This document shows positions 1 through 64,000 of a stretch of DNA of 64,000 bases, one piece after another. A model generated the notes under the pieces. That model was not told the origin of the DNA. It was given only the letters and a program-made list of their open reading frames with translations, and made no database searches. Made by a program: the position numbers and the translations under genes. The stretch covers positions 11,970 through 75,969 of the forward strand of contig JACRHB010000220.1 in the NCBI GenBank assembly GCA_016217725.1, given 5' to 3'. Source of the stretch: Nitrospirota bacterium. Its GTDB lineage: Bacteria > Nitrospirota > Thermodesulfovibrionia > UBA6902. Positions within the stretch are counted from its first letter, which is position 1. Every line of letters begins with the position of its first letter.

Positions 1-184
1 GGTGAGCTTTTAATTCTTCTGCCGTATTTATTACTGGATGTTTATTGTCTTTGACTTATTGTTATTAGTCTCGTTTGTCTCAGCAATTACATTGTTTGCA
101 TCAGCCACGGCTATGATGTAGTAGACGCCGGGAGTTAACCACGGAGACACGGAGAAAAAACACTTTAATGTTATTTGAGGCGTT

Positions 185-403
185 TTATGATGGGAATTTT
201 ACTTTTCTTCTTTTATATCCGACAGGGATGAAGTCGTCCTTTTCCTTTTCTTCCATCTTCTTTAATCCGACGTCCATAAGGACTCGTTTCTTCTCCTCGT
301 CTCTTTTAACGCTCTTTCTATACCTTTTAAAGCCGAGTTTGTCCTGCAAGACAAGCGATTCTACAGGCGATATATCTTCAAATTTCTTTATCCCCGGCTT
401 CAT
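185..403 (-). CDS. hypothetical small basic protein (72 aa), 4-nt overlap with the upstream nucleotidyltransferase-fold gene
   Basis: ORF overlaps the stop of 400..966 by 4 nt (ATGA-style coupling); Lys/Arg/Glu-rich; no recognisable motif. Confidence 0.3.
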   Translation of the reverse strand: MKPGIKKFEDISPVESLVLQDKLGFKRYRKSVKRDEEKKRVLMDVGLKKMEEKEKDDFIPVGYKRRKVKFPS

Positions 404-966
404 CGCTCCGCCTTCTTCTTCAATTCCAGAAGCTCGGACAGAGTATTGTTATCCGGCAGGGCTGCTTTTTTCTCCAGATAAGTCCAGTCCAATTCTTTTG
501 AATACCGCCGAACAAGCAGCTCCGCCATCTCACAGTCCATCTCTGATTTCCAATGCTTGCATGCATTCAAACGGTCTATTATCAAATCCTCTATCCCTAT
601 AATCGTGCATTGAAGGCCTTCCGTAAGCTCAACAATTTCAATCGGGGAATCTTCACCGACAAGCGATGATGCAGGAGCTTCAACAGCCATCTTCAACTCC
701 TCACTCACCCAGTACCTTCCCTCTTTCCGAAATCCGAGCTCCTTTAACACTGCGTCCAACGCCTCTCTGTCGGCATAAGCCAGATCCAGATCCGCAGTAA
801 AATAAACCTCTCTTGAGTAATACGACAAAGCACAGCCGCCTATAACTATCGGCGCAGGCTTGCCCTGCCGCTCAAGCAGGCTTGTAATCAATGCCGCCGT
901 GAGCAACTGCCTCTTTAAAGGAGACTCCGTCCGTTTTATTTTTTCGAGCGCTTCATTCGTATTCAT
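400..966 (-). CDS. minimal nucleotidyltransferase (MNT)-fold protein
   Basis: hG[GS]-x(9-13)-DhDh nucleotidyltransferase signature in 'IVIGGCALSYYSREVYFTADLDLAYA'; 188 aa; paired with a small downstream ORF. Confidence 0.5.
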   Translation of the reverse strand: MNTNEALEKIKRTESPLKRQLLTAALITSLLERQGKPAPIVIGGCALSYYSREVYFTADLDLAYADREALDAVLKELGFRKEGRYWVSEELKMAVEAPASSLVGEDSPIEIVELTEGLQCTIIGIEDLIIDRLNACKHWKSEMDCEMAELLVRRYSKELDWTYLEKKAALPDNNTLSELLELKKKAER

Positions 967-1104
967 TTCTTAATAATAGCAACTCCACGCCGTTACTACA
1001 AGTTATTCAAAGAAAAAGGCGGGGTTTACTTTTTAGACCGATTTTGATAATTTACATGCTTGATGCAACAGGGACTATTTAATTTTTTTAAGGAGGGTTC
1101 ATCT

Positions 1105-1374
1105 GTGGAAAAGATACAGATGCTTGAGGAGAAAATAACTAAAGTTATCGGCAAGATCAAAGCGCTCACGGAAGAAAATGAGCAATTAAACGTAAAGATA
1201 AACAAACTCCAGGATGAGTTGGCGGAGAAGGATGACGAGATGGCGGCGCTCAAGCGCGACCTGAGGAGCGCCGAGACCTGGAAGACGGATATAGAAAAGC
1301 TTAACAGCGAGCGTGAGGCGGTGAAGTCTCAGCTGGAGAATTTGATCAGAGAGCTTGAGTCGGTGGAGCTGTAA
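1105..1374 (+). CDS. zapB: ZapB-like coiled-coil cell-division protein (probable GTG start; ORF-track ATG at 1060)
   Basis: About 90 aa, entirely heptad-repeat coiled coil (LEEKI..KINKLQDELAEKDDEMAALKRDL..); AGGAGG 8 nt upstream of GTG at 1105; directly upstream of zapA. Confidence 0.5.
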   Translation: MEKIQMLEEKITKVIGKIKALTEENEQLNVKINKLQDELAEKDDEMAALKRDLRSAETWKTDIEKLNSEREAVKSQLENLIRELESVEL

Positions 1375-1379
1375 TATAA

Positions 1380-1646
1380 ATGCATTCCGTGGAAGTCCAG
1401 ATACTCGGCCAGAGCTATTCGATAAAAACCGACGAGGATGAGGCTTACATAAAGTCTCTGGCTAAATACATTGACGAAAAATTAAAAGAGATTTACAGCG
1501 TCGCCCCGAATATAAACCAGTCGAGGGCGATGGTCATGGCCGCCTTCGGTATAGCCGACGAGCTTTTCAAGCTTAGAGCGGAGCTTCAGCATCTGGATAG
1601 GATTATTGAGGAGAAGACGAAGATTTTATCGGGGTTCCTTGAATAG
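1380..1646 (+). CDS. zapA: cell division protein ZapA
   Basis: 88 aa; 'VEVQILGQSYSIKTDEDEAYIKSLAKYIDEKLKEI' matches the ZapA family N-terminal beta-strand plus coiled coil. Confidence 0.75.
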   Translation: MHSVEVQILGQSYSIKTDEDEAYIKSLAKYIDEKLKEIYSVAPNINQSRAMVMAAFGIADELFKLRAELQHLDRIIEEKTKILSGFLE

Positions 1647-1649
1647 GTT

Positions 1650-3152
1650 TTGAAGGATGAAGGCATAATGGAAGATTTAAACGACTTAATACAAGAGAGA
1701 CTCAAAAAGCTCAACAGGCTCCGTGAAGCGGGGATTGAGCCTTACGGGATGCCTTTTGCCGTCAAAGACAAGGCTGCGGAGGTAGCGAATAAGTTCGGCG
1801 GATTAAGCAAGGAAGAGCTTGAGGCCAAGAATGAAAGATGCACCCTTGCGGGACGCATGATCTCGTTCAGGGATTTCGGCAAGACCGCTTTCGCCCACAT
1901 ACAGGACGCCTCAGGAAAAATACAGGTCTATTTCTCAAAGGACGTTATCACGGGCAAACAGGATATTTTCAAAAACCTCGACATAGGAGACATAGTCGGG
2001 ATACACGGGCAGTTGTTCAGGACCAGGACGAATGAGCTTACCGTCCATGTAAATGATCTTACGATGCTCTGCAAATCCCTGAGACCCCTGCCGGAAAAAT
2101 GGCACGGCCTGAAAGACCTCGAGATCCGCTGCAGGCAGAGGTACGTCGACCTGATCGTCAATCCGCACGTTAAGGAGCTTTTTATCAAGCGGAGCAGGCT
2201 GGTAAAGGCGATCAGGAGCTATTTCGACGACCGGGGATTCATTGAAGTAGAGACCCCGATGATGCACCGAATCCCCGGAGGCGCGACCGCGCGGCCGTTT
2301 AAAACCCACCACAATGCATTGGGGATGGACCTTTATTTGAGGATAGCCCCCGAGCTTTATCTGAAAAAGCTCCTTGTCGGCGGTTTTGAAAGGGTCTATG
2401 AGCTCAACAGGAATTTCAGAAATGAAGGCATATCGGCAAAGCACAACCCTGAATTCACCATGCTCGAGTTCTACGTCGCTTACGAGGATTACAATTATCT
2501 GATGAGTTTTACGGAAGAGCTTATTCCTTATCTCTGCAAAGAAATAAACGGCGGCCTCCGCGTCCCATTCGGTGAGGAGAGCGGCGAATTCATTGATTTT
2601 ACACCTCCCTGGCCGCGTATAAGCATGATGGATGCGATGGCAAAGGAAGGCGTAGCCCCCGCTGTTTTCAAGGAGATGGATAAGGCGAGACAGTTCGCCC
2701 TTGACAACAAGATCGACGTCGACAGAAAAACCGTTCACGGCAAGCTACTCGATGAGATATTCAAAAAGAAGGTTGAGCCGAAGCTCATACAACCGACCTT
2801 TATAACGGACTATCCCGTAGAGCTTTCCCCTCTGGCAAAGAGGAAAAAAGACCACCCGGAGATGGCGGAGAGGTTTGAGCTTTTTATCGGCGGCAGGGAA
2901 GTCGCCAACGCCTTTTCAGAGCTGAACGACCCTGCGGACCAGCGGGAAAGATTTCAGGAGCAGGTGGAAGCGAGAAAACAGGGAGACGAAGAGGCGGGTT
3001 TTATGGACGAGGATTTTGTCAGGGCGCTGGAATACTGCATGCCCCCTGCCGCGGGCGAAGGGATAGGCATCGACAGGCTGATTATGCTGTTGACGAATAC
3101 TTTTTCCATACGCGACGTAATACTGTTCCCGCAGTTGAAGCCGGAACAGTAA
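1650..3152 (+). CDS. lysS: lysine--tRNA ligase, class II
   Basis: 500 aa; N-terminal OB anticodon-binding region and class II motifs (FRNEG, GGIGIDRL, ELFIGGREVANAFSELNDP). Confidence 0.95.
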   Translation: MKDEGIMEDLNDLIQERLKKLNRLREAGIEPYGMPFAVKDKAAEVANKFGGLSKEELEAKNERCTLAGRMISFRDFGKTAFAHIQDASGKIQVYFSKDVITGKQDIFKNLDIGDIVGIHGQLFRTRTNELTVHVNDLTMLCKSLRPLPEKWHGLKDLEIRCRQRYVDLIVNPHVKELFIKRSRLVKAIRSYFDDRGFIEVETPMMHRIPGGATARPFKTHHNALGMDLYLRIAPELYLKKLLVGGFERVYELNRNFRNEGISAKHNPEFTMLEFYVAYEDYNYLMSFTEELIPYLCKEINGGLRVPFGEESGEFIDFTPPWPRISMMDAMAKEGVAPAVFKEMDKARQFALDNKIDVDRKTVHGKLLDEIFKKKVEPKLIQPTFITDYPVELSPLAKRKKDHPEMAERFELFIGGREVANAFSELNDPADQRERFQEQVEARKQGDEEAGFMDEDFVRALEYCMPPAAGEGIGIDRLIMLLTNTFSIRDVILFPQLKPEQ

Positions 3153-3161
3153 CAAATAAAT

Positions 3162-3213
3162 AAAGTTGTTAGTTGTTAGTTTTTAGTCTAACAACTAACA
3201 ACTAACAACTTTA
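3162..3213. terminator. perfect palindrome (GTTGTTAG)n / (CTAACAAC)n between lysS and lolC; terminator-like hairpin
   Basis: aaagttgttagttgttagtttttagtctaacaactaacaactaacaacttt; the same word-palindrome recurs at 11652-11710. Confidence 0.6.
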
Positions 3214-3217
3214 CGAT

Positions 3218-4450
3218 ATGAATTTCCCCTATCATATTTTCATAGCCCTTCGTTATTTTAAATCAAAAAAGAAGCACCGGGGCATCTCCATCAACACGGT
3301 TATTTCCATAGCCGGGGTCGCGCTCGGGGTGATGACCCTCTTAACCGTGCTTTCCGTAATGAGCGGGTTTCATGAAGACCTGCAGGAGAAGATCCTCGGA
3401 GTTAATTCGCATGTCATAGTGCAGAGCTTTGACGGCAATATAAAGGATTATGAAGCGCTGAGAGAAAAGATCAACGGGCTCGAAGGCGTTGTCGGCTCCT
3501 CGCCGGTCGTATACGGGCAGGTTATGCTGCGGTTCGGCGGCAGGGCGTCGGGAGTCGTTGTAAGGGGCATTGACCCGGATATTGAGAAGGGCACGACCGA
3601 GATCCTTAACAAACTCAAAGCCGGCAGCGTTGACGGCCTGAAAGACGATACGGCAGGGACGCCGGGAATAATAATCGGCAGGGAATTAATGAGGAACCTG
3701 GGGTTATTCGTCGGAGACGATATAGAGATGATATCGCCGGTAGGCGAGCTCGGGCCGCTGGGCATGATCCCGAAGATGAAGAGGTTCAGGATAGCCGGCT
3801 ATTTTGAGGCGGGGATGTACGAATATGATTCGAGCCTCGCTTTTCTGAACTTGCACGTCGCCCAGGATTTTTTCGCATTGCGCGACGCGGTCACTACCAT
3901 TGAGGTAAAAATAAACAACCCGTATGACGCAAAGAGGACGGCGGAGAAAATCGACAAGCTTATCGGTCTTCCTTACATTGCAAGGGACTGGATGCAGATG
4001 AACAGGAACCTCTTCTCCGCGCTCAAACTCGAAAAGATCGTGATGTTCATAATCCTCACGCTGATAATACTTGTGGCTTCCTTCAACATTGTAAGCAATC
4101 TCATCATGATCGTCATTGAAAAGGCGAAGGAGATAGCCATTATGAAGGCTATGGGGGCGACCGGCAAGGGCGTCATGTCCATTTTTATGATACACGGCCT
4201 TATCATAGGCGTTTTGGGCACTGTAATCGGCGTTGTCGGCGGTTATACGCTCTGCCGGCTTTTGAAGACGTATAAATTTATAAATCTCCCTGCGGACGTG
4301 TACTACCTGAGTTATCTCCCCGTCAAGATAAATCCGTTTGATTTTTTGGTAGTCCCGGCAGCGGCGATTTTAATAAGCTTCCTGGCGACCGTATATCCGT
4401 CATGGCAGGCTTCAAAGCTCGACCCCGTGGAGTCGTTGAGGTATGAATGA
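3218..4450 (+). CDS. lolC: lipoprotein-releasing system permease, LolC/LolE (FtsX-like) family
   Basis: 410 aa; N-terminal TM, large periplasmic domain, three C-terminal TMs; FtsX/MacB-type permease motifs; followed by lolD. Confidence 0.85.
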   Translation: MNFPYHIFIALRYFKSKKKHRGISINTVISIAGVALGVMTLLTVLSVMSGFHEDLQEKILGVNSHVIVQSFDGNIKDYEALREKINGLEGVVGSSPVVYGQVMLRFGGRASGVVVRGIDPDIEKGTTEILNKLKAGSVDGLKDDTAGTPGIIIGRELMRNLGLFVGDDIEMISPVGELGPLGMIPKMKRFRIAGYFEAGMYEYDSSLAFLNLHVAQDFFALRDAVTTIEVKINNPYDAKRTAEKIDKLIGLPYIARDWMQMNRNLFSALKLEKIVMFIILTLIILVASFNIVSNLIMIVIEKAKEIAIMKAMGATGKGVMSIFMIHGLIIGVLGTVIGVVGGYTLCRLLKTYKFINLPADVYYLSYLPVKINPFDFLVVPAAAILISFLATVYPSWQASKLDPVESLRYE

Positions 4451-4463
4451 GTTTTTAAAAATA

Positions 4464-4560
4464 CACCCTCCCCTTCATCCCCTCCCATCAAGGGAGGGGA
4501 GATTAAAAAGTCTCCTCTCTCCTTGTGGGAGAGGGTTAGGGTGAGGGGGATTTGAGAGGG
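4464..4560. repeat. CCCCTC/GAGGGG hairpin-cluster repeat (family also at 39626-39731, 47556-47660, 60065-60165, 61576-61619)
   Basis: caccctccccttcatcccctcccatcaagggagggga...ctctctccttgtgggagagggttagggtgaggggga; arms of nested GC-rich stem-loops. Confidence 0.7.
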
Positions 4561-4564
4561 CTTT

Positions 4565-4822
4565 ATGCTTAAATTCTTTTTCAGGTCGATAATAGTTATT
4601 TTGATTGTAATATTTTTGTCGGCAGGGCTTGCCGTATGGAAAGGCGGGGAACCTTTCAGATGGCTCGGGGAAAGTATTGTAAGCGCGGGAGAGTCCATAC
4701 AGAGGCTCGGCGATTTTGTAGACAAGGTGAAAGAAGAAACCCCGAAGGCGAAGAAGACATATGATTTACTCAAAGAAATCTTCACTTCTGAAAAGGAGGA
4801 GGAGCAGGAAAGCAAAAAATAA
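4565..4822 (+). CDS. hypothetical small membrane protein (85 aa)
   Basis: One N-terminal TM helix (IIVILIVIFLSAGLAVW); stop abuts the lolD start (4822/4823), suggesting translational coupling. Confidence 0.4.
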   Translation: MLKFFFRSIIVILIVIFLSAGLAVWKGGEPFRWLGESIVSAGESIQRLGDFVDKVKEETPKAKKTYDLLKEIFTSEKEEEQESKK

Positions 4823-5494
4823 ATGGAGCCTTTGATAAGCGTCAGGGATTTAAATAAAATATTCATCACCCCGGGCAGCAGGATTCACGTGCTGAAAGAC
4901 ATTTCACTTGATATTCCCGGAGGAGGCTTGACCGCGCTCATGGGGCCTTCGGGGGTCGGCAAGAGCACGCTCCTTCATATACTCGGCACGCTCGACAGAC
5001 CTACGTCGGGCCATGTGCTTTATGAAGACAGGGATGTATTTGCGTTTAAGGACGACGAGCTGGCTGATTTCAGGAGCAGGGCGATAGGGTTTGTCTTTCA
5101 GTTCCATCATCTCCTGCCGGAATTCAATACCCTTGAAAACACGACAATGCCGGCGCTTATTACAGGCATGAGCTTCAGGGACGCAAGCGAAAAGGCAAGG
5201 CGTCTGCTTTCCGACGTCGGACTTTCGGAAAGACTGCTGCACAGGCCCGGTGAGCTTTCAGGAGGCGAGCAGCAGAGGGCCGCGGTTGCAAGGGCGTTAA
5301 TGCTCGACCCGAAAGTCGTGCTTGCCGATGAGCCTACGGGAAATCTCGACACCCAAACCGGCGAGGAATTATTCGGTCTCCTGATTGAGTTAAACAAGAA
5401 AGGCATAACCTTTATCATCGTTACCCATAATGAAAGCCTTGCAGCGCGGTGCGGCAGGATATTGCGAATGAAGGATGGGAGAATAATGGAGTGA
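4823..5494 (+). CDS. lolD: lipoprotein-releasing system ATP-binding protein LolD (ABC ATPase)
   Basis: Walker A GPSGVGKST, ABC signature LSGGEQQR, Walker B VVLADEPTGNLD; 223 aa. Confidence 0.9.
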   Translation: MEPLISVRDLNKIFITPGSRIHVLKDISLDIPGGGLTALMGPSGVGKSTLLHILGTLDRPTSGHVLYEDRDVFAFKDDELADFRSRAIGFVFQFHHLLPEFNTLENTTMPALITGMSFRDASEKARRLLSDVGLSERLLHRPGELSGGEQQRAAVARALMLDPKVVLADEPTGNLDTQTGEELFGLLIELNKKGITFIIVTHNESLAARCGRILRMKDGRIME

Positions 5495-5530
5495 AGGAGT
5501 TAAGAAGTCAAGGAGTGATGGAGTTTTTTA

Positions 5531-5570
5531 CTTCTGCACTTCTGCACTTTTGCACTTTTGCACTTCTTCG
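5531..5570. repeat. CTGCAC/TTTTGCAC word-repeat (half copy of the GTGCAGAAG-TGCAAAAG hairpin family; full copies at 50048-50212 and 51407-51517)
   Basis: cttctgcacttctgcacttttgcacttttgcacttcttc immediately downstream of the lolD stop. Confidence 0.6.
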
Positions 5571-5576
5571 CTTTTT

Positions 5577-6419
5577 ATGACTCACCTGTCTGACGACACT
5601 TTTGAGGCATTTCTGCCGATAATTTTAAATAGAGACACAATCGACTTGCGGGAGGTTGCTTTTATCGACCCTTTCGGAATGGTCGGTTTGCTTGAGACCG
5701 GAAGATATTTTACATTAACCCGAAAAAAACAAACCTTGCTGCTTCCCGGATCCGCAGAACTGCTCAAGTATCTTGAACGGATGGACTTCTTCAAGTTTGC
5801 GGGAAGATATTTCGAGCTTGTCCCGGAAGCGCCGGATCTCTCCGGCAAATATCTGAGAAGCGCCGTTACGGACGTTCTTCTTGAGATCACCCCGATAGAA
5901 AAATCGGACGACATCCATTACATAGTCGGAAAAGTTAAACAGCGCGCGCAGGCGATCCTTGCAAGGCACCTCCATTATAATGAAAGGGCGATAGATATTT
6001 TTATCGTCGCCCTTTCGGAAGTGTGTCAGAACATTCTCGAGCATAGTGAAAATACCGGCTTCGTAGGCATCCAGAAATATTTTTTCCAAAAACAGGAGAA
6101 GAACGTGGTGAAGATAGCGGTCATGGATCCGGGGCTGGGCTTCAGAAAAACCATCTCGGAGAGAATAGCCGTAAAAAACGATCTTGAGGCGATTGAGAAG
6201 GCTCTGCTTCACGGCGTGTCGAGATATGAAGACGCGGGAAGGGGGCACGGCCTTGCCGCGGTAAGGAGATTCGTGAGAGAATGGAATGGAAAAATCTCGA
6301 TACGGTCAGGGACGGCAAAATTGTCGATAATTCCGGATTGGGCCCGGGGGAGGGAGAAAGAAATCAATCTGACATATTTCCCCGGGGCGCAGATCAACAT
6401 AATGCTGCCGGAGGTATAA
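5577..6419 (+). CDS. GHKL-type ATPase domain protein (anti-sigma regulatory factor / Ser kinase-like); start uncertain (ORF-track start 5550 lies in the repeat)
   Basis: C-terminal region with ...NILEHSENTGFVGI...VMDPGLGF...GRGHGLAAVRRF resembling the HATPase_c N, G1 and G2 boxes; N-terminal about 100 aa unassigned. Confidence 0.5.
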   Translation: MTHLSDDTFEAFLPIILNRDTIDLREVAFIDPFGMVGLLETGRYFTLTRKKQTLLLPGSAELLKYLERMDFFKFAGRYFELVPEAPDLSGKYLRSAVTDVLLEITPIEKSDDIHYIVGKVKQRAQAILARHLHYNERAIDIFIVALSEVCQNILEHSENTGFVGIQKYFFQKQEKNVVKIAVMDPGLGFRKTISERIAVKNDLEAIEKALLHGVSRYEDAGRGHGLAAVRRFVREWNGKISIRSGTAKLSIIPDWARGREKEINLTYFPGAQINIMLPEV

Positions 6420-6424
6420 AGAAT

Positions 6425-6479
6425 GTAGCACCCCCGTTAACCGGGGGCGGTTATCGCCGGGGATAAACCCCGACGCTGC
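6425..6479. repeat. twin-hairpin element (family of 3 GC-stem/AT-loop twin-hairpin elements; the other two share a GTAGCG...CGCTAC frame, at 10500-10555 and 35205-35260)
   Basis: gtagcacccccgttaaccgggggcggttatcgccggggataaaccccgacgctgc: two adjacent G/C stems with 4-nt AT loops. Confidence 0.55.
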
Positions 6480-6605
6480 CGAAAGCAAGGTTATTGTGAT
6501 TGATATGGACAAAGAAGGCGTTCCGAATAGTCGCAACGCCTTCTTTTAAGCAATCTGTTCTGCTGCTGAATTAATTAGAGTCTATCCATAAACTCAAACA
6601 TTAAG

Positions 6606-6690
6606 CCGTCATTCCCGCAGTCTTTTGAGCGGGAATCCAGTCTTTTAAATAAGCTCTGGCTGCCCGATTACTGACTTCGGGCATGACGAA
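6606..6690. mobile_element. ~85-bp MITE-like element with GTCATTCCCG terminal inverted repeats and two internal hairpins (copies at 19926-20004 and 41897-41977)
   Basis: ccgtcattcccgcagtcttttgagcgggaatccag...gcccgattactgacttcgggcatgacg; the TIR cgtcat(t/g)cccg is shared by all three copies. Confidence 0.55.
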
Positions 6691-6732
6691 ATTGAAAATC
6701 TGTAATTTATAAACAGACTCTATTTAAGCTTG

Positions 6733-6984
6733 TTACGGCTTCTGGATAAAGATCTCCCAGTAGCCTTTGTCTTCGATTTTGATCAGCTCGAACGGAAAAC
6801 CCTGTTTCTCGCAGTATTTCGGTATGGTGTCTTCGGCGGACGCAGGCGCGTCGCAAAGCACTTTTAACAGGGTGCCGTTCGGCGCTTTCTCCATCGTCTT
6901 TTTTGTTATTACGAGCGGGTAAGGACAAACCCTTCCCAATACGTCCAGGGTCTGTGTCGGTGTTAGCGCTTTTAAGTCTGCCAT
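6733..6984 (-). CDS. tusA: TusA-family sulfurtransferase
   Basis: 83 aa; conserved CPxP active-site motif (LDVLGRVCPYPLV). Confidence 0.8.
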   Translation of the reverse strand: MADLKALTPTQTLDVLGRVCPYPLVITKKTMEKAPNGTLLKVLCDAPASAEDTIPKYCEKQGFPFELIKIEDKGYWEIFIQKP

Positions 6985-7020
6985 TATATGCCTCCTATTT
7001 TTATTTTAATTTTTAGCTTC

Positions 7021-7434
7021 TTAAAAGAAAAGCAGATGGTTCACTTCTTCCATCATCTTTGTTATGTCTGTAAAGGGAACGACTTTTACCGTTACTTCCG
7101 CGCCGAATTCTTCTGCATCGATCACAATGTCGTTCTCTGTTAAACCGAACCTGTCGAGGTCTTCTTTGCATACAAGAACGTTCAGATCGAGAAGGAGCGA
7201 CATCTTGATATGTGTTTCGGTGCTTGTAAGTTTATACAGATCCATCGCCTTCTGATCTTTTTTGCAGTTTAGAACGCCGTCGCCAATAAACGCAATGTCC
7301 GCCGTGACGACGTCGCCTTCATTCAGATAAACCTCAACGCTCTGGGACGCTATGGCATGAGTAATGGCCAGTTTTGGATTTTCACTCTTGTACCCCGGTC
7401 TTTGAACGATAAATCCGAGTTTAGTCGTTGCCAT
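7021..7434 (-). CDS. DsrE/DsrF (TusC/TusD)-family sulfur relay protein
   Basis: 137 aa; N-terminal KLGFIVQRPGY and ...VLVCKEDLDRFGL resemble the TusC/DsrF pattern; lies between dsrE-like and tusA. Confidence 0.6.
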   Translation of the reverse strand: MATTKLGFIVQRPGYKSENPKLAITHAIASQSVEVYLNEGDVVTADIAFIGDGVLNCKKDQKAMDLYKLTSTETHIKMSLLLDLNVLVCKEDLDRFGLTENDIVIDAEEFGAEVTVKVVPFTDITKMMEEVNHLLFF

Positions 7435-7436
7435 TG

Positions 7437-7796
7437 TTATTCACCTCCTATATGCAAAACCCTGTCGGCATCAAATGTGCTTGCAAGGTACCAGTCCATG
7501 CTGTGTCTCTTAAAACCTTCCATTGTATTTTCCTTGTGATAACCCCTGGCTTCAGCGCAGGCCTCACAGGCTGTCACGTTAAGGCCTTTTGCCATTAACT
7601 CTTTCAAGGGACCTTCAAGAAAAGAATAGTCTTTAAAAGCCCTCTGTCCCTTTATTGAAAGCATCGTCCCATTGCCTGAGACCCATAGATCAACTTTATG
7701 GCCTTTTTCCATGGCCGTACCTGCAAGCTTTACTGCAAAATCAAGGCTCATCGAGCCGACTAGTGAAGCAAAACAACCGATAGTAAGCTTTCCCAT
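7437..7796 (-). CDS. DsrE/TusD-like sulfur relay protein (start at internal MGKLTIG; ORF-track start 7820)
   Basis: Conserved Cys in ...NVTACEACAEARGY, comparable to the TusD/DsrE active-site region ICVAAALRRG. Confidence 0.6.
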   Translation of the reverse strand: MGKLTIGCFASLVGSMSLDFAVKLAGTAMEKGHKVDLWVSGNGTMLSIKGQRAFKDYSFLEGPLKELMAKGLNVTACEACAEARGYHKENTMEGFKRHSMDWYLASTFDADRVLHIGGE

Positions 7797-7810
7797 TGGT
7801 TCAATTCCTC

Positions 7811-8107
7811 CTATAACCAAGCAGTTTTATCGTATTCGTTGAAGATCAAATCTACTATATCGCTGTAACTTATAACCTTAACGTTGTCGGCGACGTCTGC
7901 ATTGCCCAGGCCCCTTGTCTGCAGGTCGTCTATCAGGACATAAAAGTCGGCTGTTTTTTGCAGCAGGGATGAGGGACTTCCTTTCTCTTTGGTTGTGGCA
8001 TGGTAAACGCCGTTTTGAACAAGTATAATGCAGAGCTTTTCAGGATTTAACCGGTCAAGAGTGTCTACATTAAGCCTGTAATCACTTACAAAAGCAGCTA
8101 ATTTCAT
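7811..8107 (-). CDS. DsrH/TusB-like protein (start at MKLAAF with AGGAGG RBS; ORF-track start 8188)
   Basis: 99 aa; ...LCIILVQNGVYHA... matches the DsrH/TusB LLLQDGV motif; GGAGG 7 nt upstream of ATG 8107. Confidence 0.6.
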   Translation of the reverse strand: MKLAAFVSDYRLNVDTLDRLNPEKLCIILVQNGVYHATTKEKGSPSSLLQKTADFYVLIDDLQTRGLGNADVADNVKVISYSDIVDLIFNEYDKTAWL

Positions 8108-8299
8108 ATGTACCTCCTGAATGGAAAATATGTTGGAAGTTTCTAAAAAAAGATGAATAATTTTATCCGGTAACCAGTTTTTTGTCAAGAAAGAATGAGG
8201 GTATAAAAATTCTTTATAAAAAAGCTTTGACGTAAGCCGTATCCGGTTAACGTGACCGTAAGAAACCGGACACGGACAACGGTCACGATCAACGTTTTT

Positions 8300-9640
8300 T
8301 CATCCTTCCAGCTTTCTCATTATCTCCATAAATCCCGGGAAAGACGTATTAATGCAATCCGTGTCGGAGACCACCGTCTCTCCGTCAGCCAAAAGCCCGG
8401 CGACAGCCAGCGACATTGCGATCCTGTGGTCGCCATAGCTTTGGACCACGGCGGATCTTAACTTTTCCCTACCTTCAATGATAAGGCCGTCTTCAAGCTC
8501 CGCAACATTGACCCCCATCTTCCGCAGCTCCGAAGCAACGGTCGCTATTCTGTCCGATTCCTTCACCCTCAATTCCTTTGCCCCGGTTATCTTTGTTTTT
8601 CCCTGAGCCAATGCCGCAGCTACGCAAAGAATCGGGAATTCGTCTATGGTCTTTGGAACCATCTCGCCGCCGAGATCTATCCCCGAAAGAGTTGAGTGTT
8701 TAACATAAATATCCGCAACGGGCTCTCCGGAGACTTCTCTCTCATTTTCGAGTCTGATGTCGGCGCCCATTGTCTGAAGTATCTCAAGCAACCCCGTTCT
8801 TGTCGGATTGACCCCGGTGTTTTTTATCAATATCTCCGAGCCGGGGACCAATATGCCGGCAGCGATGAAAAAAGCAGCCGATGAGAAATCCGCCGGCACG
8901 GTTAAATCCTGAGGACTTAATACAGTCCTCCCTTTAACGCGTGCCGTTGAACCCTCGACTTTTATCTCTGCTCCTGCCGCTTTCAACATGCGTTCGGTAT
9001 GGTCACGAGACTTTTCAGGCTCAGTTACGGTTGTAACGCCGTCGCAGTAAAGACCGGCAAGCAGAATGGCTGATTTAACCTGTGCGCTTGCAACGGGAGA
9101 TTTATAAGTTATCGGCTTGAGCTCCCCGCCCGTTACACTTAAAGGGGGATAACCGTTTTCCGATTTAAACACCGCGCCCATCTGAGTCAGAGGCTCCATT
9201 ACCCTTCTCATAGGCCTGCGTGTTAATGAGGCGTCGCCTTTCAACATTGCAGAGAACGGCTGACCCGCAAGGACGCCGCAGAGAAGTCTCATCGTTGTTC
9301 CTGAATTCCCGCAGTCTATGTCGCCTTGCGGCTTTCGCAAGCCCGATAGCCCGTTACCGTTGATTATTACTACCCCCCCTTGTTCCCCCCTTAGCAAGGG
9401 GGGGATGGGGGGGTGACTTCTGACTTCTGACTTCTGACTTCTGACTTCTATCTCCACCCCCATCTGTCTGAACGCCCCGACGGTGCTGAGGGGGTCTTCC
9501 GCGTGCAGGAAATTCCTTATAACGCTTTTGCCTTCTGCAAGGGCTGAAAGTATAACGGCGCGATGGGAGATCGATTTGTCCGGCGGGGGGATGAGCTCAC
9601 CGCGCAGAGGGTTTGTGAATTTAATTCTAATCTGATCCAA
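8300..9640 (-). CDS. aroA: 3-phosphoshikimate 1-carboxyvinyltransferase (EPSP synthase), with an in-frame ~23-aa repeat-derived insertion
   Basis: 446 aa; class II EPSPS motifs (ISHRAVILSAL, DCGNSGTTMRLL, RVKESDR); the extra loop VRSQKSEVRSHPPIPPLLRGEQG is encoded by the palindromic/tandem repeat at 9373-9448. Confidence 0.95.
   Translation of the reverse strand: MDQIRIKFTNPLRGELIPPPDKSISHRAVILSALAEGKSVIRNFLHAEDPLSTVGAFRQMGVEIEVRSQKSEVRSHPPIPPLLRGEQGGVVIINGNGLSGLRKPQGDIDCGNSGTTMRLLCGVLAGQPFSAMLKGDASLTRRPMRRVMEPLTQMGAVFKSENGYPPLSVTGGELKPITYKSPVASAQVKSAILLAGLYCDGVTTVTEPEKSRDHTERMLKAAGAEIKVEGSTARVKGRTVLSPQDLTVPADFSSAAFFIAAGILVPGSEILIKNTGVNPTRTGLLEILQTMGADIRLENEREVSGEPVADIYVKHSTLSGIDLGGEMVPKTIDEFPILCVAAALAQGKTKITGAKELRVKESDRIATVASELRKMGVNVAELEDGLIIEGREKLRSAVVQSYGDHRIAMSLAVAGLLADGETVVSDTDCINTSFPGFMEIMRKLEG
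9373..9448. repeat. G-rich palindrome plus (TTCTGAC)n tandem repeat embedded in-frame in aroA
   Basis: cccccccttgttccccccttagcaagggggggatgggggggtgacttctgacttctgacttctgacttc; the same style as the intergenic hairpin repeats. Confidence 0.7.
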
Positions 9641-10487
9641 GGAGTTTTCTTGCCTCTTGGGCCCTTATAAATTCTTTTTCAAGGCCGTCCCAGTCCGATC
9701 TTTCAATAAGCCCTGTTACGTGAGAGATGGAAGAGGAGAATTTTTTTAGACTCTTTAATATATTCTTTTTGTTGCAGGCGCATATATCCCGCCAGAGGCC
9801 CGGGGGGCTTAATGCGATCCTCGTCATGTCCCTCAATCCTCTGCCGCCGTAAGGGAGAATCTTGCCGTCAGCCTTCATGATGCCGTTTACCAATGCATAG
9901 GCGGCCACGTGCGGCATGTGGCTTACCGAGGCATAGATCATGTCATGCGCTTCAGGTTTCATAAGCAATGTTTTTGAGCCGACTGCCTTCCAGAGGGCAA
10001 TAATCGTTTTGAGCGCGTTTTTGTTCGTATTCGGACCGGGGGTAATGATGCAGCGAGCATTCCGATAAAGATCGGCAGAGGCGCAGCTTATGCCGGAGCA
10101 TTCCTTCCCCGCAATTGGATGCGCTCCCACAAAGTGCACGCCTTCCGGCATCAGAGGCTCAATCTTTTTAACTATCAGGGCCTTTACGCTGCCCACGTCG
10201 GTGACTATTGCGCCTTTCTTTATGCCGCCTCTTATATTTCCGACAATCGCTTCAAACTGCCCGACGGGGACCGCAAGTAAAATCAGGTCGGCGTCCTTTA
10301 TACCTTCCGCGTGAGAAGTGGAATAATTGTCTATGATCCCAAGCCTTTTTGCCTTGATTAAATTTTTCTTATTCCTTCCGATGCCGGTTATCCGGCCCTT
10401 GAACCCTTTCTTTTTAAGGGCCAGGGCGAATGAGCTGCCCATAAGTCCGACGCCGATTATTGCAATGTGTTTAAAATGTATGGTCAT
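9627..10487 (-). CDS. tyrA: prephenate (arogenate) dehydrogenase
   Basis: 286 aa; N-terminal Rossmann fold GVGLMGSSFA; TyrA-family core; located within the aromatic amino-acid operon. Confidence 0.85.
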   Translation of the reverse strand: MTIHFKHIAIIGVGLMGSSFALALKKKGFKGRITGIGRNKKNLIKAKRLGIIDNYSTSHAEGIKDADLILLAVPVGQFEAIVGNIRGGIKKGAIVTDVGSVKALIVKKIEPLMPEGVHFVGAHPIAGKECSGISCASADLYRNARCIITPGPNTNKNALKTIIALWKAVGSKTLLMKPEAHDMIYASVSHMPHVAAYALVNGIMKADGKILPYGGRGLRDMTRIALSPPGLWRDICACNKKNILKSLKKFSSSISHVTGLIERSDWDGLEKEFIRAQEARKLLGSD

Positions 10488-10499
10488 AAGTTGTTTTTT

Positions 10500-10555
10500 G
10501 TAGCGTCGGGGTTAATCCCCGACGATGAACGCCCCCGATAAACGAGGGCGCTACG
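10500..10555. repeat. GTAGCG...CGCTAC twin-hairpin element between tyrA and hisC
   Basis: gtagcgtcggggttaatccccgacgatgaacgcccccgataaacgagggcgctac. Confidence 0.55.
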
Positions 10556-11648
10556 TACGGGCGGGTTTTAAACCCGCCCCTTCTTCCTTCAACGCTTCCA
10601 TAAATCTCTTATTCTCCTCAGGGAGTCCTATTGTAACACGGACTGCGCCGGCTCCCATCGGTCTTATGATGACCCCCTTTTGAAGAAGGTCGTTGTACAG
10701 TTTGAAAGCCGTATCTTTTTTCAAAGGGATATAAATGAAATTTGCCTCTGTCGGAACGTAATCCATACCCAAAGCTTCAAGCTCCTTGTAAAGATATTTT
10801 TTGCCTCTTTCGTTTATCCTTTTGGTCTTTGCAAGGTGCTTCTCGTCTTTCAATGCCGCAAGGGCGGCCTTCTGCGCCGGAGAGTTTATGTTGAACGGCT
10901 GCCGCACCTTGTTCATTTCTGTAATTATGGATGCCTTTGCAATTGCATACCCTATCCTGAGACCGGCAAGACCGTATATTTTAGAAAAGGTCCTAAGGAT
11001 AAGTATATCCCTGTCCTGCCTGAAATACTTCATGCCGTCCGCATAATCCGGCGCAGAGACATATTCATAGTATGCTTCATCAACGACCACGAGTACCCCT
11101 TCGGGAATCTTCTCCATAAAGGCGTCCATTTCATCCTTTGTATTTATCGTTCCCGTAGGGTTATTGGGATTTGCAATAAAAATTATCTTTGTCTTTTCCG
11201 TTATCCTTGAAGCCATCTCCTGAAGGTCATGCCGCTGCCCTTTAAGCGGCACAATTATATTGTTGCCGTGCGCCGCCTGAGCAATCGAGGAGTATACGAC
11301 AAAAGAGGGGTGCGCCATTAACGCCTCGTCTCCGGGAGCGAGGAACGTCCTCACCGCCAATTCTATAATCTCATTAGAGCCGTTGCCGAATATTATCTCA
11401 TCCGGGCTGACCCGCAATTTCTCCGACAAGGCCTGACGGAGATAATGGCAGCTTCCGTCAGGATATCTGTTCAGGTCTTTTAAACCCTTGCGAAGCGCCT
11501 GGATTGCGAGAGGCGACGGGCCGAGAGGGTTTTCATTCGATGCAAGCTTTATCGAGCCTTTAATCCCCAGCTCCCGCTCAAGCTCTTCCAACGGCTTGCC
11601 CGGGACGTAAGGCGTTAAGGTTTTTATGTGTTCGGGGGCGTATATCAT
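10551..11648 (-). CDS. hisC: histidinol-phosphate / aromatic aminotransferase (class II PLP aminotransferase); the C-terminal 9 aa are encoded by a palindromic repeat
   Basis: 365 aa; ...KLASNENPLGPSP..., ...TFSKIYGLAGLRIGY (PLP lysine region); the C-terminus ...EEGAGLKPART comes from the gggcgggttttaaacccgccc element. Confidence 0.9.
   Translation of the reverse strand: MIYAPEHIKTLTPYVPGKPLEELERELGIKGSIKLASNENPLGPSPLAIQALRKGLKDLNRYPDGSCHYLRQALSEKLRVSPDEIIFGNGSNEIIELAVRTFLAPGDEALMAHPSFVVYSSIAQAAHGNNIIVPLKGQRHDLQEMASRITEKTKIIFIANPNNPTGTINTKDEMDAFMEKIPEGVLVVVDEAYYEYVSAPDYADGMKYFRQDRDILILRTFSKIYGLAGLRIGYAIAKASIITEMNKVRQPFNINSPAQKAALAALKDEKHLAKTKRINERGKKYLYKELEALGMDYVPTEANFIYIPLKKDTAFKLYNDLLQKGVIIRPMGAGAVRVTIGLPEENKRFMEALKEEGAGLKPART
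10558..10595. repeat. palindrome GGGCGGGTTTTAAACCCGCCC(CTTCTTCCTTCA), copy 1 (the hisC 3' end is encoded inside it); copy 2 at 14257-14294 lies in-frame inside the Mo-enzyme gene
   Basis: A ~35-nt block shared with 14257-14294; both encode ..EGAGLKPA.. on the minus strand. Confidence 0.7.
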
Positions 11649-11651
11649 GAG

Positions 11652-11710
11652 GAAGTTGTTAGTTGTTAGTTGTTAGTCCAAAAACTAAAAACTAACAACT
11701 AACAACTTTT
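11652..11710. repeat. (GTTGTTAG)n/(CTAACAAC)n palindrome between pheA and hisC (same family as 3162-3213)
   Basis: gaagttgttagttgttagttgttagtccaaaaactaaaaactaacaactaacaactttt. Confidence 0.65.
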
Positions 11711-11713
11711 TGT

Positions 11714-12781
11714 TCATTCCGCCGACGGGTAGGAACCCAGAACCTTCAGATAAAGACATTCCTTTTTTACTTCATTAAGCGCCTTCTTGACCCCTTTGTC
11801 TTCCATATGGCCTTCCATGTCTATGAAGAAGATGTATTCCCATGCCTTTCTCCTCGAAGGCCTGGATTCGATCTTTGTGAGGCTGATTTTGTTTCTCGCA
11901 AACGGCCTCAATATTGAATAAAGGGCGCCGGCTCTGTCTTTTATGGACAGCATGACCGACGTCTTGTCCTTGCCCGTCACGAGCGGCGATTCTTTTGCAA
12001 TCACCAGGAAGCGGGTGAAATTGTTTTTGTAGTCCTCTATTCCCTTTTCAACGAATTTGAGATTATAAACCGAGGCGGCAAGCTCGCTTGCAACCGCAGC
12101 CGCAGAGGGGTCTTTTGAGACGCGCTTGGCAGCAGCGGCGGTGCTCAGCTCCTCAACGACCGGCGTGCCCGGGAAATTCTTTTCGAGCCAGCCCTTGCAC
12201 TGCGCCGTCGCCTGCGGATAGGAATAGATCTTGTTTATGTCCGACCTTACGCCTGTTTTTGACAGGAGGTTGTGCCTTATCTCAAGCATTATCTCAAAGG
12301 CGATCTTTAAATCCGAATCGATAAATACGTCGAGGGTTGAATTGACCACCCCTTCGGTTGAATTTTCGATCGGCACCACTCCGTACTGCGCCTTCCCCCT
12401 CGCCACCGCTTCAAAGACGCCCTTTATGGTGCTTTCGGGCAGGTATTCCGCAGAGGAGCCGAATTTCCTGATCGATGCAAGATGCGTGAAAGTTGCGGTC
12501 GGCCCGAGATAGGCGACCTTTAAAGGCTGCTGCAGGGAGAGCGACGCGGAGAGGATTTCTTCATAGATCAGCTTTAGGGCATTGTCGGGAAACGGCCCCG
12601 GGTTGTTTCCCGAAAGTCTTCTCAGTACCTCTCTCTCTCTTTCGGGTGAATGGATGTTTAAATTCTTATCCTGTTTTGCCTTGCCGATCTCTATCGCGAT
12701 CTCCGCCCTCCTGTTCAGTAATTCGAGGATGCGGAGGTCGAGCTCGTCGATCTTTTTCCGGAGCTTATCGAGTTCAGACAT
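11714..12781 (-). CDS. pheA: bifunctional chorismate mutase / prephenate dehydratase (P-protein); start at MSELDKLRK (ORF-track start 12934)
   Basis: CM domain (LDKLRKKIDELDLRILELLNRRAEIAIEIG), PDT domain (VAYLGPTATFTHLA...) and C-terminal ACT domain. Confidence 0.9.
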   Translation of the reverse strand: MSELDKLRKKIDELDLRILELLNRRAEIAIEIGKAKQDKNLNIHSPEREREVLRRLSGNNPGPFPDNALKLIYEEILSASLSLQQPLKVAYLGPTATFTHLASIRKFGSSAEYLPESTIKGVFEAVARGKAQYGVVPIENSTEGVVNSTLDVFIDSDLKIAFEIMLEIRHNLLSKTGVRSDINKIYSYPQATAQCKGWLEKNFPGTPVVEELSTAAAAKRVSKDPSAAAVASELAASVYNLKFVEKGIEDYKNNFTRFLVIAKESPLVTGKDKTSVMLSIKDRAGALYSILRPFARNKISLTKIESRPSRRKAWEYIFFIDMEGHMEDKGVKKALNEVKKECLYLKVLGSYPSAE

Positions 12782-13047
12782 GATGAAGGTTAATTTAGCA
12801 ATTACCCCCGGATTTTTCAAGGGATGGGCTTTTAACTTAAGAACGGCAGTTATATCCACAGATTTCACAGATAAAGACAATGACATAAATGAGATAGTCA
12901 CATATTGTATATTCACCCAAAAGGTGAAAGGCAAAAGTCAGTTAAGCTTTTAATAACTCTGTGATAATCTGCGTTAATCTGTGGATAAATGCTTTTTTTA
13001 GGTTTAAGGATTTGTAGAAGCAAAAAACCGGCCTTGGCAGGAGTCAG

Positions 13048-13126
13048 GAGTTAAGAGTTAAGAGTTAAGAGTTAAGAGTTGAGAGTTAACGGGCTCTAAA
13101 ACTTTTAACTTTTAACTTTCAACTTC
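13048..13126. repeat. (GAGTTA)n ... (AACTTTTA)n imperfect palindromic word-repeat; overlaps the stop of the Mo-oxidoreductase gene
   Basis: gagttaagagttaagagttaagagttaagagttgagagttaacgggctctaaaacttttaacttttaactttcaacttc. Confidence 0.6.
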
Positions 13127-16100
13127 TTTAATCATCCTCACCATCACGTCCCCGAACCCGGGCATGCCGGTGAAAGGGGAAAGGTTATCCGGATCGAGGC
13201 ATTCATTGATATTCGGAATGTATTCGGAGACATTATTTATAAAACCCGGGCCGGAAGCCTTTTGTCCGCCGGGACCGAATGCGGTCTTGATGACGCCCGG
13301 CATTACTTCTTCCGTCAGAAAAACTTTCCCGCTCACCCGCTTTTTGAAGGGCGTTTCGAGCGCTATGACGTCTCCGTTTTTAACACCCAGCCGCTCGCCG
13401 TCGGAATTATTCACGGCTAAGACGGGAATGGAGCCCCCTTCATCCAGCCGCTTCATGCACTCCGTCTCCGTTTCCGCAAGATACGGGCAGACCGCCGTCA
13501 TCGTCATTGAATGATGGACCCTGCCTGTAATCAACTGGAACGGATACTCCCTGCTTATCTGTTTGTATTGTGAATTCTTCGGATTCCATTTGCAGTCTCT
13601 CCAGTAAAAGGTCGTCGGGAAACCGGTCCCGAGCCTTCTGTTGCTGTTTTCGAGGTAACCGAACTTGAATTCAAATTTCCCTGAGCCGGTCTTCGGATAT
13701 ACGCCGGATGAGGCGCCGGTTGACTTTCTGTGCCTGTAATAGCTTGCAGGCCATACCGCTGCGCCGTTATGTTTTCTGAGCCAGTCCACTGTGAGCGGTT
13801 CGCCCTGTTTGAGGAGCTTCTTTCCCCAGACGGCGGTCGGATTATCCGGTGCGCCGGTTATCAAACAGCCTTCCGGCAGATCCGGGTAAGGGAGCGGTTC
13901 TCCGACATTGTAATACCCCGGCGTTTCGGCAAGGAGCTCATTTATAAAATCCTCTTCTTCGTTATATCTCCGCCCGAAATCTTCCGCCCTGACGTCGGGA
14001 TCGCCGTTTCTTACTAATGCTTCGGAAAGGGTAAGCATAATTTCAAAGGGAGTCCTTGCTTCATAAAGAGGCTTGATTACCTGATCCCTGATCGCTATTT
14101 CCGGGCTCATTGTGTAAACGTCGCTGACTCCCATCCTTTCGAGATAACCGGCTTCGGGCAGAATTATGTCCGCATATTTCCCGGTTTCAGAAATGTGCGT
14201 GTCGATAAAGACTATAAGCTCAAGCTGGTATCTGCTTAAGGATTCCCCTTCATCCGTAGGGGCGGGTTTTAAACCCGCCCCTTCTCCTTCATCAAAAGGA
14301 AGGGGCAGGAGATCGTTTTTCAAGGTCAAGGCGTCAATCCAGTCCGGGGTGCTGCCTGCCGTCATGACGGGATTGCCCGCCCTTGTTATAAAGGCCTTTA
14401 CCGGGTAGGAATAGTCTTTAAAGACCCCGTGCTTTAGCTTTATCCCGTCCCTTATTTTTTGCGGCAGATCGGCCAACACGCCTTTCCATGCAGCCGGGAA
14501 ATCGCCGAAAAGATCTTTATGAAGCCCGGAAAGCTTGTCCGAAACCTCGCTCCCGTCAATATTTCTGCCGACGACCTTTTCCAGAAAATCTTTTCCTGCG
14601 GCTTTATCCCCCCTCCGGGGCTTTTGTGAATCGATGAATACAAGCCCTCCCGGCGTATCGATATTGCCCGTTATCAAGCAGAGCGCCGTCATGAGTATCG
14701 ATGAAACGTCGCCGTTTGCATGGTGTGAAACGCCGTGCATCCCCAGCTCGATCGAGGCGGGCTTTGTGCTGCCGAAAAGGTGCGATATCCTGATGATGTT
14801 TTCCGCGGATATCCCCGTCTTCTCCGCCGCCCATTCAAGGGTGAAAAATTTCATATCGTTTGAAGGGTCTCTCTTTTCCGAGTATGAAAGGAGCGCGTCT
14901 TTGAATTCCTCCCAGCCGTTTGTGTAATTTTTTATGAAATCGTGATCTATATATTTCTGCTCCGGATCATTCTGGATGATGTAATGGAGCATTGCCGCAA
15001 GCAGCGCCGCATCCGTCCCCGGTGTTATGGGAAGCCATATGTCCGCATGAGCGGCGGAATTGGTATATGCGGGGTCAATCACAATATACATGCATCCGTT
15101 TTCTTTTGCCGCAGGTATCCCCCGGGACATGTAATTGAATCTCGTCGCCACAAACGGGTTGGCCCCGAGATTCAGGATGAGCTTTGCGTCATGCTCCCTT
15201 TTGAGATGCAGCCCGCCGTCGTCATCTCTGATCAATAAAGGCCGTTGAACGTCGGGCAGCGGTCTTTCATCGCCTAACATAAGGCCCTGTCCCCATCTGC
15301 GGTTGGGATCGCAAATGCTGCCGTGGTTGTATGTGTTCGGAGTGCCGAAGGCATGAAACAGCCTGTAATACGCCTCTCTGTCGGTCACGTCGCCGCAGTC
15401 TAAAAAAACGGATTCCGCCCCGTATCTGTTTTTTATCTCGAGCAGCTTCTTTGCAATATAATCGGAAGCCTCCTCCCACGTGATTTCCTTCCATTTATCC
15501 TCGCCCCTTTCCCCGGTCCTTATCAGAGGGGTTTTTATCCTGTGAGGAGAGTATGTAAGCTGCAGCCCGGAAGCGCCCTTTGCGCAGAAGGCCCCGTTGT
15601 TTACAAGTGTATGCGGACTGCCGTATATTTTTTTGGCAATGCCGTTGTCAACAAGCACGGATATCCCGCATTCGGAAGGGCACATGGCGCATGATGAATA
15701 TCTTGATTTTAATGTGCCTTCTGTCTGTTCAGGAGATTTCTTTACCTTAATGCGTCGGGTAGATTTTGTGTCTGAGGGGATCGTATAATCCTTCAGCGGA
15801 GCATTGCAGACGTCACCTTTAAAGATGTAAAAGACCGAGGGGTTGGTCCCGAGCTCGGGATTGAGGACTTTTAACTGATGCTTGGAAAGCTCAGCCGATA
15901 TTTCACTTTTGGGGTCGTTTATGTCGCCGAAAAGCATCGCCCTCCCCATGCAGCTCTGCGCACAGACTGGCTGAAGACCCCTTGTAATTCTTTCATAGCA
16001 GAAATCGCATTTCTCGGCCTGTCCCGTGCTCGGGCTTATCTCGATCGCGTTATAAGGGCATTTATCCTCGCACATCTTGCAGCCGATACAGCCGCTCCCA

Positions 16101-16369
16101 TTCAAGATGACGACGCCGTCCTGATTTTTATAAAGGGCTTTCTCCTTGCATTCTTCAATGCACGGTGCAGTATCGCAGTGATTGCAGAGACGGGGAAGGA
16201 AAACTTTTTTGATTTGCGGATAACCGCCGGACCGATAAGTCTCAACCCTGCAGCGGAAAGCTCCAAACGGGATATTATATTCAGCCTTGCACGTTACCTG
16301 ACAGGCGTGGCATCCGATGCACCTGTCGAGGTCGATCAACATTCCGTATCTCTTTTGATGTTTCGCCAT
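13112..16369 (-). CDS. molybdopterin (MopB-family) oxidoreductase fused to an N-terminal 4x[4Fe-4S] ferredoxin module (PsrB/PsrA-like fusion); no Tat signal
   Basis: 1085 aa; the N-terminal ~190 aa carry four CxxCxxCxxxCP ferredoxin motifs (CIGCHACQVTC...CNHCDTAPCIEEC...CIGCKMCEDKCP...); then the MopB CxxCxxxC (CAMCPSECG) and Molybdop_Fe4S4, Molybdopterin and Molydop_binding regions. Confidence 0.85.
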   Translation of the reverse strand: MAKHQKRYGMLIDLDRCIGCHACQVTCKAEYNIPFGAFRCRVETYRSGGYPQIKKVFLPRLCNHCDTAPCIEECKEKALYKNQDGVVILNGSGCIGCKMCEDKCPYNAIEISPSTGQAEKCDFCYERITRGLQPVCAQSCMGRAMLFGDINDPKSEISAELSKHQLKVLNPELGTNPSVFYIFKGDVCNAPLKDYTIPSDTKSTRRIKVKKSPEQTEGTLKSRYSSCAMCPSECGISVLVDNGIAKKIYGSPHTLVNNGAFCAKGASGLQLTYSPHRIKTPLIRTGERGEDKWKEITWEEASDYIAKKLLEIKNRYGAESVFLDCGDVTDREAYYRLFHAFGTPNTYNHGSICDPNRRWGQGLMLGDERPLPDVQRPLLIRDDDGGLHLKREHDAKLILNLGANPFVATRFNYMSRGIPAAKENGCMYIVIDPAYTNSAAHADIWLPITPGTDAALLAAMLHYIIQNDPEQKYIDHDFIKNYTNGWEEFKDALLSYSEKRDPSNDMKFFTLEWAAEKTGISAENIIRISHLFGSTKPASIELGMHGVSHHANGDVSSILMTALCLITGNIDTPGGLVFIDSQKPRRGDKAAGKDFLEKVVGRNIDGSEVSDKLSGLHKDLFGDFPAAWKGVLADLPQKIRDGIKLKHGVFKDYSYPVKAFITRAGNPVMTAGSTPDWIDALTLKNDLLPLPFDEGEGAGLKPAPTDEGESLSRYQLELIVFIDTHISETGKYADIILPEAGYLERMGVSDVYTMSPEIAIRDQVIKPLYEARTPFEIMLTLSEALVRNGDPDVRAEDFGRRYNEEEDFINELLAETPGYYNVGEPLPYPDLPEGCLITGAPDNPTAVWGKKLLKQGEPLTVDWLRKHNGAAVWPASYYRHRKSTGASSGVYPKTGSGKFEFKFGYLENSNRRLGTGFPTTFYWRDCKWNPKNSQYKQISREYPFQLITGRVHHSMTMTAVCPYLAETETECMKRLDEGGSIPVLAVNNSDGERLGVKNGDVIALETPFKKRVSGKVFLTEEVMPGVIKTAFGPGGQKASGPGFINNVSEYIPNINECLDPDNLSPFTGMPGFGDVMVRMIKEVES

Positions 16370-16572
16370 CAGTTTTATATTACTAAACAGACCGTCTTTT
16401 TGTGAACTTTGGAACGTAATGAACAGCGTATGCAGAAAAAAATAAGTGAAAAAAATGACGCTGCAGAAAATTGAGAAGATGTTAAATCAAGCTTACTTGA
16501 CTTCCCATCTTCTCATTTAATGACATTTAAAAATAGGAGGGAGACATGATTGTAAATACGCTGCTTGCGTGG

Positions 16573-16947
16573 TCATTCAACAATCAACTTCCCTACCATT
16601 CCTCCCCAAAAGTAATGAAAACCTTTTTCGATATAACAGCCGTACTCAAATTCGCCTGTCTGAGAGGCGTAAAATTCGCCGGTTACTTTTTGACCTTTCG
16701 GAATCTTAAAGCGCAGATCATAGCCAACGAGTCTGAAATTGTAATCCCAGTCAACGCTTTCAACTTCAAGTATCACGTGGGAGCCTTTTTTAACCCTCAC
16801 AAGGTCGGGAATCCATTTGCAGTTATCACCTTTTATCTTGACTGTTTCAGTTGGAACTCCCGAGGGCATACCCTCCAGGGACATTAGTCTCTGCCCGGCA
16901 CATCCTATTAATAATATCAAAAGAATTGCCGTAAATATTTTTTTCAT
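16573..16947 (-). CDS. lipoprotein, possible cupredoxin-like fold (start at MKKIF; ORF-track start 16989)
   Basis: Signal peptide with lipobox LLIGC; C-terminal C-x6-H-x5-M spacing resembles type-1 copper ligand geometry, but weakly. Confidence 0.4.
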   Translation of the reverse strand: MKKIFTAILLILLIGCAGQRLMSLEGMPSGVPTETVKIKGDNCKWIPDLVRVKKGSHVILEVESVDWDYNFRLVGYDLRFKIPKGQKVTGEFYASQTGEFEYGCYIEKGFHYFWGGMVGKLIVE

Positions 16948-17229
16948 CACTGCCTCCTTTCCGCCTGTTTGTCTCCGTTTCTCACTCAATGCGAGGGGAG
17001 AAATCTCAAATATCTTTAGCTTTTATATATCATGTCAAACCTATATTGTCAACTCACCCCAATCAATCAAATGATTAAAAACTTTAATCTGACGCTTTTC
17101 GCGGAATGAATGTAATTGAATTATAAAAATTTCTAATTGTTCCTAAAATAAAATAGTATGTTATAATTTTTCGACGAAATTTCTTTTTCTAAAGGTTAAT
17201 CTGAATTACATCAGAGGATTTATTCTAAT

Positions 17230-18750
17230 ATGCTGCTTTATCTATTTCTAATAATATATTTTTTCGTCCTGATTACTGTTTTCATTTACGCGTCACACCG
17301 CTATTACATGGTTTATCTGTACTTCAAACATCAGAAAAACAAGCCTGTTCTTAAAAAAAAGCTGGAGCGCCTGCCGAGGGTGACCATCCAGCTTCCTATA
17401 TTTAATGAGATGTACGTCGTAAGGCGTTTGATCACAGCGTCATGCGGGATAGATTATCCGAGAGAGCTTCTCGACATACAGGTTCTTGATGATTCTACGG
17501 ATGAAACAGCGGCAGTTGCACAAAAATGCGTAAAGGAATTCAGGGAAAAAGGATTTGATATACACTATATCCATCGTGAAAACAGGGAAGGTTTTAAAGG
17601 AGGTGCCTTAGCTAACGGTCTCAAGTCTGCCCAGGGTGAATTCGTTGCAGTTTTTGACGCGGATTTTGTCCCGGGAAAAGATATATTGCAAAAGACCATT
17701 CATTATTTTGCCGACAAATCCGTCGGGATGGTGCAGACCAGGTGGACTTATTTGAACAGGGACTATTCGCTTTTAACCAGGATACAGGCCATCATGCTGG
17801 ACGGGCATTTTGTTATAGAGCATACTGCGAGGAACTGGTCCGGACGCTTTTTTAATTTTAACGGCACGGCCGGGGTCTGGAGAAAAGAGGCCATAGAGAC
17901 GGCAGGCGGCTGGCAAAATGATACGCTTACAGAAGACCTCGATTTGAGCTACAGGTCGCAATTGAAAGGCTGGAAGTTCGTCTTCCTGAAAGATGAGATT
18001 GCGCCTTCTGAGATCCCCGTGGACATCAATGCATTCAAGACCCAGCAGAACAGATGGGCCAAAGGCTCCATTCAAACGGCCAGGAAGCTCCTTTCACAAA
18101 TTTTCAAGAGCAAGCTCCCTCTGAAGGTTAAAATAGAGGCCTTCTTCCACCTGACAAACAATATGTCTTATCTTCTCATGCTGCTGCTTTCTTTACTAAT
18201 GTATCCTTCAATGGTTGCAAGGATCAACCTGGGATGGTTCCAGATGATAGTCACCGATGTGCCGTTTTTGCTTGTTGCGACCGTAGGGATATCGTTCTTT
18301 TACCTTTGCTCGCAGAAAGCGGCGTATAAGGACTGGAAATCGAGATTGATCTATATGCCCATGCTTATGTCCCTGGGCATAGGGCTTTCTGTCAACAATT
18401 CAAAGGCGGTCTTAGAGGCGTTGTTCAATATAAAGACGGAATTCAAGCGGACCCCGAAATACAAGATTGAAAAGAAAAGGGACCGATGGTTCGGCAAGAA
18501 ATACAGGGGAGAGATAAACCTTTCGGTCCTGATTGAGCTGCTCCTCGGGATTTATTTCACGTTCAATGTTTATTTTGCGTATATAAATAAAATATACGTC
18601 TCGATACCGTTTCTCATGATCTTCCAGATCGGTTTCTTTTATATTGCTTTTTTATCGCTCTATCAAGTAATATTGACAGGCATAGCTTCAAACCGATTTG
18701 CACGCCACTTTATTTCAAAAAGAGAAACGGAAGACGTAATGGCTGCATAA
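17230..18750 (+). CDS. processive family-2 glycosyltransferase (cellulose/chitin/NodC-like synthase) with C-terminal TM helices
   Basis: DDS...DAD (DxD) motifs and Q(Q/R)xRW motif (QQNRWAKG); multiple TM helices at both ends. Confidence 0.8.
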   Translation: MLLYLFLIIYFFVLITVFIYASHRYYMVYLYFKHQKNKPVLKKKLERLPRVTIQLPIFNEMYVVRRLITASCGIDYPRELLDIQVLDDSTDETAAVAQKCVKEFREKGFDIHYIHRENREGFKGGALANGLKSAQGEFVAVFDADFVPGKDILQKTIHYFADKSVGMVQTRWTYLNRDYSLLTRIQAIMLDGHFVIEHTARNWSGRFFNFNGTAGVWRKEAIETAGGWQNDTLTEDLDLSYRSQLKGWKFVFLKDEIAPSEIPVDINAFKTQQNRWAKGSIQTARKLLSQIFKSKLPLKVKIEAFFHLTNNMSYLLMLLLSLLMYPSMVARINLGWFQMIVTDVPFLLVATVGISFFYLCSQKAAYKDWKSRLIYMPMLMSLGIGLSVNNSKAVLEALFNIKTEFKRTPKYKIEKKRDRWFGKKYRGEINLSVLIELLLGIYFTFNVYFAYINKIYVSIPFLMIFQIGFFYIAFLSLYQVILTGIASNRFARHFISKRETEDVMAA

Positions 18751-18805
18751 AATGGTTTAATTTTTTAAATTAAAAAAATAAATTCTAAAACAAAGGAGCT
18801 ACACC

Positions 18806-19816
18806 ATGAAAAAGAAAATGACGATAATTTTCTTGTCCCTGGCAGCAAGTATTTTTCTTTGCAGTGAGGCTTTCTCGGCATGGACACAGGCAAAAGGGCA
18901 TTCGTACAATTCGCTCGGCTTCAGTTATTACAAGACCACGAAAAAATTTACCACTATGGAGAAAACGCCAAAATTTAACGATGAGATAATGCAATATGAA
19001 GAAGGCGACGTAGCATCCACGCACGGAGAGCTTATCAGAAGGGAAGAAGAGGAATTTACGTCTAAAAAGATTACGTATTACGGAGAGTACGGCATTATAG
19101 ATACGCTTACGGTTATTGCATCCATTCCATGGGACTGGCAGAAGTCCAATGATGCGGAGAAATACGGTGACAATGACGGACCCAGCGGGATCGGAGATAT
19201 AAATCTGGGTCTAAGGTATAATCTCACACAGAGCCTTCTCGGCTCCGGCACCGTTATGTCCGTCCAGGGAGAAGTAAAAATCCCGGAGGCCTATAAGTAT
19301 GAAAACCCCCTTACGCATTTAAGTCTCGGAGACGGACAATATGACGCCTCGCTGCTCCTTCAATTAGGCAGAGGGATCGGAAAAGGATACGCCGTATTCA
19401 GCGGAGGATATAAGTACAGATTTGAAAATGAAAAGATCCAAGACCATGAATTCAAACCATCCGACCAGTTTAAGGCCTCAATCAGCGGAGGATATGCTCT
19501 TACGCCCAAAATTTCGTTATTGGCTTCTTTAGACTGGTTCAGGTCCGTAGGAAACGCAAAGGTTTCCAACGAGCTCATAGCGAATGCTCCCGAGGCGGGC
19601 ATTAAGGCCGAGCACGCGGAAGGAGAGCTTATAAAAGATTCTCTGGGACTTGAGCCGTATGATTTAAACTGGTTTATCGGGGTGCAATATAGTATAACAG
19701 ATACGGTGCAAGTCGTAGCTTCCTACAACACGGACCTCGACGGTATCGGTCCTTTTAAGACGGAAAACTACGGACTCGGCGAAACCTTCGGCTTGTCCCT
19801 GGTTTATATACATTAA
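18806..19816 (+). CDS. secreted protein, possible outer-membrane beta-barrel (downstream of the GT2 synthase)
   Basis: Signal peptide (MKKKMTIIFLSLAASIFLCSEAFSA); alternating-hydrophobic beta-strand-like segments; Gly/Tyr-rich. Confidence 0.4.
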   Translation: MKKKMTIIFLSLAASIFLCSEAFSAWTQAKGHSYNSLGFSYYKTTKKFTTMEKTPKFNDEIMQYEEGDVASTHGELIRREEEEFTSKKITYYGEYGIIDTLTVIASIPWDWQKSNDAEKYGDNDGPSGIGDINLGLRYNLTQSLLGSGTVMSVQGEVKIPEAYKYENPLTHLSLGDGQYDASLLLQLGRGIGKGYAVFSGGYKYRFENEKIQDHEFKPSDQFKASISGGYALTPKISLLASLDWFRSVGNAKVSNELIANAPEAGIKAEHAEGELIKDSLGLEPYDLNWFIGVQYSITDTVQVVASYNTDLDGIGPFKTENYGLGETFGLSLVYIH

Positions 19817-19925
19817 GAACGCATTAAAAAATACCTTGCTGTATAATAAAGGCTGTTTTCTTCTTCAGGTTTCCTGGAAGAAAGCAGCCTTTTAATTTCA
19901 TGAAATTAATAAGCCGGCAATTAAT

Positions 19926-20004
19926 CCGTCATTCCCGCTTGTCGGGAATCGAACGACTTATCACGCTGAAAGTAAAGAAAGATTCCGGACAAGCCGGAAT
20001 GACA
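19926..20004. mobile_element. MITE-like GTCATTCCCG element, copy 2
   Basis: ccgtcattcccgcttgtcgggaatcg...gattccggacaagccggaatgacag. Confidence 0.55.
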
Positions 20005-20039
20005 GAATTCAAATATTTGCATGCCGGGTTAATAATAAT

Positions 20040-20654
20040 ATGAGGAATAAAAATAAATTTTTATTCCTCATATTATCATGCTCCCTTCTGGCGGTGTTAT
20101 CCTTCTACGTTATCGAAAACAGGCATACCCTCCTGGCAATTTTTTATCAGACTTTAAAGCTGCAGGACAAGGCGGTTGAGGAATTTACAAAAGCCGTAGA
20201 ATCAAGTCAAAGCAACGCATATGCATATTACCAGTTAGGCTTGATATACAAAGACCGGAATGATTTTGACAAGGCTGAGGACATATATTTAAAATTATTA
20301 AAGCTCTTTCCGGGTCATCCTTACGCCAACTATGATTTAGGTTTTGTATACAGAGAAAAACGCATGTACGATAAAGCGATGGAGCAGTATAAAAAGGCTC
20401 TGGGAATTAATCCGAAGAACGTTTTTGCCCTTTCCGATATAGCTTATATCTACAAGGAAAGCGGCCGATATGAAGAGGCGTTGTCGCAATACAGGAAGGT
20501 CCTCGAAATAGACCCGTCCCAGCGTTATGCCTTGTGGGACCTCGGCGTGGTTTATGAGAAGATGGGGATGAAAGACAAGGCTGAAGCGCAGCTCAAATAC
20601 TACCATGAAATGACGGACTGCAGTCTCAGGAGATTCTGGAATTGCCTTGACTGA
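20040..20654 (+). CDS. tetratricopeptide repeat (TPR) protein
   Basis: 204 aa; N-terminal signal/TM, then 5 TPR units (AYYQLGLIYKDRNDFDKAEDIY..., ANYDLGFVYREKRMYDKAMEQY...). Confidence 0.8.
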   Translation: MRNKNKFLFLILSCSLLAVLSFYVIENRHTLLAIFYQTLKLQDKAVEEFTKAVESSQSNAYAYYQLGLIYKDRNDFDKAEDIYLKLLKLFPGHPYANYDLGFVYREKRMYDKAMEQYKKALGINPKNVFALSDIAYIYKESGRYEEALSQYRKVLEIDPSQRYALWDLGVVYEKMGMKDKAEAQLKYYHEMTDCSLRRFWNCLD

Positions 20655-20725
20655 TGAACAATGAGCAACGAAGAAAAAGACACGTTCATTGTTCATCGTT
20701 CACCGTTCATTGTTGATTGTTGATT
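20650..20725. repeat. TGTTCATTG word-repeat hairpin overlapping the TPR stop codon and the GT-C start
   Basis: ctgatgaacaatgagcaacgaagaaaaagacacgttcattgttcatcgttcaccgttcattgttgattgttg. Confidence 0.55.
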
Positions 20726-22719
20726 TGAATATAGCGGCTTACATAATAATAAACCTGCTCTTATTTTCTTCCTGGCACGTCATCCTTTTCAGGCACAGAG
20801 AGACCTTATCGTTCGCCGACAGGATAATAGGCGTTTTTGTCTTAGGGCTGGCGCAGATAATAGCTACCGAGCTGCTGTTAGGCGTAGTGTTTAAAAGGCT
20901 TTTTGCGGCGCCGCTTTTTGGGGTGAACGCGGCAATCTCTTCTGCCGTCCTGATTTATTCCGCTGCCGCTTTCAAGACACAAAAAACCCGGGCCAGCGTC
21001 CTAACCGAGGTCGCCGACAACGTCGTCCGGTTTTTTAATATCTTAAAGACCAATCCGATATTGCTCTCTATTTTTATAATTTTTTCCATTTCGATCTGCT
21101 GGATAATTTTCTTGGGATATTTATTCCCTTCATACACGTGGGATGCCCTGTGGTATCATCTCCCCATAGTCGGCTATATAATGCAGAGCGGCGCCATCCG
21201 CGAGATACCGAACGATTTTATCATCTCTCAGTTTATAAACATCTTTCCAAAAAACATCGAGCTTTTTTTCGTCTGGAACATTATTTTCTTAAAAAGCGAA
21301 GTCCTGGCGGATCTGAGCCAACTCGCTTTTACGATTATCGGCCTCTTCACAATATACAGCATGTCGCTCAAATTGCAGCTCAAAGAGAAAAACGCCGTAT
21401 TCGCCGCGCTTCTATTCTTCTTTGCGCCGATAATAATTCTCCAGTCCACGACGAATTACGTTGACATCACCGTGTCCGTGCTGTTCCTTATCGCGGTGAA
21501 TTTTCTTATTAAGAACAACCCCGGAAATATAAAGGACCGTGCGCATGAACCCGGAGGGGGTATCCCCGTTGTTTTATCAGGACTGGCGGCGGGAATCTTA
21601 CTCGGGTCCAAAGGCTCCGGCCCTTTATTTATCATCGTATTGTCGGCCGCAATTGTAATTCAAGAAACAATTAAGTGTCTTTCCGAACGGAAGACCCCGG
21701 CCGTGCAAAAAAGGCGCGGCTTCGGAGCGAGCTCAAGGCTCCTTCTAATTTACTTTGCAACTCCGGTCCTTATCATGGGAGGTTACTGGTATTTTAAAAA
21801 TTGGGCGCTTTATAACAACCCTGTCTATCCGATGGAGGTTTCCATATTCAATATTACGCTCTTCAAAGGACTATACAAAGAGTTCCTTGAACCGGCTCCC
21901 GCGGTATTCAAAGATCTCTCGCCGCTGAAAAAACTTTTGTACGTCTGGATGGAAAGAGACGAATATTATTTCTACGATTCAAGGCGGAGCGGGTTCGGCC
22001 CTTTATGGTTTATTCTTTTCTTGCCCGCCCTCATATTTTCGCTGATACACGCCGCAATAAAGAAAAGGTACGGCTTCCTTGCCGTAAGCGCAATCCTTGT
22101 CTGCGCGTTTTTGTTATATCCGAGGAATTGGAACACGAGGTACGTTATATTCCTCTTCGGATTAGGCGCGCTGGCATATGGATATATACTTGACTATTCC
22201 AATGACAAAGGGAAGGCATTGGAAGTCATCGCCGTGCTGCTAGCAGGATATACCGCTCTTGCATCCAATTCACCGTGCGTAACGCCGTCGCAAATAAAAA
22301 AATTCCTAAGGCTGCCCGCAGGCGAACGGACCATAGCAAGGCACGCCCCGTTCAGCATTGATCTGCACGCGAGGCAGGAATACGGACACTGGATATGGAT
22401 AAGCAATAATATTTCAAAAGGAGACACCCTGGCCTATACCTTTGAGCCGCTGTTCCTCGCCCCTTTGTGGAATAGTGCATTTTCCAATAAGGTGGCTTAT
22501 ATTAAATCCGACAGTTATAATAACTGGTTAAAAAAGCTTGATGAAAATAACGCGGGATACGCCTTAATAAGACGGAATTCCGAAGAGGACAAGTGGATTG
22601 ACAGGGAGAGGGAGATATTCTCTTCCGCCGGATGGCTGGGCGGCTTGAAAGAGAGGTTCAAGATCGTATATTCCGATGAAAATTATAAGATAGCAAGATA
22701 TGAAAAGAATGAAGATTAA
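20689..22719 (+). CDS. GT-C fold membrane glycosyltransferase (ArnT/PMT-like, family 39/83-like); start uncertain
   Basis: 676 aa; ~11 predicted TM helices in the N-terminal two-thirds and a soluble C-terminal domain; followed by a DPM1-like GT2. Confidence 0.6.
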   Translation: MFIVHRSLLIVDLNIAAYIIINLLLFSSWHVILFRHRETLSFADRIIGVFVLGLAQIIATELLLGVVFKRLFAAPLFGVNAAISSAVLIYSAAAFKTQKTRASVLTEVADNVVRFFNILKTNPILLSIFIIFSISICWIIFLGYLFPSYTWDALWYHLPIVGYIMQSGAIREIPNDFIISQFINIFPKNIELFFVWNIIFLKSEVLADLSQLAFTIIGLFTIYSMSLKLQLKEKNAVFAALLFFFAPIIILQSTTNYVDITVSVLFLIAVNFLIKNNPGNIKDRAHEPGGGIPVVLSGLAAGILLGSKGSGPLFIIVLSAAIVIQETIKCLSERKTPAVQKRRGFGASSRLLLIYFATPVLIMGGYWYFKNWALYNNPVYPMEVSIFNITLFKGLYKEFLEPAPAVFKDLSPLKKLLYVWMERDEYYFYDSRRSGFGPLWFILFLPALIFSLIHAAIKKRYGFLAVSAILVCAFLLYPRNWNTRYVIFLFGLGALAYGYILDYSNDKGKALEVIAVLLAGYTALASNSPCVTPSQIKKFLRLPAGERTIARHAPFSIDLHARQEYGHWIWISNNISKGDTLAYTFEPLFLAPLWNSAFSNKVAYIKSDSYNNWLKKLDENNAGYALIRRNSEEDKWIDREREIFSSAGWLGGLKERFKIVYSDENYKIARYEKNED

Positions 22720-22847
22720 GGGCCGCGAAAACACTTTGCAGATATTGTTCATGCTTATCATCCTTGTATTAGCTGTCGTGTATTTTACGTTGCCTGAAAG
22801 AACGCTGTTTATCGAGAATCAGATGAAGTGGTGGGGAGAGTTTTGGG

Positions 22848-23558
22848 ATGTATTCGGAAAGTAAGAAGGTTACTGTAATAATACCGGCGTTGAATGAGGA
22901 GGAGTCTCTGCCCCTTGTTCTTAGAGACATCCCAAGAGACCTAGTTGGCGAAATCGTTGTTGTCGACAACGGCAGCACGGACAATACCTTCTCTGTCGCA
23001 AGGGACCACGGAGCAACGGTCTTAAAAGAGGATAAAAGAGGATACGGCTCCGCGTGCTGGAGAGGAATAGAATATATTAAAGAGCAGCCCCGGCGCCCGG
23101 AGATAATAGTCTTCCTTGACGCCGACTACAGCGATTATCCCGAAGAAATATCCCTGCTTGTAAAACCTATTCTGGAGGAAGGCTATGACATGGTGTTGGG
23201 TTCGAGGATCACGGGACGACGGGAGAAAGGCTCCATGACTCCGCAATCTTTTTACGGCAACAAGCTCGGAACTTTCCTCATGAAGCTGTTCTTCGGATTC
23301 CCTTATACGGACCTCGGCCCTTTCCGGGCGATTAAATACGATAAGCTTATGGACCTGAATATGCAGGACAGGACCTACGGCTGGACCGTAGAGATGCAGA
23401 TCAAGGCTGCAAAAAAGAAATATAAGATCAAAGAAGCTCCCGTCAACTACCGGGTAAGGATAGGCAAATCAAAAGTCTCCGGCACCGTAAAAGGCACATT
23501 GATGGCAAGCTATAAAATTTTATTGACCATATTCAAATACCTGTTTTCCCCGCCGTAA
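22848..23558 (+). CDS. polyprenyl-phosphate glycosyltransferase (GT2, DPM1/ArnC/GtrB-like)
   Basis: 236 aa; VTVIIPALNEEESLPLVLRDIP...VVVDNGSTDNT and DAD motifs typical of Dol-P/Und-P sugar transferases. Confidence 0.85.
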   Translation: MYSESKKVTVIIPALNEEESLPLVLRDIPRDLVGEIVVVDNGSTDNTFSVARDHGATVLKEDKRGYGSACWRGIEYIKEQPRRPEIIVFLDADYSDYPEEISLLVKPILEEGYDMVLGSRITGRREKGSMTPQSFYGNKLGTFLMKLFFGFPYTDLGPFRAIKYDKLMDLNMQDRTYGWTVEMQIKAAKKKYKIKEAPVNYRVRIGKSKVSGTVKGTLMASYKILLTIFKYLFSPP

Positions 23559-23581
23559 CGCTTCCCCGACGGCCTATCAGC

Positions 23582-23959
23582 TCATTCATATTCCCTCAAA
23601 TCCCTCTCGGAAAGTCCGAAATAATGGCCGACTTCATGGATGAGCGTTTTTCGTATCTGCTCGACAAGCTCCTTTTCGTTTGAACAAATGCTTTCAATGT
23701 TTTTCTGAAAGAGCATTATCCTGTCGGGTAATGGATAAGGGACATCAAAAAAACCCCTTTTATGCGGATACGGCACGCCGCTGAAAAGTCCGAGAAGGTG
23801 TTCTTTCTTCGTATTCATACGTCTTAAATCTTCCTTGTCCGGATAATCCTCCACGATAATAGTGATGTTCTCAAAATACGTTTTGTACTCATCCGGCAAT
23901 AATTCCAAAGCGTCCCCGGCAAGTCTTTCAAAACGCTCTCTGCTTACCCTGAAGGCCAT
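23582..23959 (-). CDS. zincin-like metallopeptidase family protein (HExxH)
   Basis: 125 aa; C-terminal HEVGHYFGLSERDL zinc-binding motif characteristic of the small Zincin_1-type proteins. Confidence 0.7.
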   Translation of the reverse strand: MAFRVSRERFERLAGDALELLPDEYKTYFENITIIVEDYPDKEDLRRMNTKKEHLLGLFSGVPYPHKRGFFDVPYPLPDRIMLFQKNIESICSNEKELVEQIRKTLIHEVGHYFGLSERDLREYE

Positions 23960-24041
23960 GAGTTTATTTTACCTTTTATTTCGTTGATTTCTACCATAAA
24001 AATCCTTATCCTTAATGAAACAGTAAATTATGGAAAGATCC

Positions 24042-25115
24042 ATGCCGAAAACAAATGAAGCGACTGATACGGATTTGAAAGTAATAGAGTGGCTTCAGCA
24101 GGTCGACCGGGAACGAGGGTGACGTCTTTGATAAACGCTGATGACATAAAAATCCTTATCAAAGAAGGGGAAGGGCTTACCGTCGAATTCAAAGAGCGTT
24201 TTACGTCGCGCATTGATGAAGATATTGTTGCATTTGCAAACACCAAGGGCGGGATAATTATTCTGGGCGTCAGAGATGACCGGACTGTAAGCGGCGAGAA
24301 ACTGACAAATGATCTTAAAGCCCGCATCAATTCCGTTGCAAGGAACTGTAATCCCCCGGTTCAGGTAAAGATAAAACAATTACAGAACATCATAGCCATA
24401 GAAGCGCCTCAGGGGGAGGAGAAACCGTATAGTTGCAGTTCCGGTTAATGCCGCCGTACTTTTCCTGATGAAGCATTTAAACCGCCGCAGCGAAATAAAA
24501 GGCATAAATCGTAACGACGTCTATGAGATACCTTTTGAGGCCTTGCGCGAGGCAATCGCCAACGCAATAATTCATCGGGACTACAGCGTGCGCGGCACAA
24601 GTCTTATGGTTGAAGTATATGACGACAGAGTTGAGATAATAAATCCGGGCATATTCCCGGGACGTCAAATGAAAGATTTCGGCAAGATTTCCGTTCGGAG
24701 AAACGAACGTATTGCCGACCTCTTTTTCCGTATGGATAAGGTGGAGCGCGCAGGTACGGGAATAAGGCGGATGAAAGAGGCAATGGCGGAGGCCGGCTTG
24801 CCTGTGCCGGACATTAGACAGACGGATTTTTATACAATTATATTTAAACGGCCAATTGAACGGGCCGGGGTAAAGGTCGGAAGAAAGTCGGAGAGAAAGT
24901 TGGGTGAAAAGTTGGGTGAAAAGTTGGGTGAAAATGAAAAAAGAGTTTTAGAAATTATTGTAAAAAATAAGTTCGCAACAATAACTGAGCTTTCCAGGTC
25001 ATTGGGAATAAGCACGACCGCTGTAGAAAATAATCTTGCAAAACTGAAAGCAAAAGAGATCATCAAACGCATAGGCCCTGATAAGGGAGGACATTGGGAG
25101 ATTATCGACTGCTAA
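24042..25115 (+). pseudogene. AlbA_2 (Schlafen-like) plus HATPase_c_4 plus HTH transcriptional-regulator-family gene, disrupted by frameshifts (fragments 24042-24122, 24089-24448, 24468-25115 in three frames)
   Basis: N-terminal AlbA_2 signature (GEGLTVEFKERFTSRIDEDIVAFANTKGGIIILGV), then a RecG-C-terminal-like ATPase domain (NAIIHRDYSVRGTSLMVEVYDDRVEIINPG) and a wHTH; homologues are single ~450-aa ORFs. Also contains a (GGGTGAAAAGTT)x3 tandem repeat at 24895-24936. Confidence 0.6.
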
Positions 25116-25284
25116 ATTTCAAAAACGATTTGATATTGTGTCGAAGGCAAATGAAGCGGCTGATGCGGATTTGGAAGCTGTTGAGAGGCAAAAGAGGGTT
25201 AGCAAGGCTTTCGTCTTTTTCAGAACTTTAAACTTTTATCAATTTTAAAGTAAAATTATCGAAGACAATTTTCAAGAGGAGATT

Positions 25285-26304
25285 ATGGATAACATAACTG
25301 TTAACCTTGATGGCATTCCAACTGAAATCAAACGATTAAAAATTCCCCTTAAGAAACTTATCCTCGATATAGAAAACCCCCGCATACAATATTTTCTTGA
25401 TACTCGCTTGAATGATGATGTAACTCAAGAGAAAATCAAGTTTGCTTTGGCTGAAGGCAATGACCAATACGAAAAGCTGAAAGAGCATATAGAAAGAAAT
25501 GGCGGCATTTACGATCCGATATGGGTTGTGCCCAAAGACGAATATTTTGTTGTCATCGAAGGCAACACAAGAGCTTTCATCTATGAGGAGTTGTCTGAAA
25601 AATATGTTAATGATGAGAAGTGGCATTCTATTGATGTATATCTTTTGCCATATAAGATCAATCGAAACGTTATTAATTTTATTCGATTGGAAAAGCACCT
25701 CTTTGGGCCTACACCGTGGGATGCTTATGAGAAGGCAAGAGAACTTTATCGACTAAATACAGATGAAGATTACTCACTGAAGCGACTCGAGCAACTAACG
25801 AAATTAAAAGCATCTGACATCAGAAATAATATTCAGGCTTTTATGGATATGGAGAAACAATATCTCCCTAAATACAATAAACCGGCTGAAAGACTCAAGT
25901 TCAGTTACTTTGTTGAATTCAGGAAAAATAAAGAACTGAAACGTATGGTCAAAGAGGGAAAAGTTTCACTTATGGATTTTTGTGATTGGGTTGGCGAAGG
26001 GAAGTTCAGACGCGGTGAAGATATACGTAAACTTCCATTAGTGCTTAAAGATGAACAATCAAGGCAAGCGCTTATTGATGATAGTTTTCAGGCAGCTCTT
26101 GATCAGTTGGAACAAAAGAACCCGGCGGCGAAATCAAAGCTTTTTGAGAAGATAGAGGATGTAGTTGAAGGACTTGAAGGTCTTCCTTTTGGCGAATTGG
26201 ACGAAATTAAAAGAGGACAACAACCGGCTAAGGTTGATTCCCTAAAAAGACTGCATTATGTGACAAAAAATCTTTTGGAAGATATAGGCACTCTTACTCA
26301 ATAG
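25285..26304 (+). CDS. ParB/Srx-fold (ParB N-terminal nuclease-like) domain protein, island gene 1
   Basis: ParB box-like LILDIENPRIQYF and arginine-finger-like VVIEGNTRAFIY; paralogous to 28124..29170 (shared ENPRI, V(I/V)EGNTR, WDAYEKA); ~33% GC. Confidence 0.55.
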   Translation: MDNITVNLDGIPTEIKRLKIPLKKLILDIENPRIQYFLDTRLNDDVTQEKIKFALAEGNDQYEKLKEHIERNGGIYDPIWVVPKDEYFVVIEGNTRAFIYEELSEKYVNDEKWHSIDVYLLPYKINRNVINFIRLEKHLFGPTPWDAYEKARELYRLNTDEDYSLKRLEQLTKLKASDIRNNIQAFMDMEKQYLPKYNKPAERLKFSYFVEFRKNKELKRMVKEGKVSLMDFCDWVGEGKFRRGEDIRKLPLVLKDEQSRQALIDDSFQAALDQLEQKNPAAKSKLFEKIEDVVEGLEGLPFGELDEIKRGQQPAKVDSLKRLHYVTKNLLEDIGTLTQ

Positions 26305-26711
26305 TGGCTGGGAACAGACATCAATTTATTCTTGGTTTGGTTGTTAAGAAGATGCGGGAAGAAGGGGCGGAGCTTTACGGCATTGATGGTAACTATCCAG
26401 GGCTCTTCGGCGAAAAAGTGCCATTGCCGCCTCAAATATTAAGACACCGCCCCGATGCGATAGGAATAAAAAGTAATGGGCAATTATGCATAGGGGAAGC
26501 AAAAACAGAGGGGGATATTCTCAATACAAGGACATATGAGCAGTTGCAGGACTTCACCAGTGTTGAAATAAACGGCTCAAAGTGCGAAGTATTTGTTGGC
26601 GCACCGCAATCCAGTGAAAATAATTTTGGAAAAAGTCTGGAGAAAACCGGATTGAAAGGATGTGATAATCTCCATGTACTTTATATTCCAGACGAAATAA
26701 TCAATGATTAA
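26304..26711 (+). CDS. small PD-(D/E)xK nuclease-fold-like protein, island gene 2
   Basis: 135 aa; ...HRPDAIGIKSNGQLCIGEAKTEGD gives the D...(E)xK spacing typical of restriction-endonuclease-like folds; start overlaps the stop of gene 1. Confidence 0.4.
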   Translation: MAGNRHQFILGLVVKKMREEGAELYGIDGNYPGLFGEKVPLPPQILRHRPDAIGIKSNGQLCIGEAKTEGDILNTRTYEQLQDFTSVEINGSKCEVFVGAPQSSENNFGKSLEKTGLKGCDNLHVLYIPDEIIND

Positions 26712-28134
26712 AGAGAAACAGCTTTTTGAACCAAAGACACAAGCCCTTCCACATCAAATAGAAGCTACTAATTATATTAATAATCACCAGGAGGTAGCTT
26801 TATTTGATGAGCAGGGATTGGGAAAAACAAAGATCGTCATTGATTCATTATGCTGTTCAATGAAGCACGGTGAAATTGAAGGGGTGCTTGTGGTATGTCC
26901 CATGTCTCTTATATACAATTGGGAGCAGGAGGTGCATAAACATTCTTTTCTTATTCCGGTTGTGCTTAAGGGCAGTGATAGAGAAAAAAGATATAAATTC
27001 ATGACAGGCGCAAACTTTTATATCACCAATTATGAAGCTGTTGTTGCTGAGACAAACAGAATAAAACGGTTTTGTAAGAGCCGCAAGGTTGCAATTGTGC
27101 TCGACGAATCTGCCCGCATAAAAGACCCTGCTACAAAAACCGCACAAGCGCTATTTGATTTGAGACCATTTTCAACAAAGAGAATAATCATTACCGGAAC
27201 CCCTGTTGCGAATAAGCCGATTGATCTATGGTCACAGTTTTATTTCCTTGATGGCGGGAAACTGTTCAGTGAAGACTTTAATGATTTCAAGGCAGAATTC
27301 AATGAGCGGCATACCTTATACAAGGATAATCTCGCTGAATTAAACACCATTGTTTCAGCCAACTCTCTCCGTCGCTGCAAAGACGATGTACTTGAACTTC
27401 CTGATAAGAGATTCATCAACGTATATGTCCGTCTTAAAGGGAAGCAGCTTGAACTCTACAATCAACTTCGCGAGGAATTAAAAATTGAAGTGCAGGACAT
27501 GGAGGGGAATGTTTTTGTTGATGAGGCCGAAAATATTCTCAAGAAATTACTCAGACTGACACAGATTGCAAGCAATCCTCTTTTAATTGATAAGGGGTAT
27601 GATGAGACTCCTTCCAAATTTATTATGCTTGATGACTTGCTCAACGATATTGCAGCAAGAAAGGAAAAGGCTATAATTTGGACAGGCTTTGTTGAAAATA
27701 TAATTATTTTAAAAAACAGGTTCAAACAATATAAGCCATTAATCATTCATGGTGATATTCCGGTTAAGGAACGGGCAGAAGCGGTCAAGGTCTTTCAGGA
27801 GTCAGAGAACAATATTATAATGATTGCAAATCCTTCTGCTGCACGTGAAGGGCTTACACTTACGAAGGCGAATAATGCGATTTACGTAGACAGAAATTTC
27901 AATCTTGTAGATTATTTGCAATCACAGGATAGAATACATAGAATATCTCAGACAAAAGAGTGTAATATATTCAAAATTCTTGCAAAAGATACAATTGATG
28001 AATATATTGATAGGGTCATTGATGTAAAAAAAGAAATAGCTGGTTATGTTCAAGGCGATTTAAAGAAAGTAAAAGTTGAAAGCCTTAATTTTCTTTTAAA
28101 CAAAACTGAACTCTTATGTATTCTTGGGGGGTAA
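26704..28134 (+). CDS. SNF2-family DEAD/DEAH-box helicase (compact, 476 aa), island gene 3
   Basis: Walker A DEQGLGKT, DExH VLDESARIKD, SNF2 motif TGTPVANKPIDLW, helicase-C motif VI QSQDRIHRISQ; 8-nt overlap with gene 2. Confidence 0.85.
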   Translation: MIKEKQLFEPKTQALPHQIEATNYINNHQEVALFDEQGLGKTKIVIDSLCCSMKHGEIEGVLVVCPMSLIYNWEQEVHKHSFLIPVVLKGSDREKRYKFMTGANFYITNYEAVVAETNRIKRFCKSRKVAIVLDESARIKDPATKTAQALFDLRPFSTKRIIITGTPVANKPIDLWSQFYFLDGGKLFSEDFNDFKAEFNERHTLYKDNLAELNTIVSANSLRRCKDDVLELPDKRFINVYVRLKGKQLELYNQLREELKIEVQDMEGNVFVDEAENILKKLLRLTQIASNPLLIDKGYDETPSKFIMLDDLLNDIAARKEKAIIWTGFVENIIILKNRFKQYKPLIIHGDIPVKERAEAVKVFQESENNIIMIANPSAAREGLTLTKANNAIYVDRNFNLVDYLQSQDRIHRISQTKECNIFKILAKDTIDEYIDRVIDVKKEIAGYVQGDLKKVKVESLNFLLNKTELLCILGG

Positions 28135-29170
28135 TGTGCCTGTAGAAACAATCACCGTATTAGGCAGAGATATAACTTATGAAATAAAAAATGTTGATAT
28201 ACACAACCTTGAATACTATCCGGAAAACCCTCGAATCAACTATATAATCAGCAGATATCCTCGTGGGAAAGTCACGCAGGATTTCATTGAACAAGAACTC
28301 TTAAAGTTAGATTCAACAAAGGAAAGGATAAAAGACCTCGAAGAAAATAAAGGTCTTTTAGATGAAGTCTATGTCGTTGAAAATAAAGTGGTCGAGGGAA
28401 ATACGCGGCTCTGTGCTTACAGAAGGTTGAGTCGAAAATATCCTGATGACACGCGATGGAAACGCATCAAATCCCGTATTCTTAAAGGTAAGATCAAAGA
28501 TGAAGAGCTTTTCTATATACTTGGCACTTTTCATATTAAAGGAAAGACAGAATGGGATGCATATGAAAAGGCCGCATATATACACAAAATGATCAGGATC
28601 CTCAATAAAAATCCTGAAGACATTGCAAAGCAATTAGGGAAACAGAAAAAGTCTATAGAAGCCATGCTAAGGGCATATGACGTTATGTCGAAAAAATACC
28701 TTACATCCTCTAATGAACCATCACTTGTAAACGGTGCGAGAGATGAACTTAAGAAATACAGTTACTTTGAGGCATTTTTTCTCCAAAAAGAACTGGCAAA
28801 AAAATCAGAGGATACTCCTGACTTTATCGATCAGTTTGTTGAATGGGTAAAGGAAGATAGGTTCAAGAAGGCGCAGAATGTTCGAGAGTTGCCAAAGATA
28901 TTAAGTCATAAGAAGGCGACGAAGGCTTTTTATGAAGGGGATGCTGAGGATGCATTTGATGAAGCCAAGCATATTCTTTATGAGCATAAGCCGGAGAAGG
29001 TTGACAGATTCTATAAAAAGGTAAGAGAATTTCGAGAGTTGATCCACGAGGCTGAGGCGTTTAAAATAAGAGATGAAATTGAGAGCAACAAGAATAAGAA
29101 AAATGAGTTAAGAGAGTGTTATAAAGATTTAAAGAGGTTTTGTAAGGAAGTGGGATTGGATGCTCAATAA
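28124..29170 (+). CDS. ParB/Srx-fold domain protein, paralog 2, island gene 4
   Basis: LEYYPENPRINYI and VVEGNTRLCAYRRL motifs; 11-nt overlap with the SNF2 gene. Confidence 0.55.
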   Translation: MGGNVPVETITVLGRDITYEIKNVDIHNLEYYPENPRINYIISRYPRGKVTQDFIEQELLKLDSTKERIKDLEENKGLLDEVYVVENKVVEGNTRLCAYRRLSRKYPDDTRWKRIKSRILKGKIKDEELFYILGTFHIKGKTEWDAYEKAAYIHKMIRILNKNPEDIAKQLGKQKKSIEAMLRAYDVMSKKYLTSSNEPSLVNGARDELKKYSYFEAFFLQKELAKKSEDTPDFIDQFVEWVKEDRFKKAQNVRELPKILSHKKATKAFYEGDAEDAFDEAKHILYEHKPEKVDRFYKKVREFRELIHEAEAFKIRDEIESNKNKKNELRECYKDLKRFCKEVGLDAQ

Positions 29171-30185
29171 GCCAAAGGAGAGGATCATGAAAAGAACATT
29201 TAAGGCGATTGAAATGGTACAAAATAAATGGAAGTTTTATGTGTTTAGTATAAAATCCGACTTGTTATACAAAATAGCTTATATCAGTAGGAGACACGAG
29301 AATAAGGAAGAAGGATATCAGCGAAATCTGTCAAAAAAACGCGCAAGAGAAATATATGATTATATTTTTACCTTACACGGTGTTATCCCCAATAATATTA
29401 TTCTGAACTTTGATACGAATCTAAATTATGATACAAAAAGTCAGACAATTTCCTTTAAAGATGATGAAAATATTGCGTGGATTATTGATGGTCAACATAG
29501 GCTGTATGGCTTGTCTTTAAGCAAAAAACCCATTGATGTTATGGTGGTAGCTTTTGAGAAATTAGATATACAAAATCAAGCAAAAATATTTAGGGTAATT
29601 AACTCCACCCAAAAAGGTGTTAATGCGTCACTTATCTATGATCTTATTGACTTGGTTAAAGATGCGAGTTTTCTTGAGGAACGTGCTCATGAACTTGCAA
29701 AAAAACTCAATAGCGACCCGGAGTCACCATGGTATATGCAAATAAAAATGTTGGGGATAGGGGCTGGCCTGATTTCTCAAAGCGCATTTGTAAATAACTT
29801 AATACTTTTGTTGGATGAAGAAAGACGGGCACCATTGCAGGTATATACAGAAGAAGAGCAATATGGCATATTAAAAAATTATTTCAATGCAGTCAAATAC
29901 TCATTCCCAAATGACTGGGGACAGGCGAATTCCTTACTCACTAAGACAATGGGATTTTACTCATTAATAGCCGTACTGCCAACTGTTTTACAAATGTGCT
30001 CAGGCAACTTTACGACTGATTCGGTAATTAAAATACTTGAACCAATAAAGGATTATAATTTTGCAAGTAGTGGACCATTGAAAGGCGTTTCCGGCAAGGC
30101 TGGGGTTGAGAGAATCACATCTGAAATAAACTCTCTTTTAACAGCAACAAGGAAATCAAAGAAGACGCCGATAATAAAGCTTTAA
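29160..30185 (+). CDS. DGQHR-domain protein (DndB/DpdB-like ParB-superfamily), island gene 5
   Basis: GYQRNLSKKRAREIYDYI ... WIIDGQHRLYGL: the diagnostic DGQHR motif, plus an FxxxN motif (FRVINSTQ); 11-nt overlap with gene 4. Confidence 0.8.
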   Translation: MLNKPKERIMKRTFKAIEMVQNKWKFYVFSIKSDLLYKIAYISRRHENKEEGYQRNLSKKRAREIYDYIFTLHGVIPNNIILNFDTNLNYDTKSQTISFKDDENIAWIIDGQHRLYGLSLSKKPIDVMVVAFEKLDIQNQAKIFRVINSTQKGVNASLIYDLIDLVKDASFLEERAHELAKKLNSDPESPWYMQIKMLGIGAGLISQSAFVNNLILLLDEERRAPLQVYTEEEQYGILKNYFNAVKYSFPNDWGQANSLLTKTMGFYSLIAVLPTVLQMCSGNFTTDSVIKILEPIKDYNFASSGPLKGVSGKAGVERITSEINSLLTATRKSKKTPIIKL

Positions 30186-30187
30186 TC

Positions 30188-31021
30188 ATGTTCCATAAAA
30201 TCGTTGCTAATTTTAGAGAAGTTAGTGGAGTGTGTGAAGGGTTTGTAAAAGATGCTGTCAGAACAAATCCTGCATTACCGTTATCTTTAATTACACATAA
30301 ATTCCAACCGTTTTATTCTAATGAGTTGAAAAATAAATTTTTCAAAGAAGTTAACCTTTATTTAGACAAGGCCATGTATCAATACATAATAAGTCGTTCC
30401 CTGTTGCATGAAGGTATTTTTTCTTGGGGAGCAGTAACACAATATTATGCCAATTTCTTTGCAATTTCTGGATTAATAAGGCTACATGAAAATGGATTTT
30501 CAAGGATAGGCAATTTAGATGTAGAGGTTCAACAGCAATCTGATATATATGAAATTAGAAAAACTAAAACAGAGGGACTACACAGAATTGTTTGGTCTAA
30601 ATTTTATGCCCTATACAAAGGGTTTGATTATAAGCCTCAGATCTTTTATACAGTCTATTCACCAATTAATAATAACAATTATTTTGAATCAGACAGGCGC
30701 AATGACATTAACTACAATCCAGCATCAGGATATCAAGAAATTTATCAAACGTATAGCACGGTGAAGTCTTTAATAAAAGAGCGCACAAAAGATGCCTATT
30801 CTGCGGACAAGATTGAATTAGCAAATGAATGGATTGATTCAGATACAAGAACTCAATACAGAATCAGATTGCTCGCAAATATTATTTCTGAAATAGACGC
30901 ACTTAGTCATTTCCCTACTCACGTCAAGGAACGATTAATAAATAGAGAGAAATTTATTCAACGATATGAAACGGACAAAAGATATCGGGTTCGTTTCTTA
31001 GGCTGGTTAACAGGTGAATAG
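30188..31021 (+). CDS. hypothetical protein (277 aa), island gene 6
   Basis: No recognisable motif; AT-rich codon usage as in the rest of the operon; 3-nt gap from gene 5 and 8-nt overlap with gene 7. Confidence 0.5.
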   Translation: MFHKIVANFREVSGVCEGFVKDAVRTNPALPLSLITHKFQPFYSNELKNKFFKEVNLYLDKAMYQYIISRSLLHEGIFSWGAVTQYYANFFAISGLIRLHENGFSRIGNLDVEVQQQSDIYEIRKTKTEGLHRIVWSKFYALYKGFDYKPQIFYTVYSPINNNNYFESDRRNDINYNPASGYQEIYQTYSTVKSLIKERTKDAYSADKIELANEWIDSDTRTQYRIRLLANIISEIDALSHFPTHVKERLINREKFIQRYETDKRYRVRFLGWLTGE

Positions 31022-32396
31022 AATGAATATACTTCTTGTTGAACCAGGTTACAAAAATAAATATCCACCTCTTGGTCTTATGAAAATATCTGCATTCCAC
31101 AAACAGCGCGGTGATAACGTACGTTTTATAAAGGGACTAAACAAAGAGGTCAAAGCACAAATGTGGGATAGAATTTATATAACCACCCTGTTTAGTTTTT
31201 ATTGGAATGAAACTATTAATACTATCAGATACTATGAATACAGCATACAAGACCCTCAGAATCTTTTTATAGGCGGGCCGATGGCAACGCTTATGTCAGA
31301 CGAAATAGAGAAAGAAACAGGATATAGGCCGGTAAAGGGATTACTGAATGAAAAAAGAAAATTGAGGTTGCCGAATGATTATAAAGTTGACAGCCTGGTT
31401 CCCGACTACAGCATCCTTGAACAAATAGAGTACAAGTATCCGGCATCAAACGCCTATTTTGCTCATGCAACAAGAGGCTGTATAAGAAAATGCCCGTTCT
31501 GCGCTGTTCCCAAAATTGAACCTTTTTATACAGATTATATCCCCTTAAAGAAACAGATAATAATGATTAATGAAAAATATGGAGAAAAGAAAGACCTTCT
31601 ATTGCTGGATAACAATGTCCTTGCATCTTCACAATTTGACAAAATAATTGATGAAATCAAAGAAGCGGGGTTTTATAGGGGAGCTAAATTAAATAACAGG
31701 AACAGATACGTAGACTTTAATCAGGGAATAGATCTGAGACTCCTTACGAAAGAGAAAATGAGGCTGTTGGCTGAACTTTCCATAAAGCCTTTGCGAATTG
31801 CCTTTGACCACATTAAATTGGAGAAGGAATACGTTAAAAGAGTAGAGTGGGCTTCTGAATTCGGAATAAACAATTTATCAAATTATATCCTATATAACTT
31901 TCATGACACTCCAGAAGATTTTTATAGACGGTTAGAAATAAACATTGAACTGAATGAAAGATTAGGGACTAAAATATTTTCATTTCCGATGAAATATATC
32001 CCCATAGATAATAGGGATCGAAAGCATAAAGGCAAGTATTGGAATCTTCGATACTTGAGAGGTATTCAATGTATTTTACAAGCCACACACGGAGTCGTAA
32101 GTCCCCAAAGAGAATTTTTTCATGCAGCATTCGGGAGAAACGTCGAAGCTTTCAAAAAGCTTCTTTTAATGCCTGATAACTATATTATCTTTCGCGAAAA
32201 TCACAAGAATAATGGTACTGCTGATTGGGCTAAGATATACGATTCCTTATCTAATGAGCAACAAAAGGAATTTCACGACATAGTTTTTGAGAATCAATTC
32301 AATAATGGATTGCTGTCGAAATATTCAAAGATAAATATTCTCTTAGCTCACTATAAGGTGCCGAAACAACAAGTTTCTCTAAAAGAGCTTTCTTAG
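31014..32396 (+). CDS. radical SAM enzyme with an N-terminal B12-binding-like (Rossmann) domain, island gene 7
   Basis: Canonical CxxxCxxC (ATRGCIRKCPFCAV); the N-terminus MNILLVEPGYKNKYPPLGLMKISAFHKQRGDNVRFI resembles the N-terminal domain of class-B radical SAM enzymes; ~34% GC. Confidence 0.7.
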   Translation: MNRMNILLVEPGYKNKYPPLGLMKISAFHKQRGDNVRFIKGLNKEVKAQMWDRIYITTLFSFYWNETINTIRYYEYSIQDPQNLFIGGPMATLMSDEIEKETGYRPVKGLLNEKRKLRLPNDYKVDSLVPDYSILEQIEYKYPASNAYFAHATRGCIRKCPFCAVPKIEPFYTDYIPLKKQIIMINEKYGEKKDLLLLDNNVLASSQFDKIIDEIKEAGFYRGAKLNNRNRYVDFNQGIDLRLLTKEKMRLLAELSIKPLRIAFDHIKLEKEYVKRVEWASEFGINNLSNYILYNFHDTPEDFYRRLEINIELNERLGTKIFSFPMKYIPIDNRDRKHKGKYWNLRYLRGIQCILQATHGVVSPQREFFHAAFGRNVEAFKKLLLMPDNYIIFRENHKNNGTADWAKIYDSLSNEQQKEFHDIVFENQFNNGLLSKYSKINILLAHYKVPKQQVSLKELS

Positions 32397-32604
32397 TGTA
32401 GAAAGATTTCCAACCTGACAACTATGGCAAGCCATAACACAGAATACAATCCACCCGGAGAAATAATGCAGGAGGAAAATCTTGACTAGGCAGGTAACCC
32501 CGAACAGATACGCCACCCTTATTGAACGTCTTGCGGACATTATCCATTTCGCATGGACAACCGCGCCCGCTTCTTGATATTTTCGTCGTCAAATAGCATG
32601 ATAT

Positions 32605-33777
32605 ATGACGACGATGGCGACAAAGGCGAAAAATCACGATGATATTTATATCGATAGAATATTGAGCCTGCCGGGGCTGTTGGAGAAAAAATCCTATTTC
32701 CTTTTCGGGCCCCGCCAGACGGGGAAATCGTCCCTTATCCGGCATACCCTGAAGGGCGCAAAGGTCTACGACCTCCTGGACACATCGATATTTCTGGCTC
32801 TGAGTCAAAACCCAGGCCGTCTGTCCCAGGAATTGAGCGCCGGAGACCGGATCGTGGTAATCGATGAAATACAGCGCCTGCCCATTCTGCTCAATGAGGT
32901 TCACCGGCTGATTGAAGAGAGAGGCCTTCGTTTTTTGCTCACCGGCTCGAGTGCCCGGAAGCTCCGCGGCGGCGGCGTGAACCTGCTTGGCGGGAGGGCG
33001 CGTACGAAAAATCTGCATCCTCTCACCTGCCGGGAGCTCGGGCGGCATTTCGACCTGTTCCGTGCAATCGAACGCGGCTTGCTGCCGTCCATATATTTTT
33101 CGGATGATCCACGCGCGGATCTTCGCGCCTATGCAGGCTCTTACCTGCAGCAGGAGATTATTGCCGAAGGGGCCGCCCGCAATGTGCCTGCCTTCAGCCG
33201 TTTCCTGAAGGTTGCCGCATTATGCAACGGCACGATCGTCAATTTTACTAATATAGCCAATGATGCCCAGGTGCCCCGCACGACAGTGTACGAGTATTTC
33301 GAGATCCTCAAAGACACTCTTATCCTCCACGAGCTTCCTGCCTGGCGCCGGTCATTAAGGCGCAAGCCTTTGGCCTCCTCGAAGTACTATTTTTTTGATA
33401 TCGGCATAGTGTCGGAGCTGCAGGGTCGAAGATTCAGGCCCGGCACGCCTGAATTCGGAGAGGCCTTTGAGACATATATTATGCATGAGCTCCGAAGCTA
33501 TATCGATTATATTTCTGCCGAGCCTCTCAGCTACTGGCGGTCGACGTCAGGTTTTGAGGTGGATTTCATCCTGGGCGATCATACGGCCATTGAGGTGAAG
33601 GCAAAAGAGAATGTATCGGTACAGGAGCTTAAATCGCTGCGTGCCCTTAAGGAAGAAAAGATATTGAAGCGCTACCTTTGTGTAAGTCTCGAATCCCGTA
33701 CAAGAACGGTCGACGGAATTATTATTCTGCCATACCGGAAATTTCTCGACGGCTTATGGAGCGGAGAGTATTCATGA
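32605..33777 (+). CDS. AAA-family ATPase (AAA_14 plus DUF4143 architecture)
   Basis: Walker A GPRQTGKS, Walker B VVIDEIQ; C-terminal DUF4143-like region; GC-rich (~60%). Confidence 0.85.
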   Translation: MTTMATKAKNHDDIYIDRILSLPGLLEKKSYFLFGPRQTGKSSLIRHTLKGAKVYDLLDTSIFLALSQNPGRLSQELSAGDRIVVIDEIQRLPILLNEVHRLIEERGLRFLLTGSSARKLRGGGVNLLGGRARTKNLHPLTCRELGRHFDLFRAIERGLLPSIYFSDDPRADLRAYAGSYLQQEIIAEGAARNVPAFSRFLKVAALCNGTIVNFTNIANDAQVPRTTVYEYFEILKDTLILHELPAWRRSLRRKPLASSKYYFFDIGIVSELQGRRFRPGTPEFGEAFETYIMHELRSYIDYISAEPLSYWRSTSGFEVDFILGDHTAIEVKAKENVSVQELKSLRALKEEKILKRYLCVSLESRTRTVDGIIILPYRKFLDGLWSGEYS

Positions 33778-33836
33778 TCCTGGGCAAGCTGTGGTAAAAT
33801 CGCTTTGTCCGGTTAAGCCCGGAGAGAGGAGGGCGT

Positions 33837-34367
33837 ATGGAAATCAAAATCAACAAAAGCACATTGTCACTGGTTGAAGGCGATATTACAAAACAGGACA
33901 CGGACGCAATAGTGAATGCGGCGAATAAAACCCTTCGCGGCGGAGGCGGCGTTGACGGGGCGATCCACAGGGCGGGCGGCCCGAAGATCCTTGAGGAATG
34001 TATAAAGATTGGCGGCTGCGAGACCGGCGAGGCTGTGATAACCACGGGCGGGAATCTCAAGGCCAAATATGTAATCCATACGGTCGGTCCGGTTTACAGG
34101 GACGGCCTGCACAATGAGCCGAAGCTTCTTGAGAACGCTTATAGAAACAGTCTGAAACTTGCTTCGTCGAAGGGTATAAAAAGCATCGCCTTCCCGTCAA
34201 TAAGCACGGGAGCTTACGGTTATCCATTGGAAGATGCAGCGGAGATCGCATTAAAGACCGCGATTAATTATCTCTGGGAGCATCCCGACATAGAACTGGT
34301 CCGTTTTGTCCTTTTCGGACAGAAGACGCTTGAGGTTTATGAGAAGAAACTGAAGCCACTGGTTTAG
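33837..34367 (+). CDS. macro-domain protein (O-acetyl-ADP-ribose deacetylase, YmdB/MacroD-like)
   Basis: 176 aa; DIT..DAIVNAAN..L.GGGGVDGAIHRAAG and ...AFPSISTGAYGYP motifs. Confidence 0.9.
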   Translation: MEIKINKSTLSLVEGDITKQDTDAIVNAANKTLRGGGGVDGAIHRAGGPKILEECIKIGGCETGEAVITTGGNLKAKYVIHTVGPVYRDGLHNEPKLLENAYRNSLKLASSKGIKSIAFPSISTGAYGYPLEDAAEIALKTAINYLWEHPDIELVRFVLFGQKTLEVYEKKLKPLV

Positions 34368-34451
34368 CAGGAAACTCAAAGTGTCATGCTGAACTTGTTT
34401 CAGCATCTAAAGACCCTGAACCAAGTTCAGGGTGACAAAATGGGACAAGAT

Positions 34452-35111
34452 TTAGATACCCAGATTGACGTACATGACGTTTTTTGGGCCTTCCGCCTGT
34501 CCCGTCAATTTGCGGTATGCATAAGCGTAAGCCGTCAGTGAGGTCGGGATCGTTGCGAACAGTCCGACAAGCAGGAACAGGGCGCCTGCCAGATTGATGA
34601 GTCCCAGCAGCCCCCCGAGTAAAAACAAATCCCATTTTGCGCCTTCAGTCGCTTTGCCGCTCGCCTTAAGCGCCTCAAGCGGGCCGAGGCCTTTATCGAC
34701 GATGAAGTAAGAGTAAAGACTGAACTTAACTCCCCATATGACGCCGGGGACAATGAATAGGATAAATCCCCCGAGCATAATAAGGGCATAAACCAAAGAG
34801 CTTGCGATAAACGTTAGTAGAAGGTTGAAAGAGGACAGGAGGTCGTCAAGCTGTCCCTTTATGCCGTCGCAAAACTTAAGGCCGATCTTGATAAGGCCCA
34901 TCTGCACGACAAAGCCCAGGACCCAGCTTGCAAAATACAGCGTAACACTTATAAAGGGGAGCGCTTCACGCACGAAGTTCGCTATTATCGCGGGAAGGTT
35001 CTCAATGAGAAAGGCGACGGTAAGAAGCCCGAGGAAGAACCCGATATGGTCCTTCATTATTGCCCATCCGAACTTTACGGCCTCGCCGATTGAAAGCTTT
35101 TTCCCGTCCAT
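34452..35111 (-). CDS. integral membrane protein (6 TM, DUF975-like)
   Basis: 219 aa; six hydrophobic helices; no catalytic motif. Confidence 0.55.
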   Translation of the reverse strand: MDGKKLSIGEAVKFGWAIMKDHIGFFLGLLTVAFLIENLPAIIANFVREALPFISVTLYFASWVLGFVVQMGLIKIGLKFCDGIKGQLDDLLSSFNLLLTFIASSLVYALIMLGGFILFIVPGVIWGVKFSLYSYFIVDKGLGPLEALKASGKATEGAKWDLFLLGGLLGLINLAGALFLLVGLFATIPTSLTAYAYAYRKLTGQAEGPKNVMYVNLGI

Positions 35112-35204
35112 TCCGTCTCTCCTTTATAAAAGCTGTAAGACTTTATCAATATAAGCTGATTATGTCAATGAATAAGAAAAGTTAAAAGTTAAAAGTTGAA
35201 AGTG

Positions 35205-35260
35205 TAGCGTTGGGGTTTATCCCCAACGAAAAAATCGCCCCCAATAAATGAGGGCGCTAC
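35205..35260. repeat. GTAGCG...CGCTAC twin-hairpin element, copy 3, flanked by (AAAAGTT)n words
   Basis: gtagcgttggggtttatccccaacgaaaaaatcgcccccaataaatgagggcgctac, preceded by aaaagttaaaagttaaaagttgaaagt. Confidence 0.55.
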
Positions 35261-35388
35261 TTAACTTTTGATATTCGTGGCTAAACGCCGTTTTCAGGCT
35301 TGTTGAATTGTGTGTTCGGAGGGGAGTGTGAGAGACCGGAGGGAGGCTGTCCCTCCGGTCTGTTCGATTGTTTTATGATCGGAAGCCG

Positions 35389-36873
35389 TCAGCCTATTCC
35401 TTCGTACTTCTTCATCCTCCAGTATTCCGCATTGAGGGTCTCCACGATATAGTCAACCCTGCGCGTTCTTATCAGCTTTCCGAGCGCGTCAAGAAAGACC
35501 TTCGGGTGTCTGAAGAGTATGGTGAACAGTATGGAGTAGAAGCTTATGTTGGTCTTCTGTGTGAAATAATTCTTCACAAAGAAGGCGTTCTGCAATTTTC
35601 TTCGGATGTCCCTGAGCTCCTCTTTCTTGAACGTTATCGCCATGAGGGGAAGCTCGGGCTGTCTGTGCGCCCATATTTCGGAGAACGGCAGATTGGGATC
35701 CAGCCAGCCGTTTTTAATAGCCATGTCATAAATGTCGGTTCCGGGATAGGGCGTCAGGAAATAAAAGGCGGTATAGTCCGCCTGGATATCTTTTGCCACC
35801 TGGAAGCTCTGCTCTATATCGTCTCTGGTTTCTTCAGGGTTTCCGATAATAAAGGTTGCCAGGGTCCTGATGTCGAGGTCCTTGCAGAGTTTGAAGGAAT
35901 GTCTTATCTGCGCGGTCCTGTCTCCGGCGCCTCCTTTACCGAGCACCCTGAGGATCTTTTCGGAGCCGCTTTCAACGCCGAAATCAAGCTGCACGAGACC
36001 GCTGTCTTTCATCATTTTCATCAAACCCATGTCCGTCTGGTCCACCCTGGACTGGCAGCCCCACTTGATGTTCAGGTTTCTACGCTTTAATTCCTCGCAA
36101 TATTCTTTCACCCATTTGGGACTCAGCGTAAAGGTGTCGTCGCAGTAATATATTCCCTTTATGTCGTAATTTTTATAGAGATATTCTATTTCATCAACTA
36201 CGTTCTTCACCGAGCGTCTTCTTGTTTTTCTGCCGAAGATGTTATGGCTGCCGCAATAGATGCATTTGAAAGGGCAGCCCCTGCTTGTAACAATGGTGGT
36301 CTGGTTCTTGGTTGCGTAGCCTCTTATTATTCCGGGCGGCTTGAGGTACGGCTTCATGTCGATAAGGTGCCGCGCAGGGAAAGGGATGGTATCCAGGTCT
36401 TGTATCATTTCGCGCCTGCCGTTATCTACGATGCCGACGTTGTCGCGGTACATGACGCCTTTGACGCCTGCAAGGCTTTGGTTGTTTCCCAGCTTCTCGC
36501 ATACCTCGACAATTGTGTCTTCGCCTTCGCCGACCACTATAAAATCAACGCCGAACTCTTCCATGGTCTCTTTCGGCTTTACGGTCGTATGAACTCCGCC
36601 GGAGCAGAATATTTTGCCGGGCAATTCCTTTTTCAGGTTTTGCATCAGATGCAGCGCCCTCTGGTATCCTACCGTCAGGAAGCTGAGGCCTATCAAGTCA
36701 GGGTTGAAATCCTTTATCTCATTCAGCATGCTTGCCTGATATTCGGGGTCTGAATCATAAATCTGAACGGCGTGTCCCGCCTTTTCAAGGACTGCGGCGA
36801 TATACATCAGTCCCAACGGCGGCACAACGTTGTTGCCGTCTAACACTTGAGCATTAACCAATGTTACTCTCAT
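35389..36873 (-). CDS. B12-binding domain radical SAM protein (class B)
   Basis: N-terminal B12-binding Rossmann fold (VTLVNAQ...VVPPLGLMYIAAVLEKAGHAVQIYD) and CxxxCxxC (SRGCPFKCIYCGS). Confidence 0.85.
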   Translation of the reverse strand: MRVTLVNAQVLDGNNVVPPLGLMYIAAVLEKAGHAVQIYDSDPEYQASMLNEIKDFNPDLIGLSFLTVGYQRALHLMQNLKKELPGKIFCSGGVHTTVKPKETMEEFGVDFIVVGEGEDTIVEVCEKLGNNQSLAGVKGVMYRDNVGIVDNGRREMIQDLDTIPFPARHLIDMKPYLKPPGIIRGYATKNQTTIVTSRGCPFKCIYCGSHNIFGRKTRRRSVKNVVDEIEYLYKNYDIKGIYYCDDTFTLSPKWVKEYCEELKRRNLNIKWGCQSRVDQTDMGLMKMMKDSGLVQLDFGVESGSEKILRVLGKGGAGDRTAQIRHSFKLCKDLDIRTLATFIIGNPEETRDDIEQSFQVAKDIQADYTAFYFLTPYPGTDIYDMAIKNGWLDPNLPFSEIWAHRQPELPLMAITFKKEELRDIRRKLQNAFFVKNYFTQKTNISFYSILFTILFRHPKVFLDALGKLIRTRRVDYIVETLNAEYWRMKKYEGIG

Positions 36874-36904
36874 AATTCCCTTCCCCTTTTCTTATTCAAA
36901 AATT

Positions 36905-39313
36905 TTAACCGCAGGCGCAGCACCCGCATTCCACCTTAGGTTTTGAGCCTTTCATGGTTACTGAATAAAACTGTATAAACTGAACTTTCTTATAGAGATA
37001 ATTCTTCGTCAATTGGACGTCGGGGAAGCCTGCGTTTTCAGCGGCGTCTTTGAACCTCTTATCCGTGAGGGCTCCCGACAGGCAGGCGTTCCACAGCTCT
37101 TTGTCCCTTTTCAGATATCCGGGGACGGGCTTGTCCGAGACAATATCCGAGATGATAAATCTGCCGCCGGGCTTTAAAATCCTGTAGATCTCATCAAGAA
37201 CCTTTGTCTTGTCTTCCGTAAGGTTGATGACGCAATTGGAGATGACGAGGTCGACCGTATTGCTCTCAACCGGCAGCTCCATTATGTTCCCGCTTTTGAA
37301 TTCGACGACGTTGTAACCCAGAACCTTTGCGACTTTCTCAGCGCTTACCGTCGCCTTTCCCACCATTTCATCGGTCATGTCTATCCCGATTACTTTACCT
37401 TTAGGCCCCAGCTTTTTTGCGGCTATGAAGCAGTCTATGCCTCCGCCCGCGCCCAAATCCACGATAGTCTCTCCTTCTTTTATATCCGCAAGGGCGGCGG
37501 GATTTCCGCAGCCGTAAGACACGTCAAGGACTTCGTTCGGAATATGCTCCAGGTCTTTCGGGCTGTACCCGGTAGGGCAGTAATAATCGGCAACCGGCAT
37601 ATTGGCGGCCTTTGAAAATTTTTTCTTCACGGTCTTTGTAACGTGGCCTTTTATCTCGGGCTTGCATACTTCCTCGTCGTCTTCAACGTCTACAGACAGG
37701 ACGCAGGAGCAGTGGTAGCATCCGACCTCGAATTTCTTATCGAGCGGCTTGATCCCCGCGCCGAGATGCGACGGCAGCTTTGAGTCCATTGCGTTATAGA
37801 CAAGCGGCGCAGAGTATCCTTTACCGTCTTGTGCCGGAACCCCTTCTGAGGCCAGCTCCCAGATTATATCTTCAAACAGCGCCTTGTATGTCAAACAATA
37901 AGGGTCCCGCGCGGTTACGGAGCCTTTGCCGGTGTCAACCTCGCTTGCGTAATAACTGTGCGAGGTGCAGCCTCCCCCGCAAAAGAACTCAAGATAGCAA
38001 TCCCTGCATGCCGGTTTGTTGTGCACGCTGTTGGCCCTGCCCCTTGCCATGACCTTTGAATTCAGCCAGATGTCCTTCAGGGATTTCTTTCTTACCGAAC
38101 CGGCGTCAAAATAAGGGTCGCCGTTCAAGGATGCGCACGGATAAACATGGCCATCCGAGTTTACGCAGACTTTTTCAAAGCAGTTATTGCAAAGGTCGTT
38201 CTTCCGGCCTCTTTTTGTGCGCACGCGCACTTTCAGGGATTCTATATTATCGAGGATGAGATCCTGCTCCTTGTATGACTTTTTAAGGTTTTTCATGGCA
38301 AGGGCGATGCGCTCCGAAGGCACGAATAATTCATTAACGTTATTTGCGCCCCGGCCCTTTGCGTGCATCCAGAGGATGTTATGCTCTTTAATTCCCAGCT
38401 TTGATAAAAACCGGGAAGTCTTTAATATCTCTTTCTCGTTATATTTATTGATCGCCGTTGAGATGATAGGGGTTATTCCGATGCCGACAAGTTTTTTAAT
38501 ACCGTTCACGGCGGCGTCAAAGCTGCCTTTGCCGCGCAGCTTGTCATGGATCCCGGCATTCGGGCCTTCCAGGCTTACCTGGAGGAGGAGTTTCGGACCC
38601 ATCACCTTTTTCAACTCGGCAATCCTCCTGTCGTCAAAGAGGGTGGCGTTTGTGAGGACGATGAGCTCGCGCTTCTTTATTTTTGTAATATATTTTATGA
38701 GCTCAAATATCCCTTCTTTAATAAACGGCTCCCCCCCCGTAATATAAAACCGTTTAACGCCGAGCTTTATCGCTTCATCTACGACGCCTTTGATCTCTTC
38801 CGTAGTTAATTCCTTTTTCAGGCTGCTCCCTGCGCTGACAAGACAGTGCTTGCACCTGAGATTGCAGGCGAGGGTGTAGTATATCCACAACTCGTCCAAT
38901 TTATAAGGCGCGATCGCATTGCTTCTGCCGGGATATTCAGGTCGTTCGAGCTTTTTATTGGATACGAACTCAAGCAGTCCGGCGGCGCTGAGAAAATCGG
39001 CGACCTCTTTTCCGGCCTGTGCGGTGTCCGGGACGTTATATTTTTTACGGACGGCTTCCTGTATCTCTGAAACCGTGTGTCTGCCGTCACACAGCTTGAT
39101 GATCTCCGCCCCCGTATTATTCACGCTGATCCAGTTGGGCGCCTTGGGATCAATGAAAAGGGCTATCCCGTCTCTTTGTTTTTTAACGTATTCAGGAGCG
39201 TACAGGACGTCGTCGGGACGGAATTCCTTGAGCTCGGGATTTGTGACCCTCCAGTAATCCAGACTGTATTTTTTTATCCGATCTTCTCTTGTATCGCAGC
39301 AGCCTTGCGCCAT
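36905..39313 (-). CDS. fusion protein: PqqD-like RRE domain, radical SAM/SPASM domain and a C-terminal class I SAM-dependent (ArsM-like) methyltransferase
   Basis: 802 aa; N-terminus matches the PqqD pattern (RPDDVLYAPEYV...DGIALFIDPKAPNWISVNNTGAEIIKLCDGRHTVSEIQEAV); radical SAM CNLRCKHC; SPASM CRDCYLEFFCGGGC; MT motif I VLDVSYGCGNP...IVDLGAGGGIDCF; Cys-rich C-terminus CGCCACG. Confidence 0.8.
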   Translation of the reverse strand: MAQGCCDTREDRIKKYSLDYWRVTNPELKEFRPDDVLYAPEYVKKQRDGIALFIDPKAPNWISVNNTGAEIIKLCDGRHTVSEIQEAVRKKYNVPDTAQAGKEVADFLSAAGLLEFVSNKKLERPEYPGRSNAIAPYKLDELWIYYTLACNLRCKHCLVSAGSSLKKELTTEEIKGVVDEAIKLGVKRFYITGGEPFIKEGIFELIKYITKIKKRELIVLTNATLFDDRRIAELKKVMGPKLLLQVSLEGPNAGIHDKLRGKGSFDAAVNGIKKLVGIGITPIISTAINKYNEKEILKTSRFLSKLGIKEHNILWMHAKGRGANNVNELFVPSERIALAMKNLKKSYKEQDLILDNIESLKVRVRTKRGRKNDLCNNCFEKVCVNSDGHVYPCASLNGDPYFDAGSVRKKSLKDIWLNSKVMARGRANSVHNKPACRDCYLEFFCGGGCTSHSYYASEVDTGKGSVTARDPYCLTYKALFEDIIWELASEGVPAQDGKGYSAPLVYNAMDSKLPSHLGAGIKPLDKKFEVGCYHCSCVLSVDVEDDEEVCKPEIKGHVTKTVKKKFSKAANMPVADYYCPTGYSPKDLEHIPNEVLDVSYGCGNPAALADIKEGETIVDLGAGGGIDCFIAAKKLGPKGKVIGIDMTDEMVGKATVSAEKVAKVLGYNVVEFKSGNIMELPVESNTVDLVISNCVINLTEDKTKVLDEIYRILKPGGRFIISDIVSDKPVPGYLKRDKELWNACLSGALTDKRFKDAAENAGFPDVQLTKNYLYKKVQFIQFYSVTMKGSKPKVECGCCACG

Positions 39314-39625
39314 TTGCTGAAAAAACCTTTTATAGTAAGATTAAATTAATTTAAGAGTTACCGCCGCCTTATGTCAAGCATTTTAGAATCCATTGCCTCG
39401 ATTCCCTGAATGAGAACGGGAATGTTGATGGTTAATTCAAAGCGTCATTTTACTTTGTGTTTTATACGGAAAATCATCCGAAAAACTTGAGTAAAGCAAC
39501 TATGAATGAAGGATTTGAAAAAACCGGAACATATAAAGCGTCACGTTTAATTATAAACATTTAACCATAAATTAACAACAGTGAATTTGCTCGTATCCCT
39601 TCAGTGGAGCGTAGGGTGTTTAATT

Positions 39626-39731
39626 CCCCTCTTTGACAAAGAGGGGTTAGGGGAGATTTTTAAATAATTTAATCTAAAAATCCCCCTACATCCCCAAATC
39701 CCCCTACATCCCCCTTTTCCAAAGGGGGATT
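39626..39731. repeat. CCCCTC/GAGGGG hairpin-cluster repeat, copy 2
   Basis: cccctctttgacaaagaggggttaggggagatttttaaat...aaaaatccccctacatccccaaatccccctacatcccccttttccaaagggggatt. Confidence 0.7.
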
Positions 39732-39837
39732 AATTTCTTCCAGTCTAATATAGGGTAACCACCACTCTTCACTGAGTTATCTTTGTTCGGCAAGCGGACT
39801 TATGGCTTTTGTTATGTTTCTTTTGTAATAATATTGA

Positions 39838-40692
39838 ATGATTGAGTCAAAGGTCATGAAAAAATACGACGAAGGATTAGGCACGGTTTATGAGAGGTTT
39901 ATGCTTAATGATTATTTCGAGCGCTTAATGAATTCCCACGACATAAAAAACATTCTTGAAGTTCCCTTTTACGGCATGACGGGTTTGACGGGCATCAACA
40001 GTGTCTATTTTGCCGGGAAGGGTTGCAGCATAGTATTAGTGGATACAAAAAAAGAAAACGTCTCGGAAGCGGAGAAGCTTTTGGGAGAGCTGCCTATCAA
40101 AGGGAAGTATGATGTTTTACTGCATGAAGAGCTTTCAAAGCTGCCTTTCGGCGACGACAGTTTTGATCTTGTATGGAACTTTGCTGCAATCTGGCATGTG
40201 AAGGACGCCGATCTATTACTGAAAGAGATGGCAAGGGTTTCATCCAATCTCTTATTGATCTTTATTCCAAATAAAAAACAAATAGGATATACTTTAAGGA
40301 AATATCTTATCGACAGGAAATTCTTTGATACGGTTGACGAATCGTGGATCAACCTTGATCGAATTACCGCTCATCTGAAGAAGCAGGGGATGAAGATAGT
40401 CGAAGAGGGGCTGATAGACATCCCTTTTTGGCCGGATACCGCGATCCCCGTTAAAAATATTTTTAAAAGGAATATTAAGAAAAGCACTGAATCTGACGAT
40501 AATAAGTCTACTGAAACAAAAAAGATATTTGACGGATTCTGGAATTGGGATATAATGAGCTATTATATGGGAAACAACCCCCGTCTGAAAGATAAGATGG
40601 AGAAATTGTCTTTTCTCGAAAAGATGCCGCTGCCTAAGAAAGTAAAGACTTTTTGGGCCCATCACTTGTACATTTTATGTTCAAAGCAATGA
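39838..40692 (+). CDS. class I SAM-dependent methyltransferase (Methyltransf_11/25-like)
   Basis: ...SIVLVDTKKENVSEAEKLL... and ...LPFGDDSFDLVWNFAAIWHV... pattern (motifs I-III); 284 aa. Confidence 0.55.
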   Translation: MIESKVMKKYDEGLGTVYERFMLNDYFERLMNSHDIKNILEVPFYGMTGLTGINSVYFAGKGCSIVLVDTKKENVSEAEKLLGELPIKGKYDVLLHEELSKLPFGDDSFDLVWNFAAIWHVKDADLLLKEMARVSSNLLLIFIPNKKQIGYTLRKYLIDRKFFDTVDESWINLDRITAHLKKQGMKIVEEGLIDIPFWPDTAIPVKNIFKRNIKKSTESDDNKSTETKKIFDGFWNWDIMSYYMGNNPRLKDKMEKLSFLEKMPLPKKVKTFWAHHLYILCSKQ

Positions 40693-40704
40693 GGAGGTAA
40701 AAAT

Positions 40705-41526
40705 ATGTCGGACCATACCAACCATGAGCATGATCACCATCATGACCACCACCAGGAACACGAGCATCACCATGAGCATGAGCACCAGCACGATCATCAT
40801 CATGACCATGATCATAAACCCGTAAAGGTTAAATTCAGAAGCTTCAAGATGGACAGGGCTTTTGCCTTTGACCCTAAGAAGGGCGAGAAGGGAATAATAA
40901 CCTATACTATAACGGAGCCTGCGAGGATAAGCATAAAGGTAATTAAAAAAGGGACGAGAGAGCTGTACCTTTCGACTATATTAAACTGGGAAATGCGCGA
41001 TGCGGGGACGCATACCGAGTACTGGGACGGTAAGGATTACAGCGGTAATATCATTGAAGACCTGTCTTCGGTTTTAATGGTGATGGAAGGAGAGCCGATG
41101 TCTACGTTCAAACCCGGCGCTTATTCCGTCGAAGGCCTGTCGGACGAAGAGATCATACACGGCCATAAATGGGGACATCCTCATAATTACTATCAGGAAG
41201 GCACAAATGTAATACCGGTGATCTCGATAACTTCCGTCAAAGACGGAGACGTTCTTTCAGGTATTGTGAAAGTTGAATCAAGGCTTGAAACGAGCGAAAG
41301 AGGCTACGGTGAAAAAGTCGGCTACGGCGTCAGGTACTATTTAAATAATATTCTTGTGACCGAAGAATTTTATGACTCAAAGAGCGACGGTAAATTTTCG
41401 TATGACATCGATACGACCGCCTTCCCCGACGGGGAATATATGCTGTACGTAGGGATGTGCGATCATCATCAGCACACAACCTCAAGGGGCTGCAAGGTTA
41501 AGATAAACAACAATTCCGGGAATTGA
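40705..41526 (+). CDS. His-rich (N-terminal HDHHHDHH..HEHEH..) Ig-like/FlgD-like beta-sandwich protein
   Basis: The N-terminal 37 aa are >60% His/Asp/Glu; the rest is paralogous to 42027..42737 (FDPKKGEKGIITYTITEPARISIKV / FDPALGKPATISYKLTKAGTIRLRI; YWDGKDYSGNIIED / QWDGRDASGNIIDN). Confidence 0.6.
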   Translation: MSDHTNHEHDHHHDHHQEHEHHHEHEHQHDHHHDHDHKPVKVKFRSFKMDRAFAFDPKKGEKGIITYTITEPARISIKVIKKGTRELYLSTILNWEMRDAGTHTEYWDGKDYSGNIIEDLSSVLMVMEGEPMSTFKPGAYSVEGLSDEEIIHGHKWGHPHNYYQEGTNVIPVISITSVKDGDVLSGIVKVESRLETSERGYGEKVGYGVRYYLNNILVTEEFYDSKSDGKFSYDIDTTAFPDGEYMLYVGMCDHHQHTTSRGCKVKINNNSGN

Positions 41527-41582
41527 GCGGGGGTTAAAGCCTGCGCGTTGATGCAATTGATTTTTTTAAAAGGAGACAACCG

Positions 41583-41861
41583 ATGAGCAATAACGTCATA
41601 CTTGCAAATAATGAATGGATTGAGGTCACGCCGAGGGTAAAGGTTTCAGGCCCCCACCATGAGATTTTTTTAGAAGGGGTTGTCAGCACCCAGCCGGAGA
41701 ATGACGACGAAGACATCAGATACGAAAACGGCAGGATCTTTGTAAGGCGCAGAAACGACAAGGACGACGACAGACACTTTGTCATAACTTACAGGGTCAG
41801 CGTTTACGGGCAGGAGACTTTCACGAACACACGGGTTATCGTGAGAAAGCCGTCTAAATAG
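41583..41861 (+). CDS. hypothetical protein (92 aa)
   Basis: ORF with a plausible RBS (aaggagacaaccgATG) between the two His-rich/Ig-like paralogs. Confidence 0.4.
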   Translation: MSNNVILANNEWIEVTPRVKVSGPHHEIFLEGVVSTQPENDDEDIRYENGRIFVRRRNDKDDDRHFVITYRVSVYGQETFTNTRVIVRKPSK

Positions 41862-41896
41862 AGTCTGTTTATAAATGGCATAAAACGTTCAACAAG

Positions 41897-41977
41897 GTGT
41901 CATTCCCGCAGTCTGTTGAGCGGGAATCCAGAGAATACAAAGATAGATTCCGGCTTAAGGACTGCCGGAATGACAGA
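41897..41977. mobile_element. MITE-like GTCATTCCCG element, copy 3
   Basis: ggtgtcattcccgcagtctgttgagcgggaatccag...gattccggcttaaggactgccggaatgacagac. Confidence 0.55.
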
Positions 41978-42026
41978 CACGCAAATTGAATTAATACACA
42001 GACACTAATCAAGGAGAGATTTATCT

Positions 42027-42737
42027 ATGAGCATAGATTCAAAAGAAAAAAATGAAGGGACGAATAAGCTGCATAAGATAAAGATAAATACGCCGGATAC
42101 GGGATATGAGCCTTTCCCGGTATATATAATCAACAGGTCTACATATGAAGCGCTGAATTTCGATCCGGCGCTCGGCAAGCCTGCGACCATCTCGTATAAG
42201 CTGACTAAGGCCGGCACGATACGACTGAGAATTGCAAGAAGGGATAACCCCGGGCTGATACTCTTAACCCTTCTGGACTGGACCGAACAGCCGTTCGGTG
42301 AACATAAAGTCCAATGGGACGGCCGTGACGCGTCGGGGAATATCATCGACAACAAAAAAATATTGATACACTTTGACGCCAAAGACCAGGCCTTAGGCGG
42401 GAAACATCGGGAGCATGACAAACTCAACTGCGGTGATCCGAAGCTTATTATCAAGACAAATCCGGAGACGCTCCGGAACATTAAAGGTAATTTAGAGCTC
42501 AGGGCTTCTTTTTCCGACGGACCGGACCGGATAAAATGGAGCTCCGGCTGCGAGGTCAAATATTTTATTGATTACGGTCTGATTAAAAAGGAAGTCTTTC
42601 AGAAAGTTCAAAACGAGTTCTCTCTTGTAATAGACACTTCAAAGTTAAGCGCCGGCGAGCATCTCATCACTGTTAATATCAGCGACATGAACGATCACGT
42701 GGGAACCGCCGGTTTAAGAATTACCGTCGCCGGTTAA
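42027..42737 (+). CDS. Ig-like/FlgD-like beta-sandwich protein, paralog of 40705..41526, lacking the His-rich N-terminus
   Basis: Shared blocks as listed for 40705..41526. Confidence 0.6.
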   Translation: MSIDSKEKNEGTNKLHKIKINTPDTGYEPFPVYIINRSTYEALNFDPALGKPATISYKLTKAGTIRLRIARRDNPGLILLTLLDWTEQPFGEHKVQWDGRDASGNIIDNKKILIHFDAKDQALGGKHREHDKLNCGDPKLIIKTNPETLRNIKGNLELRASFSDGPDRIKWSSGCEVKYFIDYGLIKKEVFQKVQNEFSLVIDTSKLSAGEHLITVNISDMNDHVGTAGLRITVAG

Positions 42738-42943
42738 AAAATTACGTATGCCTAAGAACGGGCACATGATCAGATTTGGAGCTGGAGCACCATAAGCATA
42801 CTCATATAATCTCGTCGCTTCACATGTGACGCTGCCTGAAATATCAGGAAGCGGCTTGAGCTAACGCCGTAAAAGAAATTGCACATATCCTTCCCGGCTG
42901 CAGATATGTATATGTGACCGAGAGGGCGAAGCATTGCCGATTA

Positions 42944-43099
42944 CCGTGATCCGTGTCCGTTTAACGTGACCGTAAAAGAGGAAGGATCAATGAACAATGT
43001 GCAATTAACAATTAAAATCTCGCTTCCGCAATTGCTCATTGATAATTGTTCATTGTTAATTGTTTTTACGGACACGTTAACCGGACACGGTTCACAAGA
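42944..43099. repeat. ~155-bp long hairpin element (GTGTCCG / CAATGAACAATTG words) immediately upstream of cbiM; partner copy at 46001-46165 downstream of cbiO
   Basis: Outer arms cgtgatccgtgtccgtttaacgtgaccgtaaaa / ttttacggacacgttaaccggacacggttcac; inner palindromes caattaacaatt and caatgaacaat/attgttcattg. Confidence 0.7.
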
Positions 43100-43111
43100 A
43101 AGGAATACCCC

Positions 43112-44134
43112 ATGCATATCCCCGACGGTTATCTGAGTCCGCAAACGTATATACCTCTTTACGGGATAATGCTCCCGGTCTGGTACTGGGGCTCCAGGAT
43201 ATTAAAGAAGACTTTAAATGCGCGGCAGATACCTTTTTTGGCCCTCGGCGCCGCTTTTTCATTCGTCATCATGATGTTCAATATCCCGATACCCGGCGGC
43301 TCGACGGGGCATGCAGTCGGCGCTGCATTGATCGCAATTCTGTTAGGACCGTGGGCGGCGCTTATGGCCGTATCCATGGCGCTCATAATACAGGCGCTGC
43401 TTTTCGGCGACGGAGGGATTACCGCAATAGCGGCGAACTGTTTTAATATGGCTTTTATAATGTCTTTTTCAGGATATTATATTTATAAGCTTCTGAGTTT
43501 AAATTCCGGCTCCAATATCGCCCGAAGGGTCTTTGCTGCAAGTGTGGCGGCGTATATATCTATAAACCTGTCCGCCTTTTTTACCGCTGTAGAATTTGGA
43601 ATTCAACCGTACATTGCGCACAAGCCGGACGGCACTCCTTTGTACGGGCCTTACGGCTTGAACGTAGCGGTCCCGATAATGACGATTGAGCACCTTGCAT
43701 TTTTTGGATTTGTAGAGGCGCTGGTGACGGGATTGGTAGTCGCTTACATTGCGAAGACCGAGCCGGAGATGCTGAACATCTCCACTCCTGCGTTACAGAC
43801 GGCAGCAGACCGGCCGGCTTTTTCAAAGACGGCGAAAAGGCTCTGGATCGGACTCGCCGTACTTATTATTCTGACGCCCCTCGGGCTTATCGCCTCAGGA
43901 ACCGCATGGGGAGAATGGGGAGCGGAGGATCTGCTCGCAATATTCGGCTTTGTGCCTCAGGGGTTGAAAGGGCTTTCTAACGTTTGGCATTCTTTTTTCC
44001 CGGATTACTCGGTTCCGGGGATGGAGGGTCCCTTAATGCTTGCAGCGGGATATATCCTCTCCGCGCTTATCGCTACGGGTTTGATAGTGTTGACGGCCTT
44101 CGTCATCAGCAGGATAATGTTCAGAGGAAGATAG
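43112..44134 (+). CDS. cbiM: ECF-type cobalt/nickel transporter substrate-capture component CbiM/NikM with an extra C-terminal 2-TM (CbiN/PDGLE-like) extension; start at MHIPDGYLS
   Basis: Hallmark N-terminus MHIPDGYLS; ~7 TM in the first 245 aa; additional ~95 aa with 2 TM. Confidence 0.85.
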   Translation: MHIPDGYLSPQTYIPLYGIMLPVWYWGSRILKKTLNARQIPFLALGAAFSFVIMMFNIPIPGGSTGHAVGAALIAILLGPWAALMAVSMALIIQALLFGDGGITAIAANCFNMAFIMSFSGYYIYKLLSLNSGSNIARRVFAASVAAYISINLSAFFTAVEFGIQPYIAHKPDGTPLYGPYGLNVAVPIMTIEHLAFFGFVEALVTGLVVAYIAKTEPEMLNISTPALQTAADRPAFSKTAKRLWIGLAVLIILTPLGLIASGTAWGEWGAEDLLAIFGFVPQGLKGLSNVWHSFFPDYSVPGMEGPLMLAAGYILSALIATGLIVLTAFVISRIMFRGR

Positions 44135-44135
44135 A

Positions 44136-45065
44136 TTGTCTTTCCATTGGCTTAAAACAGACCACAGCCTTCCACCGGCTCCTCAGTCAAACGGAGCTCC
44201 AAATAAGAAGGGATACCTCGAGAAGACCCTCAGGGAGATCACGTCGTTTTTTGTCAACGGGATATTCTCGGAGGAGACAACCGCAAAGGCGGGATTTCTT
44301 CAGGCGCTGGACCCCAGGGCCAAGGTTTTTACCCTGGGGATTTTCGTTATAGCGGTCACCCTGTATAAAAACATCTACATCCTACTCGGCGCATACGCAT
44401 TTACTATTTTATTAGCGCATCTTTCAAAAATCGGCATCGGATTTTTTCTGATCCGAGTCTGGCTTTTTATCCCGCTGTTTTCAGGGATCATAGCCCTTCC
44501 GGCGGTGCTTAATATCTTTGTCCCGGGGGATCCGCTTGTTGACCTTGTTACATTAGAAAAAGAGATTATGCTTGGCCCGCTGAAAATTCCTCAGACCGTC
44601 TCGGTGACGAAACAGGGACTTTTATCGGCGTCCGTATTTGTTATGAGAGTTGCAACGTCGGTATCCCTTGTAGTGCTTCTGACCCTCACGACAAAGTGGC
44701 CTCATATTCTGAAGTCGCTGAGCGTATTCAGGGTGCCCCAGTTCTTCACCTTTATTCTCGGCATGACGTACAGGTACATACATCTGCTATTGCGGCTTAT
44801 TGAAGACGTGCATCTTGCGCGGCGAAGCAGGACTATTGGAAAGGAGAAGGCGAGCTCGGGACGGAAATGGATCATATCACAGATAAGGTTTGTCATGAAG
44901 AAGTCGCTCAGCACGGGGGAGCAGGTTTATTCGGCTATGGTTTCAAGGGGATTTATGTATGAGCTGAAGACAGCCGATAATTTCAAGATAAAGCCTATTG
45001 ATTATGCCTGGTCGGCGTTTGCCGTCACTGTAACGGCTGTCACACTGGTGTTAAATTGGATATAG
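44136..45065 (+). CDS. cbiQ: ECF transporter transmembrane (T) component CbiQ
   Basis: 309 aa; 5-6 TM; Arg-rich cytoplasmic loop (...HLARRSRTIG...) typical of EcfT/CbiQ coupling helices. Confidence 0.8.
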   Translation: MSFHWLKTDHSLPPAPQSNGAPNKKGYLEKTLREITSFFVNGIFSEETTAKAGFLQALDPRAKVFTLGIFVIAVTLYKNIYILLGAYAFTILLAHLSKIGIGFFLIRVWLFIPLFSGIIALPAVLNIFVPGDPLVDLVTLEKEIMLGPLKIPQTVSVTKQGLLSASVFVMRVATSVSLVVLLTLTTKWPHILKSLSVFRVPQFFTFILGMTYRYIHLLLRLIEDVHLARRSRTIGKEKASSGRKWIISQIRFVMKKSLSTGEQVYSAMVSRGFMYELKTADNFKIKPIDYAWSAFAVTVTAVTLVLNWI

Positions 45066-45117
45066 ATTCAAATAAGGAGGCTGAACGCCTCCTTGAATTA
45101 TCTTTGGGAAGTTTGAT

Positions 45118-45999
45118 ATGGACATAGACATCAAATTAGATTCGGAGCTCGACAATATCTTTGAAGTCAGAAACCTTCATTACTCTTTCCTGGGAAGATA
45201 TCCGGCGCTGTGCGACGTTTCCTTCGATGTTAAAAGAGGAGAAAGGGTGGTCGTGCTCGGGGCCAACGGCTCCGGGAAGTCAAGCCTCATGAACCTCCTT
45301 GACGGACTGGTTTTCCCACAGAAGGGCGAGATCAGATTCATGGGGCGGGAGATAAGCGAGCAAAATCTGAAGGATGAGAATTTCAACAGGTTCTTCAGGA
45401 ACAAGGTGGGTTTTGTATTCCAGAATTCCGACGTCCAGCTCTTTTCGAGCACTGTTTGGGATGAAATCGCGTTCGGCCCTTTGCACCTCGAGCTGCCTCA
45501 CGATGAGGTGAAAGCGAGGGTTGAAGATATATCGGGCCTGTTAGGGATAAAGAAATTGTGGGAAAGGGCGCCGTACCAATTGAGCGGCGGCGAGAAGAAA
45601 AAGGTAGCCATTGCATCCACGGTCGTCGTCAATCCGGACGTCCTTTTATTGGACGAGCCGACAAACGGCCTGGACCCGAGGAGCCAGGCCGAGCTTGTCG
45701 ATTTCCTGCAGGAGCTGTATCAGGCGGGCAAGACGATAATAATCTCCACTCATGACCTGAACATCGCCAAAATGATCTCGGACCGCGCGATAGTCCTGAA
45801 TGAATCCCATACCGTTGAGGCTGAAGGAGCCACCCGCGACATCCTTGAAAACACCGAGCTCCTTCTGAAAGCCAATCTCATCCATGAGCATATACATTGC
45901 CACGACGGCGAGATCCACAGGCACCCTCACGGCCACGTCGGAGAGCACGACCACGAGCACGGCCGCGGCCATGCGCACAAACACAGTCATAAGCATTAA
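45118..45999 (+). CDS. cbiO: ECF transporter ATPase CbiO with a C-terminal His-rich tail
   Basis: Walker A GANGSGKSS, signature LSGGEKKKVAIA, Walker B LLLDEPTNGLD; the C-terminal ~40 aa HEHIHCHDGEIHRHPHGHVGEHDHEHGRGHAHKHSHKH. Confidence 0.9.
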   Translation: MDIDIKLDSELDNIFEVRNLHYSFLGRYPALCDVSFDVKRGERVVVLGANGSGKSSLMNLLDGLVFPQKGEIRFMGREISEQNLKDENFNRFFRNKVGFVFQNSDVQLFSSTVWDEIAFGPLHLELPHDEVKARVEDISGLLGIKKLWERAPYQLSGGEKKKVAIASTVVVNPDVLLLDEPTNGLDPRSQAELVDFLQELYQAGKTIIISTHDLNIAKMISDRAIVLNESHTVEAEGATRDILENTELLLKANLIHEHIHCHDGEIHRHPHGHVGEHDHEHGRGHAHKHSHKH

Positions 46000-46000
46000 A

Positions 46001-46165
46001 ACTCATACGTGTCCGGTTAGCGTGTCCGTGTCCGTAAAACAATTATCAATGAACAATTACCAATGAGCAATTGCGGCAATAGTTTTTTAATTGTTAATTG
46101 CACATTGTTCATTGATCATTCCTCTTTTACGGTCACGAAAAACGGACACGGATCACGAAATCGGT
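46001..46165. repeat. ~160-bp long hairpin element downstream of cbiO (partner of 42944-43099)
   Basis: acgtgtccggttagcgtgtccgtgtccgtaaaacaattatcaatgaacaatt...aattgttaattgcacattgttcattgatcattcctcttttacggtcacgaaaaacggacacggatcacg. Confidence 0.7.
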
Positions 46166-46169
46166 TGAT

Positions 46170-46889
46170 ATGCCTTCCGTTGCCGGAATAAAAGCGAGAG
46201 ACGGTTATCTGTTTTTCGTCAACGCCTTGACCGAAGATCCCAGGAACACATCGGCAGTCGTCGAATTGAGCGACCGCTGCGGGGCCTTGGTCCTTACGAG
46301 CAATGAGAAGCAATTGCAGAGATTAAATAACGTCCTCAATAAGTGCGTATCCTGTACACTGAATAAGACGGATGACTTAAGCGATGACCTCGTCAACAAG
46401 GCCGTCTCTTTTCTGAAGAAAGAATTTCATGAGGAGCCGTCGTATAAGACCAAACCTCTGACCTTCCTCCTTCTCGTGGTCGGGACGAACAGTGGCGCGC
46501 AGGGGCGACTTGAATACATCTATATAAGGCACAGGGTTTCGGAAAGGCTTGAAAAAGAGGGCGCGCGGGAGTTCGTGACAACGTTTGACGTAGAGCCTCC
46601 CGTGCCTGCGCATAATGTCTTTTACGGCGATTCGGACATTATCCAGTATCTTGCGCAGCAGGCGGACGGAGAGAATATCCCGATGAATGCCGTCAAGATC
46701 CTGGCCTGTCTTTCAATCCCCGAAGCTTACTATAAGGATAGCGCATTACAGTCAGGCGTCAGCATGGCGTTGCTCTCTGCTGAAAACGGTTTCGAATGGG
46801 TCAGGACGGATGAAGTTCTTTCATTGGCCGACAAAGCTGAAAAAGTTAATTCAATGCTTGTCGAAGGGCTGAATGATATATGGACATAA
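46170..46889 (+). CDS. hypothetical protein, weak proteasome alpha/beta-fold-like N-terminus
   Basis: VAGIKARDGYLFFVNALTED...VVELSDRCGALVLTSNEKQ loosely resembles the proteasome-subunit pattern TAVGIKGKDGVVLAVEK...KIFKIDDHIGCAFAGL; no Thr1. Confidence 0.35.
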   Translation: MPSVAGIKARDGYLFFVNALTEDPRNTSAVVELSDRCGALVLTSNEKQLQRLNNVLNKCVSCTLNKTDDLSDDLVNKAVSFLKKEFHEEPSYKTKPLTFLLLVVGTNSGAQGRLEYIYIRHRVSERLEKEGAREFVTTFDVEPPVPAHNVFYGDSDIIQYLAQQADGENIPMNAVKILACLSIPEAYYKDSALQSGVSMALLSAENGFEWVRTDEVLSLADKAEKVNSMLVEGLNDIWT

Positions 46890-47557
46890 TCGAAGGCATA
46901 GAAAAAAGAAAGAGCATCAGGGCCTTCAAGCCTGATCCGGTGCCGAGGAAAGCCCTTGAAAAAGTCTTGCAAGCCGCTGTTGCCGCGCCTTCCAAAGGCA
47001 ATTCGCAGATATGGGAGTTCGTCGCCATTACCGGTAATGAGCTGAAAGATATCAAGGTGATGCTCGGGGAGCTGCTTAAAACCGACTTTATCCCTTTAAT
47101 GAAGCTAACGGATGAAGAAGCGCCAAGCCCCGCCCTTGAAAAGGCAAAGATCAGGAGCAGCCGGAATAAAGAAGAGATGTCAAAGATATTAAATCCGATG
47201 GGCCTTGATTTTGATGACTTTATGCTTGAAGGGACTTTCAGATTCTTCGATGCCCCCGCAGCCGTTATGGTTTTCATAGAGGATATTTATTTGAAAAACC
47301 TTCCCCATCTTTTAAGTGTCGGGGCGGCGGTCCAAAATATGCTGTTGTCCGCGCAGACGCTCGGGTTAGGCACGTGCTGGATAGGAGGCGTATGGAGATA
47401 TACAAAGCAGATAAGAAAGATCCTTGGAATACCTGATAACAAGATGCTGGTCTCATCGGTAGCCATAGGATATCCTGATAACGACTCTCCGATAAACAAA
47501 TATAAATCAGGCAGGGACTCTATCGACGATTTGGTTCAATGGAAGGGATTTGAATAA
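46880..47557 (+). CDS. nitroreductase-family (FMN-dependent) oxidoreductase
   Basis: N-terminal RKSIRAFKPDPVP...L..AAVAAPSKGNSQIWEFV and C-terminal CWIGG nitroreductase signatures. Confidence 0.85.
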   Translation: MDIIEGIEKRKSIRAFKPDPVPRKALEKVLQAAVAAPSKGNSQIWEFVAITGNELKDIKVMLGELLKTDFIPLMKLTDEEAPSPALEKAKIRSSRNKEEMSKILNPMGLDFDDFMLEGTFRFFDAPAAVMVFIEDIYLKNLPHLLSVGAAVQNMLLSAQTLGLGTCWIGGVWRYTKQIRKILGIPDNKMLVSSVAIGYPDNDSPINKYKSGRDSIDDLVQWKGFE

Positions 47558-47660
47558 ATCCCCCTACATCCCCCTTTTTCAAAGGGGGACCTTCCCCTCT
47601 AACAAGAGGGGTTAGGGGTGTGTTCCCCTCTTTTGCAAAGAGGGGTGAGGGGAGATTTTC
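47556..47660. repeat. CCCCTC/GAGGGG hairpin-cluster repeat, copy 3 (starts inside the nitroreductase stop codon)
   Basis: aaatccccctacatccccctttttcaaagggggaccttcccctctaacaagaggggttaggggtgtgttcccctcttttgcaaagaggggtgaggggagattttc. Confidence 0.7.
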
Positions 47661-47683
47661 AGATCAAATAAAGGAGCAGTATT

Positions 47684-48400
47684 TTGTCTCTGACAATATT
47701 ATTAAGATCGCCTGACGGCATCGTCATGGCGGCTGACAGCAGGGTGACGGAGGGCTATACTCTGCAGGGACCGAAGACCAAGGACGACTCCGTTAAGTTC
47801 ATTCGGTTGAGTGATGATTTCGGGGTCATGACGCACGGTCTTTACGACATAGGCACTGACGGGATCAATGCATTAAAAGAGAAGGTCGGCGGAAGCGGGA
47901 ATGGGATTTCATCTTTAGCAGAGCTTATCGGCAATGCGAAGAAAATCTTTGCAGAGGTAAATAATGAATGGTCCGTGAAGAACCCGGAAGTAAAACGAAG
48001 GGACAAAGATACCGGTTTCATAATTGGCGGGTTCGACAGACGGGAAGCGGCGTTTAAAGTCTATAACTTTGAAAGCCCTGAATTTGCTCCGAAACCGGTG
48101 GCCGGCAATTTCTTCATCGCAGGCCAGTGGCAGATAGCCAGGTTTTTGCTGATGAAATTGAACGGCGGTAAAAAGAATATCAATTCCCTTAAAAAGCTGT
48201 CAGCCGTTCTGCTTACGGCAACGGCTTCGGTCGACAAAACAGTCGGCGGCCCCATGCGTATTGCCTCCATTACGGCATCAGAAGGATTTCGATGGGTCGA
48301 TGACGAGGAGATGAAAAAGCTGGCGGACTTTAATGCGTCGTTCCGCAGGGTATTTCAGGAGACCCTCGAAGCGTCTCTGAACGCAGTTTCAAAAAATTAG
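47684..48400 (+). CDS. proteasome beta-subunit-like Ntn-hydrolase fold protein (HslV/20S-beta/Anbu-like)
   Basis: N-terminus MSLTILLRSPDGIVMAADSRVTEGY matches the proteasome-type consensus T-[IL]-h-h-x-x-x-DG-hhhAAD-[ST]-R-x-T; 238 aa. Confidence 0.6.
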   Translation: MSLTILLRSPDGIVMAADSRVTEGYTLQGPKTKDDSVKFIRLSDDFGVMTHGLYDIGTDGINALKEKVGGSGNGISSLAELIGNAKKIFAEVNNEWSVKNPEVKRRDKDTGFIIGGFDRREAAFKVYNFESPEFAPKPVAGNFFIAGQWQIARFLLMKLNGGKKNINSLKKLSAVLLTATASVDKTVGGPMRIASITASEGFRWVDDEEMKKLADFNASFRRVFQETLEASLNAVSKN

Positions 48401-48567
48401 CCACGAATAAACACGAATGAACACGAAGGAATAAAAAAACAAAAAATGAATTTGGACGCAGATAAACGCAGATTATCAAGATTTAAAGAAACAAACTTAT
48501 CTGCGTATATCCGCGAAAATCTGCGTCCTAATTTTATTCGAGTTAATTCGAGTTAATTCGTGGCTAA
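48397..48567. mobile_element. ~170-bp MITE-like element with 12-bp perfect TIRs TTAGCCACGAAT/ATTCGTGGCTAA; second copy at 63155-63323
   Basis: Perfect TIRs; internal inverted repeats (ggacgcagat...atctgcgtcc) and ACACGAAT word repeats; ~85% identity between copies; the left TIR contains the TAG stop of 47684..48400. Confidence 0.7.
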
Positions 48568-48611
48568 AAAGTTTTTTTAGTATTTAACACATAGTAAAAG
48601 GAATAAAACAT

Positions 48612-50120
48612 ATGAACGTGATCTTGGTTCAACCCGCGACTTCGGACAGGGGATTTATTCATCTGGGATTGGGCTTTATTGCAGCCTCCCTGGAGCAAAG
48701 GGGGCATAAGGTAAGCATCCTCGATCTCGGGATAGAAGGCGAGTCCTCAAAAAAGATAAGAAGGATAATCCAGGAGGCGGCCCCGGAAGTGGCGGGGATA
48801 ACGGCGCTTACCCCTACTTATCCGACGGCGCTCAGGATGGCGCAGTTGATAAGGGAGATAAATCCCCGGTGCATAACCGTCTTCGGAGGGACTCATCCCA
48901 CTATATTGACCGAGGAGGTCCTTAATGAGCCCTTCGTGGACATTGTGGTAAGGGGCGAAGGGGAGATAACCATGTGCGAAATATTGGACGCCCTGAAGGA
49001 CGGAAAAGGCCTTTCGAGTATTTCAGGCATTGTCTATAAGGAAAACGGGAAAACGGTCTATAACCCCGACAGGCCTTTCATAGAAGACCTGGACACTCTC
49101 CCGCCGATACCCTGGCATCTCTTTAAAGTGGAAAAATATACCGGCAACCTGAACGGGAGAAGGGCGGTGGGCCTCTCCGCTGCCAGGGGATGTCCTTTCA
49201 GTTGTGTCTTTTGCTACAGAGGCCCGGCTGCCGGCAAGGTCGTAAGGTACTGGAGCCCTGAAAGGGTCGTAAAGGAGGTCAAGCGCGTTAAGGAAAAATA
49301 TAATATAACGGCCTTCCACTTCTGGAACGACGTATTTACTTACGACAAAAAGTGGGCGATCACCCTGTGCGATATGATCATAAAGGAGAAACTGGACATT
49401 GAATGGGACTGTCAGACCAGGGCGGACCTGATCAATGAGGAAGTATTGAGGAAGATGAAAGAGGCGGGCTGCACCGCGATAATGTTAGGCGTGGAGAGCG
49501 GGAGCAATGAGATCCTGAAGCACGTGAACAAGAAGCTGACCAAAGAGCAGATATATGACTCCTTCCAATTGCTCCATCAGGTGGGTTTTGAGACCACCGC
49601 AACTTTTACAATGGGTCTTCCCTGGGACACCAAAGAGACCATCCAGGAAACCATCGATTTCGCCAAGGCGATAAACCCGAGTTTTGCGATGTTCTACGTA
49701 GCCACTCCGTTCCCCGGCTCCCCCATCTGGGAGATCTGCCTTCAGAAAGGGATACCGCTTTCGAGAGACTGGGAGAATTACAGGATCATTCCTTTTGAGA
49801 TAGACCTCGATAAATTCGCCCCTGTCTTTGATACGTCCAGATTGTCCGTAGAGGATTTAAAGAGGTTCATCAAGACCGCCCAGATAGAATTTCAGGTCGG
49901 CAGATTTAAAAAGGGGCAGAGATTAAGGGGTCTGAAAAATATCTACGAGATCTTCGCCTTGATATTCAGACGGAGCAAATCGGTGACAAAGCTGATGCAA
50001 TTGATTTTCAGGGTGCTCGGGGATACGCTCTATCTCATCAGAATAAAGTGCAGAAGTGCAAAAGTGCAAAAGAGCAATAGCGCAGAAGAGCAGAAGAACA
50101 AAAGTGCAAAAGAGCAATAG
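48612..50120 (+). CDS. B12-binding domain radical SAM protein; the C-terminal tail is encoded by a word-repeat
   Basis: MNVILVQP...HLGLGFIAASLEQRGHKVSILD B12-like domain; CxxxCxxC (ARGCPFSCVFCYR); the last ~25 aa (KCRSAKVQKSNSAEEQKNKSAKEQ) read through the GTGCAGAAG repeat. Confidence 0.85.
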   Translation: MNVILVQPATSDRGFIHLGLGFIAASLEQRGHKVSILDLGIEGESSKKIRRIIQEAAPEVAGITALTPTYPTALRMAQLIREINPRCITVFGGTHPTILTEEVLNEPFVDIVVRGEGEITMCEILDALKDGKGLSSISGIVYKENGKTVYNPDRPFIEDLDTLPPIPWHLFKVEKYTGNLNGRRAVGLSAARGCPFSCVFCYRGPAAGKVVRYWSPERVVKEVKRVKEKYNITAFHFWNDVFTYDKKWAITLCDMIIKEKLDIEWDCQTRADLINEEVLRKMKEAGCTAIMLGVESGSNEILKHVNKKLTKEQIYDSFQLLHQVGFETTATFTMGLPWDTKETIQETIDFAKAINPSFAMFYVATPFPGSPIWEICLQKGIPLSRDWENYRIIPFEIDLDKFAPVFDTSRLSVEDLKRFIKTAQIEFQVGRFKKGQRLRGLKNIYEIFALIFRRSKSVTKLMQLIFRVLGDTLYLIRIKCRSAKVQKSNSAEEQKNKSAKEQ

Positions 50121-50212
50121 TGCAGCGCCGGGAAGACTGACTTTCATTGTTTTCCCTTTTGCACTTCTGCACTTTTGTACTTTTGCACTTCTGCACTTTT
50201 GTACTTTTGCAC
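50048..50212. repeat. long hairpin of GTGCAGAAG/TGCAAAAG words (left arm coding, right arm reverse complement)
   Basis: gtgcagaagtgcaaaagtgcaaaagagcaatagcgcagaagagcagaag... / ...ttttgcacttctgcacttttgtacttttgcacttctgcacttttgtacttttgcac. Confidence 0.7.
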
Positions 50213-50233
50213 TAAAGAATCAAGAAAAATTTA

Positions 50234-51448
50234 ATGGACTACAACAAATTAAAAGAAGCCGTCATCACTGAAATCGATAAGCTGGCGGAAGAGATGAAGG
50301 CCGTTGCAAAGGCCATTCATGAAAAACCCGAAATAGGTTATCAGGAATACGAAGCCTCACGGCTCCTCTGCGGCTTTCTCGAAAAAAACGATTTTAAAGT
50401 GAAGCGCAATATCGCAGGGATGGAGACGGCTTTTGCCGCCTCCTATCCTGAAAAGGCGGACGGTCCGACAATCGCCTTGTTGGCCGAATATGACGCCCTG
50501 CCCGGCCTCGGGCACGGATGCGGACATAACCTCATCGGCACTGCGAGCGTCGGGGCTGCCGTCGGATTAAGTAAGGTTTTACCGAAGCTGAAAGGAAGAA
50601 TAGCTGTAATGGGCTGTCCTGCGGAAGAGGCCGGGATAGACAACGCAGGGGGGAAGGTCCGGCTGATCAAAAAAGGATCATTCAAAGATATCGACGCCGC
50701 GTTCATCTTTCATCCCTTCCCCATGACGACGGTCGGGGGAGAGACCACAACGCTGCTCGGGCTTGAATTTAATTTTAAAGGTAACCCCGCACATGCCGCA
50801 GGAAATCCCTGGGACGGGATCAACGCGCTGGACGGTGTATTGCTGACCTTCAACGCGATCAACGCCCTCAGGCAGCATATACGCGACGGCGTGCGCATTC
50901 ACGGCATCATAACCCACGGAGGCGACGCCCCGAATATAGTGCCGGAAAAGGCGTCCGCGCGTTTCTTTCTCCGCACGGAGAATAAAGAGTCTCTGCTCGA
51001 GATAATTCAAAAGGTCAAGGCCTGCGCCGAAGGGGCGGCGACGGCGACGGGGACCAAGCTTGAGGTCAATACTTTCTGCAATCTCTATGACTCAATGAAG
51101 AGCAATTCCGTTCTCGCAAGTATCCTCGAAAAGAACCTGAACGCACTCGGCTTGAGCGTTGAAGGCAGGAAAAAGGGGAAAGGCTCCACGGATTTCGGAA
51201 ACGTGACAAGGGTTGTGCCTGCCTGCGAGCTGGGCCTCAGGCTCGGAAACGGCATCGTCCCGCACACGAGGGAGTTTTTGCACGCGGCGAATTCCGAAGA
51301 GGGCTTCAAGGTAATGATGCAGGGAGCAAAGGTGCTGGCCTTAAGCGCGCTGGACCTTCTCTACTCGGACGGCTTACTTGAGAAGGCGAAAAAGGAATTT
51401 GAAGGAGTGCAGAAGTGCAACAGTACAAAAGTGCAAAAGGAAAAATAA
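50234..51448 (+). CDS. M20-family amidohydrolase (M20D; hippurate hydrolase / aminobenzoyl-glutamate utilisation-like)
   Basis: 404 aa; ...ALLAEYDALPGLGHGCGHNLIGTASVGAA... metal-binding region; the C-terminal tail (VQKCNSTKVQKEK) is encoded by the repeat. Confidence 0.85.
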   Translation: MDYNKLKEAVITEIDKLAEEMKAVAKAIHEKPEIGYQEYEASRLLCGFLEKNDFKVKRNIAGMETAFAASYPEKADGPTIALLAEYDALPGLGHGCGHNLIGTASVGAAVGLSKVLPKLKGRIAVMGCPAEEAGIDNAGGKVRLIKKGSFKDIDAAFIFHPFPMTTVGGETTTLLGLEFNFKGNPAHAAGNPWDGINALDGVLLTFNAINALRQHIRDGVRIHGIITHGGDAPNIVPEKASARFFLRTENKESLLEIIQKVKACAEGAATATGTKLEVNTFCNLYDSMKSNSVLASILEKNLNALGLSVEGRKKGKGSTDFGNVTRVVPACELGLRLGNGIVPHTREFLHAANSEEGFKVMMQGAKVLALSALDLLYSDGLLEKAKKEFEGVQKCNSTKVQKEK

Positions 51449-51517
51449 AGAAGGACCATCTTCCGGAAGCCGGTCTTCTGAACTTTTGATCTTCTGCTCT
51501 TTTGCTCTTTTGCACTG
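51407..51517. repeat. GTGCAGAAG/TGCAAAAG word-repeat hairpin, copy 3
   Basis: gtgcagaagtgcaacagtacaaaagtgcaaaagg...tcttctgctcttttgctcttttgcac. Confidence 0.65.
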
Positions 51518-51526
51518 TTTGAAAAA

Positions 51527-52711
51527 TTGATAAAAATTTTTCTAATTGGCTGGTTCGGCGCGGGGAACGTCGGGGATGAGGCGATACTCCTTACGGAATT
51601 GTTGGCGATAAGAAACAGGATAAAGGGAGCAAGGTTTTATATTTTATCTTTTGATAAAGAGAAGACCAAAAAACTTACCGGCGAAATTTCCGAAGTCGAA
51701 AGGATCATTGAGCTCGGCGCCAAAAAGAGATTTTTTAGATCGGATTTCAGGGGGTTGCTGAGCGCGTTCAAAAATTCCGATGCGGTCGTAATAGGCGGTG
51801 GCGGCATTTTTCAGGACCTTTACAATTACTATCCGGTCCCGTTTTTTACCTTAATGGCCCTTATGGCGAGACTATTCAGGAAGCTGCTTGTGCTTCACGC
51901 CGTCGGGATAGGCCCCCTTAACAAGCTTATCAGCAGGAGATTGTGCAGGACGGCCGCCGGGCTCGCGCACATGATCTCTGTAAGGGACTTTGAATCAAAA
52001 GAGCTTTTAAAAGAAATCGGGGTAAACAAAGAGATACACGCAGCGGCGGACCCTGTCTTTTTGCTCAGGGACCTGCTCGGGGAAAAGATCGAAAGACTTA
52101 TGGACAGGCATAAAACCGGCAAAGAACGGCCCACAGTCGGGATCTGCATCCAGAACCTCCTTTCCTGGAGCCGGGATAATAAGCAGGCGCTTGCCGCTGC
52201 GCTCGACGCACTTGCAAGAGAAAGAAATACGCGCCTCGTGTTTATACCTTTCGGCGTTTACCCGGACGGATGGTTCCGAAAAGAAGATACCGAGCCTATA
52301 GACGTTATCGCCTCCAAGGAGCTGGCAGGCCTGCTGAAAAGCGAGCATTCCATTATGACGTCGCATACGACCCCCGAAGAGACCATGGCCGTTATCGGGG
52401 GGCTGGACCTTGTGATCAGCATGAGACTTCACGGAATAATCATGGGCCTCAGTATGGGTGTGCCGGTCCTCGCGCTTACATACGCCGACGAGTCAAAGAT
52501 AAGCAACCTCATGAAGCGGGTAGGGCGTGAAGAAGACGTCTTCCATGTAAACGATCTGGATGCTGAAAAATTACTGAGCAGGCTAAAAGCCGTTCTTGCA
52601 AGAAATGACGAATTCAAGAGGGACCTAAGAGAAAAGGTAATTCATTTAAAGAGGGAAGCTGAAAAAAGTTTTGAGCTATTGTCGGGAAGATTATCGCTGT
52701 CGCCCCATTAG
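51527..52711 (+). CDS. polysaccharide pyruvyl transferase family protein (CsaB/WcaK-like)
   Basis: IFLIGWFGAGNVGDEAIL...AVVIGGGGIFQD... and ...LVISMRLHGIIMGLSMGVPVLAL matching the PS_pyruv_trans family. Confidence 0.8.
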   Translation: MIKIFLIGWFGAGNVGDEAILLTELLAIRNRIKGARFYILSFDKEKTKKLTGEISEVERIIELGAKKRFFRSDFRGLLSAFKNSDAVVIGGGGIFQDLYNYYPVPFFTLMALMARLFRKLLVLHAVGIGPLNKLISRRLCRTAAGLAHMISVRDFESKELLKEIGVNKEIHAAADPVFLLRDLLGEKIERLMDRHKTGKERPTVGICIQNLLSWSRDNKQALAAALDALARERNTRLVFIPFGVYPDGWFRKEDTEPIDVIASKELAGLLKSEHSIMTSHTTPEETMAVIGGLDLVISMRLHGIIMGLSMGVPVLALTYADESKISNLMKRVGREEDVFHVNDLDAEKLLSRLKAVLARNDEFKRDLREKVIHLKREAEKSFELLSGRLSLSPH

Positions 52712-54236
52712 CCGGGACCTTCCGGGTAATTATCTGCGCGTCGGCGTAATGGTGTTTTTTTTCCCCATCGCCCTGTATCTGTTTACCCTCGCGCCGACCG
52801 TGATCTGGGGGGACAGCGCAAGGTTCGCGCTGGAAGTCAAAAACCTGTATCTCGGCTACAGCGCGGACAGCCACCCGCTTTTCATTGTGCTGGGAAAGGC
52901 CTTCTCTTTCCTGCCGTTTGAATTGGCATACAGCCTCAATCTGCTCGCAGCGGTATCGGCCTCCGCAGCGGTATTTCTCGTCTATCTTATTCTCATTGAG
53001 ATAACGCGATCTAAAATATCCGCCGTTGTCGGCGCCCTCGCCTTATGCGTATCGCATGCCTTCTGGCTCCATGCGGTAACGGCTGAAGTCTATGACCTGA
53101 ACGCGGCGTTTGTCGCGGCAGTGATATTATGCCTGCTGAAGTGGAGGAAAGACCCGGACCGCCGCGCTCCGTTATATGCTGCCGCTTTGTTATTCGGACT
53201 GGGTATGACCAACCATCGGATCATCCTGATCGATCTGATAGGCATAGTAATATTCGTGCTTGTCACAGACTTTAAAATTATCAAAAGGGGCAGGGCGCTG
53301 CTGTCGGTCTTTATTTCATTCTTCGCCGGCAGCCTTTTACTTGTCTACGTCATAATTCAGAAGATGCTTGATAAGCCCGTTACGGTAGTAGCCGACACGT
53401 TCTCCGCAGAGGGATACAAAGACGCCGTCGTCAAATATTCTCCGAAAATTCTTGAAGAGATAGGAATGTATCTTTCATACCTTTTTTATCAGTTCCCCCT
53501 TGCCGGGTTCATCCTCGGCCTTGCAGGGATTGTCGCTCTTTTCAGAAAAGATAAAAAACTCGCCCTGCTCTTTTGCCTGCTGATAATTATGAACTGGCTT
53601 CTATTATTCAAGCTCGGCCCGAGTTACGGTCATTCAAAATACACCTTCTATATCTCGGCATATACGGTCTTCTCGATATTGATCGGCTACGGTTTCTTCT
53701 CACTGAAAAATTACCTGGAGGACAAAGGGCGCTCCGTTGAGAAGCTCTCTCTTATAACGGCCGCATCAGTTGTTCTGCTGCCTGCGCTTCTTTATAATGT
53801 CACTCCGCACCTGACAAAAAGGCTCGGCATCGACCTTCTTCACGCAAGGCCGGTCCCCTACAGGGATAATGATGAATTTTTCCTGAACCCCTCAAAAAGA
53901 GGCTACACCGGGGCGGAGAGGTATGCCAAAGAAGCCTTTGAGACGGCCTCGGCAGGCTCGGTAATAATCTCGGATTATACGCCTTATACGGTGCTTAAAT
54001 ACCTGCAGGATGTAAAGGGCGTAAGGACCGACGTCCTTCTCATCAGGATCGCGGGCCACGGCGGCGTCATCCCGAAGATTTTATCCGAATACTCCGGTAA
54101 GAGAGACATATATTTGGCCGATACGGGCATTCCAAAGTCTTACAAAATGCGCTACCTGGCAAAAAAGTACGCCATCGTCCGGCAGGGCGTATTGCACAAG
54201 CTCATCCAAAAGGAAGTCCCTCCAGCTACCAATTAA
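52671..54236 (+). CDS. DUF2723/TMEM260-like GT-C fold membrane protein (probable start at MVFFF, 52749)
   Basis: ~11 TM helices; the conserved acidic first loop (VIWGDSARF) is typical of PMT/ArnT-like GT-C enzymes. Confidence 0.55.
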   Translation: MSYCREDYRCRPISRDLPGNYLRVGVMVFFFPIALYLFTLAPTVIWGDSARFALEVKNLYLGYSADSHPLFIVLGKAFSFLPFELAYSLNLLAAVSASAAVFLVYLILIEITRSKISAVVGALALCVSHAFWLHAVTAEVYDLNAAFVAAVILCLLKWRKDPDRRAPLYAAALLFGLGMTNHRIILIDLIGIVIFVLVTDFKIIKRGRALLSVFISFFAGSLLLVYVIIQKMLDKPVTVVADTFSAEGYKDAVVKYSPKILEEIGMYLSYLFYQFPLAGFILGLAGIVALFRKDKKLALLFCLLIIMNWLLLFKLGPSYGHSKYTFYISAYTVFSILIGYGFFSLKNYLEDKGRSVEKLSLITAASVVLLPALLYNVTPHLTKRLGIDLLHARPVPYRDNDEFFLNPSKRGYTGAERYAKEAFETASAGSVIISDYTPYTVLKYLQDVKGVRTDVLLIRIAGHGGVIPKILSEYSGKRDIYLADTGIPKSYKMRYLAKKYAIVRQGVLHKLIQKEVPPATN

Positions 54237-55517
54237 ATGCTGAGATCTTTATTTTTACTCAGGGAGCTTCAGAGCAATCTAAAGCTTAAAAGAGACGAAC
54301 TGGAGCGGATACAGCTCGGGAAGCTTAAGGCCTTGCTCAGGCACGCATACGAAAACGTCCGCTATTACAGAGGGCTTCTTGATTCCGCCGGTATTAAGCC
54401 CGACGACGTTCAGACCTTAAGCGACCTCCGTCTAATTCCCGTAACGGAGAAGGCCGCGTTGCGAAAGCTGGACTTGCAGGAGAAGACCGCAGGGAACATA
54501 GACGTCAAAGCTTGTGTGAAAGTCTTTACAAGCGGCTCCACCGGCATGCCGACACATATCTATTTCACCCGTTATGACCATCTCATGATCGATATGGTGT
54601 ATTTAAGGTCTTTCCTTGTAAACGGGCTCCGGTTCAGGGACAAGAGGGCGTTCATACTCGACCCCCACAGCTTCGAGACAAAAAAATGCTGGTACCACCG
54701 CCTGGGATTGGCCGCATACGAAAACATCTCCTGTTTTACCGACGCCGGGGAGCAGCTGGAGAGGCTGAGGCGCATTCAGCCTGATTTTATCCACGGATAC
54801 CCGTCAAGCCTGGCGCTCATAGCCCGCCTGATGCTTGAAAAAGGGACCAAGGACGTAAGACCGCGCCTGGTCTCGACGTCAGCAGAGCTCCTTCATCAAA
54901 AACAGAGGGAGACGATCAACGCCGCCTTCGGCATAAGTCTCTATGACAGGTACGCCGCAAGGGAATGCGGCAATATCGCATGGGAATGCGACAGGCATGA
55001 CGGATACCATATAAACATCGACACTTCGGTAGTGGAGATCATCAGAGACGACAAGCCCGCCGGATACGGAGAGCCCGGCGACGTAATTGTCACGAACCTC
55101 CATTCATATGCAATGCCTTTTATCAGATATAAGATCGGCGACATAGGCGCTTTGTCCGACCGAACCTGTCCGTGCGGCGTCGAAACGCCTCTGATGCGGA
55201 CCGTCGAAGGAAGGGACGAAGACTTCATCATACTTAAAGACGGGAGGCTCATATCCCCTATGATGGTGACGGGCACCCTCGATTATGTGCCGGGCATACG
55301 ACAGTTCAGAGTGGTTCAGGAAAGCATGGACGTCGTAACTGCGCTCCTTGCAAAAGGCGACGGCTTTGCGCCCGAAACCGTAGATAAGGCGAAGGAGAGC
55401 CTGAGAGAGATATTCGGCAGCGGTATCGAGATAAGGTGCAGCGCGGTCGAAGAGCTCCCGGGAGAGAATAATGGAAAAGTGCGGGCGGTGCTTTCAAAGG
55501 TGCGTGAAACAAATTAG
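54237..55517 (+). CDS. phenylacetate-CoA ligase-like adenylate-forming enzyme (PaaK / CapK / coenzyme F390 synthetase family)
   Basis: 426 aa; P-loop-like FTSGSTGMPT; N-terminal YENVRYYRGLLDSAGIKPDDVQTLSDLRLIPVTEK matches the PaaK-family N-terminus; paralog at 60206..61510. Confidence 0.8.
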   Translation: MLRSLFLLRELQSNLKLKRDELERIQLGKLKALLRHAYENVRYYRGLLDSAGIKPDDVQTLSDLRLIPVTEKAALRKLDLQEKTAGNIDVKACVKVFTSGSTGMPTHIYFTRYDHLMIDMVYLRSFLVNGLRFRDKRAFILDPHSFETKKCWYHRLGLAAYENISCFTDAGEQLERLRRIQPDFIHGYPSSLALIARLMLEKGTKDVRPRLVSTSAELLHQKQRETINAAFGISLYDRYAARECGNIAWECDRHDGYHINIDTSVVEIIRDDKPAGYGEPGDVIVTNLHSYAMPFIRYKIGDIGALSDRTCPCGVETPLMRTVEGRDEDFIILKDGRLISPMMVTGTLDYVPGIRQFRVVQESMDVVTALLAKGDGFAPETVDKAKESLREIFGSGIEIRCSAVEELPGENNGKVRAVLSKVRETN

Positions 55518-55579
55518 CTGCATCCGGCAACGGAGCTGTTTTTATGATAATAAAATCAAGCTGAACAAATAACCGCGAT

Positions 55580-56863
55580 ATGAAAATTCTATTAATAAAA
55601 CCCGATCAATTAAATGCAAACGGAGATAAACTGGGAATGAAGACGCCCATGAGGACCCTGAACCTTCCTTATCTGGCTGCTTTGACACCCCGTGAAATTA
55701 CCGTTGAAATAGTCGATGACAGCATGGAGGAAATAAATTTCACCGGCGCTTATGACTTCATAGGCATAACGGCAATGACAGGTCAGGCGACCAGGGCCTA
55801 TCAAATAGCCGATAAATTCAGAGAGAAAGGCCGGAAAGTCATAATGGGCGGCATTCACGCCACCGCGCTTCCGGAGGAGGCGCTTCAACACTGCGATTCC
55901 GTTGTTATCGGGGAAGTGGAGAATTTATGGAAAGACATTCTTGAAGATTTCAGATCGGGAAAACCTGAACAGATTTATAAAGCGGAACAGTTGGCCGATC
56001 TCAGGAGCTTGCCGATGCCGAGGTATGAGCTCCTCAAACAGAAGAAATTCTTTTCTCCTTTTGTCCCGATCCAGGCGACCAGGGGATGTCCTCATAATTG
56101 CAATTTCTGCGCTGTAAGCACATATTACGGCAATAAATACCGGTTCCGGCCGGTAGAAGACGTGGTAAAAGAAATAGTCGGCTCCGGTTATAAAAAATTT
56201 TATTTTTGCGATGACAATATTACGGCGAATAGAAAATATTCGCGCGAATTATTTAAGGCCCTGATACCTCTCAAGATAAACTGGGTGGGCCAGTCTACGG
56301 TAAACCTGGGGAGGGACGAGGAGCTTTGTAAATTGGCGGCGGCGAGCGGCTGCCACTTCATGTGTCTCGGGATAGAGAGCGTGGATCAGGATAATCTCAT
56401 ATCCATGAACAAGGGATGGAGCAAGGTTTCGGATTTCCACGTCTTATTGAACAACATGCGCAGAAACGGCTTGAGCTTTGTCCTGAACATGATCGTAGGG
56501 TTTGATAAGGACGACAACAAGGTGTTCTCAAAGATATATGATTTTTCAATGGAGTGCAAGACATTTTTTCTTGCATTGAATACCCCGATCCCGTATCCCG
56601 GGACGAAATTTGCGCAGGAGCTGGAGGATAACGGGAGGCTTTTACATAAAGACTGGTCGAAATACGTGCAGGGCGGCATAGTCTACAAATTGCAAAACAT
56701 GGATCCTGAGGAGCTGAGAGACGGTTATTGGAGGCTTCTGCGGAAATTCTTCTCTATAAGATCCATCTTGATAAGAGCGGGCGGACAGCCTCTGCATAAT
56801 CTGGCTTTTTATTTTGACAGGAATATCGGCACATACCTGTCTGTGAAGAAAGGGCGGTATTAG
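55580..56863 (+). CDS. B12-binding domain radical SAM protein
   Basis: KILLIKP...LNLPYLAAL...; CxxxCxxC (TRGCPHNCNFCAV). Confidence 0.85.
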   Translation: MKILLIKPDQLNANGDKLGMKTPMRTLNLPYLAALTPREITVEIVDDSMEEINFTGAYDFIGITAMTGQATRAYQIADKFREKGRKVIMGGIHATALPEEALQHCDSVVIGEVENLWKDILEDFRSGKPEQIYKAEQLADLRSLPMPRYELLKQKKFFSPFVPIQATRGCPHNCNFCAVSTYYGNKYRFRPVEDVVKEIVGSGYKKFYFCDDNITANRKYSRELFKALIPLKINWVGQSTVNLGRDEELCKLAAASGCHFMCLGIESVDQDNLISMNKGWSKVSDFHVLLNNMRRNGLSFVLNMIVGFDKDDNKVFSKIYDFSMECKTFFLALNTPIPYPGTKFAQELEDNGRLLHKDWSKYVQGGIVYKLQNMDPEELRDGYWRLLRKFFSIRSILIRAGGQPLHNLAFYFDRNIGTYLSVKKGRY

Positions 56864-57023
56864 AGCCAATTTGTAGAAATTTGCGGCTGATATCTTTTCC
56901 TCCTGCTGGTTCAATCTTGTAGATTGAACCAACCGTTTAACAGACATTAAATATAAAGGTTCAAACTACAAGCCTGAACCAGCAGAGTCGGCTGTTAGCT
57001 GATAGCTGTCAGCTTTTTACATC

Positions 57024-58637
57024 ATGAGCATATTCTCCAACATCCCTGTCTTATACAAACACTACAAGGCCACCTCCGCCATATTGAGGAAGGTCTTTAA
57101 ATATCCTTTAACGCCCGACAAGAGCGGGCAGATAATTGCGGACAGGCTCAGCAGGCGGAATGAAAATTTTCTTGAGACCGTGGAGAAGACGATATATGCT
57201 TTCCCCTCGAGTCCGTACAGGCTGCTCCTGGAGCGCGCCGGGTATGGGTTTCAGGACATATATAAGCTCGTGATGACGAAAGGGCTCGAAGACACCCTCG
57301 GGGATTTATATTCAAAAGGGGTCTACATCGACATATTGGAATTCAAGGGCAAGAAAACAGCGGTGAGAGGTGATTCGAGCTTCAATTTCAAAGAGAAGGA
57401 TTTCTCCAACCCTCTGCTTACAACGGGACTGGACACAAAGAGCGGCGGCACGAGGAGCGCGGGCACGAGCATTGTGGTTCCCCTTGAGTACATTGAGCAG
57501 CATAACGCTTACGGCGTATTTGCCGCCCGTGAAAACAATATGATGAAGAACCCGGCCGTCATCTGGCTTCCCATCCTGCCTGCCGGTGAAGGCCTGTTCT
57601 TCAACCTGAGGTTTGCGGCAATGGGCAACCCGCCCGTGAAATGGTTTTCACAGGTCGACGAAAAATACATAAAGCCCTCCATGACCGACAAGCTGAAGAC
57701 AAAGACCTCGATATGGACTGCTGCGTTTTACGGCAAAAAGATACCGGCGCCGGAGTTCGTAGACATGAGGAAGACGGTGAGCATTGCGCGATGGATGAAC
57801 GGGAATCTCGGTAAGGCAGCCGGCTTCTCGGTGGTGACATATGCAAGCTCCGCGCTCCGGCTGATAACCGAGGCGAAGAAACATGATCTCAGGCTCGGGG
57901 AAACGGCCTTCTGGCTGATGGGCGAGCCGCTGACCGATAAAATATCGGATGAGATCAGGGATTTCGGGTGCAGGGCGTATTCGCTTTACGGCTGCAACGA
58001 GCTGATGATAATAGGGCAGGGCTGCGCAAACCCTCGCGAGCCCGACGACATGCATTTCTGCAAGGACAAGCTCGCGGTCCTTCAGCGCAAAACAGAAGTA
58101 GAGCATTCCGACGTCTCCGTCGATGCGTTTTACTTCTCGACGATATTGAAATCCAGCCCGAAGATATTCCTCAACACCCAGACCGGAGATTATGGAGTGA
58201 TCGAAAAAAGGAGCTGCGGCTGCGGCTTTGAAAAGCTCGGTTTCACCGAGCACATACACACCGTGAGGAGCTTTGAAAAACTCACTGCGGAGGGCGCGAC
58301 CTTTATCGGCAGCGACCTTATCCCGCTCGTGCAAAAGATCCTGCCTTCGGAATTCGGCGGCGACGCAACGGACTATCAATTCGTGGAGGAGCCGGATGAA
58401 AGCGGCTTCCCCAGGCTCTTCATACTGGTAAACCCCGACCTGGGCGAGCTTGACGATACCAAAATGAAAGCGCTGGTGTTTGAGACCATGGGCGCGGGGG
58501 AATATTCGCATGCGTACTCAAGGTCCTACTGGAGCCAGGCGGACACTGTCCGGATAAAAAGGGAGCATCCGATACCGACCGCGCGCGGGAAGATAGTCCC
58601 GCTGCACATAAGAAAAAAAACTGGAGGGAATTCTTGA
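57024..58637 (+). CDS. hypothetical protein, possibly a divergent adenylate-forming enzyme (PaaK/LuxE/GH3-like)
   Basis: 537 aa; ...DTKSGGTRSAGTSIVVP... resembles the Ser/Thr/Gly-rich AMP-binding P-loop; otherwise unassigned. Confidence 0.4.
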   Translation: MSIFSNIPVLYKHYKATSAILRKVFKYPLTPDKSGQIIADRLSRRNENFLETVEKTIYAFPSSPYRLLLERAGYGFQDIYKLVMTKGLEDTLGDLYSKGVYIDILEFKGKKTAVRGDSSFNFKEKDFSNPLLTTGLDTKSGGTRSAGTSIVVPLEYIEQHNAYGVFAARENNMMKNPAVIWLPILPAGEGLFFNLRFAAMGNPPVKWFSQVDEKYIKPSMTDKLKTKTSIWTAAFYGKKIPAPEFVDMRKTVSIARWMNGNLGKAAGFSVVTYASSALRLITEAKKHDLRLGETAFWLMGEPLTDKISDEIRDFGCRAYSLYGCNELMIIGQGCANPREPDDMHFCKDKLAVLQRKTEVEHSDVSVDAFYFSTILKSSPKIFLNTQTGDYGVIEKRSCGCGFEKLGFTEHIHTVRSFEKLTAEGATFIGSDLIPLVQKILPSEFGGDATDYQFVEEPDESGFPRLFILVNPDLGELDDTKMKALVFETMGAGEYSHAYSRSYWSQADTVRIKREHPIPTARGKIVPLHIRKKTGGNS

Positions 58638-58638
58638 C

Positions 58639-60057
58639 ATGAAGATAACGTTGGTATATCCGGGGATCGCGCAGATCGGCTTCGGCAGCTTCGGCCGTGG
58701 CACGCCGACTACGAACCTTATGAGCCTCGGCCTCGGCTATCTCGGGGCGTCTATAAAAAAGAATACAAAACACGAAGTAGACGTCCTAGACCTGAGGAAG
58801 ATGAAGGGATGGGATGACTTCGGCAGGGAGCTGAAAGAGAGGTCGTGCGACATTGCCGGCATTTACACGAATACGGTTAACTTCGAATATGCGATGAAGT
58901 GCGCGGAAATCACCCATAAGATGGGCAAGACGGTAATTGCCGGAGGCCCCCACGCAACGCTCGCCCCTCAGGAGCTTCTCGATACGGGCCACGTCGACCA
59001 CGTCATCACGGGTGAAGCCGAGTTTACCATCGTTGACGTGCTTGAAAAATTTGACAGGGGTCTCGGGATGGAAAAAATTATCCAGGGTCAGCCCGTGGAA
59101 AACCTTGACGAGCTGCCGTTTCCGGACAGGGACCTGTTCAATCTGGACAAACGTCTCAAATACCTTCCGGGCATATTCCCCTTCCCTCCGAGATACGCGG
59201 GCGTGCTTGCGAGCAGGGGCTGCGGCTTCAACTGCAAGTTCTGTCAGCCCCTTGAAAGGAAGATTTTCGGCAAGAGGCTTAAATTTCGCTCTGTAGACAA
59301 CATCATAAAGGAAGTCGCGCAGTTGAAAGAGCGCTACGGCGTCGAGTTCATCATGTTCCAGGACGACCAGCTTACGCAGAACAGGGAATGGGTGCTCGAC
59401 CTGAGCGCCGAGATGAAAAAAGTAGGCATAGACTGGGGCGCGCTCGCAAGGGTGGATACGATAAACGAGCACGTGGTCAAGAGCATGAAGGAGGCGGGAT
59501 GTCTCGTGCTCCAGTTCGGCTTTGAAAGCGGCTCGCAGAAGATACTCGACTTCCTGAGGAAGAGGGCCGGGGTCGAGCAGGCGGTAGAGGCGGCAAGGCT
59601 CTGCCATGAAAACGGCGTGCTCATCTTTGCGAATTATATGATGGGCATCCCGACCGAGACAGAGGAAGACGTTGAAGCGACTTACGAGCTTATGAAAAAA
59701 ATTAACCCTGAGATCCATGCGCTGAGCTATTTCTCACCGATACCTGGAAGCGACCTCTACGATTACTGCAAGGAAAGAGACCTGATAAACGTGACTTCTT
59801 ACGACATGTATGCGCGGGGCGCCGTCGAGAACAAGCTGAAAGGGATAGATTACAAGGCGCTCGACCGTATGAAGAAGAAGATCGAAAAATGCACCCCCGC
59901 ATGGTATCAGGAGAGCTATTACGCCTCATGCGTTATGAAACGGTGGAGGAAGCTCGCAAAACAGGGGCATACCGTACACATGATAAAGGAGCTCGTGACC
60001 CACACGCCTATGCTCGACAGTACGGTGGGGGCGGTCTACAGGATGGTGAAAAGATAG
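58639..60057 (+). CDS. B12-binding domain radical SAM protein
   Basis: ITLVYPGIAQIG...LMSLGLGYLGASIKK...; CxxxCxxC (SRGCGFNCKFCQP). Confidence 0.85.
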   Translation: MKITLVYPGIAQIGFGSFGRGTPTTNLMSLGLGYLGASIKKNTKHEVDVLDLRKMKGWDDFGRELKERSCDIAGIYTNTVNFEYAMKCAEITHKMGKTVIAGGPHATLAPQELLDTGHVDHVITGEAEFTIVDVLEKFDRGLGMEKIIQGQPVENLDELPFPDRDLFNLDKRLKYLPGIFPFPPRYAGVLASRGCGFNCKFCQPLERKIFGKRLKFRSVDNIIKEVAQLKERYGVEFIMFQDDQLTQNREWVLDLSAEMKKVGIDWGALARVDTINEHVVKSMKEAGCLVLQFGFESGSQKILDFLRKRAGVEQAVEAARLCHENGVLIFANYMMGIPTETEEDVEATYELMKKINPEIHALSYFSPIPGSDLYDYCKERDLINVTSYDMYARGAVENKLKGIDYKALDRMKKKIEKCTPAWYQESYYASCVMKRWRKLAKQGHTVHMIKELVTHTPMLDSTVGAVYRMVKR

Positions 60058-60064
60058 AGTTGTT

Positions 60065-60165
60065 ATCCCCTCTCCCTTGATGGGAGAGGGTTAGGGGGAG
60101 GGTGAATCAACAGAATGTCTGAATCACCCTCCCCTTAATCCCCTCCCATCAAGGGAGGGGAAAAG
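60065..60165. repeat. CCCCTC/GAGGGG hairpin-cluster repeat, copy 4 (~45-bp arms)
   Basis: cccctctcccttgatgggagagggttagggggagggtgaatcaacagaatgtctgaatcaccctccccttaatcccctcccatcaagggagggga. Confidence 0.7.
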
Positions 60166-60205
60166 ATAAGAGACACATAGGAACGTCTGCGGAATTGAAG
60201 TTAAA

Positions 60206-61510
60206 ATGATCCTCAACTCCCTCCGACAGTTAAAGCATTTGAAAAAGAATCAGTACCTCTCCACATCGGAGCTAAGGTCGCTTCAGGAAGAGAAGCTGAG
60301 GAATATCGTCGCGCATGCTTACAAAAACGTCCGCTACTACCGGAGGCTTTTTGACGGCGCGGGGATCAGGCCGGACGATATCAGGACGCTCGACGACCTA
60401 TGCAAAATTCCCATCACGACAAAAAAAGACCTGCAGGGTTTGAAGCAGGAGGAGATAGTCTCCGGAGGCGCTGATATGGATAAATGCGTGGTCAAATACA
60501 CGAGCGGCTCCACGGGGCAGCCGTTAAAAATATTCCTGAGCCCCGGAGAGAGGGATTACCAAATCTTGCTTAACCTCCGCATACTCATGGAGAACGGCCT
60601 GCGCCTGACGGACAAGGTGGCTTATCTCATCAACCCTTACAGGTTCCCCAAATCGAAATTCTGGTTTCAGCGCTCGGGTATACTGAGGCGTGAATATCTC
60701 TCCGTATTCGATTACCCTGAAAAACACGCGGCGCTTCTTATGAGAATGAAGCCGGACGTGCTTTACGGTTATCCTTCAAACCTGACGCTTCTGGCGCTGC
60801 ATATAAAGGAAAATGCAATTAACGAGATCCGTCCCAGGCTCGTCTTTTCCGTCGCAGAGGCGCTTGAGCCGAATGCGAGGAAGGCGATAGACTCGATAAT
60901 GAACGTCAGTACCTGTGATATTCTCGGGACCATAGAAATCGGAGACATCGCATGGCAATGCGAAGCGCGCAGCGGCTATCACGTCAGCGCGGATGCGGCG
61001 CTTGTCGAATTCCTGAAAGACGACGGCAGGCCTGCGGGTCCGGGCGAAGAAGGCAAGCTGATCTGCACAAGCCTTTACGGTTACACCATGCCCCTTATAC
61101 GCTATGCCGTCAACGACATATGCGTGCCGTCAGACAGGACCTGCTCCTGCGGGAGGACGCTGCCTATGATGGAGAGTATAAAGGGACGCGCCAACGACTT
61201 CATCATACTGCCCGACGGGAAGGTGATCGCCTCGTGCTTCCTTGTAATAATCATGCAGGCCTTTCACGACGTGGCGCAGTACCGGATAGTGCAGGAAGAT
61301 AAGGCGAGGCTGATCGTGAGCCTTGTGAAGGGAAAGGATTTCAACGCGCGCACGCCGGACCTGATACGGAAGGAGATCGACAGGATCACCGGAAACGCGC
61401 TCAGGGTGGATATGGAGATATTGGATGAATTGCCGAGAGACAAGAGCGGGAAGATAAGGACGGTCGTTTCGAAGGTCATCCCCGGCATGCAGGAGAAGAT
61501 CAGCGTTTAA
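60206..61510 (+). CDS. phenylacetate-CoA ligase-like adenylate-forming enzyme (PaaK/CapK family), paralog 2
   Basis: YTSGSTGQPLK P-loop; N-terminal YKNVRYYRRLFDGAGIRPDDIRTLDDLCKIPITTKKDL, parallel to 54237..55517. Confidence 0.8.
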   Translation: MILNSLRQLKHLKKNQYLSTSELRSLQEEKLRNIVAHAYKNVRYYRRLFDGAGIRPDDIRTLDDLCKIPITTKKDLQGLKQEEIVSGGADMDKCVVKYTSGSTGQPLKIFLSPGERDYQILLNLRILMENGLRLTDKVAYLINPYRFPKSKFWFQRSGILRREYLSVFDYPEKHAALLMRMKPDVLYGYPSNLTLLALHIKENAINEIRPRLVFSVAEALEPNARKAIDSIMNVSTCDILGTIEIGDIAWQCEARSGYHVSADAALVEFLKDDGRPAGPGEEGKLICTSLYGYTMPLIRYAVNDICVPSDRTCSCGRTLPMMESIKGRANDFIILPDGKVIASCFLVIIMQAFHDVAQYRIVQEDKARLIVSLVKGKDFNARTPDLIRKEIDRITGNALRVDMEILDELPRDKSGKIRTVVSKVIPGMQEKISV

Positions 61511-61575
61511 TTGATTATTTGCCACAGAGAACACAGAGGACACAGAGGAAAATAGAAGATGAGCGCGTGCAGAGA

Positions 61576-61619
61576 TACCCTCTCCCTTGACGGGAGAGGG
61601 TTAGGGAGAGGGTGAATCA
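61576..61619. repeat. CCCTCTCCC/GGGAGAGGG hairpin (single arm of the family) plus upstream (ACAGAGGA)n tandem words at 61522-61550
   Basis: accctctcccttgacgggagagggttagggagagggtgaatcat. Confidence 0.6.
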
Positions 61620-63138
61620 TTGGTGGGCATCAGGAAAAATGAATAGAGGCATATTATTCGGCGGTGTTGCCGTATTGGTCCTTGCGGTCTTCTATCCCGT
61701 CATCGACAGTTTTTTTGTCACCGACGACATGCGGTTGATATATATCTCTTCCCCGATTTCATCGCAAGGCATAACGGATTTCTTTTCTTCCTCCGGAGGA
61801 TGGTTCGCAGGGTTTTACAGGCCGCTCATAAGGACGGCCTTCTTCGTCGATTATTCGTTATATAACTTGAACCCGGCCGGTTATCACATAACCAACCTGC
61901 TGTTTCATATCGCCTCTGCAATAATCGTATTTTACCTTGCAAGGCTTTTGACGGGCAGTGAAAAGACGGGGGCCTTCGCAGCCTTCATCTTCGCCGTGCA
62001 GCCGCTTCACACAGAGGCGGTGTCATGGATTTCGGGCCGGGGGGACGTGATGTTTACTTTTTTTTACCTCGCCGCTCTGTTAAGCTTTCTCAAGTTCAAA
62101 TCGGACGAAGACGGGGAAAAGCCTTATCTTGTCTTATCCGTTATCTGTTTTATACTTTCTTTACTGGCAAAAGAATCGGCGGTTACCCTGCCCGTCATGC
62201 TCTTTCTGACAGAATGGCTCTACAACCGCCGGGCCCCGGATAATACACGTCACGGGATAAAATTCGCGCATCACGCGCCTTTTGTTTTTGTTCTCATCCT
62301 CTACGCCCTCTTTAAATATTTTTTTATCGGGGGCGGCATGTATGACCATGGGATCGGGACCATTACGTTTCTGAGAACGGTATATCATTTCTTTCAACTG
62401 TTCGCGCCGGTAAATATCGACACCTTTAGATTCGGCAACATGCCCGGCTTTATCCTTAATTCAATAATTGTATTGAACCTCGCAGTCCTGCTGTTTGCAT
62501 ATCTGTATTTATGCCGCAATAAAAAAGGGGCGCTGCCTCTCTTTGCATACTGCGCCCTATGGCTGGTGATAACGTCCTTCCCTCTGTACTTTGTGCCGGG
62601 AGTAAGGTTCCTGTATGTTTCATCGGTCGCATCTTCCATTCTCATGGGCGTTATCCTGACCGGGCTAGCGGGCGCCGTGAAAGAGCGGCGCACGAAGGTC
62701 CCGGCGGTTTTAGTCCCCCTGCTGATTCTCAGCATAATTCTCACCTCTTCCGTCAGGACCTTTCAGAGGAACGGCATCTATGATTACGCCGGCGGCATTG
62801 CGGAAAGGGCGCTGGCTCAATTGAAAGATAAACATCCGGAATTCCCCGCGGGCTCCGTTCTTTATTGCATAAATTTCCCGCAGGACTGGGTGCGGGATAC
62901 CGAGGCGTGGGTCAAGCCCATCCCGGTAATGAGCATGGCGGTCAAGGTGAAATACGCGAATGATTCCCTGATCGTGCACGGCGCAATAAAAGGGCTCTCA
63001 ACTTTTGAAGAGAAGCTGGAGTTCCTCGAGAAAAATTCCCTGCGCAAGCACGTAGAGGAAGGCAGGAGCATATACGTTTTCGAGTACAAGGACGGCAGCG
63101 TAATCGAGACGACGGGGCTTTTCAGAAAAGAGATATGA
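61612..63138 (+). CDS. GT-C fold membrane protein (PMT/ArnT-like) with a soluble C-terminal domain
   Basis: 508 aa; ~10 TM; acidic first-loop motif (FFVTDDMRL) characteristic of GT-C family 39/83 enzymes. Confidence 0.55.
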   Translation: MNHWWASGKMNRGILFGGVAVLVLAVFYPVIDSFFVTDDMRLIYISSPISSQGITDFFSSSGGWFAGFYRPLIRTAFFVDYSLYNLNPAGYHITNLLFHIASAIIVFYLARLLTGSEKTGAFAAFIFAVQPLHTEAVSWISGRGDVMFTFFYLAALLSFLKFKSDEDGEKPYLVLSVICFILSLLAKESAVTLPVMLFLTEWLYNRRAPDNTRHGIKFAHHAPFVFVLILYALFKYFFIGGGMYDHGIGTITFLRTVYHFFQLFAPVNIDTFRFGNMPGFILNSIIVLNLAVLLFAYLYLCRNKKGALPLFAYCALWLVITSFPLYFVPGVRFLYVSSVASSILMGVILTGLAGAVKERRTKVPAVLVPLLILSIILTSSVRTFQRNGIYDYAGGIAERALAQLKDKHPEFPAGSVLYCINFPQDWVRDTEAWVKPIPVMSMAVKVKYANDSLIVHGAIKGLSTFEEKLEFLEKNSLRKHVEEGRSIYVFEYKDGSVIETTGLFRKEI

Positions 63139-63154
63139 TCCTAAAAAACGGGAA

Positions 63155-63323
63155 TAGCCACGAATGAGCACGAATAAACACGAAGGAATAAAAAACAAAA
63201 AATAAATTTGGACGCGGATGAACGCAGATTATCAGGATTTAAAAAACCAAACTCATCTGCGTATATCTGCGAAAATCTGCGTCCTGATTTTATTCGTGAT
63301 AATTTGTGAAAATTCGTGGCTAA
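63155..63323. mobile_element. MITE-like element with TAGCCACGAAT TIRs, copy 2
   Basis: atagccacgaatgagcacgaataaacacgaagg...ggacgcggatgaacgcagatt...atctgcgtatatctgcgaaaatctgcgtcc...aattcgtggctaat. Confidence 0.7.
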
Positions 63324-63368
63324 TAAGGTTGTTAGGGTAATCACAGTATGAAAGGAGATTTCAACAAC

Positions 63369-64000
63369 ATGCCGATTGACCAAAAAGACGGCGGGAGGAA
63401 GTATTCCGTCCTGCTCGCAATATTGATATTGTTTCACGTGACAAGCAATTTGATAATCGTGACCGCAGACAATACTCCGCTGCTCTGGGACGGGGGCGAT
63501 TACTTTTACAAGAGCCTGAAATATTATGACGTCTTTAGAAACTTCGACTCCGGCTTCTTTTCGAGGTTCAATGACGTAAGCCATTACAGACCGCCTCTGC
63601 TTATGCTTACGTCGCTGCCTCTTTATGCCGTATTCGGCAGGTCGGTCGACACGGCTATCATGACCAACACGCTTTATCTCATAATCCTCGTGCTTTCGGT
63701 TTACGGGCTCGGCAGGAGGCTGTATAGCAATGAGGTCGGCTTTTTGTCCGCCGTCCTGGTCATGTTTTTCCCCATCATCTTCGGCTTGAGCAGGTCGTAC
63801 TGGCAGGATTTCCCTGTTACCGCGATGGTCTCACTCAGTGTGTATCTGCTCCTGAGGACCGATTATTTCAGATGCAGAAAATACTCCCTGCTCTTCGGCA
63901 TATCGTTAGGCCTCGGCATGCTTACGAAGTGGATCCATTTTGTATTTCTGACAGGCCCTTTCCTTTACATTTTATTTCTGTCGTTGAAGCAGGACGTAAA
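63369..64000 (+). CDS. GT-C fold membrane glycosyltransferase (ArnT/PMT_2-like), 5' partial (runs off the window)
   Basis: AAAGGAG RBS 11 nt upstream of ATG 63369; open frame to the window end; TM helices and a ...WDGGDYFY... first-loop acidic motif. Confidence 0.55.
   Translation, partial: MPIDQKDGGRKYSVLLAILILFHVTSNLIIVTADNTPLLWDGGDYFYKSLKYYDVFRNFDSGFFSRFNDVSHYRPPLLMLTSLPLYAVFGRSVDTAIMTNTLYLIILVLSVYGLGRRLYSNEVGFLSAVLVMFFPIIFGLSRSYWQDFPVTAMVSLSVYLLLRTDYFRCRKYSLLFGISLGLGMLTKWIHFVFLTGPFLYILFLSLKQDV

Follow-up and report, generated by a model that had tools for sequence, protein, structure and literature searches.

Three adjacent genes in a 64,000-nucleotide stretch of a Nitrospirota bacterium contig (the window) form an invariant module within a conserved cluster of about 20 genes. 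They are ORF1 (46170..46889), an FMN nitroreductase-family gene (NTR; 46880..47557) and ORF3 (47684..48400), all present on the + strand at the coordinates given by a first-pass annotation of the DNA. Family profiles and a structural model show ORF3 to be a predicted proteasome-fold Ntn hydrolase, with residues equivalent to Thr1, Asp17, Arg19, Lys33 and Gly47 of the proteasome. ORF1, judged on the same kind of evidence, is a putatively inactive relative of ORF3 and no true alpha subunit. The reading that we favor, with a probability of about 0.6, is that ORF3 is a Ser-nucleophile hydrolase, ORF1 its non-catalytic partner, and the pair a likely substrate-specific amidase or peptidase of the pathway encoded by the cluster.

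Fold and active site of ORF3

ORF3 encodes a protein of 238 residues from a TTG start, which is conserved in the family, and its N-terminus reads MSLTILLRSPDGIVMAADSRVTEGY. A Shine-Dalgarno sequence, AAAGGAG (47670..47676, + strand), is read directly 7 nt before the TTG, and GGAG-type sites are found at the equivalent place in other loci. The gene had been annotated as proteasome-beta-like, with a comparison to the Pfam family PF00227 proposed as a check. ORF3 alone scores 18.4 bits against this profile (gathering score 22.4), with only residues 7–53 covered; 29 of the 34 family members match it at an E-value of 0.01 or better, the best at 5.3e-11. Single-sequence searches of the PDB with either ORF1 or ORF3 returned nothing significant, and family profiles alone worked, that of ORF3 matching archaeal beta subunits and Anbu at E ~1e-4. 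The AlphaFold2 (AF2) model of ORF3 has the four-layer alpha-beta-beta-alpha arrangement of the proteasome fold, and its top structural matches are all members of the proteasome family, in agreement with the profile and with the initial assignment. A PADLOC search gave no match, and PHROGs yielded weak matches only (phrog_5990, and phrog_1040 of the HslV family).

The predicted nucleophile is Ser2 (codon 47687..47689, + strand), at the position of Thr1, which is Ser in 38 of 38 family sequences with an intact N-terminus; the other residues were counted in 44 sequences. It aligns with the Thr of the Anbu MTYAV and beta subunit MTTTV motifs. Thr4, the other candidate left standing by the first-pass annotation, was rejected, being variable in the family and wrongly spaced. 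An in-frame stop lies one to nine codons 5′ of the start in all loci; inspection of the N-terminus revealed no propeptide, and there is no room for one in any locus. Asp18 and Arg20, the equivalents of Asp17 and Arg19 (codons of Asp18-Ser19-Arg20, 47735..47743, + strand), are invariant (44/44), as are Lys38, which aligns with the Anbu and beta subunit Lys33 (codon 47795..47797, + strand; 44/44), and Gly52, equivalent to Gly47 (44/44). These residues and Ser2 are thus unchanged across 44 ORF3 sequences with identities down to 40%. Just before Lys38, next to the active site, there is a conserved loop specific to the family, TEGYTLxGPxxxDxSxKF, with T22, G24, L27, G29, P30, D34 and S36 invariant and a pLDDT below 50 in the model.

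Further along the chain, the invariant Gly147-Gln148-Trp149 (codons 48122..48130, + strand; 44/44) replaces Gly128-Ser129-Gly130 of the 20S beta subunit, the corresponding Anbu segment in the alignment being G-E-T/H. This invariant Gln in place of Ser129, like the score of ORF3 alone under the Pfam gathering threshold, is a counterpoint to the explanation proposed here. In 20S proteasomes, Thr-to-Ser substitution lowers activity, so catalysis in ORF3 may differ.

ORF1 is a degenerate paralogue of ORF3

ORF1 encodes 239 residues from an ATG start (N-terminus, MPSVAGIKARDGYLFFVNALTED). By sequence it matches nothing in Pfam or the PDB; it is recognizably similar to ORF3, both by BLASTP (E 1e-7) and by hhalign of the two family profiles (97.5%, E 8.6e-12; the alignment spans the 109 C-terminal columns). 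Its AF2 model (pLDDT 73.7, pTM 0.72) shows a proteasome-like order of strands and helices from residue 2, and the top Foldseek matches are without exception 20S alpha subunits (E 5e-8), at a TM-score of ~0.5 that, together with the pLDDT, makes the confidence of this model moderate. The similarity to ORF3 and the structural matches to 20S subunits bear out the proteasome-fold signal suspected in this gene.

The conserved nucleophile and the equivalents of Asp17 and Lys33 are all missing from ORF1. Among 20 unique sequences, position 2 is S, G, P or A, and position 18 is N in 15, D in four and S in one. The first-pass description of the protein as alpha-like or inactive therefore holds in its second half: ORF1 is predicted to be inactive, and we reject the idea of a true alpha subunit because every alpha subunit is more distant from it than ORF3 and it has no alpha N-terminal extension. 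Neither is it a decaying pseudogene; its median dN/dS of 0.22 points to purifying selection.

The nitroreductase and the spacer before ORF3

The gene between the two, correctly recognized from the outset as a nitroreductase, encodes 225 residues on the + strand, its first 10 nt overlapping the end of ORF1. It matches PF00881 over profile positions 1–167 of 167 (106.2 bits, cut-off 23.5; E 2.7e-30), and its best PDB match is 3gr3 (E 1.9e-23); in NCBIfam it reaches the cut-off of no specific subfamily or equivalog. NTR lies immediately 5′ of ORF3 in every related locus and has a median dN/dS of 0.11. The gap between NTR and ORF3 is 126 nt in the window as against 11–18 nt in most loci, and contains a spacer specific to the window (47558..47669, + strand) with three short GC hairpins (fold energy −57.1 kcal/mol, z −3.3). 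The motif CCCCTCT..AGAGGGG occurs twice in this spacer (47594 and 47625) and a further time at 39626.

A conserved cluster of about 20 genes

The genes for ORF1, NTR, ORF3, M20 amidohydrolase and pyruvyl transferase follow one another in this order in all related contigs whose flanks are long enough. ORF1 accompanies ORF3 in all of these, intact in 18 of 19, and is otherwise found only on ORF3-bearing contigs or on short fragments. The upstream cluster genes (39838..45999, + strand), identified by Pfam matches and collinear in related loci, usually with NikR, encode a SAM methyltransferase, a His-rich Ig-like protein, a 92-residue protein, an Ig-like protein of 236 residues, CbiM-PDGLE, CbiQ and CbiO, the last with a His-rich tail and the three making up a CbiMQO metal transporter; a HypB-type His-rich prefix is also found in this segment. 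The downstream genes (48612..63138, + strand), whose order is kept in related loci, encode a B12 radical SAM protein, the M20 amidohydrolase (TIGR01891, 216 bits, cut-off 153.75), a polysaccharide pyruvyl transferase, a TMEM260-like GT-C protein, a PaaK-like ligase, a further B12 radical SAM protein, a 537-residue protein, another B12 radical SAM protein, a second PaaK-like ligase and a PMT-like protein. The 537- and 236-residue proteins have no matches in the PDB and only weak Ig-like matches in a relaxed Pfam search. The cluster contains no unfoldase and no Pup system. Nothing relevant to the module or the cluster turned up in searches of the literature. The shared gene order across these metagenome-assembled genomes may in part stem from transfer of the cluster as a whole and, to that extent, less from a specific coupling of ORF1, NTR and ORF3.

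The ORF3 family is rare: of 185,579 species genomes, three carry it. Some 900 relatives were found. The next (tier-2) relatives of the family adjoin mobile-element and toxin-antitoxin genes, and here, too, a degenerate partner lies upstream. Taken singly, these partners are not significantly similar to ORF1 or ORF3; a profile built from four of them is. Among third-tier relatives, P0072 and P0243 are without a large upstream partner. Searches of phage and plasmid records by tblastn and a scan of IMG/VR found nothing.

Comparison with known proteasome homologues

The closest structure to ORF3 is Anbu (PDB 5nyj, 5nyf and 5loy), and the ORF3 model has an extended C-terminal helix like that used by Anbu for dimerization. 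The sequence similarity is marginal (E ~1e-4, 12–17% identity): Anbu chains match the ORF3 profile at only 1.2e-4 to 5.3e-4, which places ORF3 outside the Anbu sequence cluster, and at least 190 representative clusters with different signature motifs are nearer (E of 1e-10 or better). The Anbu nucleophile is Thr instead of Ser. Anbu is widespread (PMC8665760, Table 1), in contrast with the very rare ORF3 family, and its operon encodes ATP-grasp, transglutaminase and Alpha-E proteins (PMC5666114). Pfam gene tables of five loci contain none of these three, either in the window or within ~8 kb on either side; the ORF3 locus has a dedicated inactive paralogue and a nitroreductase in their place. 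The absence of Pup, Mpa/ARC, HslU and Anbu-operon partners noted initially for the window is borne out, and for the Anbu-operon partners it extends to the flanks of those five loci.

The 20S proteasome shares with ORF3 the fold and the positions of the catalytic residues and, in archaea and actinobacteria (PrcA/PrcB), likewise has an active Ntn subunit and a homologous inactive one encoded together. It differs in that ORF1 is nearer to ORF3 than to alpha subunits and is without the alpha N-terminal H0 extension (the first strand of the model is at residue 2), in the propeptide of the beta subunit, in the Ser nucleophile of ORF3 and in the nitroreductase gene between ORF1 and ORF3; no Pup, PafA or Mpa genes were found around the locus. 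HslV and BPH are, like ORF3, bacterial proteasome-fold Ntn peptidases, but the locus has neither the adjacent HslU AAA+ ATPase nor the compact ~175-residue subunit of HslV. Connectase (DUF2121), a proteasome-fold enzyme that works without an unfoldase in a specific role other than degradation, is comparable in this respect; its hallmarks, the lack of H1 and H2 and two helices inserted between S3 and S4, are not seen in ORF3.

Fuchs, Alva and Lupas (2021) described 22 uncharacterized families of proteasome homologues, among them WPH, PMI and PHD in group II (PMC8665760). Group II families resemble ORF3 in being bacterial, ~240 residues long and closest to Anbu and 20S, with an M-T/S start without propeptide and a Thr1/Ser1-Asp17-Lys33 triad (PMC8665760). 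The taxa of PHD (Proteasome Homolog of Deltaproteobacteria) match those of the ORF3 family, and its representative OGP72033.1 is absent from the accessions returned for that family. That survey found no informative genomic context or co-occurrence for the 22 families (PMC8665760), unlike the strict context of ORF3.

Discussion

We propose that removal of formyl-Met by deformylase and methionine aminopeptidase would bare Ser2, Ser being favorable as second residue, and that the free N-terminal Ser would attack an amide bond in the manner of HslV, Anbu and 20S beta subunits. ORF1 is a lineage-specific duplicate that lost its catalytic residues, was retained by purifying selection and may serve as non-catalytic partner of ORF3. 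The pairing would most likely involve the long C-terminal helix and the C-terminal half, since this part is common to ORF1 and ORF3 and is used by Anbu to dimerize. The lack of an unfoldase ATPase suggests that the pair is no general protein-degradation machine; it would more likely act on a product or protein of the cluster pathway as a substrate-specific amidase or peptidase. ORF1 and ORF3 are probably, then, a pathway-specific heteromeric enzyme of this kind.

It is unlikely that ORF3 is instead a solitary, homo-oligomeric housekeeping peptidase of the Anbu/HslV type, with ORF1 and the nitroreductase in unrelated jobs. Anbu, BPH and HslV are homo-oligomers, Anbu is the closest structure, and P0072 and P0243 do without the partner; yet the companion of ORF3 is its own paralogue, evolves under purifying selection, co-occurs with it wherever the flank suffices and recurs in tier-2 relatives, and a housekeeping role would call for a far commoner family. 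Rather improbable, too, is a connectase-like, sequence-specific transpeptidase or ligase, and no hydrolase, acting on one cluster protein, for which speak the Connectase precedent of a specific ligase without unfoldase (PMC7980362, PMC8665760), the invariant family-specific loop at the active site and the fixed pathway context.

A non-enzymatic role of the pair as a proteasome-fold scaffold or chaperone, similar to the PAC/Pba assembly chaperones, would fit the loss of all catalytic residues in ORF1 and the replacement of Ser129 in ORF3, but we give it a very slim chance: the invariance of Ser2, Asp18, Arg20, Lys38 and Gly52 is hard to account for otherwise and favors predicted catalysis in ORF3. 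Membership of 47684..48400 in a different Ntn family (class II glutamine amidotransferase, or penicillin acylase/ceramidase type), which had been named as the outcome that would overturn the assignment, could appeal to the sub-threshold single-sequence score over residues 7–53, the N-terminal likeness being then superficial. The family profile, PF00227 and structure matches all point to the proteasome, and we reject this alternative as scarcely credible.

The favored heteromeric amidase or peptidase could have a wider form, which we advance tentatively and hold to be doubtful in full. ORF1 and ORF3 might represent an independent bacterial two-subunit proteasome-like particle, with a Ser1 catalytic subunit and a dead paralogue paired via Anbu-like C-terminal helices. 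The particle would be functionally linked with a flavin nitroreductase and serve only a pathway that involves nickel or cobalt and is rich in B12/radical-SAM proteins; the recurring gene pair in mobile-element-linked relatives would then mark a new class of heteromeric bacterial proteasome homologues whose genomic context can be traced.

Of dozens of bacterial proteasome homologue families, nothing but the sequences is known. The ORF3 family offers a handle missing from the surveyed homologues: an inactive paralogue and, between the two genes, a flavoenzyme, both of them obligatory, a fixed place in a conserved cluster of ~20 genes, itself undescribed, an invariant Ser and a conserved TTG start. 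If ORF1 and ORF3 assemble, the combination of active and inactive subunits that characterizes the 20S proteasome would have arisen a second time independently, and the use of Ser or Thr by proteasome-fold enzymes could be studied in a tractable system.

ORF3 and its nucleophile

The three genes lie on the forward strand exactly where the first-pass annotation had placed them: ORF1 (46170-46889; 239 amino acids, ATG start), the nitroreductase-family gene (NTR, 46880-47557; 225 amino acids), which shares 10 nt with the end of ORF1, and ORF3 (47684-48400; 238 amino acids), whose TTG start is preceded at 7 nt by the Shine-Dalgarno sequence AAAGGAG. The ORF1 and ORF3 proteins exactly match HZA14_12905 and HZA14_12915, labelled hypothetical in a Nitrospirae MAG. 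ORF3 alone scores 18.4 bits against the Pfam Proteasome family, under the gathering score of 22.4. Its family is small (34 clusters among 5.8 billion proteins; 3 loci in 185,579 species-representative genomes), and PF00227 is the sole Pfam match for 29 of these clusters. The family profile matches archaeal beta subunits (E 8.4e-5) and aligns end-to-end with Anbu (E 1.2e-4). AlphaFold gives a confident model (pLDDT 86.8, pTM 0.84), whose top Foldseek matches are only 20S alpha/beta and Anbu chains (E 1e-11). ORF3 is thus a member of the proteasome-like superfamily, as its beta-like N-terminus had suggested.

The choice between Ser2 and Thr4 as nucleophile, previously left undecided, falls in favor of Ser2, which is present in all 38 family sequences with an intact N-terminus, is spaced from Asp18 as Thr1 is from Asp17, and is matched by the HMM alignments to the Thr in MTYAV of Anbu and in MTTTV of the M. 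jannaschii beta subunit; Thr4 is not invariant in the family. Asp18, Arg20, Lys38, and Gly52 are invariant among 44 unique sequences. An in-frame stop lies 1-9 codons 5' of the start in every locus and therefore no propeptide is possible. Serine is a favorable second residue for formyl-Met removal, which would expose it as a free N-terminal nucleophile, like in HslV and Anbu. In the best 150 of 918 wider-clade representatives, this position is Thr in about two-thirds and Ser in one-third, so that a Ser nucleophile per se has precedent, in agreement with the wording “Thr1/Ser1” used for proteasome homologues by Fuchs et al. 2021 (PMC8665760). The family also has an invariant specific loop, TEGYTLxGPxxxDxSxKF, between the second and third strands (modeled with low confidence), an invariant Gly-Gln-Trp at the place of 20S beta Gly128-Ser129-Gly130, and an Anbu-like C-terminal helix of 31 residues in the model. 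The median dN/dS is 0.19. We predict ORF3 to be a Ser1 proteasome-fold amidase/peptidase, with a probability of about 0.9.

The TTG start codon (47684-47686) is used in 25 of 26 loci (the window and L001-L025), ATG being found only in L021, and is kept across sequences down to 40% identity; ORF1 and NTR start mostly with ATG. This conserved weak start may set dosage. The NTR-ORF3 spacer is unusually long in the window. A short GC hairpin motif, CCCCTCT..AGAGGGG, occurs twice in it (47558-47669) and once just 5' of the cluster's first gene (39626-39646). It was not found in the equivalent spacers of other loci, and looks like a small dispersed REP-like element.

ORF1, a degenerate paralogue

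ORF1 has no sequence match in Pfam or the PDB; its proteasome-fold signal comes from family profiles and the structural model. Its C-terminal half shows significant similarity to that of ORF3 (BLASTP E 1e-7; family profiles 97.5%, E 8.6e-12). Its model, of moderate quality (pLDDT 73.7, pTM 0.72), shows the proteasome strand/helix order, with the first strand beginning right at residue 2, and Foldseek retrieves 20S subunits only (E 5e-8, TM about 0.5). Among 20 unique sequences, position 2 varies between S, G, P, and A, Asn predominates at position 18, and no equivalent of Arg19 or Lys33 is conserved. These degenerate catalytic positions, together with a median dN/dS of 0.22, make ORF1 very likely a maintained non-catalytic paralogue. 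Of the earlier description “alpha-like or inactive”, the second half is borne out, whereas the first holds by analogy only: the family matches alpha subunits at E about 1, is far nearer to ORF3, and lacks the N-terminal extension of 20S alpha subunits. In one draft MAG contig (L006:4371-5073, on the contig that also holds L017), two ORFs of 117 and 64 amino acids stand in place of a whole ORF1 orthologue, which may reflect an assembly/frameshift error or a recent inactivation; the gene is intact in the near-identical locus L005, from a sister assembly.

A conserved gene cluster

Related loci were gathered by exact-protein look-up and scans of species genomes and metagenomes, and the window proteins were mapped onto them. 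The resulting synteny is the decisive new finding on these genes. In all loci NTR is the gene directly 5' of ORF3, as a rule separated from it by 11-18 nt. It encodes a full-length member of the nitroreductase family (PF00881, 106 bits, E 2.7e-30; median dN/dS 0.11), for which a search assigned no specific subfamily. Wherever a contig extends far enough, ORF1 precedes NTR; of the 19 distinct contigs, 18 carry it whole, and a single draft one has it in fragments. The wider order is methyltransferase, His-rich Ig-like protein, 92-aa protein, Ig-like protein, (NikR), CbiM-CbiQ-CbiO, ORF1, NTR, ORF3, M20 amidohydrolase (TIGR01891, above cut-off), polysaccharide pyruvyl transferase, TMEM260-like GT-C, PaaK-like ligase, an unknown 537-aa protein, B12 radical SAM, and a second PaaK-like ligase. 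This order is kept in Nitrospirae/Thermodesulfovibrionia, Deltaproteobacteria, and Pseudomonadota MAGs, with ORF3 identity down to 40%. ORF1 (28-55% identity) and ORF3 (40-69%) are the fastest-evolving genes, most others showing 54-93%. The reported absence of Pup, HslU, and Anbu-operon partners extends from the window to the related loci examined, and no AAA+ unfoldase occurs in either.

The protein encoded at 40705-41526 has a His/Asp/Glu-rich N-terminus of ~45 residues (weak HypB-prefix match), followed by weak FlgD_ig and Big_7 Ig-like matches, and the CbiO ATPase (45118-45999) has a His-rich C-terminal tail; from these stretches, a role of the cluster in handling nickel or cobalt seems indicated. 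Intergenic regions of the cluster contain tandem arrays of a short repeat unit, arranged in inverted pairs and reaching into the called 3' ends of preceding ORFs. Examples include a pair with a 14-nt unit upstream of ORF1 (46038-46120), (AAAGTGCA)n opposed to (CTTTTGCA)n in the gap that separates the radical-SAM gene from M20 (50045-50213), and a similar pair after the M20 gene (51406-51522).

Elsewhere in the window, the minus strand at 35389-39313 encodes an 802-aa fusion of PqqD (RiPP recognition element), radical SAM, SPASM, and SAM methyltransferase, adjoined by a B12-binding radical-SAM gene. This RiPP-maturase-like machinery diverges from the cluster and was not found in the flanks examined of related loci. 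A low-GC island lies at 24000-32400 (GC 0.35-0.41, against about 0.48 outside it). Its genes include those for an SNF2-family helicase, a DndB-like protein, and a radical-SAM protein, beside several ORFs without Pfam match, and it is possibly a horizontally acquired defence island.

The wider clade

The 918 representative clusters come from an exhaustive profile search with E up to 1e-3; 19 of them reach 1e-30 or better. In the next tier (150-200 bits), neighbors are phage, integrase, recombinase, restriction-modification, or toxin-antitoxin genes; around the next-closest relatives (L028:7315-8929, L029:7255-8919, L033:2991-4403, and L035:4345-5735) they include phage capsid, integrase, serine recombinase, MmeI/Dam, or MazE-PIN genes. 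PADLOC gave no match at these loci, and L028 and L029 carry an additional downstream ORF of ~70 amino acids. In all four contexts read, a gene of 219-249 amino acids abuts or overlaps the relative on its upstream side. The profile of these four partners, which have neither Ser nor Thr at position 2, matches the ORF3 family over the full length (hhalign 94.2%, E 1.1e-7, 202 columns) and the ORF1 family weakly (E 5.6e-4). A degenerate upstream partner with a predicted active subunit downstream therefore appears general in the clade, judging from these few sequences.

Discussion

Several other readings of ORF3 can be weighed. That it belongs to another Ntn family disagrees with its profile, Pfam, and Foldseek matches, all of proteasome type. 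A connectase-like ligase would share the fold. Connectase, Anbu, HslV, BPH, and 20S subunits each have defining features that were tested and are lacking in ORF3, so it is none of these. A non-enzymatic scaffold would suit ORF1 and its degenerate positions; in ORF3 the corresponding residues are invariant. Finally, ORF3 could act alone, and the more distant relatives P0072 and P0243 have no large partner; in the cluster, ORF1 and NTR accompany it. That ORF1, NTR, and ORF3 work together as a module of the cluster is the likely reading. Anbu protomers pair through a C-terminal helix (PMC5666114), and by analogy ORF1 and ORF3 might pair physically via their shared C-terminal half and helix, a tentative proposal at somewhat less than even odds.

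Fuchs, Alva and Lupas 2021 (PMC8665760) described 22 families, and ORF3 may or may not fall inside one of these, such as PHD (Proteasome Homolog of Deltaproteobacteria), whose representative, OGP72033.1, is not among the ORF3-family matches in a comparison of accessions only. Those authors explicitly report no informative genomic context for their families; therefore what is new here, as far as the searchable literature shows, is that an inactive paralogue is obligatory, that a nitroreductase gene intervenes, and that both the cluster and the TTG start are conserved. Since there is no unfoldase, the substrate of the ORF1-ORF3 pair is probably a specific one from the pathway. The metal transporter, His-rich proteins, B12 radical SAM, adenylating enzymes, and glycosyl/pyruvyl transferases lead us to speculate that the cluster encodes a metal-dependent envelope or cofactor pathway.

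Follow-up and report, generated by a model that had tools for sequence, protein, structure and literature searches.

Two copies of a palindromic repeat, A and B, lie at gene junctions in the 64-kb window (the whole stretch of DNA analyzed), and neither strand of that window holds a third. The repeats and their flanking genes are as follows.

47684..48400, + strand: gene upstream of copy A, proteasome-like; homologs carry PF00227 (Proteasome)
48398..48566: copy A, 169 nt, TAGCC...GGCTA
48612..50120, + strand: gene downstream of copy A, B12-binding radical SAM protein
61612..63138, + strand: gene upstream of copy B, GT-C/PMT-like glycosyltransferase
63155..63322: copy B, 168 nt, starting 16 nt past the stop of the preceding gene
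63348..64000, + strand: gene downstream of copy B, PMT_2 glycosyltransferase, starting 25 nt past the element and running off the window

A sequence-only reading of this DNA had placed the copies at 48397-48567 and 63155-63323, correctly to within 1 nt for both. Alignment confirms the pair itself and raises the earlier estimate of ~85% identity to 88% (150/170 aligned positions); the likeness ends at the element boundaries, and the flanks are unrelated. The perfect 12-bp terminal inverted repeats attributed to both hold for copy A, where an extra T and A complete the repeat TTAGCCACGAAT / ATTCGTGGCTAA (48397-48408 and 48556-48567), but not for copy B, in which the perfect repeat is 11 bp and the 12th pair is A/A. 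Both copies contain the CACGAAT word repeats described earlier, as well as the internal inverted repeat GGACGCAGAT...ATCTGCGTCC. Both are short (<~600 bp) and bounded by terminal inverted repeats, and they are non-coding, with no ORF exceeding ~36 codons.

The TAG at 48398-48400, within the left terminus of copy A, is the stop codon of ORF 47684-48400, as the same reading had recognized. Its description of the gene product as proteasome-like agrees with the domain found in homologs, the protein itself returning no Pfam match. The C-terminus encoded by this ORF, ...LNAVSKN*, is shorter than the ...LNAVSADNCFLQDNEKINR* of an element-free relative. The 16-nt distance between the GT-C gene and copy B was also given correctly, and a Pfam scan of ~60 window ORFs upheld the reported lack of a transposase, finding no transposase, integrase, or GxxExxY protein; a GxxExxY gene, of the kind discussed below, is absent from the 64-kb window.

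That the repeats were inserted follows from comparison with a related Nitrospirae contig (L160/L170) of the same gene order and 67-82% amino acid identity, because this relative has the same operon in a compact, element-free form. Its gene spacers measure 35, 59, 7, 7, 5, 2, and 52 nt, against 170, 126, 211, 113, 148, 101, and 209 nt at the same seven junctions in the window, and all seven longer window junctions are occupied by a palindromic repeat; the gap between the proteasome-like and radical SAM genes, for instance, is 211 nt in the window and 7 nt in L160. The earlier view of a repeated, inserted, non-coding element at gene ends is therefore sustained. Both stem-loops sit inside polycistronic units with the downstream ribosome-binding site kept, and two of the seven palindromic insertions in this operon altered the C-terminus of the upstream protein. 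Different hairpins stand at these junctions in relatives: L161 has another palindrome at the copy-A junction, and L170 has, at the copy-B junction, an unlike hairpin of 7-nt words whose start coincides with that of copy B, following AAAAAAC[A/G]GGAA.

As side observations, the source genome has many palindrome families, nested or mosaic, and a neighboring palindrome made of AAGTGCA words adds 23 codons to the radical SAM ORF; in viral contigs, AAGTGCA word arrays occur as iteron-like direct arrays and not as hairpins.

Anatomy and folding of the two copies

Each copy proved to be more than the simple, single-unit terminal-inverted-repeat element first proposed: it consists of two imperfect hairpins, one of CGCAGAT words nested within one of CACGAAT words. 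The outer hairpin is built as xxxCACGAAT x3 and the inner as xxxCGCAGAT x2-3, so that the 12-bp terminal repeat forms only the base of an arm 31 nt long that comprises three 10-nt words, and the perfect 11-12-bp termini lie within 31-nt imperfect arms. The parts are as follows.

48397..48427, + strand: copy A, outer left arm, T-TAGCCACGAAT-AAACACGAAT-GAACACGAA; words start at 48402, 48412, and 48422
48428..48453, + strand: copy A, A-rich spacer from outer to inner left arm, unpaired in the fold
48454..48473, + strand: copy A, inner left arm, GGACGCAGAT-AAACGCAGAT
48474..48498, + strand: copy A, apical loop of the inner hairpin
48499..48528, + strand: copy A, inner right arm, ATCTGCGTAT-ATCCGCGAAA-ATCTGCGTCC; middle word bulged in the fold
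48537..48567, + strand: copy A, outer right arm, TTCGAGTTA-ATTCGAGTTA-ATTCGTGGCTA-A
63155..63184, + strand: copy B, outer left arm, TAGCCACGAAT-GAGCACGAAT-AAACACGAA
63210..63229, + strand: copy B, inner left arm, GGACGCGGAT-GAACGCAGAT
63255..63284, + strand: copy B, inner right arm, ATCTGCGTAT-ATCTGCGAAA-ATCTGCGTCC
63293..63322, + strand: copy B, outer right arm, TTCGTGATA-ATTTGTGAAA-ATTCGTGGCTA

Each copy folds as one long imperfect hairpin, with energies of -56.8 and -62.9 kcal/mol for A and B (RNA; z = -8.3 and -8.6) that none of 200 shuffles equaled, and DNA parameters agree; the pairing is kept in both despite their 12% divergence. The outer left arm of copy A has stops in three frames (TAG 48398, TAA 48408, TGA 48418), as does that of copy B (TAG 63155, TGA 63165, TAA 63175). 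As a general rule, an arm design that closes every reading frame was rejected, since only 5/64 left arms have such stops, against 2.7% of shuffles. The outer left arm of copy B also reads ATG AGC ACG AAT AAA CAC GAA, that is, MSTNKHE, the arm-coded N-terminus typical of GxxExxY genes.

Searches for a regulatory or RNA-family identity returned nothing of that kind. Terminator and promoter scans gave no hit inside either copy, and an intrinsic terminator (GC-rich stem, 3-8-nt loop, T run) is absent from both copies on both strands, which leaves the alternative of a duplicated terminator, raised with the original description, with no terminator-like site to refer to. An Rfam 15 search of the whole window at gathering thresholds yielded 0 matches, hence no rRNA; the best sub-threshold match of copy A, the plant miRNA precursor MIR8562 (39.5 bits against a gathering threshold of 211), is that of a generic long hairpin. 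Integron attC sites, CRISPR, and riboswitches were likewise considered and set aside, there being no integrase, no spacer array, and no conserved ligand-type fold.

Related hairpins and GxxExxY cassettes in other genomes

Both hairpin types of the window belong to one superfamily, sharing CRCRRAT words every 10 nt with identical spacers, and each type is found singly in distant phyla. The pattern CACGAATNNNCACGAATNNNCACGAA occurs in at least 120 genome stretches where ~1 would be expected by chance (2 x 596 Gb / 4^20), the matches listed coming from Verrucomicrobiota, Planctomycetota, Chloroflexota, Bacteroidota, Acidobacteriota, Proteobacteria, Nitrospirota, a Thermoplasmata MAG, and others. 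De-duplicated, the matches listed comprise 64 complete hairpins with loops of 3-408 nt. The window copies have the arms that define the group, with at least two CRCRRAT words at a 10-nt period and a paired downstream complement, and their register and spacers agree with those of 62 other hairpins among the matches listed. Pairing holds in 86% of cells across 57 arm pairs, and changes on both sides occur in 127 cells compared with 58.5 +/- 7.3 after shuffling (0/500 reach the observed count), values to be read with the proviso that right arms were picked as the best left-arm matches, which inflates pairing. Hairpin mismatches display neither an excess of G.U over A.C (55 vs 51) nor strand polarization (p = 0.51), and we therefore do not claim the RNA fold as the selected form.

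MAGs of Acidobacteriota, Planctomycetota, and Bacteroidota also contain the TTAGCC...GGCTAA termini seen in the window element, and CGCAGAT arrays or hairpins, including GGACGCAGAT...TCTGCGTCC ends, were found in 25 viral contigs and an Anaerolineae MAG. Of this particular composite, only three sites were found, its specific 21-mer having a single match in the JGI metagenomes, and the third site (L122), beside parB in another metagenome, holds an internal-deletion derivative of the window composite. Among PLSDB plasmids, BLASTN recovered nothing that matched the element.

As the sequence-only reading had anticipated, there are longer relatives that share the termini and enclose a gene, but the gene is GxxExxY and not the IS630/Tc1 or IS200/IS605 transposase it had in mind. 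Among the matches listed, all six hairpins with 376-408-nt loops encode GxxExxY proteins, and in L019 and L108 GxxExxY genes lie adjacent to the hairpin. The loop ORFs, ~127 aa long, are bona fide members (E 1e-31 to 1e-41) of a family (TIGR04256; Pfam PF13366, PDDEXK_3) that has so far been recognized only at the protein level. Words of the left arm supply the start codon and first residues of the gene (MDTNKHE, MNAD); MDTNKHE, for example, is read from ATG GAC ACG AAT AAA CAC GAA. A start of the form M[DNH][TA][DN] is found in 101/120 nearest protein clusters and in 34/150 diverse GxxExxY representatives, and MNAD forms, coded by CGCAGAT words, also exist. In L157/L158, CACGAAT-type arms lie outside a degenerate CGCAGAT-coded MNADGK start, the same outside/inside order of words as in the window copies.

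The step from a gene-bearing to an ORF-less form is seen in L018, the sole clear ORF-deletion intermediate found: its TTTAGCCACGAAT...ATTCGTGGCTATA ends (TAGCC...GGCTA) enclose a GxxExxY ORF with an in-frame internal deletion, which aligns as two BLASTP segments (1e-7 and 3e-7; HMM E-value 1e-7). A GxxExxY remnant was detected in none of 33 mid-size loops, the two of the window included (E > 1, with L018 as control at 1e-7), which suggests that many ORF-less hairpins may never have held a GxxExxY gene. The window copies have neither the ORF nor a remnant of it and retain only the arm-coded start MSTNKHE / MNTKE, a likeness not independent of the arm words themselves; lacking an ORF between their arms, they are filed as ORF-less relatives of the cassettes. 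Conversely, L153 is a GxxExxY gene without arms, and a protein-guided search of viral contigs for GxxExxY loci recovered one locus only.

The GxxExxY family is very large, with at least 16,000 clusters at 50% identity. Its AF2 model (pLDDT 94.8) is of low confidence only in the arm-coded first 10 residues, and the closest folds are PD-(D/E)XK nucleases of the lambda exonuclease, Cas4, and Hjc types, generic matches at TM ~0.5. The D...(D/E)xK residues are conserved in GxxExxY proteins, and a GxxExxY profile found no match among PDB sequences. The family has been listed as "function unknown", with "multiple transfers, mixed clades" (PMC3424549). Searches of the searchable literature turned up no account of hairpin arms around its genes, of an N-terminus coded by the arm, or of derivatives without the ORF.

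Origin of the repeats and comparison with known palindromic elements

The nested anatomy, the insertion relative to the compact operon, the family relationship, and the ORF-bearing relatives, together with the internally deleted L018 and the deletion derivative L122, lead us to read the two repeats as ORF-less copies of a composite selfish palindromic element at operon junctions, kin to GxxExxY cassettes; we put the probability of this reading at about 0.55. The window elements would then stand to the cassettes as a MITE stands to its transposon. The arms would be the cis-acting part, whether they form a DNA cruciform or a single-strand hairpin or instead offer a protein three phased binding sites, and a cassette-encoded GxxExxY nuclease might, with host repair and recombination, spread copies in trans. 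Gene ends and the loops of existing hairpins would be the preferred landing sites, which would account both for hairpins sitting within hairpins and for one hairpin taking another's place at a given site. In a polycistronic mRNA, a stem-loop of -57 to -63 kcal/mol may well serve as an RNase III substrate or 3' stabilizer, either of which would uncouple the flanking genes.

The most serious competitor, although we consider it unlikely, reverses the order of events: the word hairpins would be the primary mobile or recombinogenic units, or landing sites, whose loops capture varied cargo, so that the window elements never bore a gene and GxxExxY is a passenger or loop-homing gene rather than the mobilizer. 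The great diversity of loop contents speaks for this, as do the lack of a GxxExxY remnant in all 33 mid-size loops and the inverted repeats nested in eight of those 33 (among the matches listed). So do the several layouts, which include arm-ORF-arm-loop-arm in Desulfobacter postgatei, where the cassette comes after hsdM, and a hairpin followed by the ORF in L019, and the different hairpins that related genomes carry at one junction. Against it, in a large GxxExxY subfamily the arm and not the loop contains the start codon and N-terminus, a sign that arm and gene have long shared a history, and L018 is a direct derivation of an ORF-less form through deletion.

A classical MITE would be a deletion derivative of an IS with a DDE transposase (e.g. 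IS630/Tc1-like, with TA duplication), moved in trans via its 11-12-bp terminal repeats. MITEs arise from longer elements through internal deletion, and such deletions are seen here in L018 and L122. The bacterial examples (Correia/NEMIS of Neisseria, IS630-type) resemble our repeats in being 100-200 bp long and non-coding, with terminal inverted repeats and a long hairpin in co-transcribed mRNA, and in lying at gene ends where they can contribute stop codons; they are multi-copy, and of our repeat there are two copies in 64 kb. The perfect 11-12-bp termini, the ~170-bp length without coding capacity, the AT-rich insertion sites, and the TA that flanks GCC...GGC on both sides in both window copies would all suit such an element. 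The TA, however, is the only duplication that fits both copies, and it is itself palindromic, extending the inverted repeat of copy A (TTAGCC/GGCTAA); around the homologous element in L122 the bases are TT...TG, without TA. Among the matches listed, only ~1/3 of family members have TA at that position, and the bases outside the words co-vary as inverted, not direct, repeats (GAACC...GGTTC, GATCC...GGATC). No target-site duplication is accordingly demonstrable in the two copies, L122, or the family members, the relatives compared being only 67-82% identical at the amino acid level. What is more, the "terminal inverted repeat" is the base of a word array of varying word number in two nested hairpins, and full-length partners with the same kind of ends encode the 127-aa GxxExxY (PF13366) and no recognized transposase: among at least 120 loci, the gene-sized loops all hold GxxExxY and never a transposase, and the window has none either. 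We regard this origin as improbable.

Marginally harder still to sustain is a REP/REPIN-like origin, in which a RAYT, a Y1 transposase of the IS200/IS605 type, works on single-stranded hairpins and so mobilizes extragenic palindromes. The palindromes of REP/BIME and REPIN-RAYT systems are extragenic and lie just downstream of genes, a single genome carrying several families of them and mosaic clusters, and REPINs are non-autonomous hairpins whose movement is presumed to depend on a dedicated nuclease or transposase with its gene at another locus. The window repeats likewise form hairpins just past gene ends, in a genome with many palindrome families that are nested or mosaic like BIMEs, and that no target-site duplication could be shown for them accords with IS200/IS605-type chemistry. 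Architecture and size nevertheless differ, REPs being 20-40-nt hairpins with a conserved GTAG-type 5' tetranucleotide and the present arms 30-nt arrays of 10-nt words. No Y1 (HUH) transposase was seen in the window or in any examined hairpin loop, and the same words are shared across phyla, whereas REP families are species-specific.

Least probable of all is that the repeats are not mobile but a host-selected terminator, attenuator, or mRNA-processing site, duplicated or conserved for glycosylation and radical SAM operons: the very stable stem-loop within polycistronic units, the intact downstream ribosome-binding site, and the pairing kept despite 12% divergence would accord with it, but neither copy has a terminator-like site, Rfam offers no family beyond a generic hairpin match, the element is missing from the orthologous compact operon and replaced by unrelated hairpins in other relatives, and the same arms stand beside unrelated genes in many phyla.

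Among known systems, a close parallel to the GxxExxY cassettes is the intervening sequence (IVS) of 23S rRNA, an insertion of ~430-450 nt with complementary termini that pair into a ~28-bp stem and a loop that carries a small ORF (PMC4990558). IVSs are regarded as selfish, their sporadic distribution is ascribed to horizontal transfer, their stem is cut by RNase III, and their ORF tends to decay (PMC4990558). The cassettes match in size and layout the IVSs with an S23p/four-helix-bundle ORF known from Coxiella burnetii, Leptospira, and Salmonella. They differ in the ORF family, a PD-(D/E)XK protein in place of the four-helix bundle (the window copies having no ORF), and in their stems, since those of IVSs have no 10-nt word arrays and do not code for the start of the ORF. 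IVSs, moreover, occupy helices 25 and 45 of 23S rRNA, whereas the present elements lie at mRNA gene junctions, between protein-coding genes.

A further likeness is to the Rickettsia palindromic elements (RPE), which insert within coding regions or at their ends and become part of the reading frame. The TAG of copy A similarly ends the upstream ORF, and the AAGTGCA-word palindrome adds codons to the radical SAM ORF. RPEs, in contrast, are inserted in frame within genes of one genus and have no similarity to the present elements in sequence or architecture.

More broadly, and only tentatively, we propose that GxxExxY genes with 10-nt-word arms form an undescribed class of selfish cassettes that crosses phyla and includes phage-borne members. 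In such a cassette the arm words would have three roles together, providing the cis site of mobilization, phased binding sites or a cruciform for the small PD-(D/E)XK nuclease, and the start codon and N-terminus of the gene, and ORF-less and nested hairpins would be non-autonomous progeny that colonize junctions, replace one another, and rewrite host 3' ends. Small palindromic repeats are usually dismissed as species-specific REP/MITE clutter; here a 170-bp repeat has been traced to word arrays common to more than 10 phyla and viral contigs, and the genes bounded by those arrays encode a very large, functionally uncharacterized protein family. Should the link be causal, there would be a testable function for GxxExxY proteins, as nucleases whose target is their own hairpin arms. 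It would likewise explain a large share of the "hypothetical" peptides that gene callers read from arms (IRVHSW-, ICVHLR-like), and a route for remodeling operon junctions and gene 3' ends would become clear. A practical consequence is that these repeats break short-read assemblies: the Logan short-read contig carrying the radical SAM gene breaks within both flanking repeats.

Nested hairpins at two operon junctions

The element is a composite hairpin at operon junctions. It belongs to a superfamily found across phyla, in whose full-length members the hairpin surrounds a PD-(D/E)XK-fold gene starting in the arm; the family also includes derivatives made by internal deletion. Both copies described by the sequence-only reading are present in the window, and their identity, put at about 85%, comes to 88% (150/170 aligned positions), the likeness stopping at the element borders. 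No third copy occurs within the window. Perfect 12-bp terminal inverted repeats had been claimed for both; this holds for copy A (TTAGCCACGAAT / ATTCGTGGCTAA), but the repeat of copy B measures 11 bp.

Copies and stems of the element (window coordinates)
48398-48566, copy A, TAGCC...GGCTA, 169 nt
63155-63322, copy B, 168 nt
48397-48427 with 48537-48567, copy A outer stem, three 10-nt words per side, xxxCACGAAT / ATTCGxGxxx
48454-48473 with 48499-48528, copy A inner stem, two to three 10-nt words, xxxCGCAGAT / ATCTGCGxxx

As had been proposed, the TAG within the left terminus of copy A (48398-48400) terminates the upstream ORF (47684-48400), and copy B starts 16 nt past the end of the GT-C ORF (61612-63138). 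The reported lack of a transposase was likewise borne out: neither Pfam scans of ~60 ORFs nor an HMM run over all six translated frames recovered a transposase, integrase or GxxExxY gene in the window.

Each copy folds as one long imperfect hairpin (RNA energies of -56.8 and -62.9 kcal/mol for copies A and B; z = -8.3 and -8.6; 0/200 shuffles equally stable), DNA folding parameters give the same result for both, and this structure consists of two hairpins, one nested in the other. Since the outer stem comprises three 10-nt words per side, the reported 12-bp 'TIR' is merely the base of a 31-nt arm. The left arm of both copies has a stop every 10 nt, so that each of the three frames is closed (TAG, TAA/TGA, TGA/TAA), one of which is the upstream-gene stop at copy A; such three-frame stops are not general in the family (5/64 left arms). 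The element contains no terminator motif, and its mismatch spectrum shows no sign of RNA-specific (G.U) tolerance.

Gene order is the same as in the window (cbiQ, ABC, hyp, nitroreductase, proteasome-like, B12-rSAM, M20 ... rSAM, CapK-like, GT-C, PMT) in the related Nitrospiraceae contig Ga0104751_1002827 (loci L160 and L170), where the products of the genes upstream of the two copies share 67% and 82% aa identity with those of the window. Its intergenic spacers measure 35, 59, 7, 7, 5, 2 and 52 nt, against 170, 126, 211, 113, 148, 101 and 209 nt at the same junctions in the window, each of which holds a palindromic repeat of some family. At the copy-A junction, L160 reads ...LNAVSADNCFLQDNEKINR up to its stop, followed by 7 nt and the ATG; the window protein ends ...LNAVSKN at the element's TAG, and a third relative (L161) carries an unrelated GTCATTCC-type palindrome directly after the stop, where the contig ends. 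The copy-B junction in L170 is occupied by a different 7-nt-word hairpin, which has the same start position as copy B, after AAAAAAC[A/G]GGAA. Copies A and B are insertions at these junctions, and the different occupants and empty junctions in relatives indicate that hairpins are gained, lost and exchanged there within short evolutionary times. A Logan contig with the radical-SAM gene spans only 1672 nt, its two ends falling within copy A and within the palindrome that follows, as multi-copy repeats would be expected to cause. The composite-specific junction ATCTGCGTCCTNATTTTATTCG has one match in JGI metagenomes (L122, adjoining parB), where the outer arms adjoin the last inner word without intervening sequence, the join falling at a CGAA micro-homology; the locus is an internal-deletion derivative of the window composite.

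A word-hairpin family across phyla

The pattern CACGAATNNNCACGAATNNNCACGAA, with 20 specified bases and ~1 chance match calculated in 2 x 596 Gb, recovered at least 120 matching stretches in genome_contigs. Among the matches listed, MAG labels include Verrucomicrobiota, Planctomycetota, Chloroflexota, Bacteroidota, Acidobacteriota, Gamma- and Betaproteobacteria, Nitrospirota, Spirochaetes, Hydrogenedentota, a Thermoplasmata archaeon and others, and at most loci the array forms the hairpin 5' arm and a complementary array the 3' arm. De-duplication of these listed matches left 64 hairpins, the window's two included, with loops of 3-55 nt (32), 71-292 nt (26) or 376-408 nt (6).

The variable spacer triplets co-vary between arms, as do the bases beyond the first word (57 arm pairs). 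With right arms picked as best matches to left arms, paired cells reach 86.2% vs 80.9% in shuffles, and double-change cells number 127 vs 58.5 +/- 7.3, a value reached by 0/500 shuffles. The position just outside 'CC' is A-U in 29 pairs, G-C in 15 and U-A in 10. As to a target-site duplication (TSD), the outer bases are inverted and not direct repeats (GAACC...GGTTC, GATCC...GGATC, TTAACC...GGTTAA, TTAGCC...GGCTAA), which argues against a TSD, and L122 is flanked by TT...TG, not TA. Termini of the window type, TTAGCC...GGCTAA, also occur in Acidobacteriota, Planctomycetota and Bacteroidota MAGs.

The inner CGCAGAT word array is equally widespread, with 25 occurrences in viral contigs, many forming complete hairpins, and GGACGCAGAT...TCTGCGTCC ends in a viral contig and an Anaerolineae MAG. 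The word variants (CACGAAT, CGCAGAT, CACGGAT, CGCGAAT, CGCGGAT) differ solely by purine transitions and have in common a period of 10 nt and GGA/GAA/AGA/AAA as spacers, which makes the outer and inner hairpins divergent representatives of a single superfamily.

Among IMG/VR contigs (L123-L147), CGCAGAT arrays are common, often one-armed and directly upstream of phage genes, and single contigs may hold several complete hairpins (e.g. L131, L132, L140). The elements may use phages as vehicles.

GxxExxY genes in long hairpins and their ORF-less relatives

All six loops of ~400 nt encode a 125-132-aa GxxExxY protein (PF13366 PDDEXK_3, E down to 6e-41; TIGR04256, E about 1e-40), and two further such genes lie directly beside hairpins; the full-length partner with a transposase that had been anticipated thus proved to enclose a GxxExxY gene and no transposase. 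Start codon and first residues are arm-encoded (MDTNKHE = ATG GAC ACG AAT AAA CAC GAA; MKPRMDTNKHE start = AAACCACGAATGGACACGAATAAACACGAA). This arm-type start recurs in 101/120 of the nearest 90% clusters. Among diverse 50% representatives, 34/150 begin with M + DTN/NTN/NAN/DTD/NTD/DAN/DAD/HAD; MNAD, as read from CGCAGAT words, is present in several sequences. The family comprises at least 8000 clusters at E < 1e-10 (a saturated search) and 16,404 representatives at E < 1e-3. Its AF2 model (pLDDT 94.8) is uncertain only in the arm-coded first ten residues and lies closest to lambda exonuclease, Cas4 and Hjc-type PD-(D/E)XK nucleases at a modest TM of about 0.5; the D...(D/E)xK residues are conserved, and no solved structure related by sequence was found.

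In Desulfobacter postgatei (L149 1501-1990, CM001488.1), a cassette separates an hsdM-like ORF from a Fic gene; the TGA of the hsdM-like ORF overlaps the cassette ATG (ATGAAACCACGAATG; ATGA), and the left arm is repeated after the ORF (arm-ORF-arm-loop-arm). In L157 and L158, an upstream aldehyde dehydrogenase ends at the TAG of TTAGCACGAAT, like the gene at window copy A, and a degenerate CGCAGAT-coded start (MNADGK) has CACGAAT-type arms to its outside, the window's own outside/inside order; between the two samples, the right arm arrays show a 38-nt indel. L156 has a GxxExxY gene flanked by degenerate CGCAGAT arms, and in L153 a syntenic gene has lost its arms.

A Planctomycetota MAG locus (L018) has the termini of the window element (TTTAGCCACGAAT...ATTCGTGGCTATA), and its 142-nt loop reads MSTNSKNIIYKELSYKIVGLAM|ILNFAKKSFEYERFVI*, an in-frame fusion of the N-terminal ~20 and C-terminal ~15 GxxExxY residues (BLASTP 1e-7 and 3e-7 to the family member P0168; HMM 1e-7). 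Internal deletion of this kind is the classical origin of MITEs. L018 is the sole clear case of a deleted ORF among mid-size loops; no GxxExxY remnant is detectable in the other 33, the window's included. Another strong inverted repeat lies inside 8/33, so nesting is recurrent.

We favor, at a probability of about 0.55, the reading that the window elements are ORF-less composite hairpins, inserted relatives of GxxExxY word-hairpin cassettes. More tentatively, and below even odds, a GxxExxY nuclease would make the break and host machinery copy the element. The arms would be the cis-acting part, their three words of one helical turn each suggesting that a small oligomeric protein binds them in phase, or else serve as a cruciform/hairpin substrate; the nuclease would be encoded elsewhere in the genome, and host repair or recombination would copy the element into gene ends and existing hairpin loops.

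In its behavior the element resembles MITEs and REP-type selfish palindromes, and we rate the window copies as a variant of palindromic non-autonomous repeats. Unlike for a MITE, however, no TSD was found and its partner has no transposase; the RAYT expected for REPs was not seen here. The long GxxExxY relatives look like 23S rRNA intervening sequences (IVS) moved from rRNA to mRNA, but the element, unlike those, does not lie in rRNA. On these grounds, assignment to MITE, REP or IVS fails or is not possible. Nuclease-bearing word-hairpin cassettes with their own MITEs could form a distinct class, a possibility we place somewhat short of an even chance. Database family notes sometimes connect GxxExxY and four-helix-bundle genes with 23S IVS. 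Searchable literature naming GxxExxY makes no mention of hairpin arms, and the catalogue entry for GxxExxY describes just a protein family, function unknown, with 'multiple transfers' (PMC3424549). In mRNA, the element's stem-loop is plausibly an RNase III substrate, as predicted by analogy with the 23S rRNA IVS, whose 28-bp terminal stem RNase III cuts (PMC4990558); as the AUG of full-length cassettes is buried in the stem, such predicted processing could control translation.

Other repeats and genes in the window

Gene junctions of the window genome are unusually rich in palindromes and word arrays. A palindrome of 8-nt words (AAGTGCAx / xTGCACTT) lies at 50045-50213, 51397-51519 and 5501-5583, and its copies flank the M20 peptidase gene. 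The radical-SAM ORF (48612-50120) extends 23 codons into it (...YLIRIK|CRSAKVQKSNSAEEQKNKSAKEQ; L160 ends ...YLIRIKLANRNQ); in viral contigs this word array is iteron-like and forms no hairpin. In L170 (3500-3575), a small 7-nt-word hairpin (GGAAGTG GGAAGTA AGAAGTG AGAAGTA ... ACTTCCTGCTTATCACTTTTACTT) encodes in its left arm the last GT-C codons (...QKTGSGK*), another case of a C-terminus and stop supplied by a word hairpin.

A CCCTC/GAGGG-type element (60057-60159; related copies near 4461-4554 and 61575-61619) has the 9-nt direct repeat GAAAAGATA on both sides (60048-60056, 60160-60168), where L170 has a single GAAAAGATAA with the next gene directly after; this looks like a true TSD of that other repeat family. 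Another nested palindrome, with outer CGTGTCCG/ACGGACACG and inner CAATGAACAATT words, is present in two 122-nt copies (90%) on either side of the cbiM-cbiQ-cbiO operon (42945-43100 and 46036-46157), the second site being a 35-nt spacer in L160. Paired TCCCCCTTTTTCAAAGGGGGA / TTCCCCTCTTTGCAAAGAGGGG hairpin clusters lie at 39624-39729 and 47556-47671, the latter in the nitroreductase to proteasome-like junction (59 nt in L160). Further intergenic palindromes or word arrays (3161-3213 and 11653-11708; 6603-6640 and 41894-41931; 19925-20006; 34382-34437; 9414-9449; 13048-13119; 61523-61547) include TTAGTTG 7-nt words, GTCATTCCCGC...GCGGGAATCC and TGTCATGCTGAACTTGTTTCAGCA types, TGACTTC x5, GAGTTAA x6 and CACAGAG words.

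An island at about 24000-34400 carries a defence-like gene set (Schlafen/AlbA_2 and HATPase_c_4/HTH fragments, an SNF2-family helicase, a DndB-like protein, a radical SAM protein, a DUF4143 AAA ATPase and a Macro-domain protein) along with several ORFs that have no Pfam match. The ORF at 40705-41526, also with no Pfam match, has a histidine-rich low-complexity N-terminus (MSDHTNHEHDHHHDHHQEHEHHHEHEHQHDHHHDHDH...), and its product is possibly a metal-binding protein.

Follow-up and report, generated by a model that had tools for sequence, protein, structure and literature searches.

Polysaccharide pyruvyl transferases of the PF04230 family (CsaB, WcaK, EpsO) serve SCWP/EPS pyruvylation within Wzx-dependent glycan pathways. 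To our knowledge, the described pyruvylation loci contain no ANL ligases, class-B radical SAM enzymes, metal importer or proteasome-fold pair. Such components are familiar from other systems: the CapK/PaaK-like ligases (PF27533, COG1541; PaaK1 2y27, BT_0428 4r1m), the B12-binding radical SAM enzymes BchE, HpnJ, TokK, OxsB and AprD4, the NikR-regulated Nik(MN)QO/CbiMNQO ECF importers, and the proteasome-type proteins (20S beta, HslV, Anbu, BPH). In the operon described here a PS_pyruv_trans protein, best matched by the CsaB model (TIGR03609, 175 bits), lies amid membrane glycosyltransferases, with a Wzx-type flippase in relatives. It differs from the SCWP/EPS loci in that the CsaB score is below the equivalog cut-off (213), SLH proteins, TagA/TagO-type genes and Wzy are missing, and ANL ligases, class-B radical SAMs, a metal importer and a proteasome-fold pair join the pyruvyl transferase. 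No described system matches this operon.

Extent and conservation of the operon

The window is a stretch of 64,000 nucleotides from a Nitrospirota contig (Table 1). A sequence-only reading had described a 15-kb cluster at 48612-63138; its ten ORFs lie where it placed them, in the same order and all on the plus strand, and its domain calls for radical SAM, M20, PS_pyruv_trans and DUF2723 agree with Pfam and NCBIfam. The extent had to be revised, as this segment makes up the distal two-thirds of a single long operon on one strand, which starts at about 42 kb, passes the 3' end of the window and exceeds 20 kb overall. Sequence comparison marks the cluster as real, shows it to be conserved among uncultured anaerobes and extends it beyond the first description; the conserved unit reaches upstream at least to cbiM (43112) and probably to 42027.

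The comparison covered 15 related loci from metagenome-assembled genomes (MAGs) of Nitrospirota, 'Deltaproteobacteria' and others; all genome matches listed are MAGs, with no cultured host identified among them. The same order on one strand is kept in 13 of the 15, with the 537-aa protein 52-92% identical, so the arrangement is not due to chance. It runs from an Ig-like protein, NikR, the CbiM/Q/O metal importer, the proteasome-fold pair and a nitroreductase to the M20D amidohydrolase, pyruvyl transferase, ligase, 537-aa ligase, radical SAM(s) and second ligase, and ends in GT-C/UbiA/phosphodiesterase genes or else a Wzx-type flippase. The invariant core comprises the importer, proteasome-fold pair, nitroreductase, M20 enzyme, pyruvyl transferase, ligases and radical SAM. 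Importer, NikR link, nitroreductase and proteasome-fold pair are more constant than the GT-C genes, which several relatives lack (L005, L086, L099, L104). The gaps, reported earlier as short, are truly so in relatives (8-60 bp); in the window they measure 60-230 bp and are filled with dispersed palindromic repeats. The last ~17 codons of the first radical SAM gene extend into an 8-nt periodic repeat (repeat D1).

Table 1. Features of the operon and its upstream neighbour in window coordinates
Feature	Position	Strand	Basis
His-rich Ig-like protein, HypB-like N-terminus	40705..41526	+	context only
Ig-like protein (FlgD_ig/Big_7-like)	42027..42737	+	weak Pfam matches
nikR remnant (pseudogene, internal deletion)	42748..42910	+	tblastn with L122 NikR
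CbiM/NikM-type ECF S-component with C-terminal PDGLE domain	43112..44134	+	PF01891 208 bits, PF13190
ECF T-component CbiQ	44136..45065	+	PF02361; TIGR02454 154 bits (cut-off 112)
ECF ATPase (CbiO type)	45118..45999	+	ABC_tran
Alpha-like proteasome-fold paralogue without N-terminal nucleophile	46170..46889	+	comparison with 47684-48400
FMN nitroreductase-family protein	46880..47557	+	PF00881 106 bits
Proteasome beta-like Ntn hydrolase (predicted), Ser for Thr1, no propeptide	47684..48400	+	AF2, Foldseek
Class-B (B12-binding) radical SAM, orthogroup 1	48612..50120	+	PF02310 83 bits, PF04055 99 bits, CPFSCVFC
M20D amidohydrolase (HmrA/PM20D2-like), M20/M20_dimer	50234..51448	+	TIGR01891 216 bits (cut-off 154)
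Polysaccharide pyruvyl transferase family protein, CsaB-like	51527..52711	+	PF04230 (PS_pyruv_trans) 141 bits
GT-C membrane glycosyltransferase, TMEM260/DUF2723 type	52671..54236	+	PF11028 81 bits
PaaK/CapK-type ANL adenylating ligase 1 (CapK1)	54237..55517	+	P-loop TSGSTGMP
Class-B radical SAM, orthogroup 2	55580..56863	+	PF04055 59 bits, PF02310 41 bits, CPHNCNFC
unk537, predicted PaaK-fold adenylating enzyme, 537 aa	57024..58637	+	AF2 and Foldseek
Class-B radical SAM, orthogroup 3	58639..60057	+	PF04055 94 bits, PF02310 51 bits, CGFNCKFC
PaaK/CapK-type ANL adenylating ligase 2 (CapK2)	60206..61510	+	P-loop TSGSTGQP, C-terminal SGK
Polytopic membrane protein	61612..63138	+	PMT 20.2 bits (cut-off 22.7); ~10 hydrophobic segments
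PMT_2-type GT-C, 5' part, leaves window	63369..64000	+	PMT_2 51 bits, PMT 38 bits

Adenylating ligases and radical SAM enzymes

CapK1 and CapK2 (426-434 aa, 39% identical to each other) have orthologues carrying PF27533 CapK_C and resemble solved PaaK-type enzymes (E 1e-28 to 1e-22, the range found for CapK1 against the PDB ligases). Their NCBIfam matches (PaaK, DVU_1553, F390) are all below threshold. A catabolic PaaK identity was rejected: the equivalog scores are 116-128 bits (116 for CapK1) against a cut-off of 646, and paaABCDE was not found in the window. The 537-aa protein has no Pfam or NCBIfam match. Its AlphaFold (AF2) model (pLDDT 86) retrieves PaaK1 and BT_0428 in Foldseek (E 1e-15 to 2e-16, 12-14% identity) and characterises it as a very divergent PaaK-type adenylating enzyme of a new, unannotated family, as the earlier label 'adenylating-like' had suggested; on this predicted structure the cluster holds three such ligases. 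All three keep the glycine/serine-rich P-loop motif and the C-terminal catalytic lysine, which in the 537-aa family are represented by the invariant G141 in SGGTRSAGT and K523 in RGK. Unlike the known PaaK-like enzymes, this protein is 100 residues longer, has no family model, and shows an altered P-loop and the hinge RSFEKLT for GRxDD. The family comprises 395 database clusters and 341 matching genome stretches, with no functional name among the matches listed. Its distant homologues occur in classical polysaccharide loci with Wzx, GT2, GT4, UDP-GlcNAc 2-epimerase and FemAB-like genes.

Four class-B radical SAM genes had been assigned to the locus; three lie in 48612-63138, while the fourth (35389-36873, minus strand) is outside the unit and has no orthologue in the related clusters. 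Each of the three has B12-binding and Radical_SAM domains above the Pfam thresholds and a CxxxCxxC motif, sharing the N-terminal B12-binding domain and radical SAM core of BchE, HpnJ, TokK, OxsB and AprD4. The best models are BchE and HpnJ, and the best solved relatives AprD4 (closest), 9ccb, TokK and OxsB, but scores fall far below the equivalog cut-offs (e.g., HpnJ 213 versus 578). At 24-33% mutual identity, the three are separate old orthogroups found specifically in this operon, and within each of them identity between loci is 51-91%. This does not support the earlier idea of a duplicated module of B12-radical SAM and PaaK; the adjacency of CapK1 and the second radical SAM is also specific to this genome. 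Orthogroup 1 has 64-71% identical orthologues in L001, L002, L006, L086 and L099. The accessory orthogroup 2, not present in the closest relatives, has 57-60% identical orthologues at another position in L006, L086 and L099. Orthogroup 3, directly 3' of the 537-aa ligase gene, is the most constant (51-91% identity in 15 of the listed loci).

Natural-product clusters often combine ANL ligases with class-B radical SAMs, and AprD4 belongs to aminoglycoside biosynthesis. It nevertheless seems quite improbable that the operon makes a soluble, antibiotic-like secondary metabolite or activates phenylacetate catabolically, the two outcomes that the sequence-only reading had named as refuting it. Neither PKS, NRPS nor paaABCDE was found in the window or the relatives, the PaaK scores stay below the equivalog cut-off, and the presence of membrane GT-Cs, flippases and phosphodiesterases speaks for the envelope.

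Proposed tailoring of an envelope glycan

Most likely, the cluster decorates a cell-surface sugar polymer with amino-acid-like and methyl groups. In its full form, this proposal has a lipid-linked envelope glycan tailored in the cytoplasm, flipped and then transferred by GT-C enzymes; it is tentative, and we give it somewhat less than an even chance. The data show gene content, folds, orthology and synteny, and every chemical step, substrate and metal in the scheme is one that we infer. The envelope or lipid-linked glycoconjugate function proposed earlier gains from the conserved one-strand order in 13 of 15 loci with short gaps in relatives, from the PS_pyruv_trans, TMEM260-like and PMT_2 GT-C genes in the window, and from the UbiA, PMT_2, Phosphodiest/Sulfatase (alkaline-phosphatase-type transferases), GT2, Polysacc_synt flippase and Asn synthase genes of the relatives. 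It is further supported by the polysaccharide loci that house the 537-aa family outside the operon, by the P-loop and catalytic lysine kept in all three ligases together with the predicted PaaK fold, by the domains and CxxxCxxC motifs of the radical SAMs, and by the M20 enzyme, which is nearest to dipeptidase-type enzymes (PDB HmrA 3ram, 279 bits; PM20D2, 216 bits).

The TMEM260-type GT-C has ~9 hydrophobic segments and probably starts downstream of the listed TTG (orthologues have 462-522 aa). The product of 61612..63138 had also been called a GT-C; it is indeed polytopic, but its PMT match is sub-threshold and local profile-profile tests (hhalign to PMT_2) were not significant. It is likely a GT-C and has homologues in L001, L087, L090, L093 and L096. 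The further GT-C noticed from 63369 was borne out as a partial ORF, with full-length orthologues in L001 and L084 (676-677 aa in relatives).

The proposed chemistry consists of pyruvylation, amide ligation and C-methylation. At the cytoplasmic face, the CsaB-like transferase would use PEP to place a pyruvyl (or enolpyruvyl) carboxylate on the sugar of a polyprenyl-phosphate-linked precursor, and the nitroreductase may reduce the enolpyruvyl ether, a type of step that the FbiB C-terminal domain and MurB carry out in their own pathways. CapK1, the 537-aa ligase and CapK2 would adenylate carboxylates and join them to amino-acid-like units through amide or ester bonds. One to three class-B radical SAMs would then modify unactivated carbons, most probably by methylation, and trimming or editing of the appendages could fall to the M20D amidohydrolase and the proteasome-fold pair with its Ser nucleophile. 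After flipping, for which some relatives have a Wzx-type flippase, the GT-C enzymes would transfer or extend the product in the periplasm. Cobalt for the cobalamin cofactors would enter through the co-transcribed CbiM/Q/O; alternatively, the importer may tie expression to nickel status via NikR. The scheme recalls peptidoglycan precursor synthesis (MurA/MurB/MurC-F, MurJ), in which a carrier-bound sugar receives a PEP-derived carboxylate and undergoes a flavin reduction and successive ATP-dependent amide ligations before it is flipped, and also the F420 side chain, where the nitroreductase domain of FbiB reduces a PEP-derived enolpyruvyl group. We use both as working analogies, not as membership: none of the operon's enzymes shares homology with MurA-F, its ligases belong to the ANL and not the Mur type, and the nitroreductase scores 63 versus 250 bits with the FbiB C-terminal model.

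Several observations count against glycan tailoring. Within the window the operon has no gene for an initiating phosphoglycosyl transferase, Wzy or Wza and no nucleotide-sugar gene, and every enzyme stays below any equivalog cut-off that would assign a substrate. Several relatives have no GT-C, and the invariant core is by itself no glycan signature. The acceptors of PMT/TMEM260-type GT-Cs can be proteins and not only glycans. We know of no precedent in glycan loci for a NikR-linked metal importer or a proteasome-fold pair.

Proteasome-fold pair, metal importer and nitroreductase

The Ni/Co ECF importer in the operon, its NikR link, the nitroreductase and the proteasome-fold pair had not featured in the sequence-only reading. 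The AF2 model of the beta-like protein (pLDDT 85) suggests an Ntn-hydrolase proteasome fold (Foldseek to 20S subunits, E 3e-11, TM 0.74 to Mycobacterium 20S). Its orthologues keep the N-terminus M-S-L-T, D18 and K38, resembling the Asp17/Lys33 pair. It differs from 20S beta, HslV, Anbu and BPH in the Ser nucleophile (not Thr), the missing propeptide, a Pfam score of 18 bits against a threshold of 22, and the setting of the pair within a biosynthetic operon that encodes no ATPase partner for it. As in 20S alpha/beta pairs, it is accompanied by a nucleophile-less paralogue (BLASTP E 1e-7; hhalign 96.6% probability over the C-terminal 86 columns), probably an inactive partner, which has no match in Pfam or NCBIfam. 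The orthologues of this paralogue vary at position 2, and its only eight database relatives all lie in this operon type. The beta-like family (34 clusters) has so far been seen only in this operon, and matchable contigs also carry a 537-aa ligase orthologue.

An unlikely explanation is that the operon modifies a protein or peptide: the radical SAMs would methylate, the ligases add acyl or aminoacyl groups, the pair and the M20 enzyme (M14 in relatives) process, and the PMT/TMEM260-type GT-Cs O-glycosylate. Characterised PMT, PMT_2 and TMEM260 members are protein O-mannosyltransferases, the proteasome fold keeps a conserved Ser nucleophile, L005 and L086 have M14 peptidases, Ig-like proteins are conserved at the operon head, and the radical SAMs match RiPP and MCR methyltransferase models, all below cut-off. 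Against this, there is no conserved small precursor ORF, the gaps being dispersed repeats in the window and 8-60 bp in relatives; no RRE/PqqD domain was found in the operon, and a PqqD fusion (36905-39313) lies outside it on the other strand. No signal peptide was found in the translations of the two Ig-like proteins, which places them out of the GT-C enzymes' reach.

The importer resembles the NikR-regulated ECF systems in the CbiM N-terminus M-H-I, the fused PDGLE, CbiQ and the ATPase, and in the position of nikR immediately upstream in relatives; it differs in heading a biosynthetic operon of >20 kb and in the reduction of nikR to a remnant in this genome. L122 NikR residues 79-127 align with 42779-42910 (41% identity, E 5e-4) and residues 1-15 with 42748-42792. 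CbiM (NF005598, 403 versus 401 bits) likely starts at ATG 43112, which gives M-H-I, and not at 43046 as in the listed ORF. The ATPase is below the cut-offs of the ECF_ATPase and cbiO models.

One rather unlikely possibility is a nickel/cobalt-related, metallophore-like small molecule, an amide-linked chelator built by the ligases, tailored by radical SAMs and hydrolases, exported by the MOP-family flippase and switched on with the importer under metal limitation via NikR. It would suit the intact nikR directly 5' of cbiM in all four relatives with this region visible (L005, L086, L099, L122) and its remnant in the window, the His-rich protein upstream, the importer shared within the operon by 13 of 15 loci, and the dispensable GT-Cs, replaced by a flippase or other genes. 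Small amides are known products of ANL ligases such as DdaG, to which CapK2 has a weak match. However, CbiM/NikM ECF systems import free ions, not chelates, the flippases are of the Polysacc_synt/Wzx type, known metallophore enzyme families were not found in Pfam/NCBIfam searches, and the pyruvyl transferase, GT-C, UbiA, PMT_2 and phosphodiesterase genes are left unexplained.

The nitroreductase, present in all 13 full loci, has BluB as its best NCBIfam match, the first radical SAM matches BzaD, the importer is annotated CbiM/Q/O, and the whole pathway would depend on cobalamin enzymes. Cobamide (B12) tailoring or remodelling, with imported cobalt, BluB- and BzaD-like enzymes for the lower ligand, and the amidohydrolase and ligases exchanging the nucleotide-loop linker, is nonetheless highly improbable. 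BluB scores 70 versus 150 bits and BzaD 140 versus 450, the regulator is NikR, no cobalamin riboswitch was found in the window and no cob/cbi biosynthetic gene was found, and the pyruvyl transferase, GT-C, flippase and proteasome-fold pair have no place in it.

At the operon head, the 42027..42737 family lies directly upstream of nikR in relatives (L122 in the same position) and is 55% identical to the gene that opens L086 and L099. Its paralogue 40705..41526 shows 23% identity to the gene 5' of nikR in the same two loci; with ~35 residues of H/D/E repeats and weak HypB_prefix and Big_7 matches, the product is probably metal-binding.

Extent and gene order of the operon

The gene order and coordinates proposed from the sequence alone, ten genes on one strand between 48612 and 63138, agree with the ORF listing, in which ten same-strand ORFs lie at exactly these positions and a further ORF leaves the window end. 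Two window proteins are 100% identical to proteins of a Nitrospirae MAG (locus tags HZA14_, 79-kb contig). The 15-kb interval was nevertheless too short to be the complete unit it was taken for. Related loci (L001, L002, etc.) were gathered by exact-protein look-ups and by genome and metagenome scans and annotated using the window proteins; the orthologues with at least 47% identity lie in a single recurring operon. A longer gene order is seen in these relatives (see the table), and therefore the interval covers the distal portion of an operon with its start near 42–43 kb. The block from the importer to the ligases is present in 13 of the 15 loci whose upstream side is visible, with L085 and L096 as variants, and intergenic distances in the relatives are 8–60 bp. 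The relatives have two types of operon end 3' of the second CapK-like ligase: one with GT-C, UbiA, DUF362, PMT_2, and Phosphodiest/Sulfatase genes, the other with a Wzx-type flippase, an alpha/beta hydrolase, a radical SAM enzyme, and an M14 peptidase. The content beyond 64 kb was deduced from relatives with a 92%-identical orthologue of the 537-aa ligase unk537 (L001, L004, and L122). Promoter and terminator scans gave counts no different from the shuffle level, and no account of the operon, the unk537 family, or the proteasome-fold pair described below was found in the family libraries or by literature search.

In a deltaproteobacterial relative (L002, 14851-21365), the operon runs on with genes for a full-length HypF-like carbamoyltransferase, a GT2, a solute-binding protein, an AIR-synthase-family (HypE/PurM-like) protein, and a radical SAM/SPASM enzyme. 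This extension is a hint that the product of the operon undergoes carbamoyl or cyano chemistry.

Features of the window and their place in the operon order of the relatives
Feature	Window coordinates	Position in relatives
Ig-like protein		1
NikR	42748-42910 (remnant)	2
CbiM(PDGLE), CbiQ, CbiO importer	43112-45999	3
239-aa protein	46170-46889	4
Nitroreductase	46880-47557	5
238-aa protein	47684-48400	6
rSAM1, class-B radical SAM	48612-50120	7, some loci only
M20	50234-51448	8
Pyruvyl transferase	51527-52711	9
TMEM260-type GT-C	52671-54236	10, some loci only
CapK1, CapK-like ligase	54237-55517	11
rSAM2, class-B radical SAM	55580-56863	
unk537, 537-aa ligase	57024-58637	12
rSAM3, class-B radical SAM	58639-60057	13, rSAM3 and/or other radical SAMs
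CapK2, CapK-like ligase	60206-61510	14
GT-C candidate	61612-63138	
Partial GT-C	from 63369	
rSAM4, class-B radical SAM	35389-36873 (minus)	
His/Asp/Glu-repeat protein	40705-41526	
Conserved paralogue of the His/Asp/Glu-repeat protein	42027-42737	
Operon repeats	42937-43095, 46000-46169, 47558-47683, 48388-48611, 50038-50233, 51397-51526, 56864-57023, 60058-60205, 61575-61619, 63145-63333	
Repeat copies elsewhere	4461-4550, 5524-5575, 12954-12999, 39624-39729	
Second glycan-related group	17230-23558	
Low-GC island	24468-33777	
rSAM4 and PqqD-radical SAM pair	35389-39313 (minus)	

Nearly every intergenic gap of the operon in the window is occupied by a dispersed repeat element, either palindromic or of short period. 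The importer genes are bracketed by a 122-nt inverted pair, a ~190-nt element lies on both sides of exactly 48612-63138, and an 8-nt periodic repeat contributes the final codons of the ORFs for rSAM1 and M20. The relatives are free of these insertions. The direct repeats around 48612-63138 were considered as ends of a mobile element and rejected, as they are copies of an intergenic repeat of which partial copies occur elsewhere, and the relatives have the genes without the repeats. A RiPP precursor in the gaps was likewise rejected; the gaps consist of dispersed repeats, which the relatives lack.

Predicted adenylating ligases and radical SAM enzymes

Both CapK-like ligases show only sub-threshold NCBIfam matches (PaaK, DVU_1553, and F390), and their orthologues contain the CapK_C domain (PF27533). 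The CapK1 sequence matches the structures 2y27, 2y4n, and 4r1m at E 1e-28 to 1e-22. Judged by the ANL hallmarks, a P-loop of the form (T/S)SG(S/T)TG and a C-terminal catalytic Lys, CapK1 and CapK2 have the P-loops TSGSTGMP and TSGSTGQP and the C-terminal motifs NGK and SGK. The sequence-only reading had set against its own proposal a bona fide paaK with paaABCDE nearby, and neither came to light: the two ligases reach 116 and 128 bits with the PaaK equivalog model TIGR02155 (cut-off 646), and no paaABCDE or other paa genes are present among the scanned window ORFs of at least 150 aa. The catabolic PaaK identity was thus rejected on score and gene context. That the operon serves catabolic phenylacetate activation, or makes a soluble, antibiotic-like secondary metabolite, seems to us very improbable.

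The third ligase, unk537, has no Pfam or NCBIfam match. It has 395 relatives in the database, none of the 120 listed carrying a functional name, and matches 341 stretches in a one-genome-per-species collection. Its AlphaFold2 model, built from a 28-sequence alignment (pLDDT 86, pTM 0.86), matches PaaK1 (2y27, 2y4n) and the Bacteroides acyl-CoA ligase BT_0428 (4r1m) with E 1e-15 to 2e-16 at 12–14% identity, the wider ANL superfamily coming next in the match list. The alignment retains a glycine-rich loop, SGGTRSAGT with invariant G141, a variant of the ANL P-loop, together with GEPLT, YG..E, and an invariant C-terminal RGK (K523); aligned in this way, these motifs are assigned to the ANL core motifs. 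The fold and motifs therefore bear out the earlier call of an adenylating-like protein and add a new family: judged by its model, which has the PaaK-type two-domain fold, unk537 founds a new PaaK-fold family with predicted adenylating activity.

Distant unk537 homologues (35–42% identical) are followed by genes for porphobilinogen synthase (ALAD, 450 bits), glutamyl-tRNA reductase, and a short UbiD-like protein in L020-L083 (e.g., L057 9971-15216, L070 8509-16159, and L026 9965-15200). This module is found in ~33 loci of Acidobacteriota, Spirochaetota, Verrucomicrobiota, Fibrobacterota, Dormiibacterota, Actinomycetes, and others, where it lies within polysaccharide loci that also carry genes for Wzx, GT2, GT4, FemAB-like, UDP-GlcNAc 2-epimerase, and amine oxidase proteins. 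The module suggests that the glycan carries a decoration derived from ALA or a pyrrole; the literature search found nothing relevant on such a module in polysaccharide loci.

Three class-B radical SAM enzymes, rather than the four claimed previously, are encoded between 48612 and 63138 according to Pfam and NCBIfam, the fourth (rSAM4) being located on the other strand. Scores for the N-terminal cobalamin-binding domain (PF02310) are 83, 41, and 51 bits for rSAM1, rSAM2, and rSAM3, and 88 bits for rSAM4 (cut-off 32); the radical SAM core (PF04055) scores 59–99 bits, and the CxxxCxxC motifs are CPFSCVFC, CPHNCNFC, CGFNCKFC, and CPFKCIYC. None reaches a characterised subfamily (BchE, HpnJ, HpnR, PhpK, BzaD, Mmp10-like, and others), the best scores being 91–215 bits against cut-offs of 360–750. 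AprD4, TokK, and OxsB are solved relatives and give hints at the family level only. The pairing of radical SAM and PaaK-like genes had also been viewed as a duplicated module. However, the four radical SAM enzymes are only 24–33% identical to each other, and those of the operon fall into three orthogroups, with identities across loci of 64–71% (rSAM1), 57–60% (rSAM2), and 51–91% (rSAM3); a tandem duplication was rejected on these grounds. The two CapK-like ligases are 39% identical. Positions of the radical SAM genes differ from locus to locus, rSAM2 was not found in the closest relatives, and rSAM4 has no orthologue in any related operon.

Metal importer and proteasome-fold pair

The upstream part of the operon contains adjacent genes matching the CbiM model NF005598 (403 bits vs. 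401) and the CbiQ model TIGR02454 (154 bits vs. 112), adjoined by an ABC ATPase gene. By these scores the products are assigned to a CbiMQO/NikMQO-type ECF Ni/Co importer. A metallophore-type, Ni/Co-related small molecule as the product of a cluster with such an importer is unlikely in our estimation. Cobamide remodelling appears less credible still, to the point of being highly improbable; no cobalamin riboswitch was detected, the Rfam scan of the whole window giving no match at all.

In L005, L086, L099, and L122, nikR lies directly upstream of cbiM. The window holds only a nikR remnant with an internal deletion, adjoining a palindromic repeat, whereas the relatives keep an intact gene. A GT[GA]TTACGAA box between nikR and cbiM is common to the nikR-bearing relatives and missing from the window; the search for a NikR operator gave no clean palindrome, only this box in the relatives, which serves as no more than a lead. 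In this genome, the operon may have lost its regulation. Further upstream, a ~35-residue N-terminal His/Asp/Glu repeat, resembling the nickel-storage tracts of HypB or Hpn, is fused to an Ig-like domain in a paralogue of a neighbouring conserved gene.

Two small proteins are encoded between the importer and rSAM1, on either side of the nitroreductase. The AlphaFold2 model of the 238-aa protein (pLDDT 85) matches the 20S proteasome of Mycobacterium in Foldseek (E 3e-11, TM 0.74). The protein has a conserved Ser after the initiator Met in place of an N-terminal Thr1; ten aligned locus orthologues start with M-S-L-T, and all of them retain an Asp and a Lys equivalent to Asp17 and Lys33 of the proteasome. 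This start and the retained Asp and Lys point to a putative Ser-nucleophile Ntn hydrolase with no propeptide. The PF00227 score of the window protein (18.4 bits) is under the cut-off of 22.4, and about half of the orthologues have a precomputed match. The 239-aa protein, paralogous to the 238-aa protein (BLASTP E 1e-7; profile-profile 96.6%), has no conserved N-terminal nucleophile. The families comprise 34 (238-aa) and 8 (239-aa) database clusters, and their placeable members share contigs with unk537 orthologues. With this pair in the core, a protein or peptide modification system was also weighed, and we doubt it strongly.

Proposed envelope glycoconjugate synthesis and other functions

The M20 gene scores 216 bits with TIGR01891 (cut-off 154), 44 bits with M20_dimer, and 279 bits with HmrA, and on these models its product is classed as an M20D amidohydrolase; the solved relatives HmrA and PM20D2 provide family-level hints only. 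The pyruvyl transferase (PF04230, 141 bits vs. 25) has CsaB as its best model, at 175 bits below the equivalog cut-off of 213, and the window scans revealed no SLH-domain genes. Among the membrane proteins, the TMEM260/DUF2723 GT-C (PF11028, 81 bits) has ~9 TM segments, the candidate after CapK2 has ~10 (PMT 20.2 bits, cut-off 22.7; hhalign E 0.06), and the partial ORF at the window end scores 51 bits with PMT_2. Local hhalign among the three gave no significant match.

We tentatively favour, at somewhat less than even chances, the view that the operon builds or tailors a lipid-linked envelope glycoconjugate, because the pyruvyl transferase modifies sugars, GT-C enzymes use polyprenyl-phosphate sugars, the relatives carry a UbiA/PMT_2/phosphodiesterase tail or a Wzx flippase, and distant unk537 homologues sit in classical polysaccharide loci. 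The envelope glycan proposed earlier is supported by the pyruvyl transferase, the GT-Cs, and the tails of the relatives. No flippase, polymerase, or initiating transferase is present in the window, and a Wzx-type flippase is confined to the relatives L085, L086, L094-L096, L099, and L104. In such a pathway, PEP would supply a carboxylate installed by the pyruvyl transferase, possibly followed by flavin reduction; three ligations forming amides or esters would come next, then C-modification by radical chemistry and hydrolytic editing, and the product would be flipped before GT-C transfer. We infer this whole chemical sequence by analogy with MurA-F/MurJ and F420 side-chain synthesis; no operon enzyme reaches an equivalog threshold.

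The glycan model has its main weakness in the importer and the proteasome-fold pair, for which it accounts only loosely; both belong to the invariant core, unlike the GT-C genes, which vary among loci. A bolder reading is a Ni/Co-responsive unit that, when metal is limiting, would express the ECF importer together with enzymes making a novel envelope-bound, amino-acid-decorated, C-methylated glycopeptide-like polymer, or an exported chelator, for capturing or buffering surface Ni/Co; the dedicated Ser-nucleophile proteasome-fold complex would be a biosynthetic amidase rather than a protein degrader. We regard this as a long shot. The operon would most readily belong to the known class of envelope glycan tailoring clusters, with a minority chance of something more unusual and linked to Ni/Co economy. 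If true, these proposals would mean a new envelope glycoconjugate pathway family in which three adenylating ligases are combined with cobalamin-dependent radical chemistry, the first case of a proteasome-fold enzyme pair serving biosynthesis and not degradation, and a surface-polymer pathway tied physically, and probably also in its regulation, to Ni/Co uptake in subsurface anaerobes with a heavy dependence on Ni and Co enzymes. Since the genome matches listed are all MAGs, the cluster is a defined target for heterologous reconstitution.

Three other groups of genes were observed in the window. The low-GC (35–41%) island encodes HATPase_c_4/HTH, an SNF2 helicase, a DndB-like protein, a radical SAM protein, and an AAA_14/DUF4143 ATPase, and looks like an acquired defence island. 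The neighbour of rSAM4 is a fusion of a PqqD-radical SAM/SPASM protein with an arsenite-methyltransferase-like domain (NF008823, 249 bits, under the cut-off of 263); it and rSAM4 could form a separate organoarsenical or peptide-modifying pair with no relation to the operon. A possible second glycan-related group comprises a 506-aa processive-type GT2, a MetA-like outer-membrane protein, a TPR protein, a 676-aa protein with no family match, and a 236-aa GT2, which could supply the GT-C enzymes with polyprenyl-phosphate sugars.
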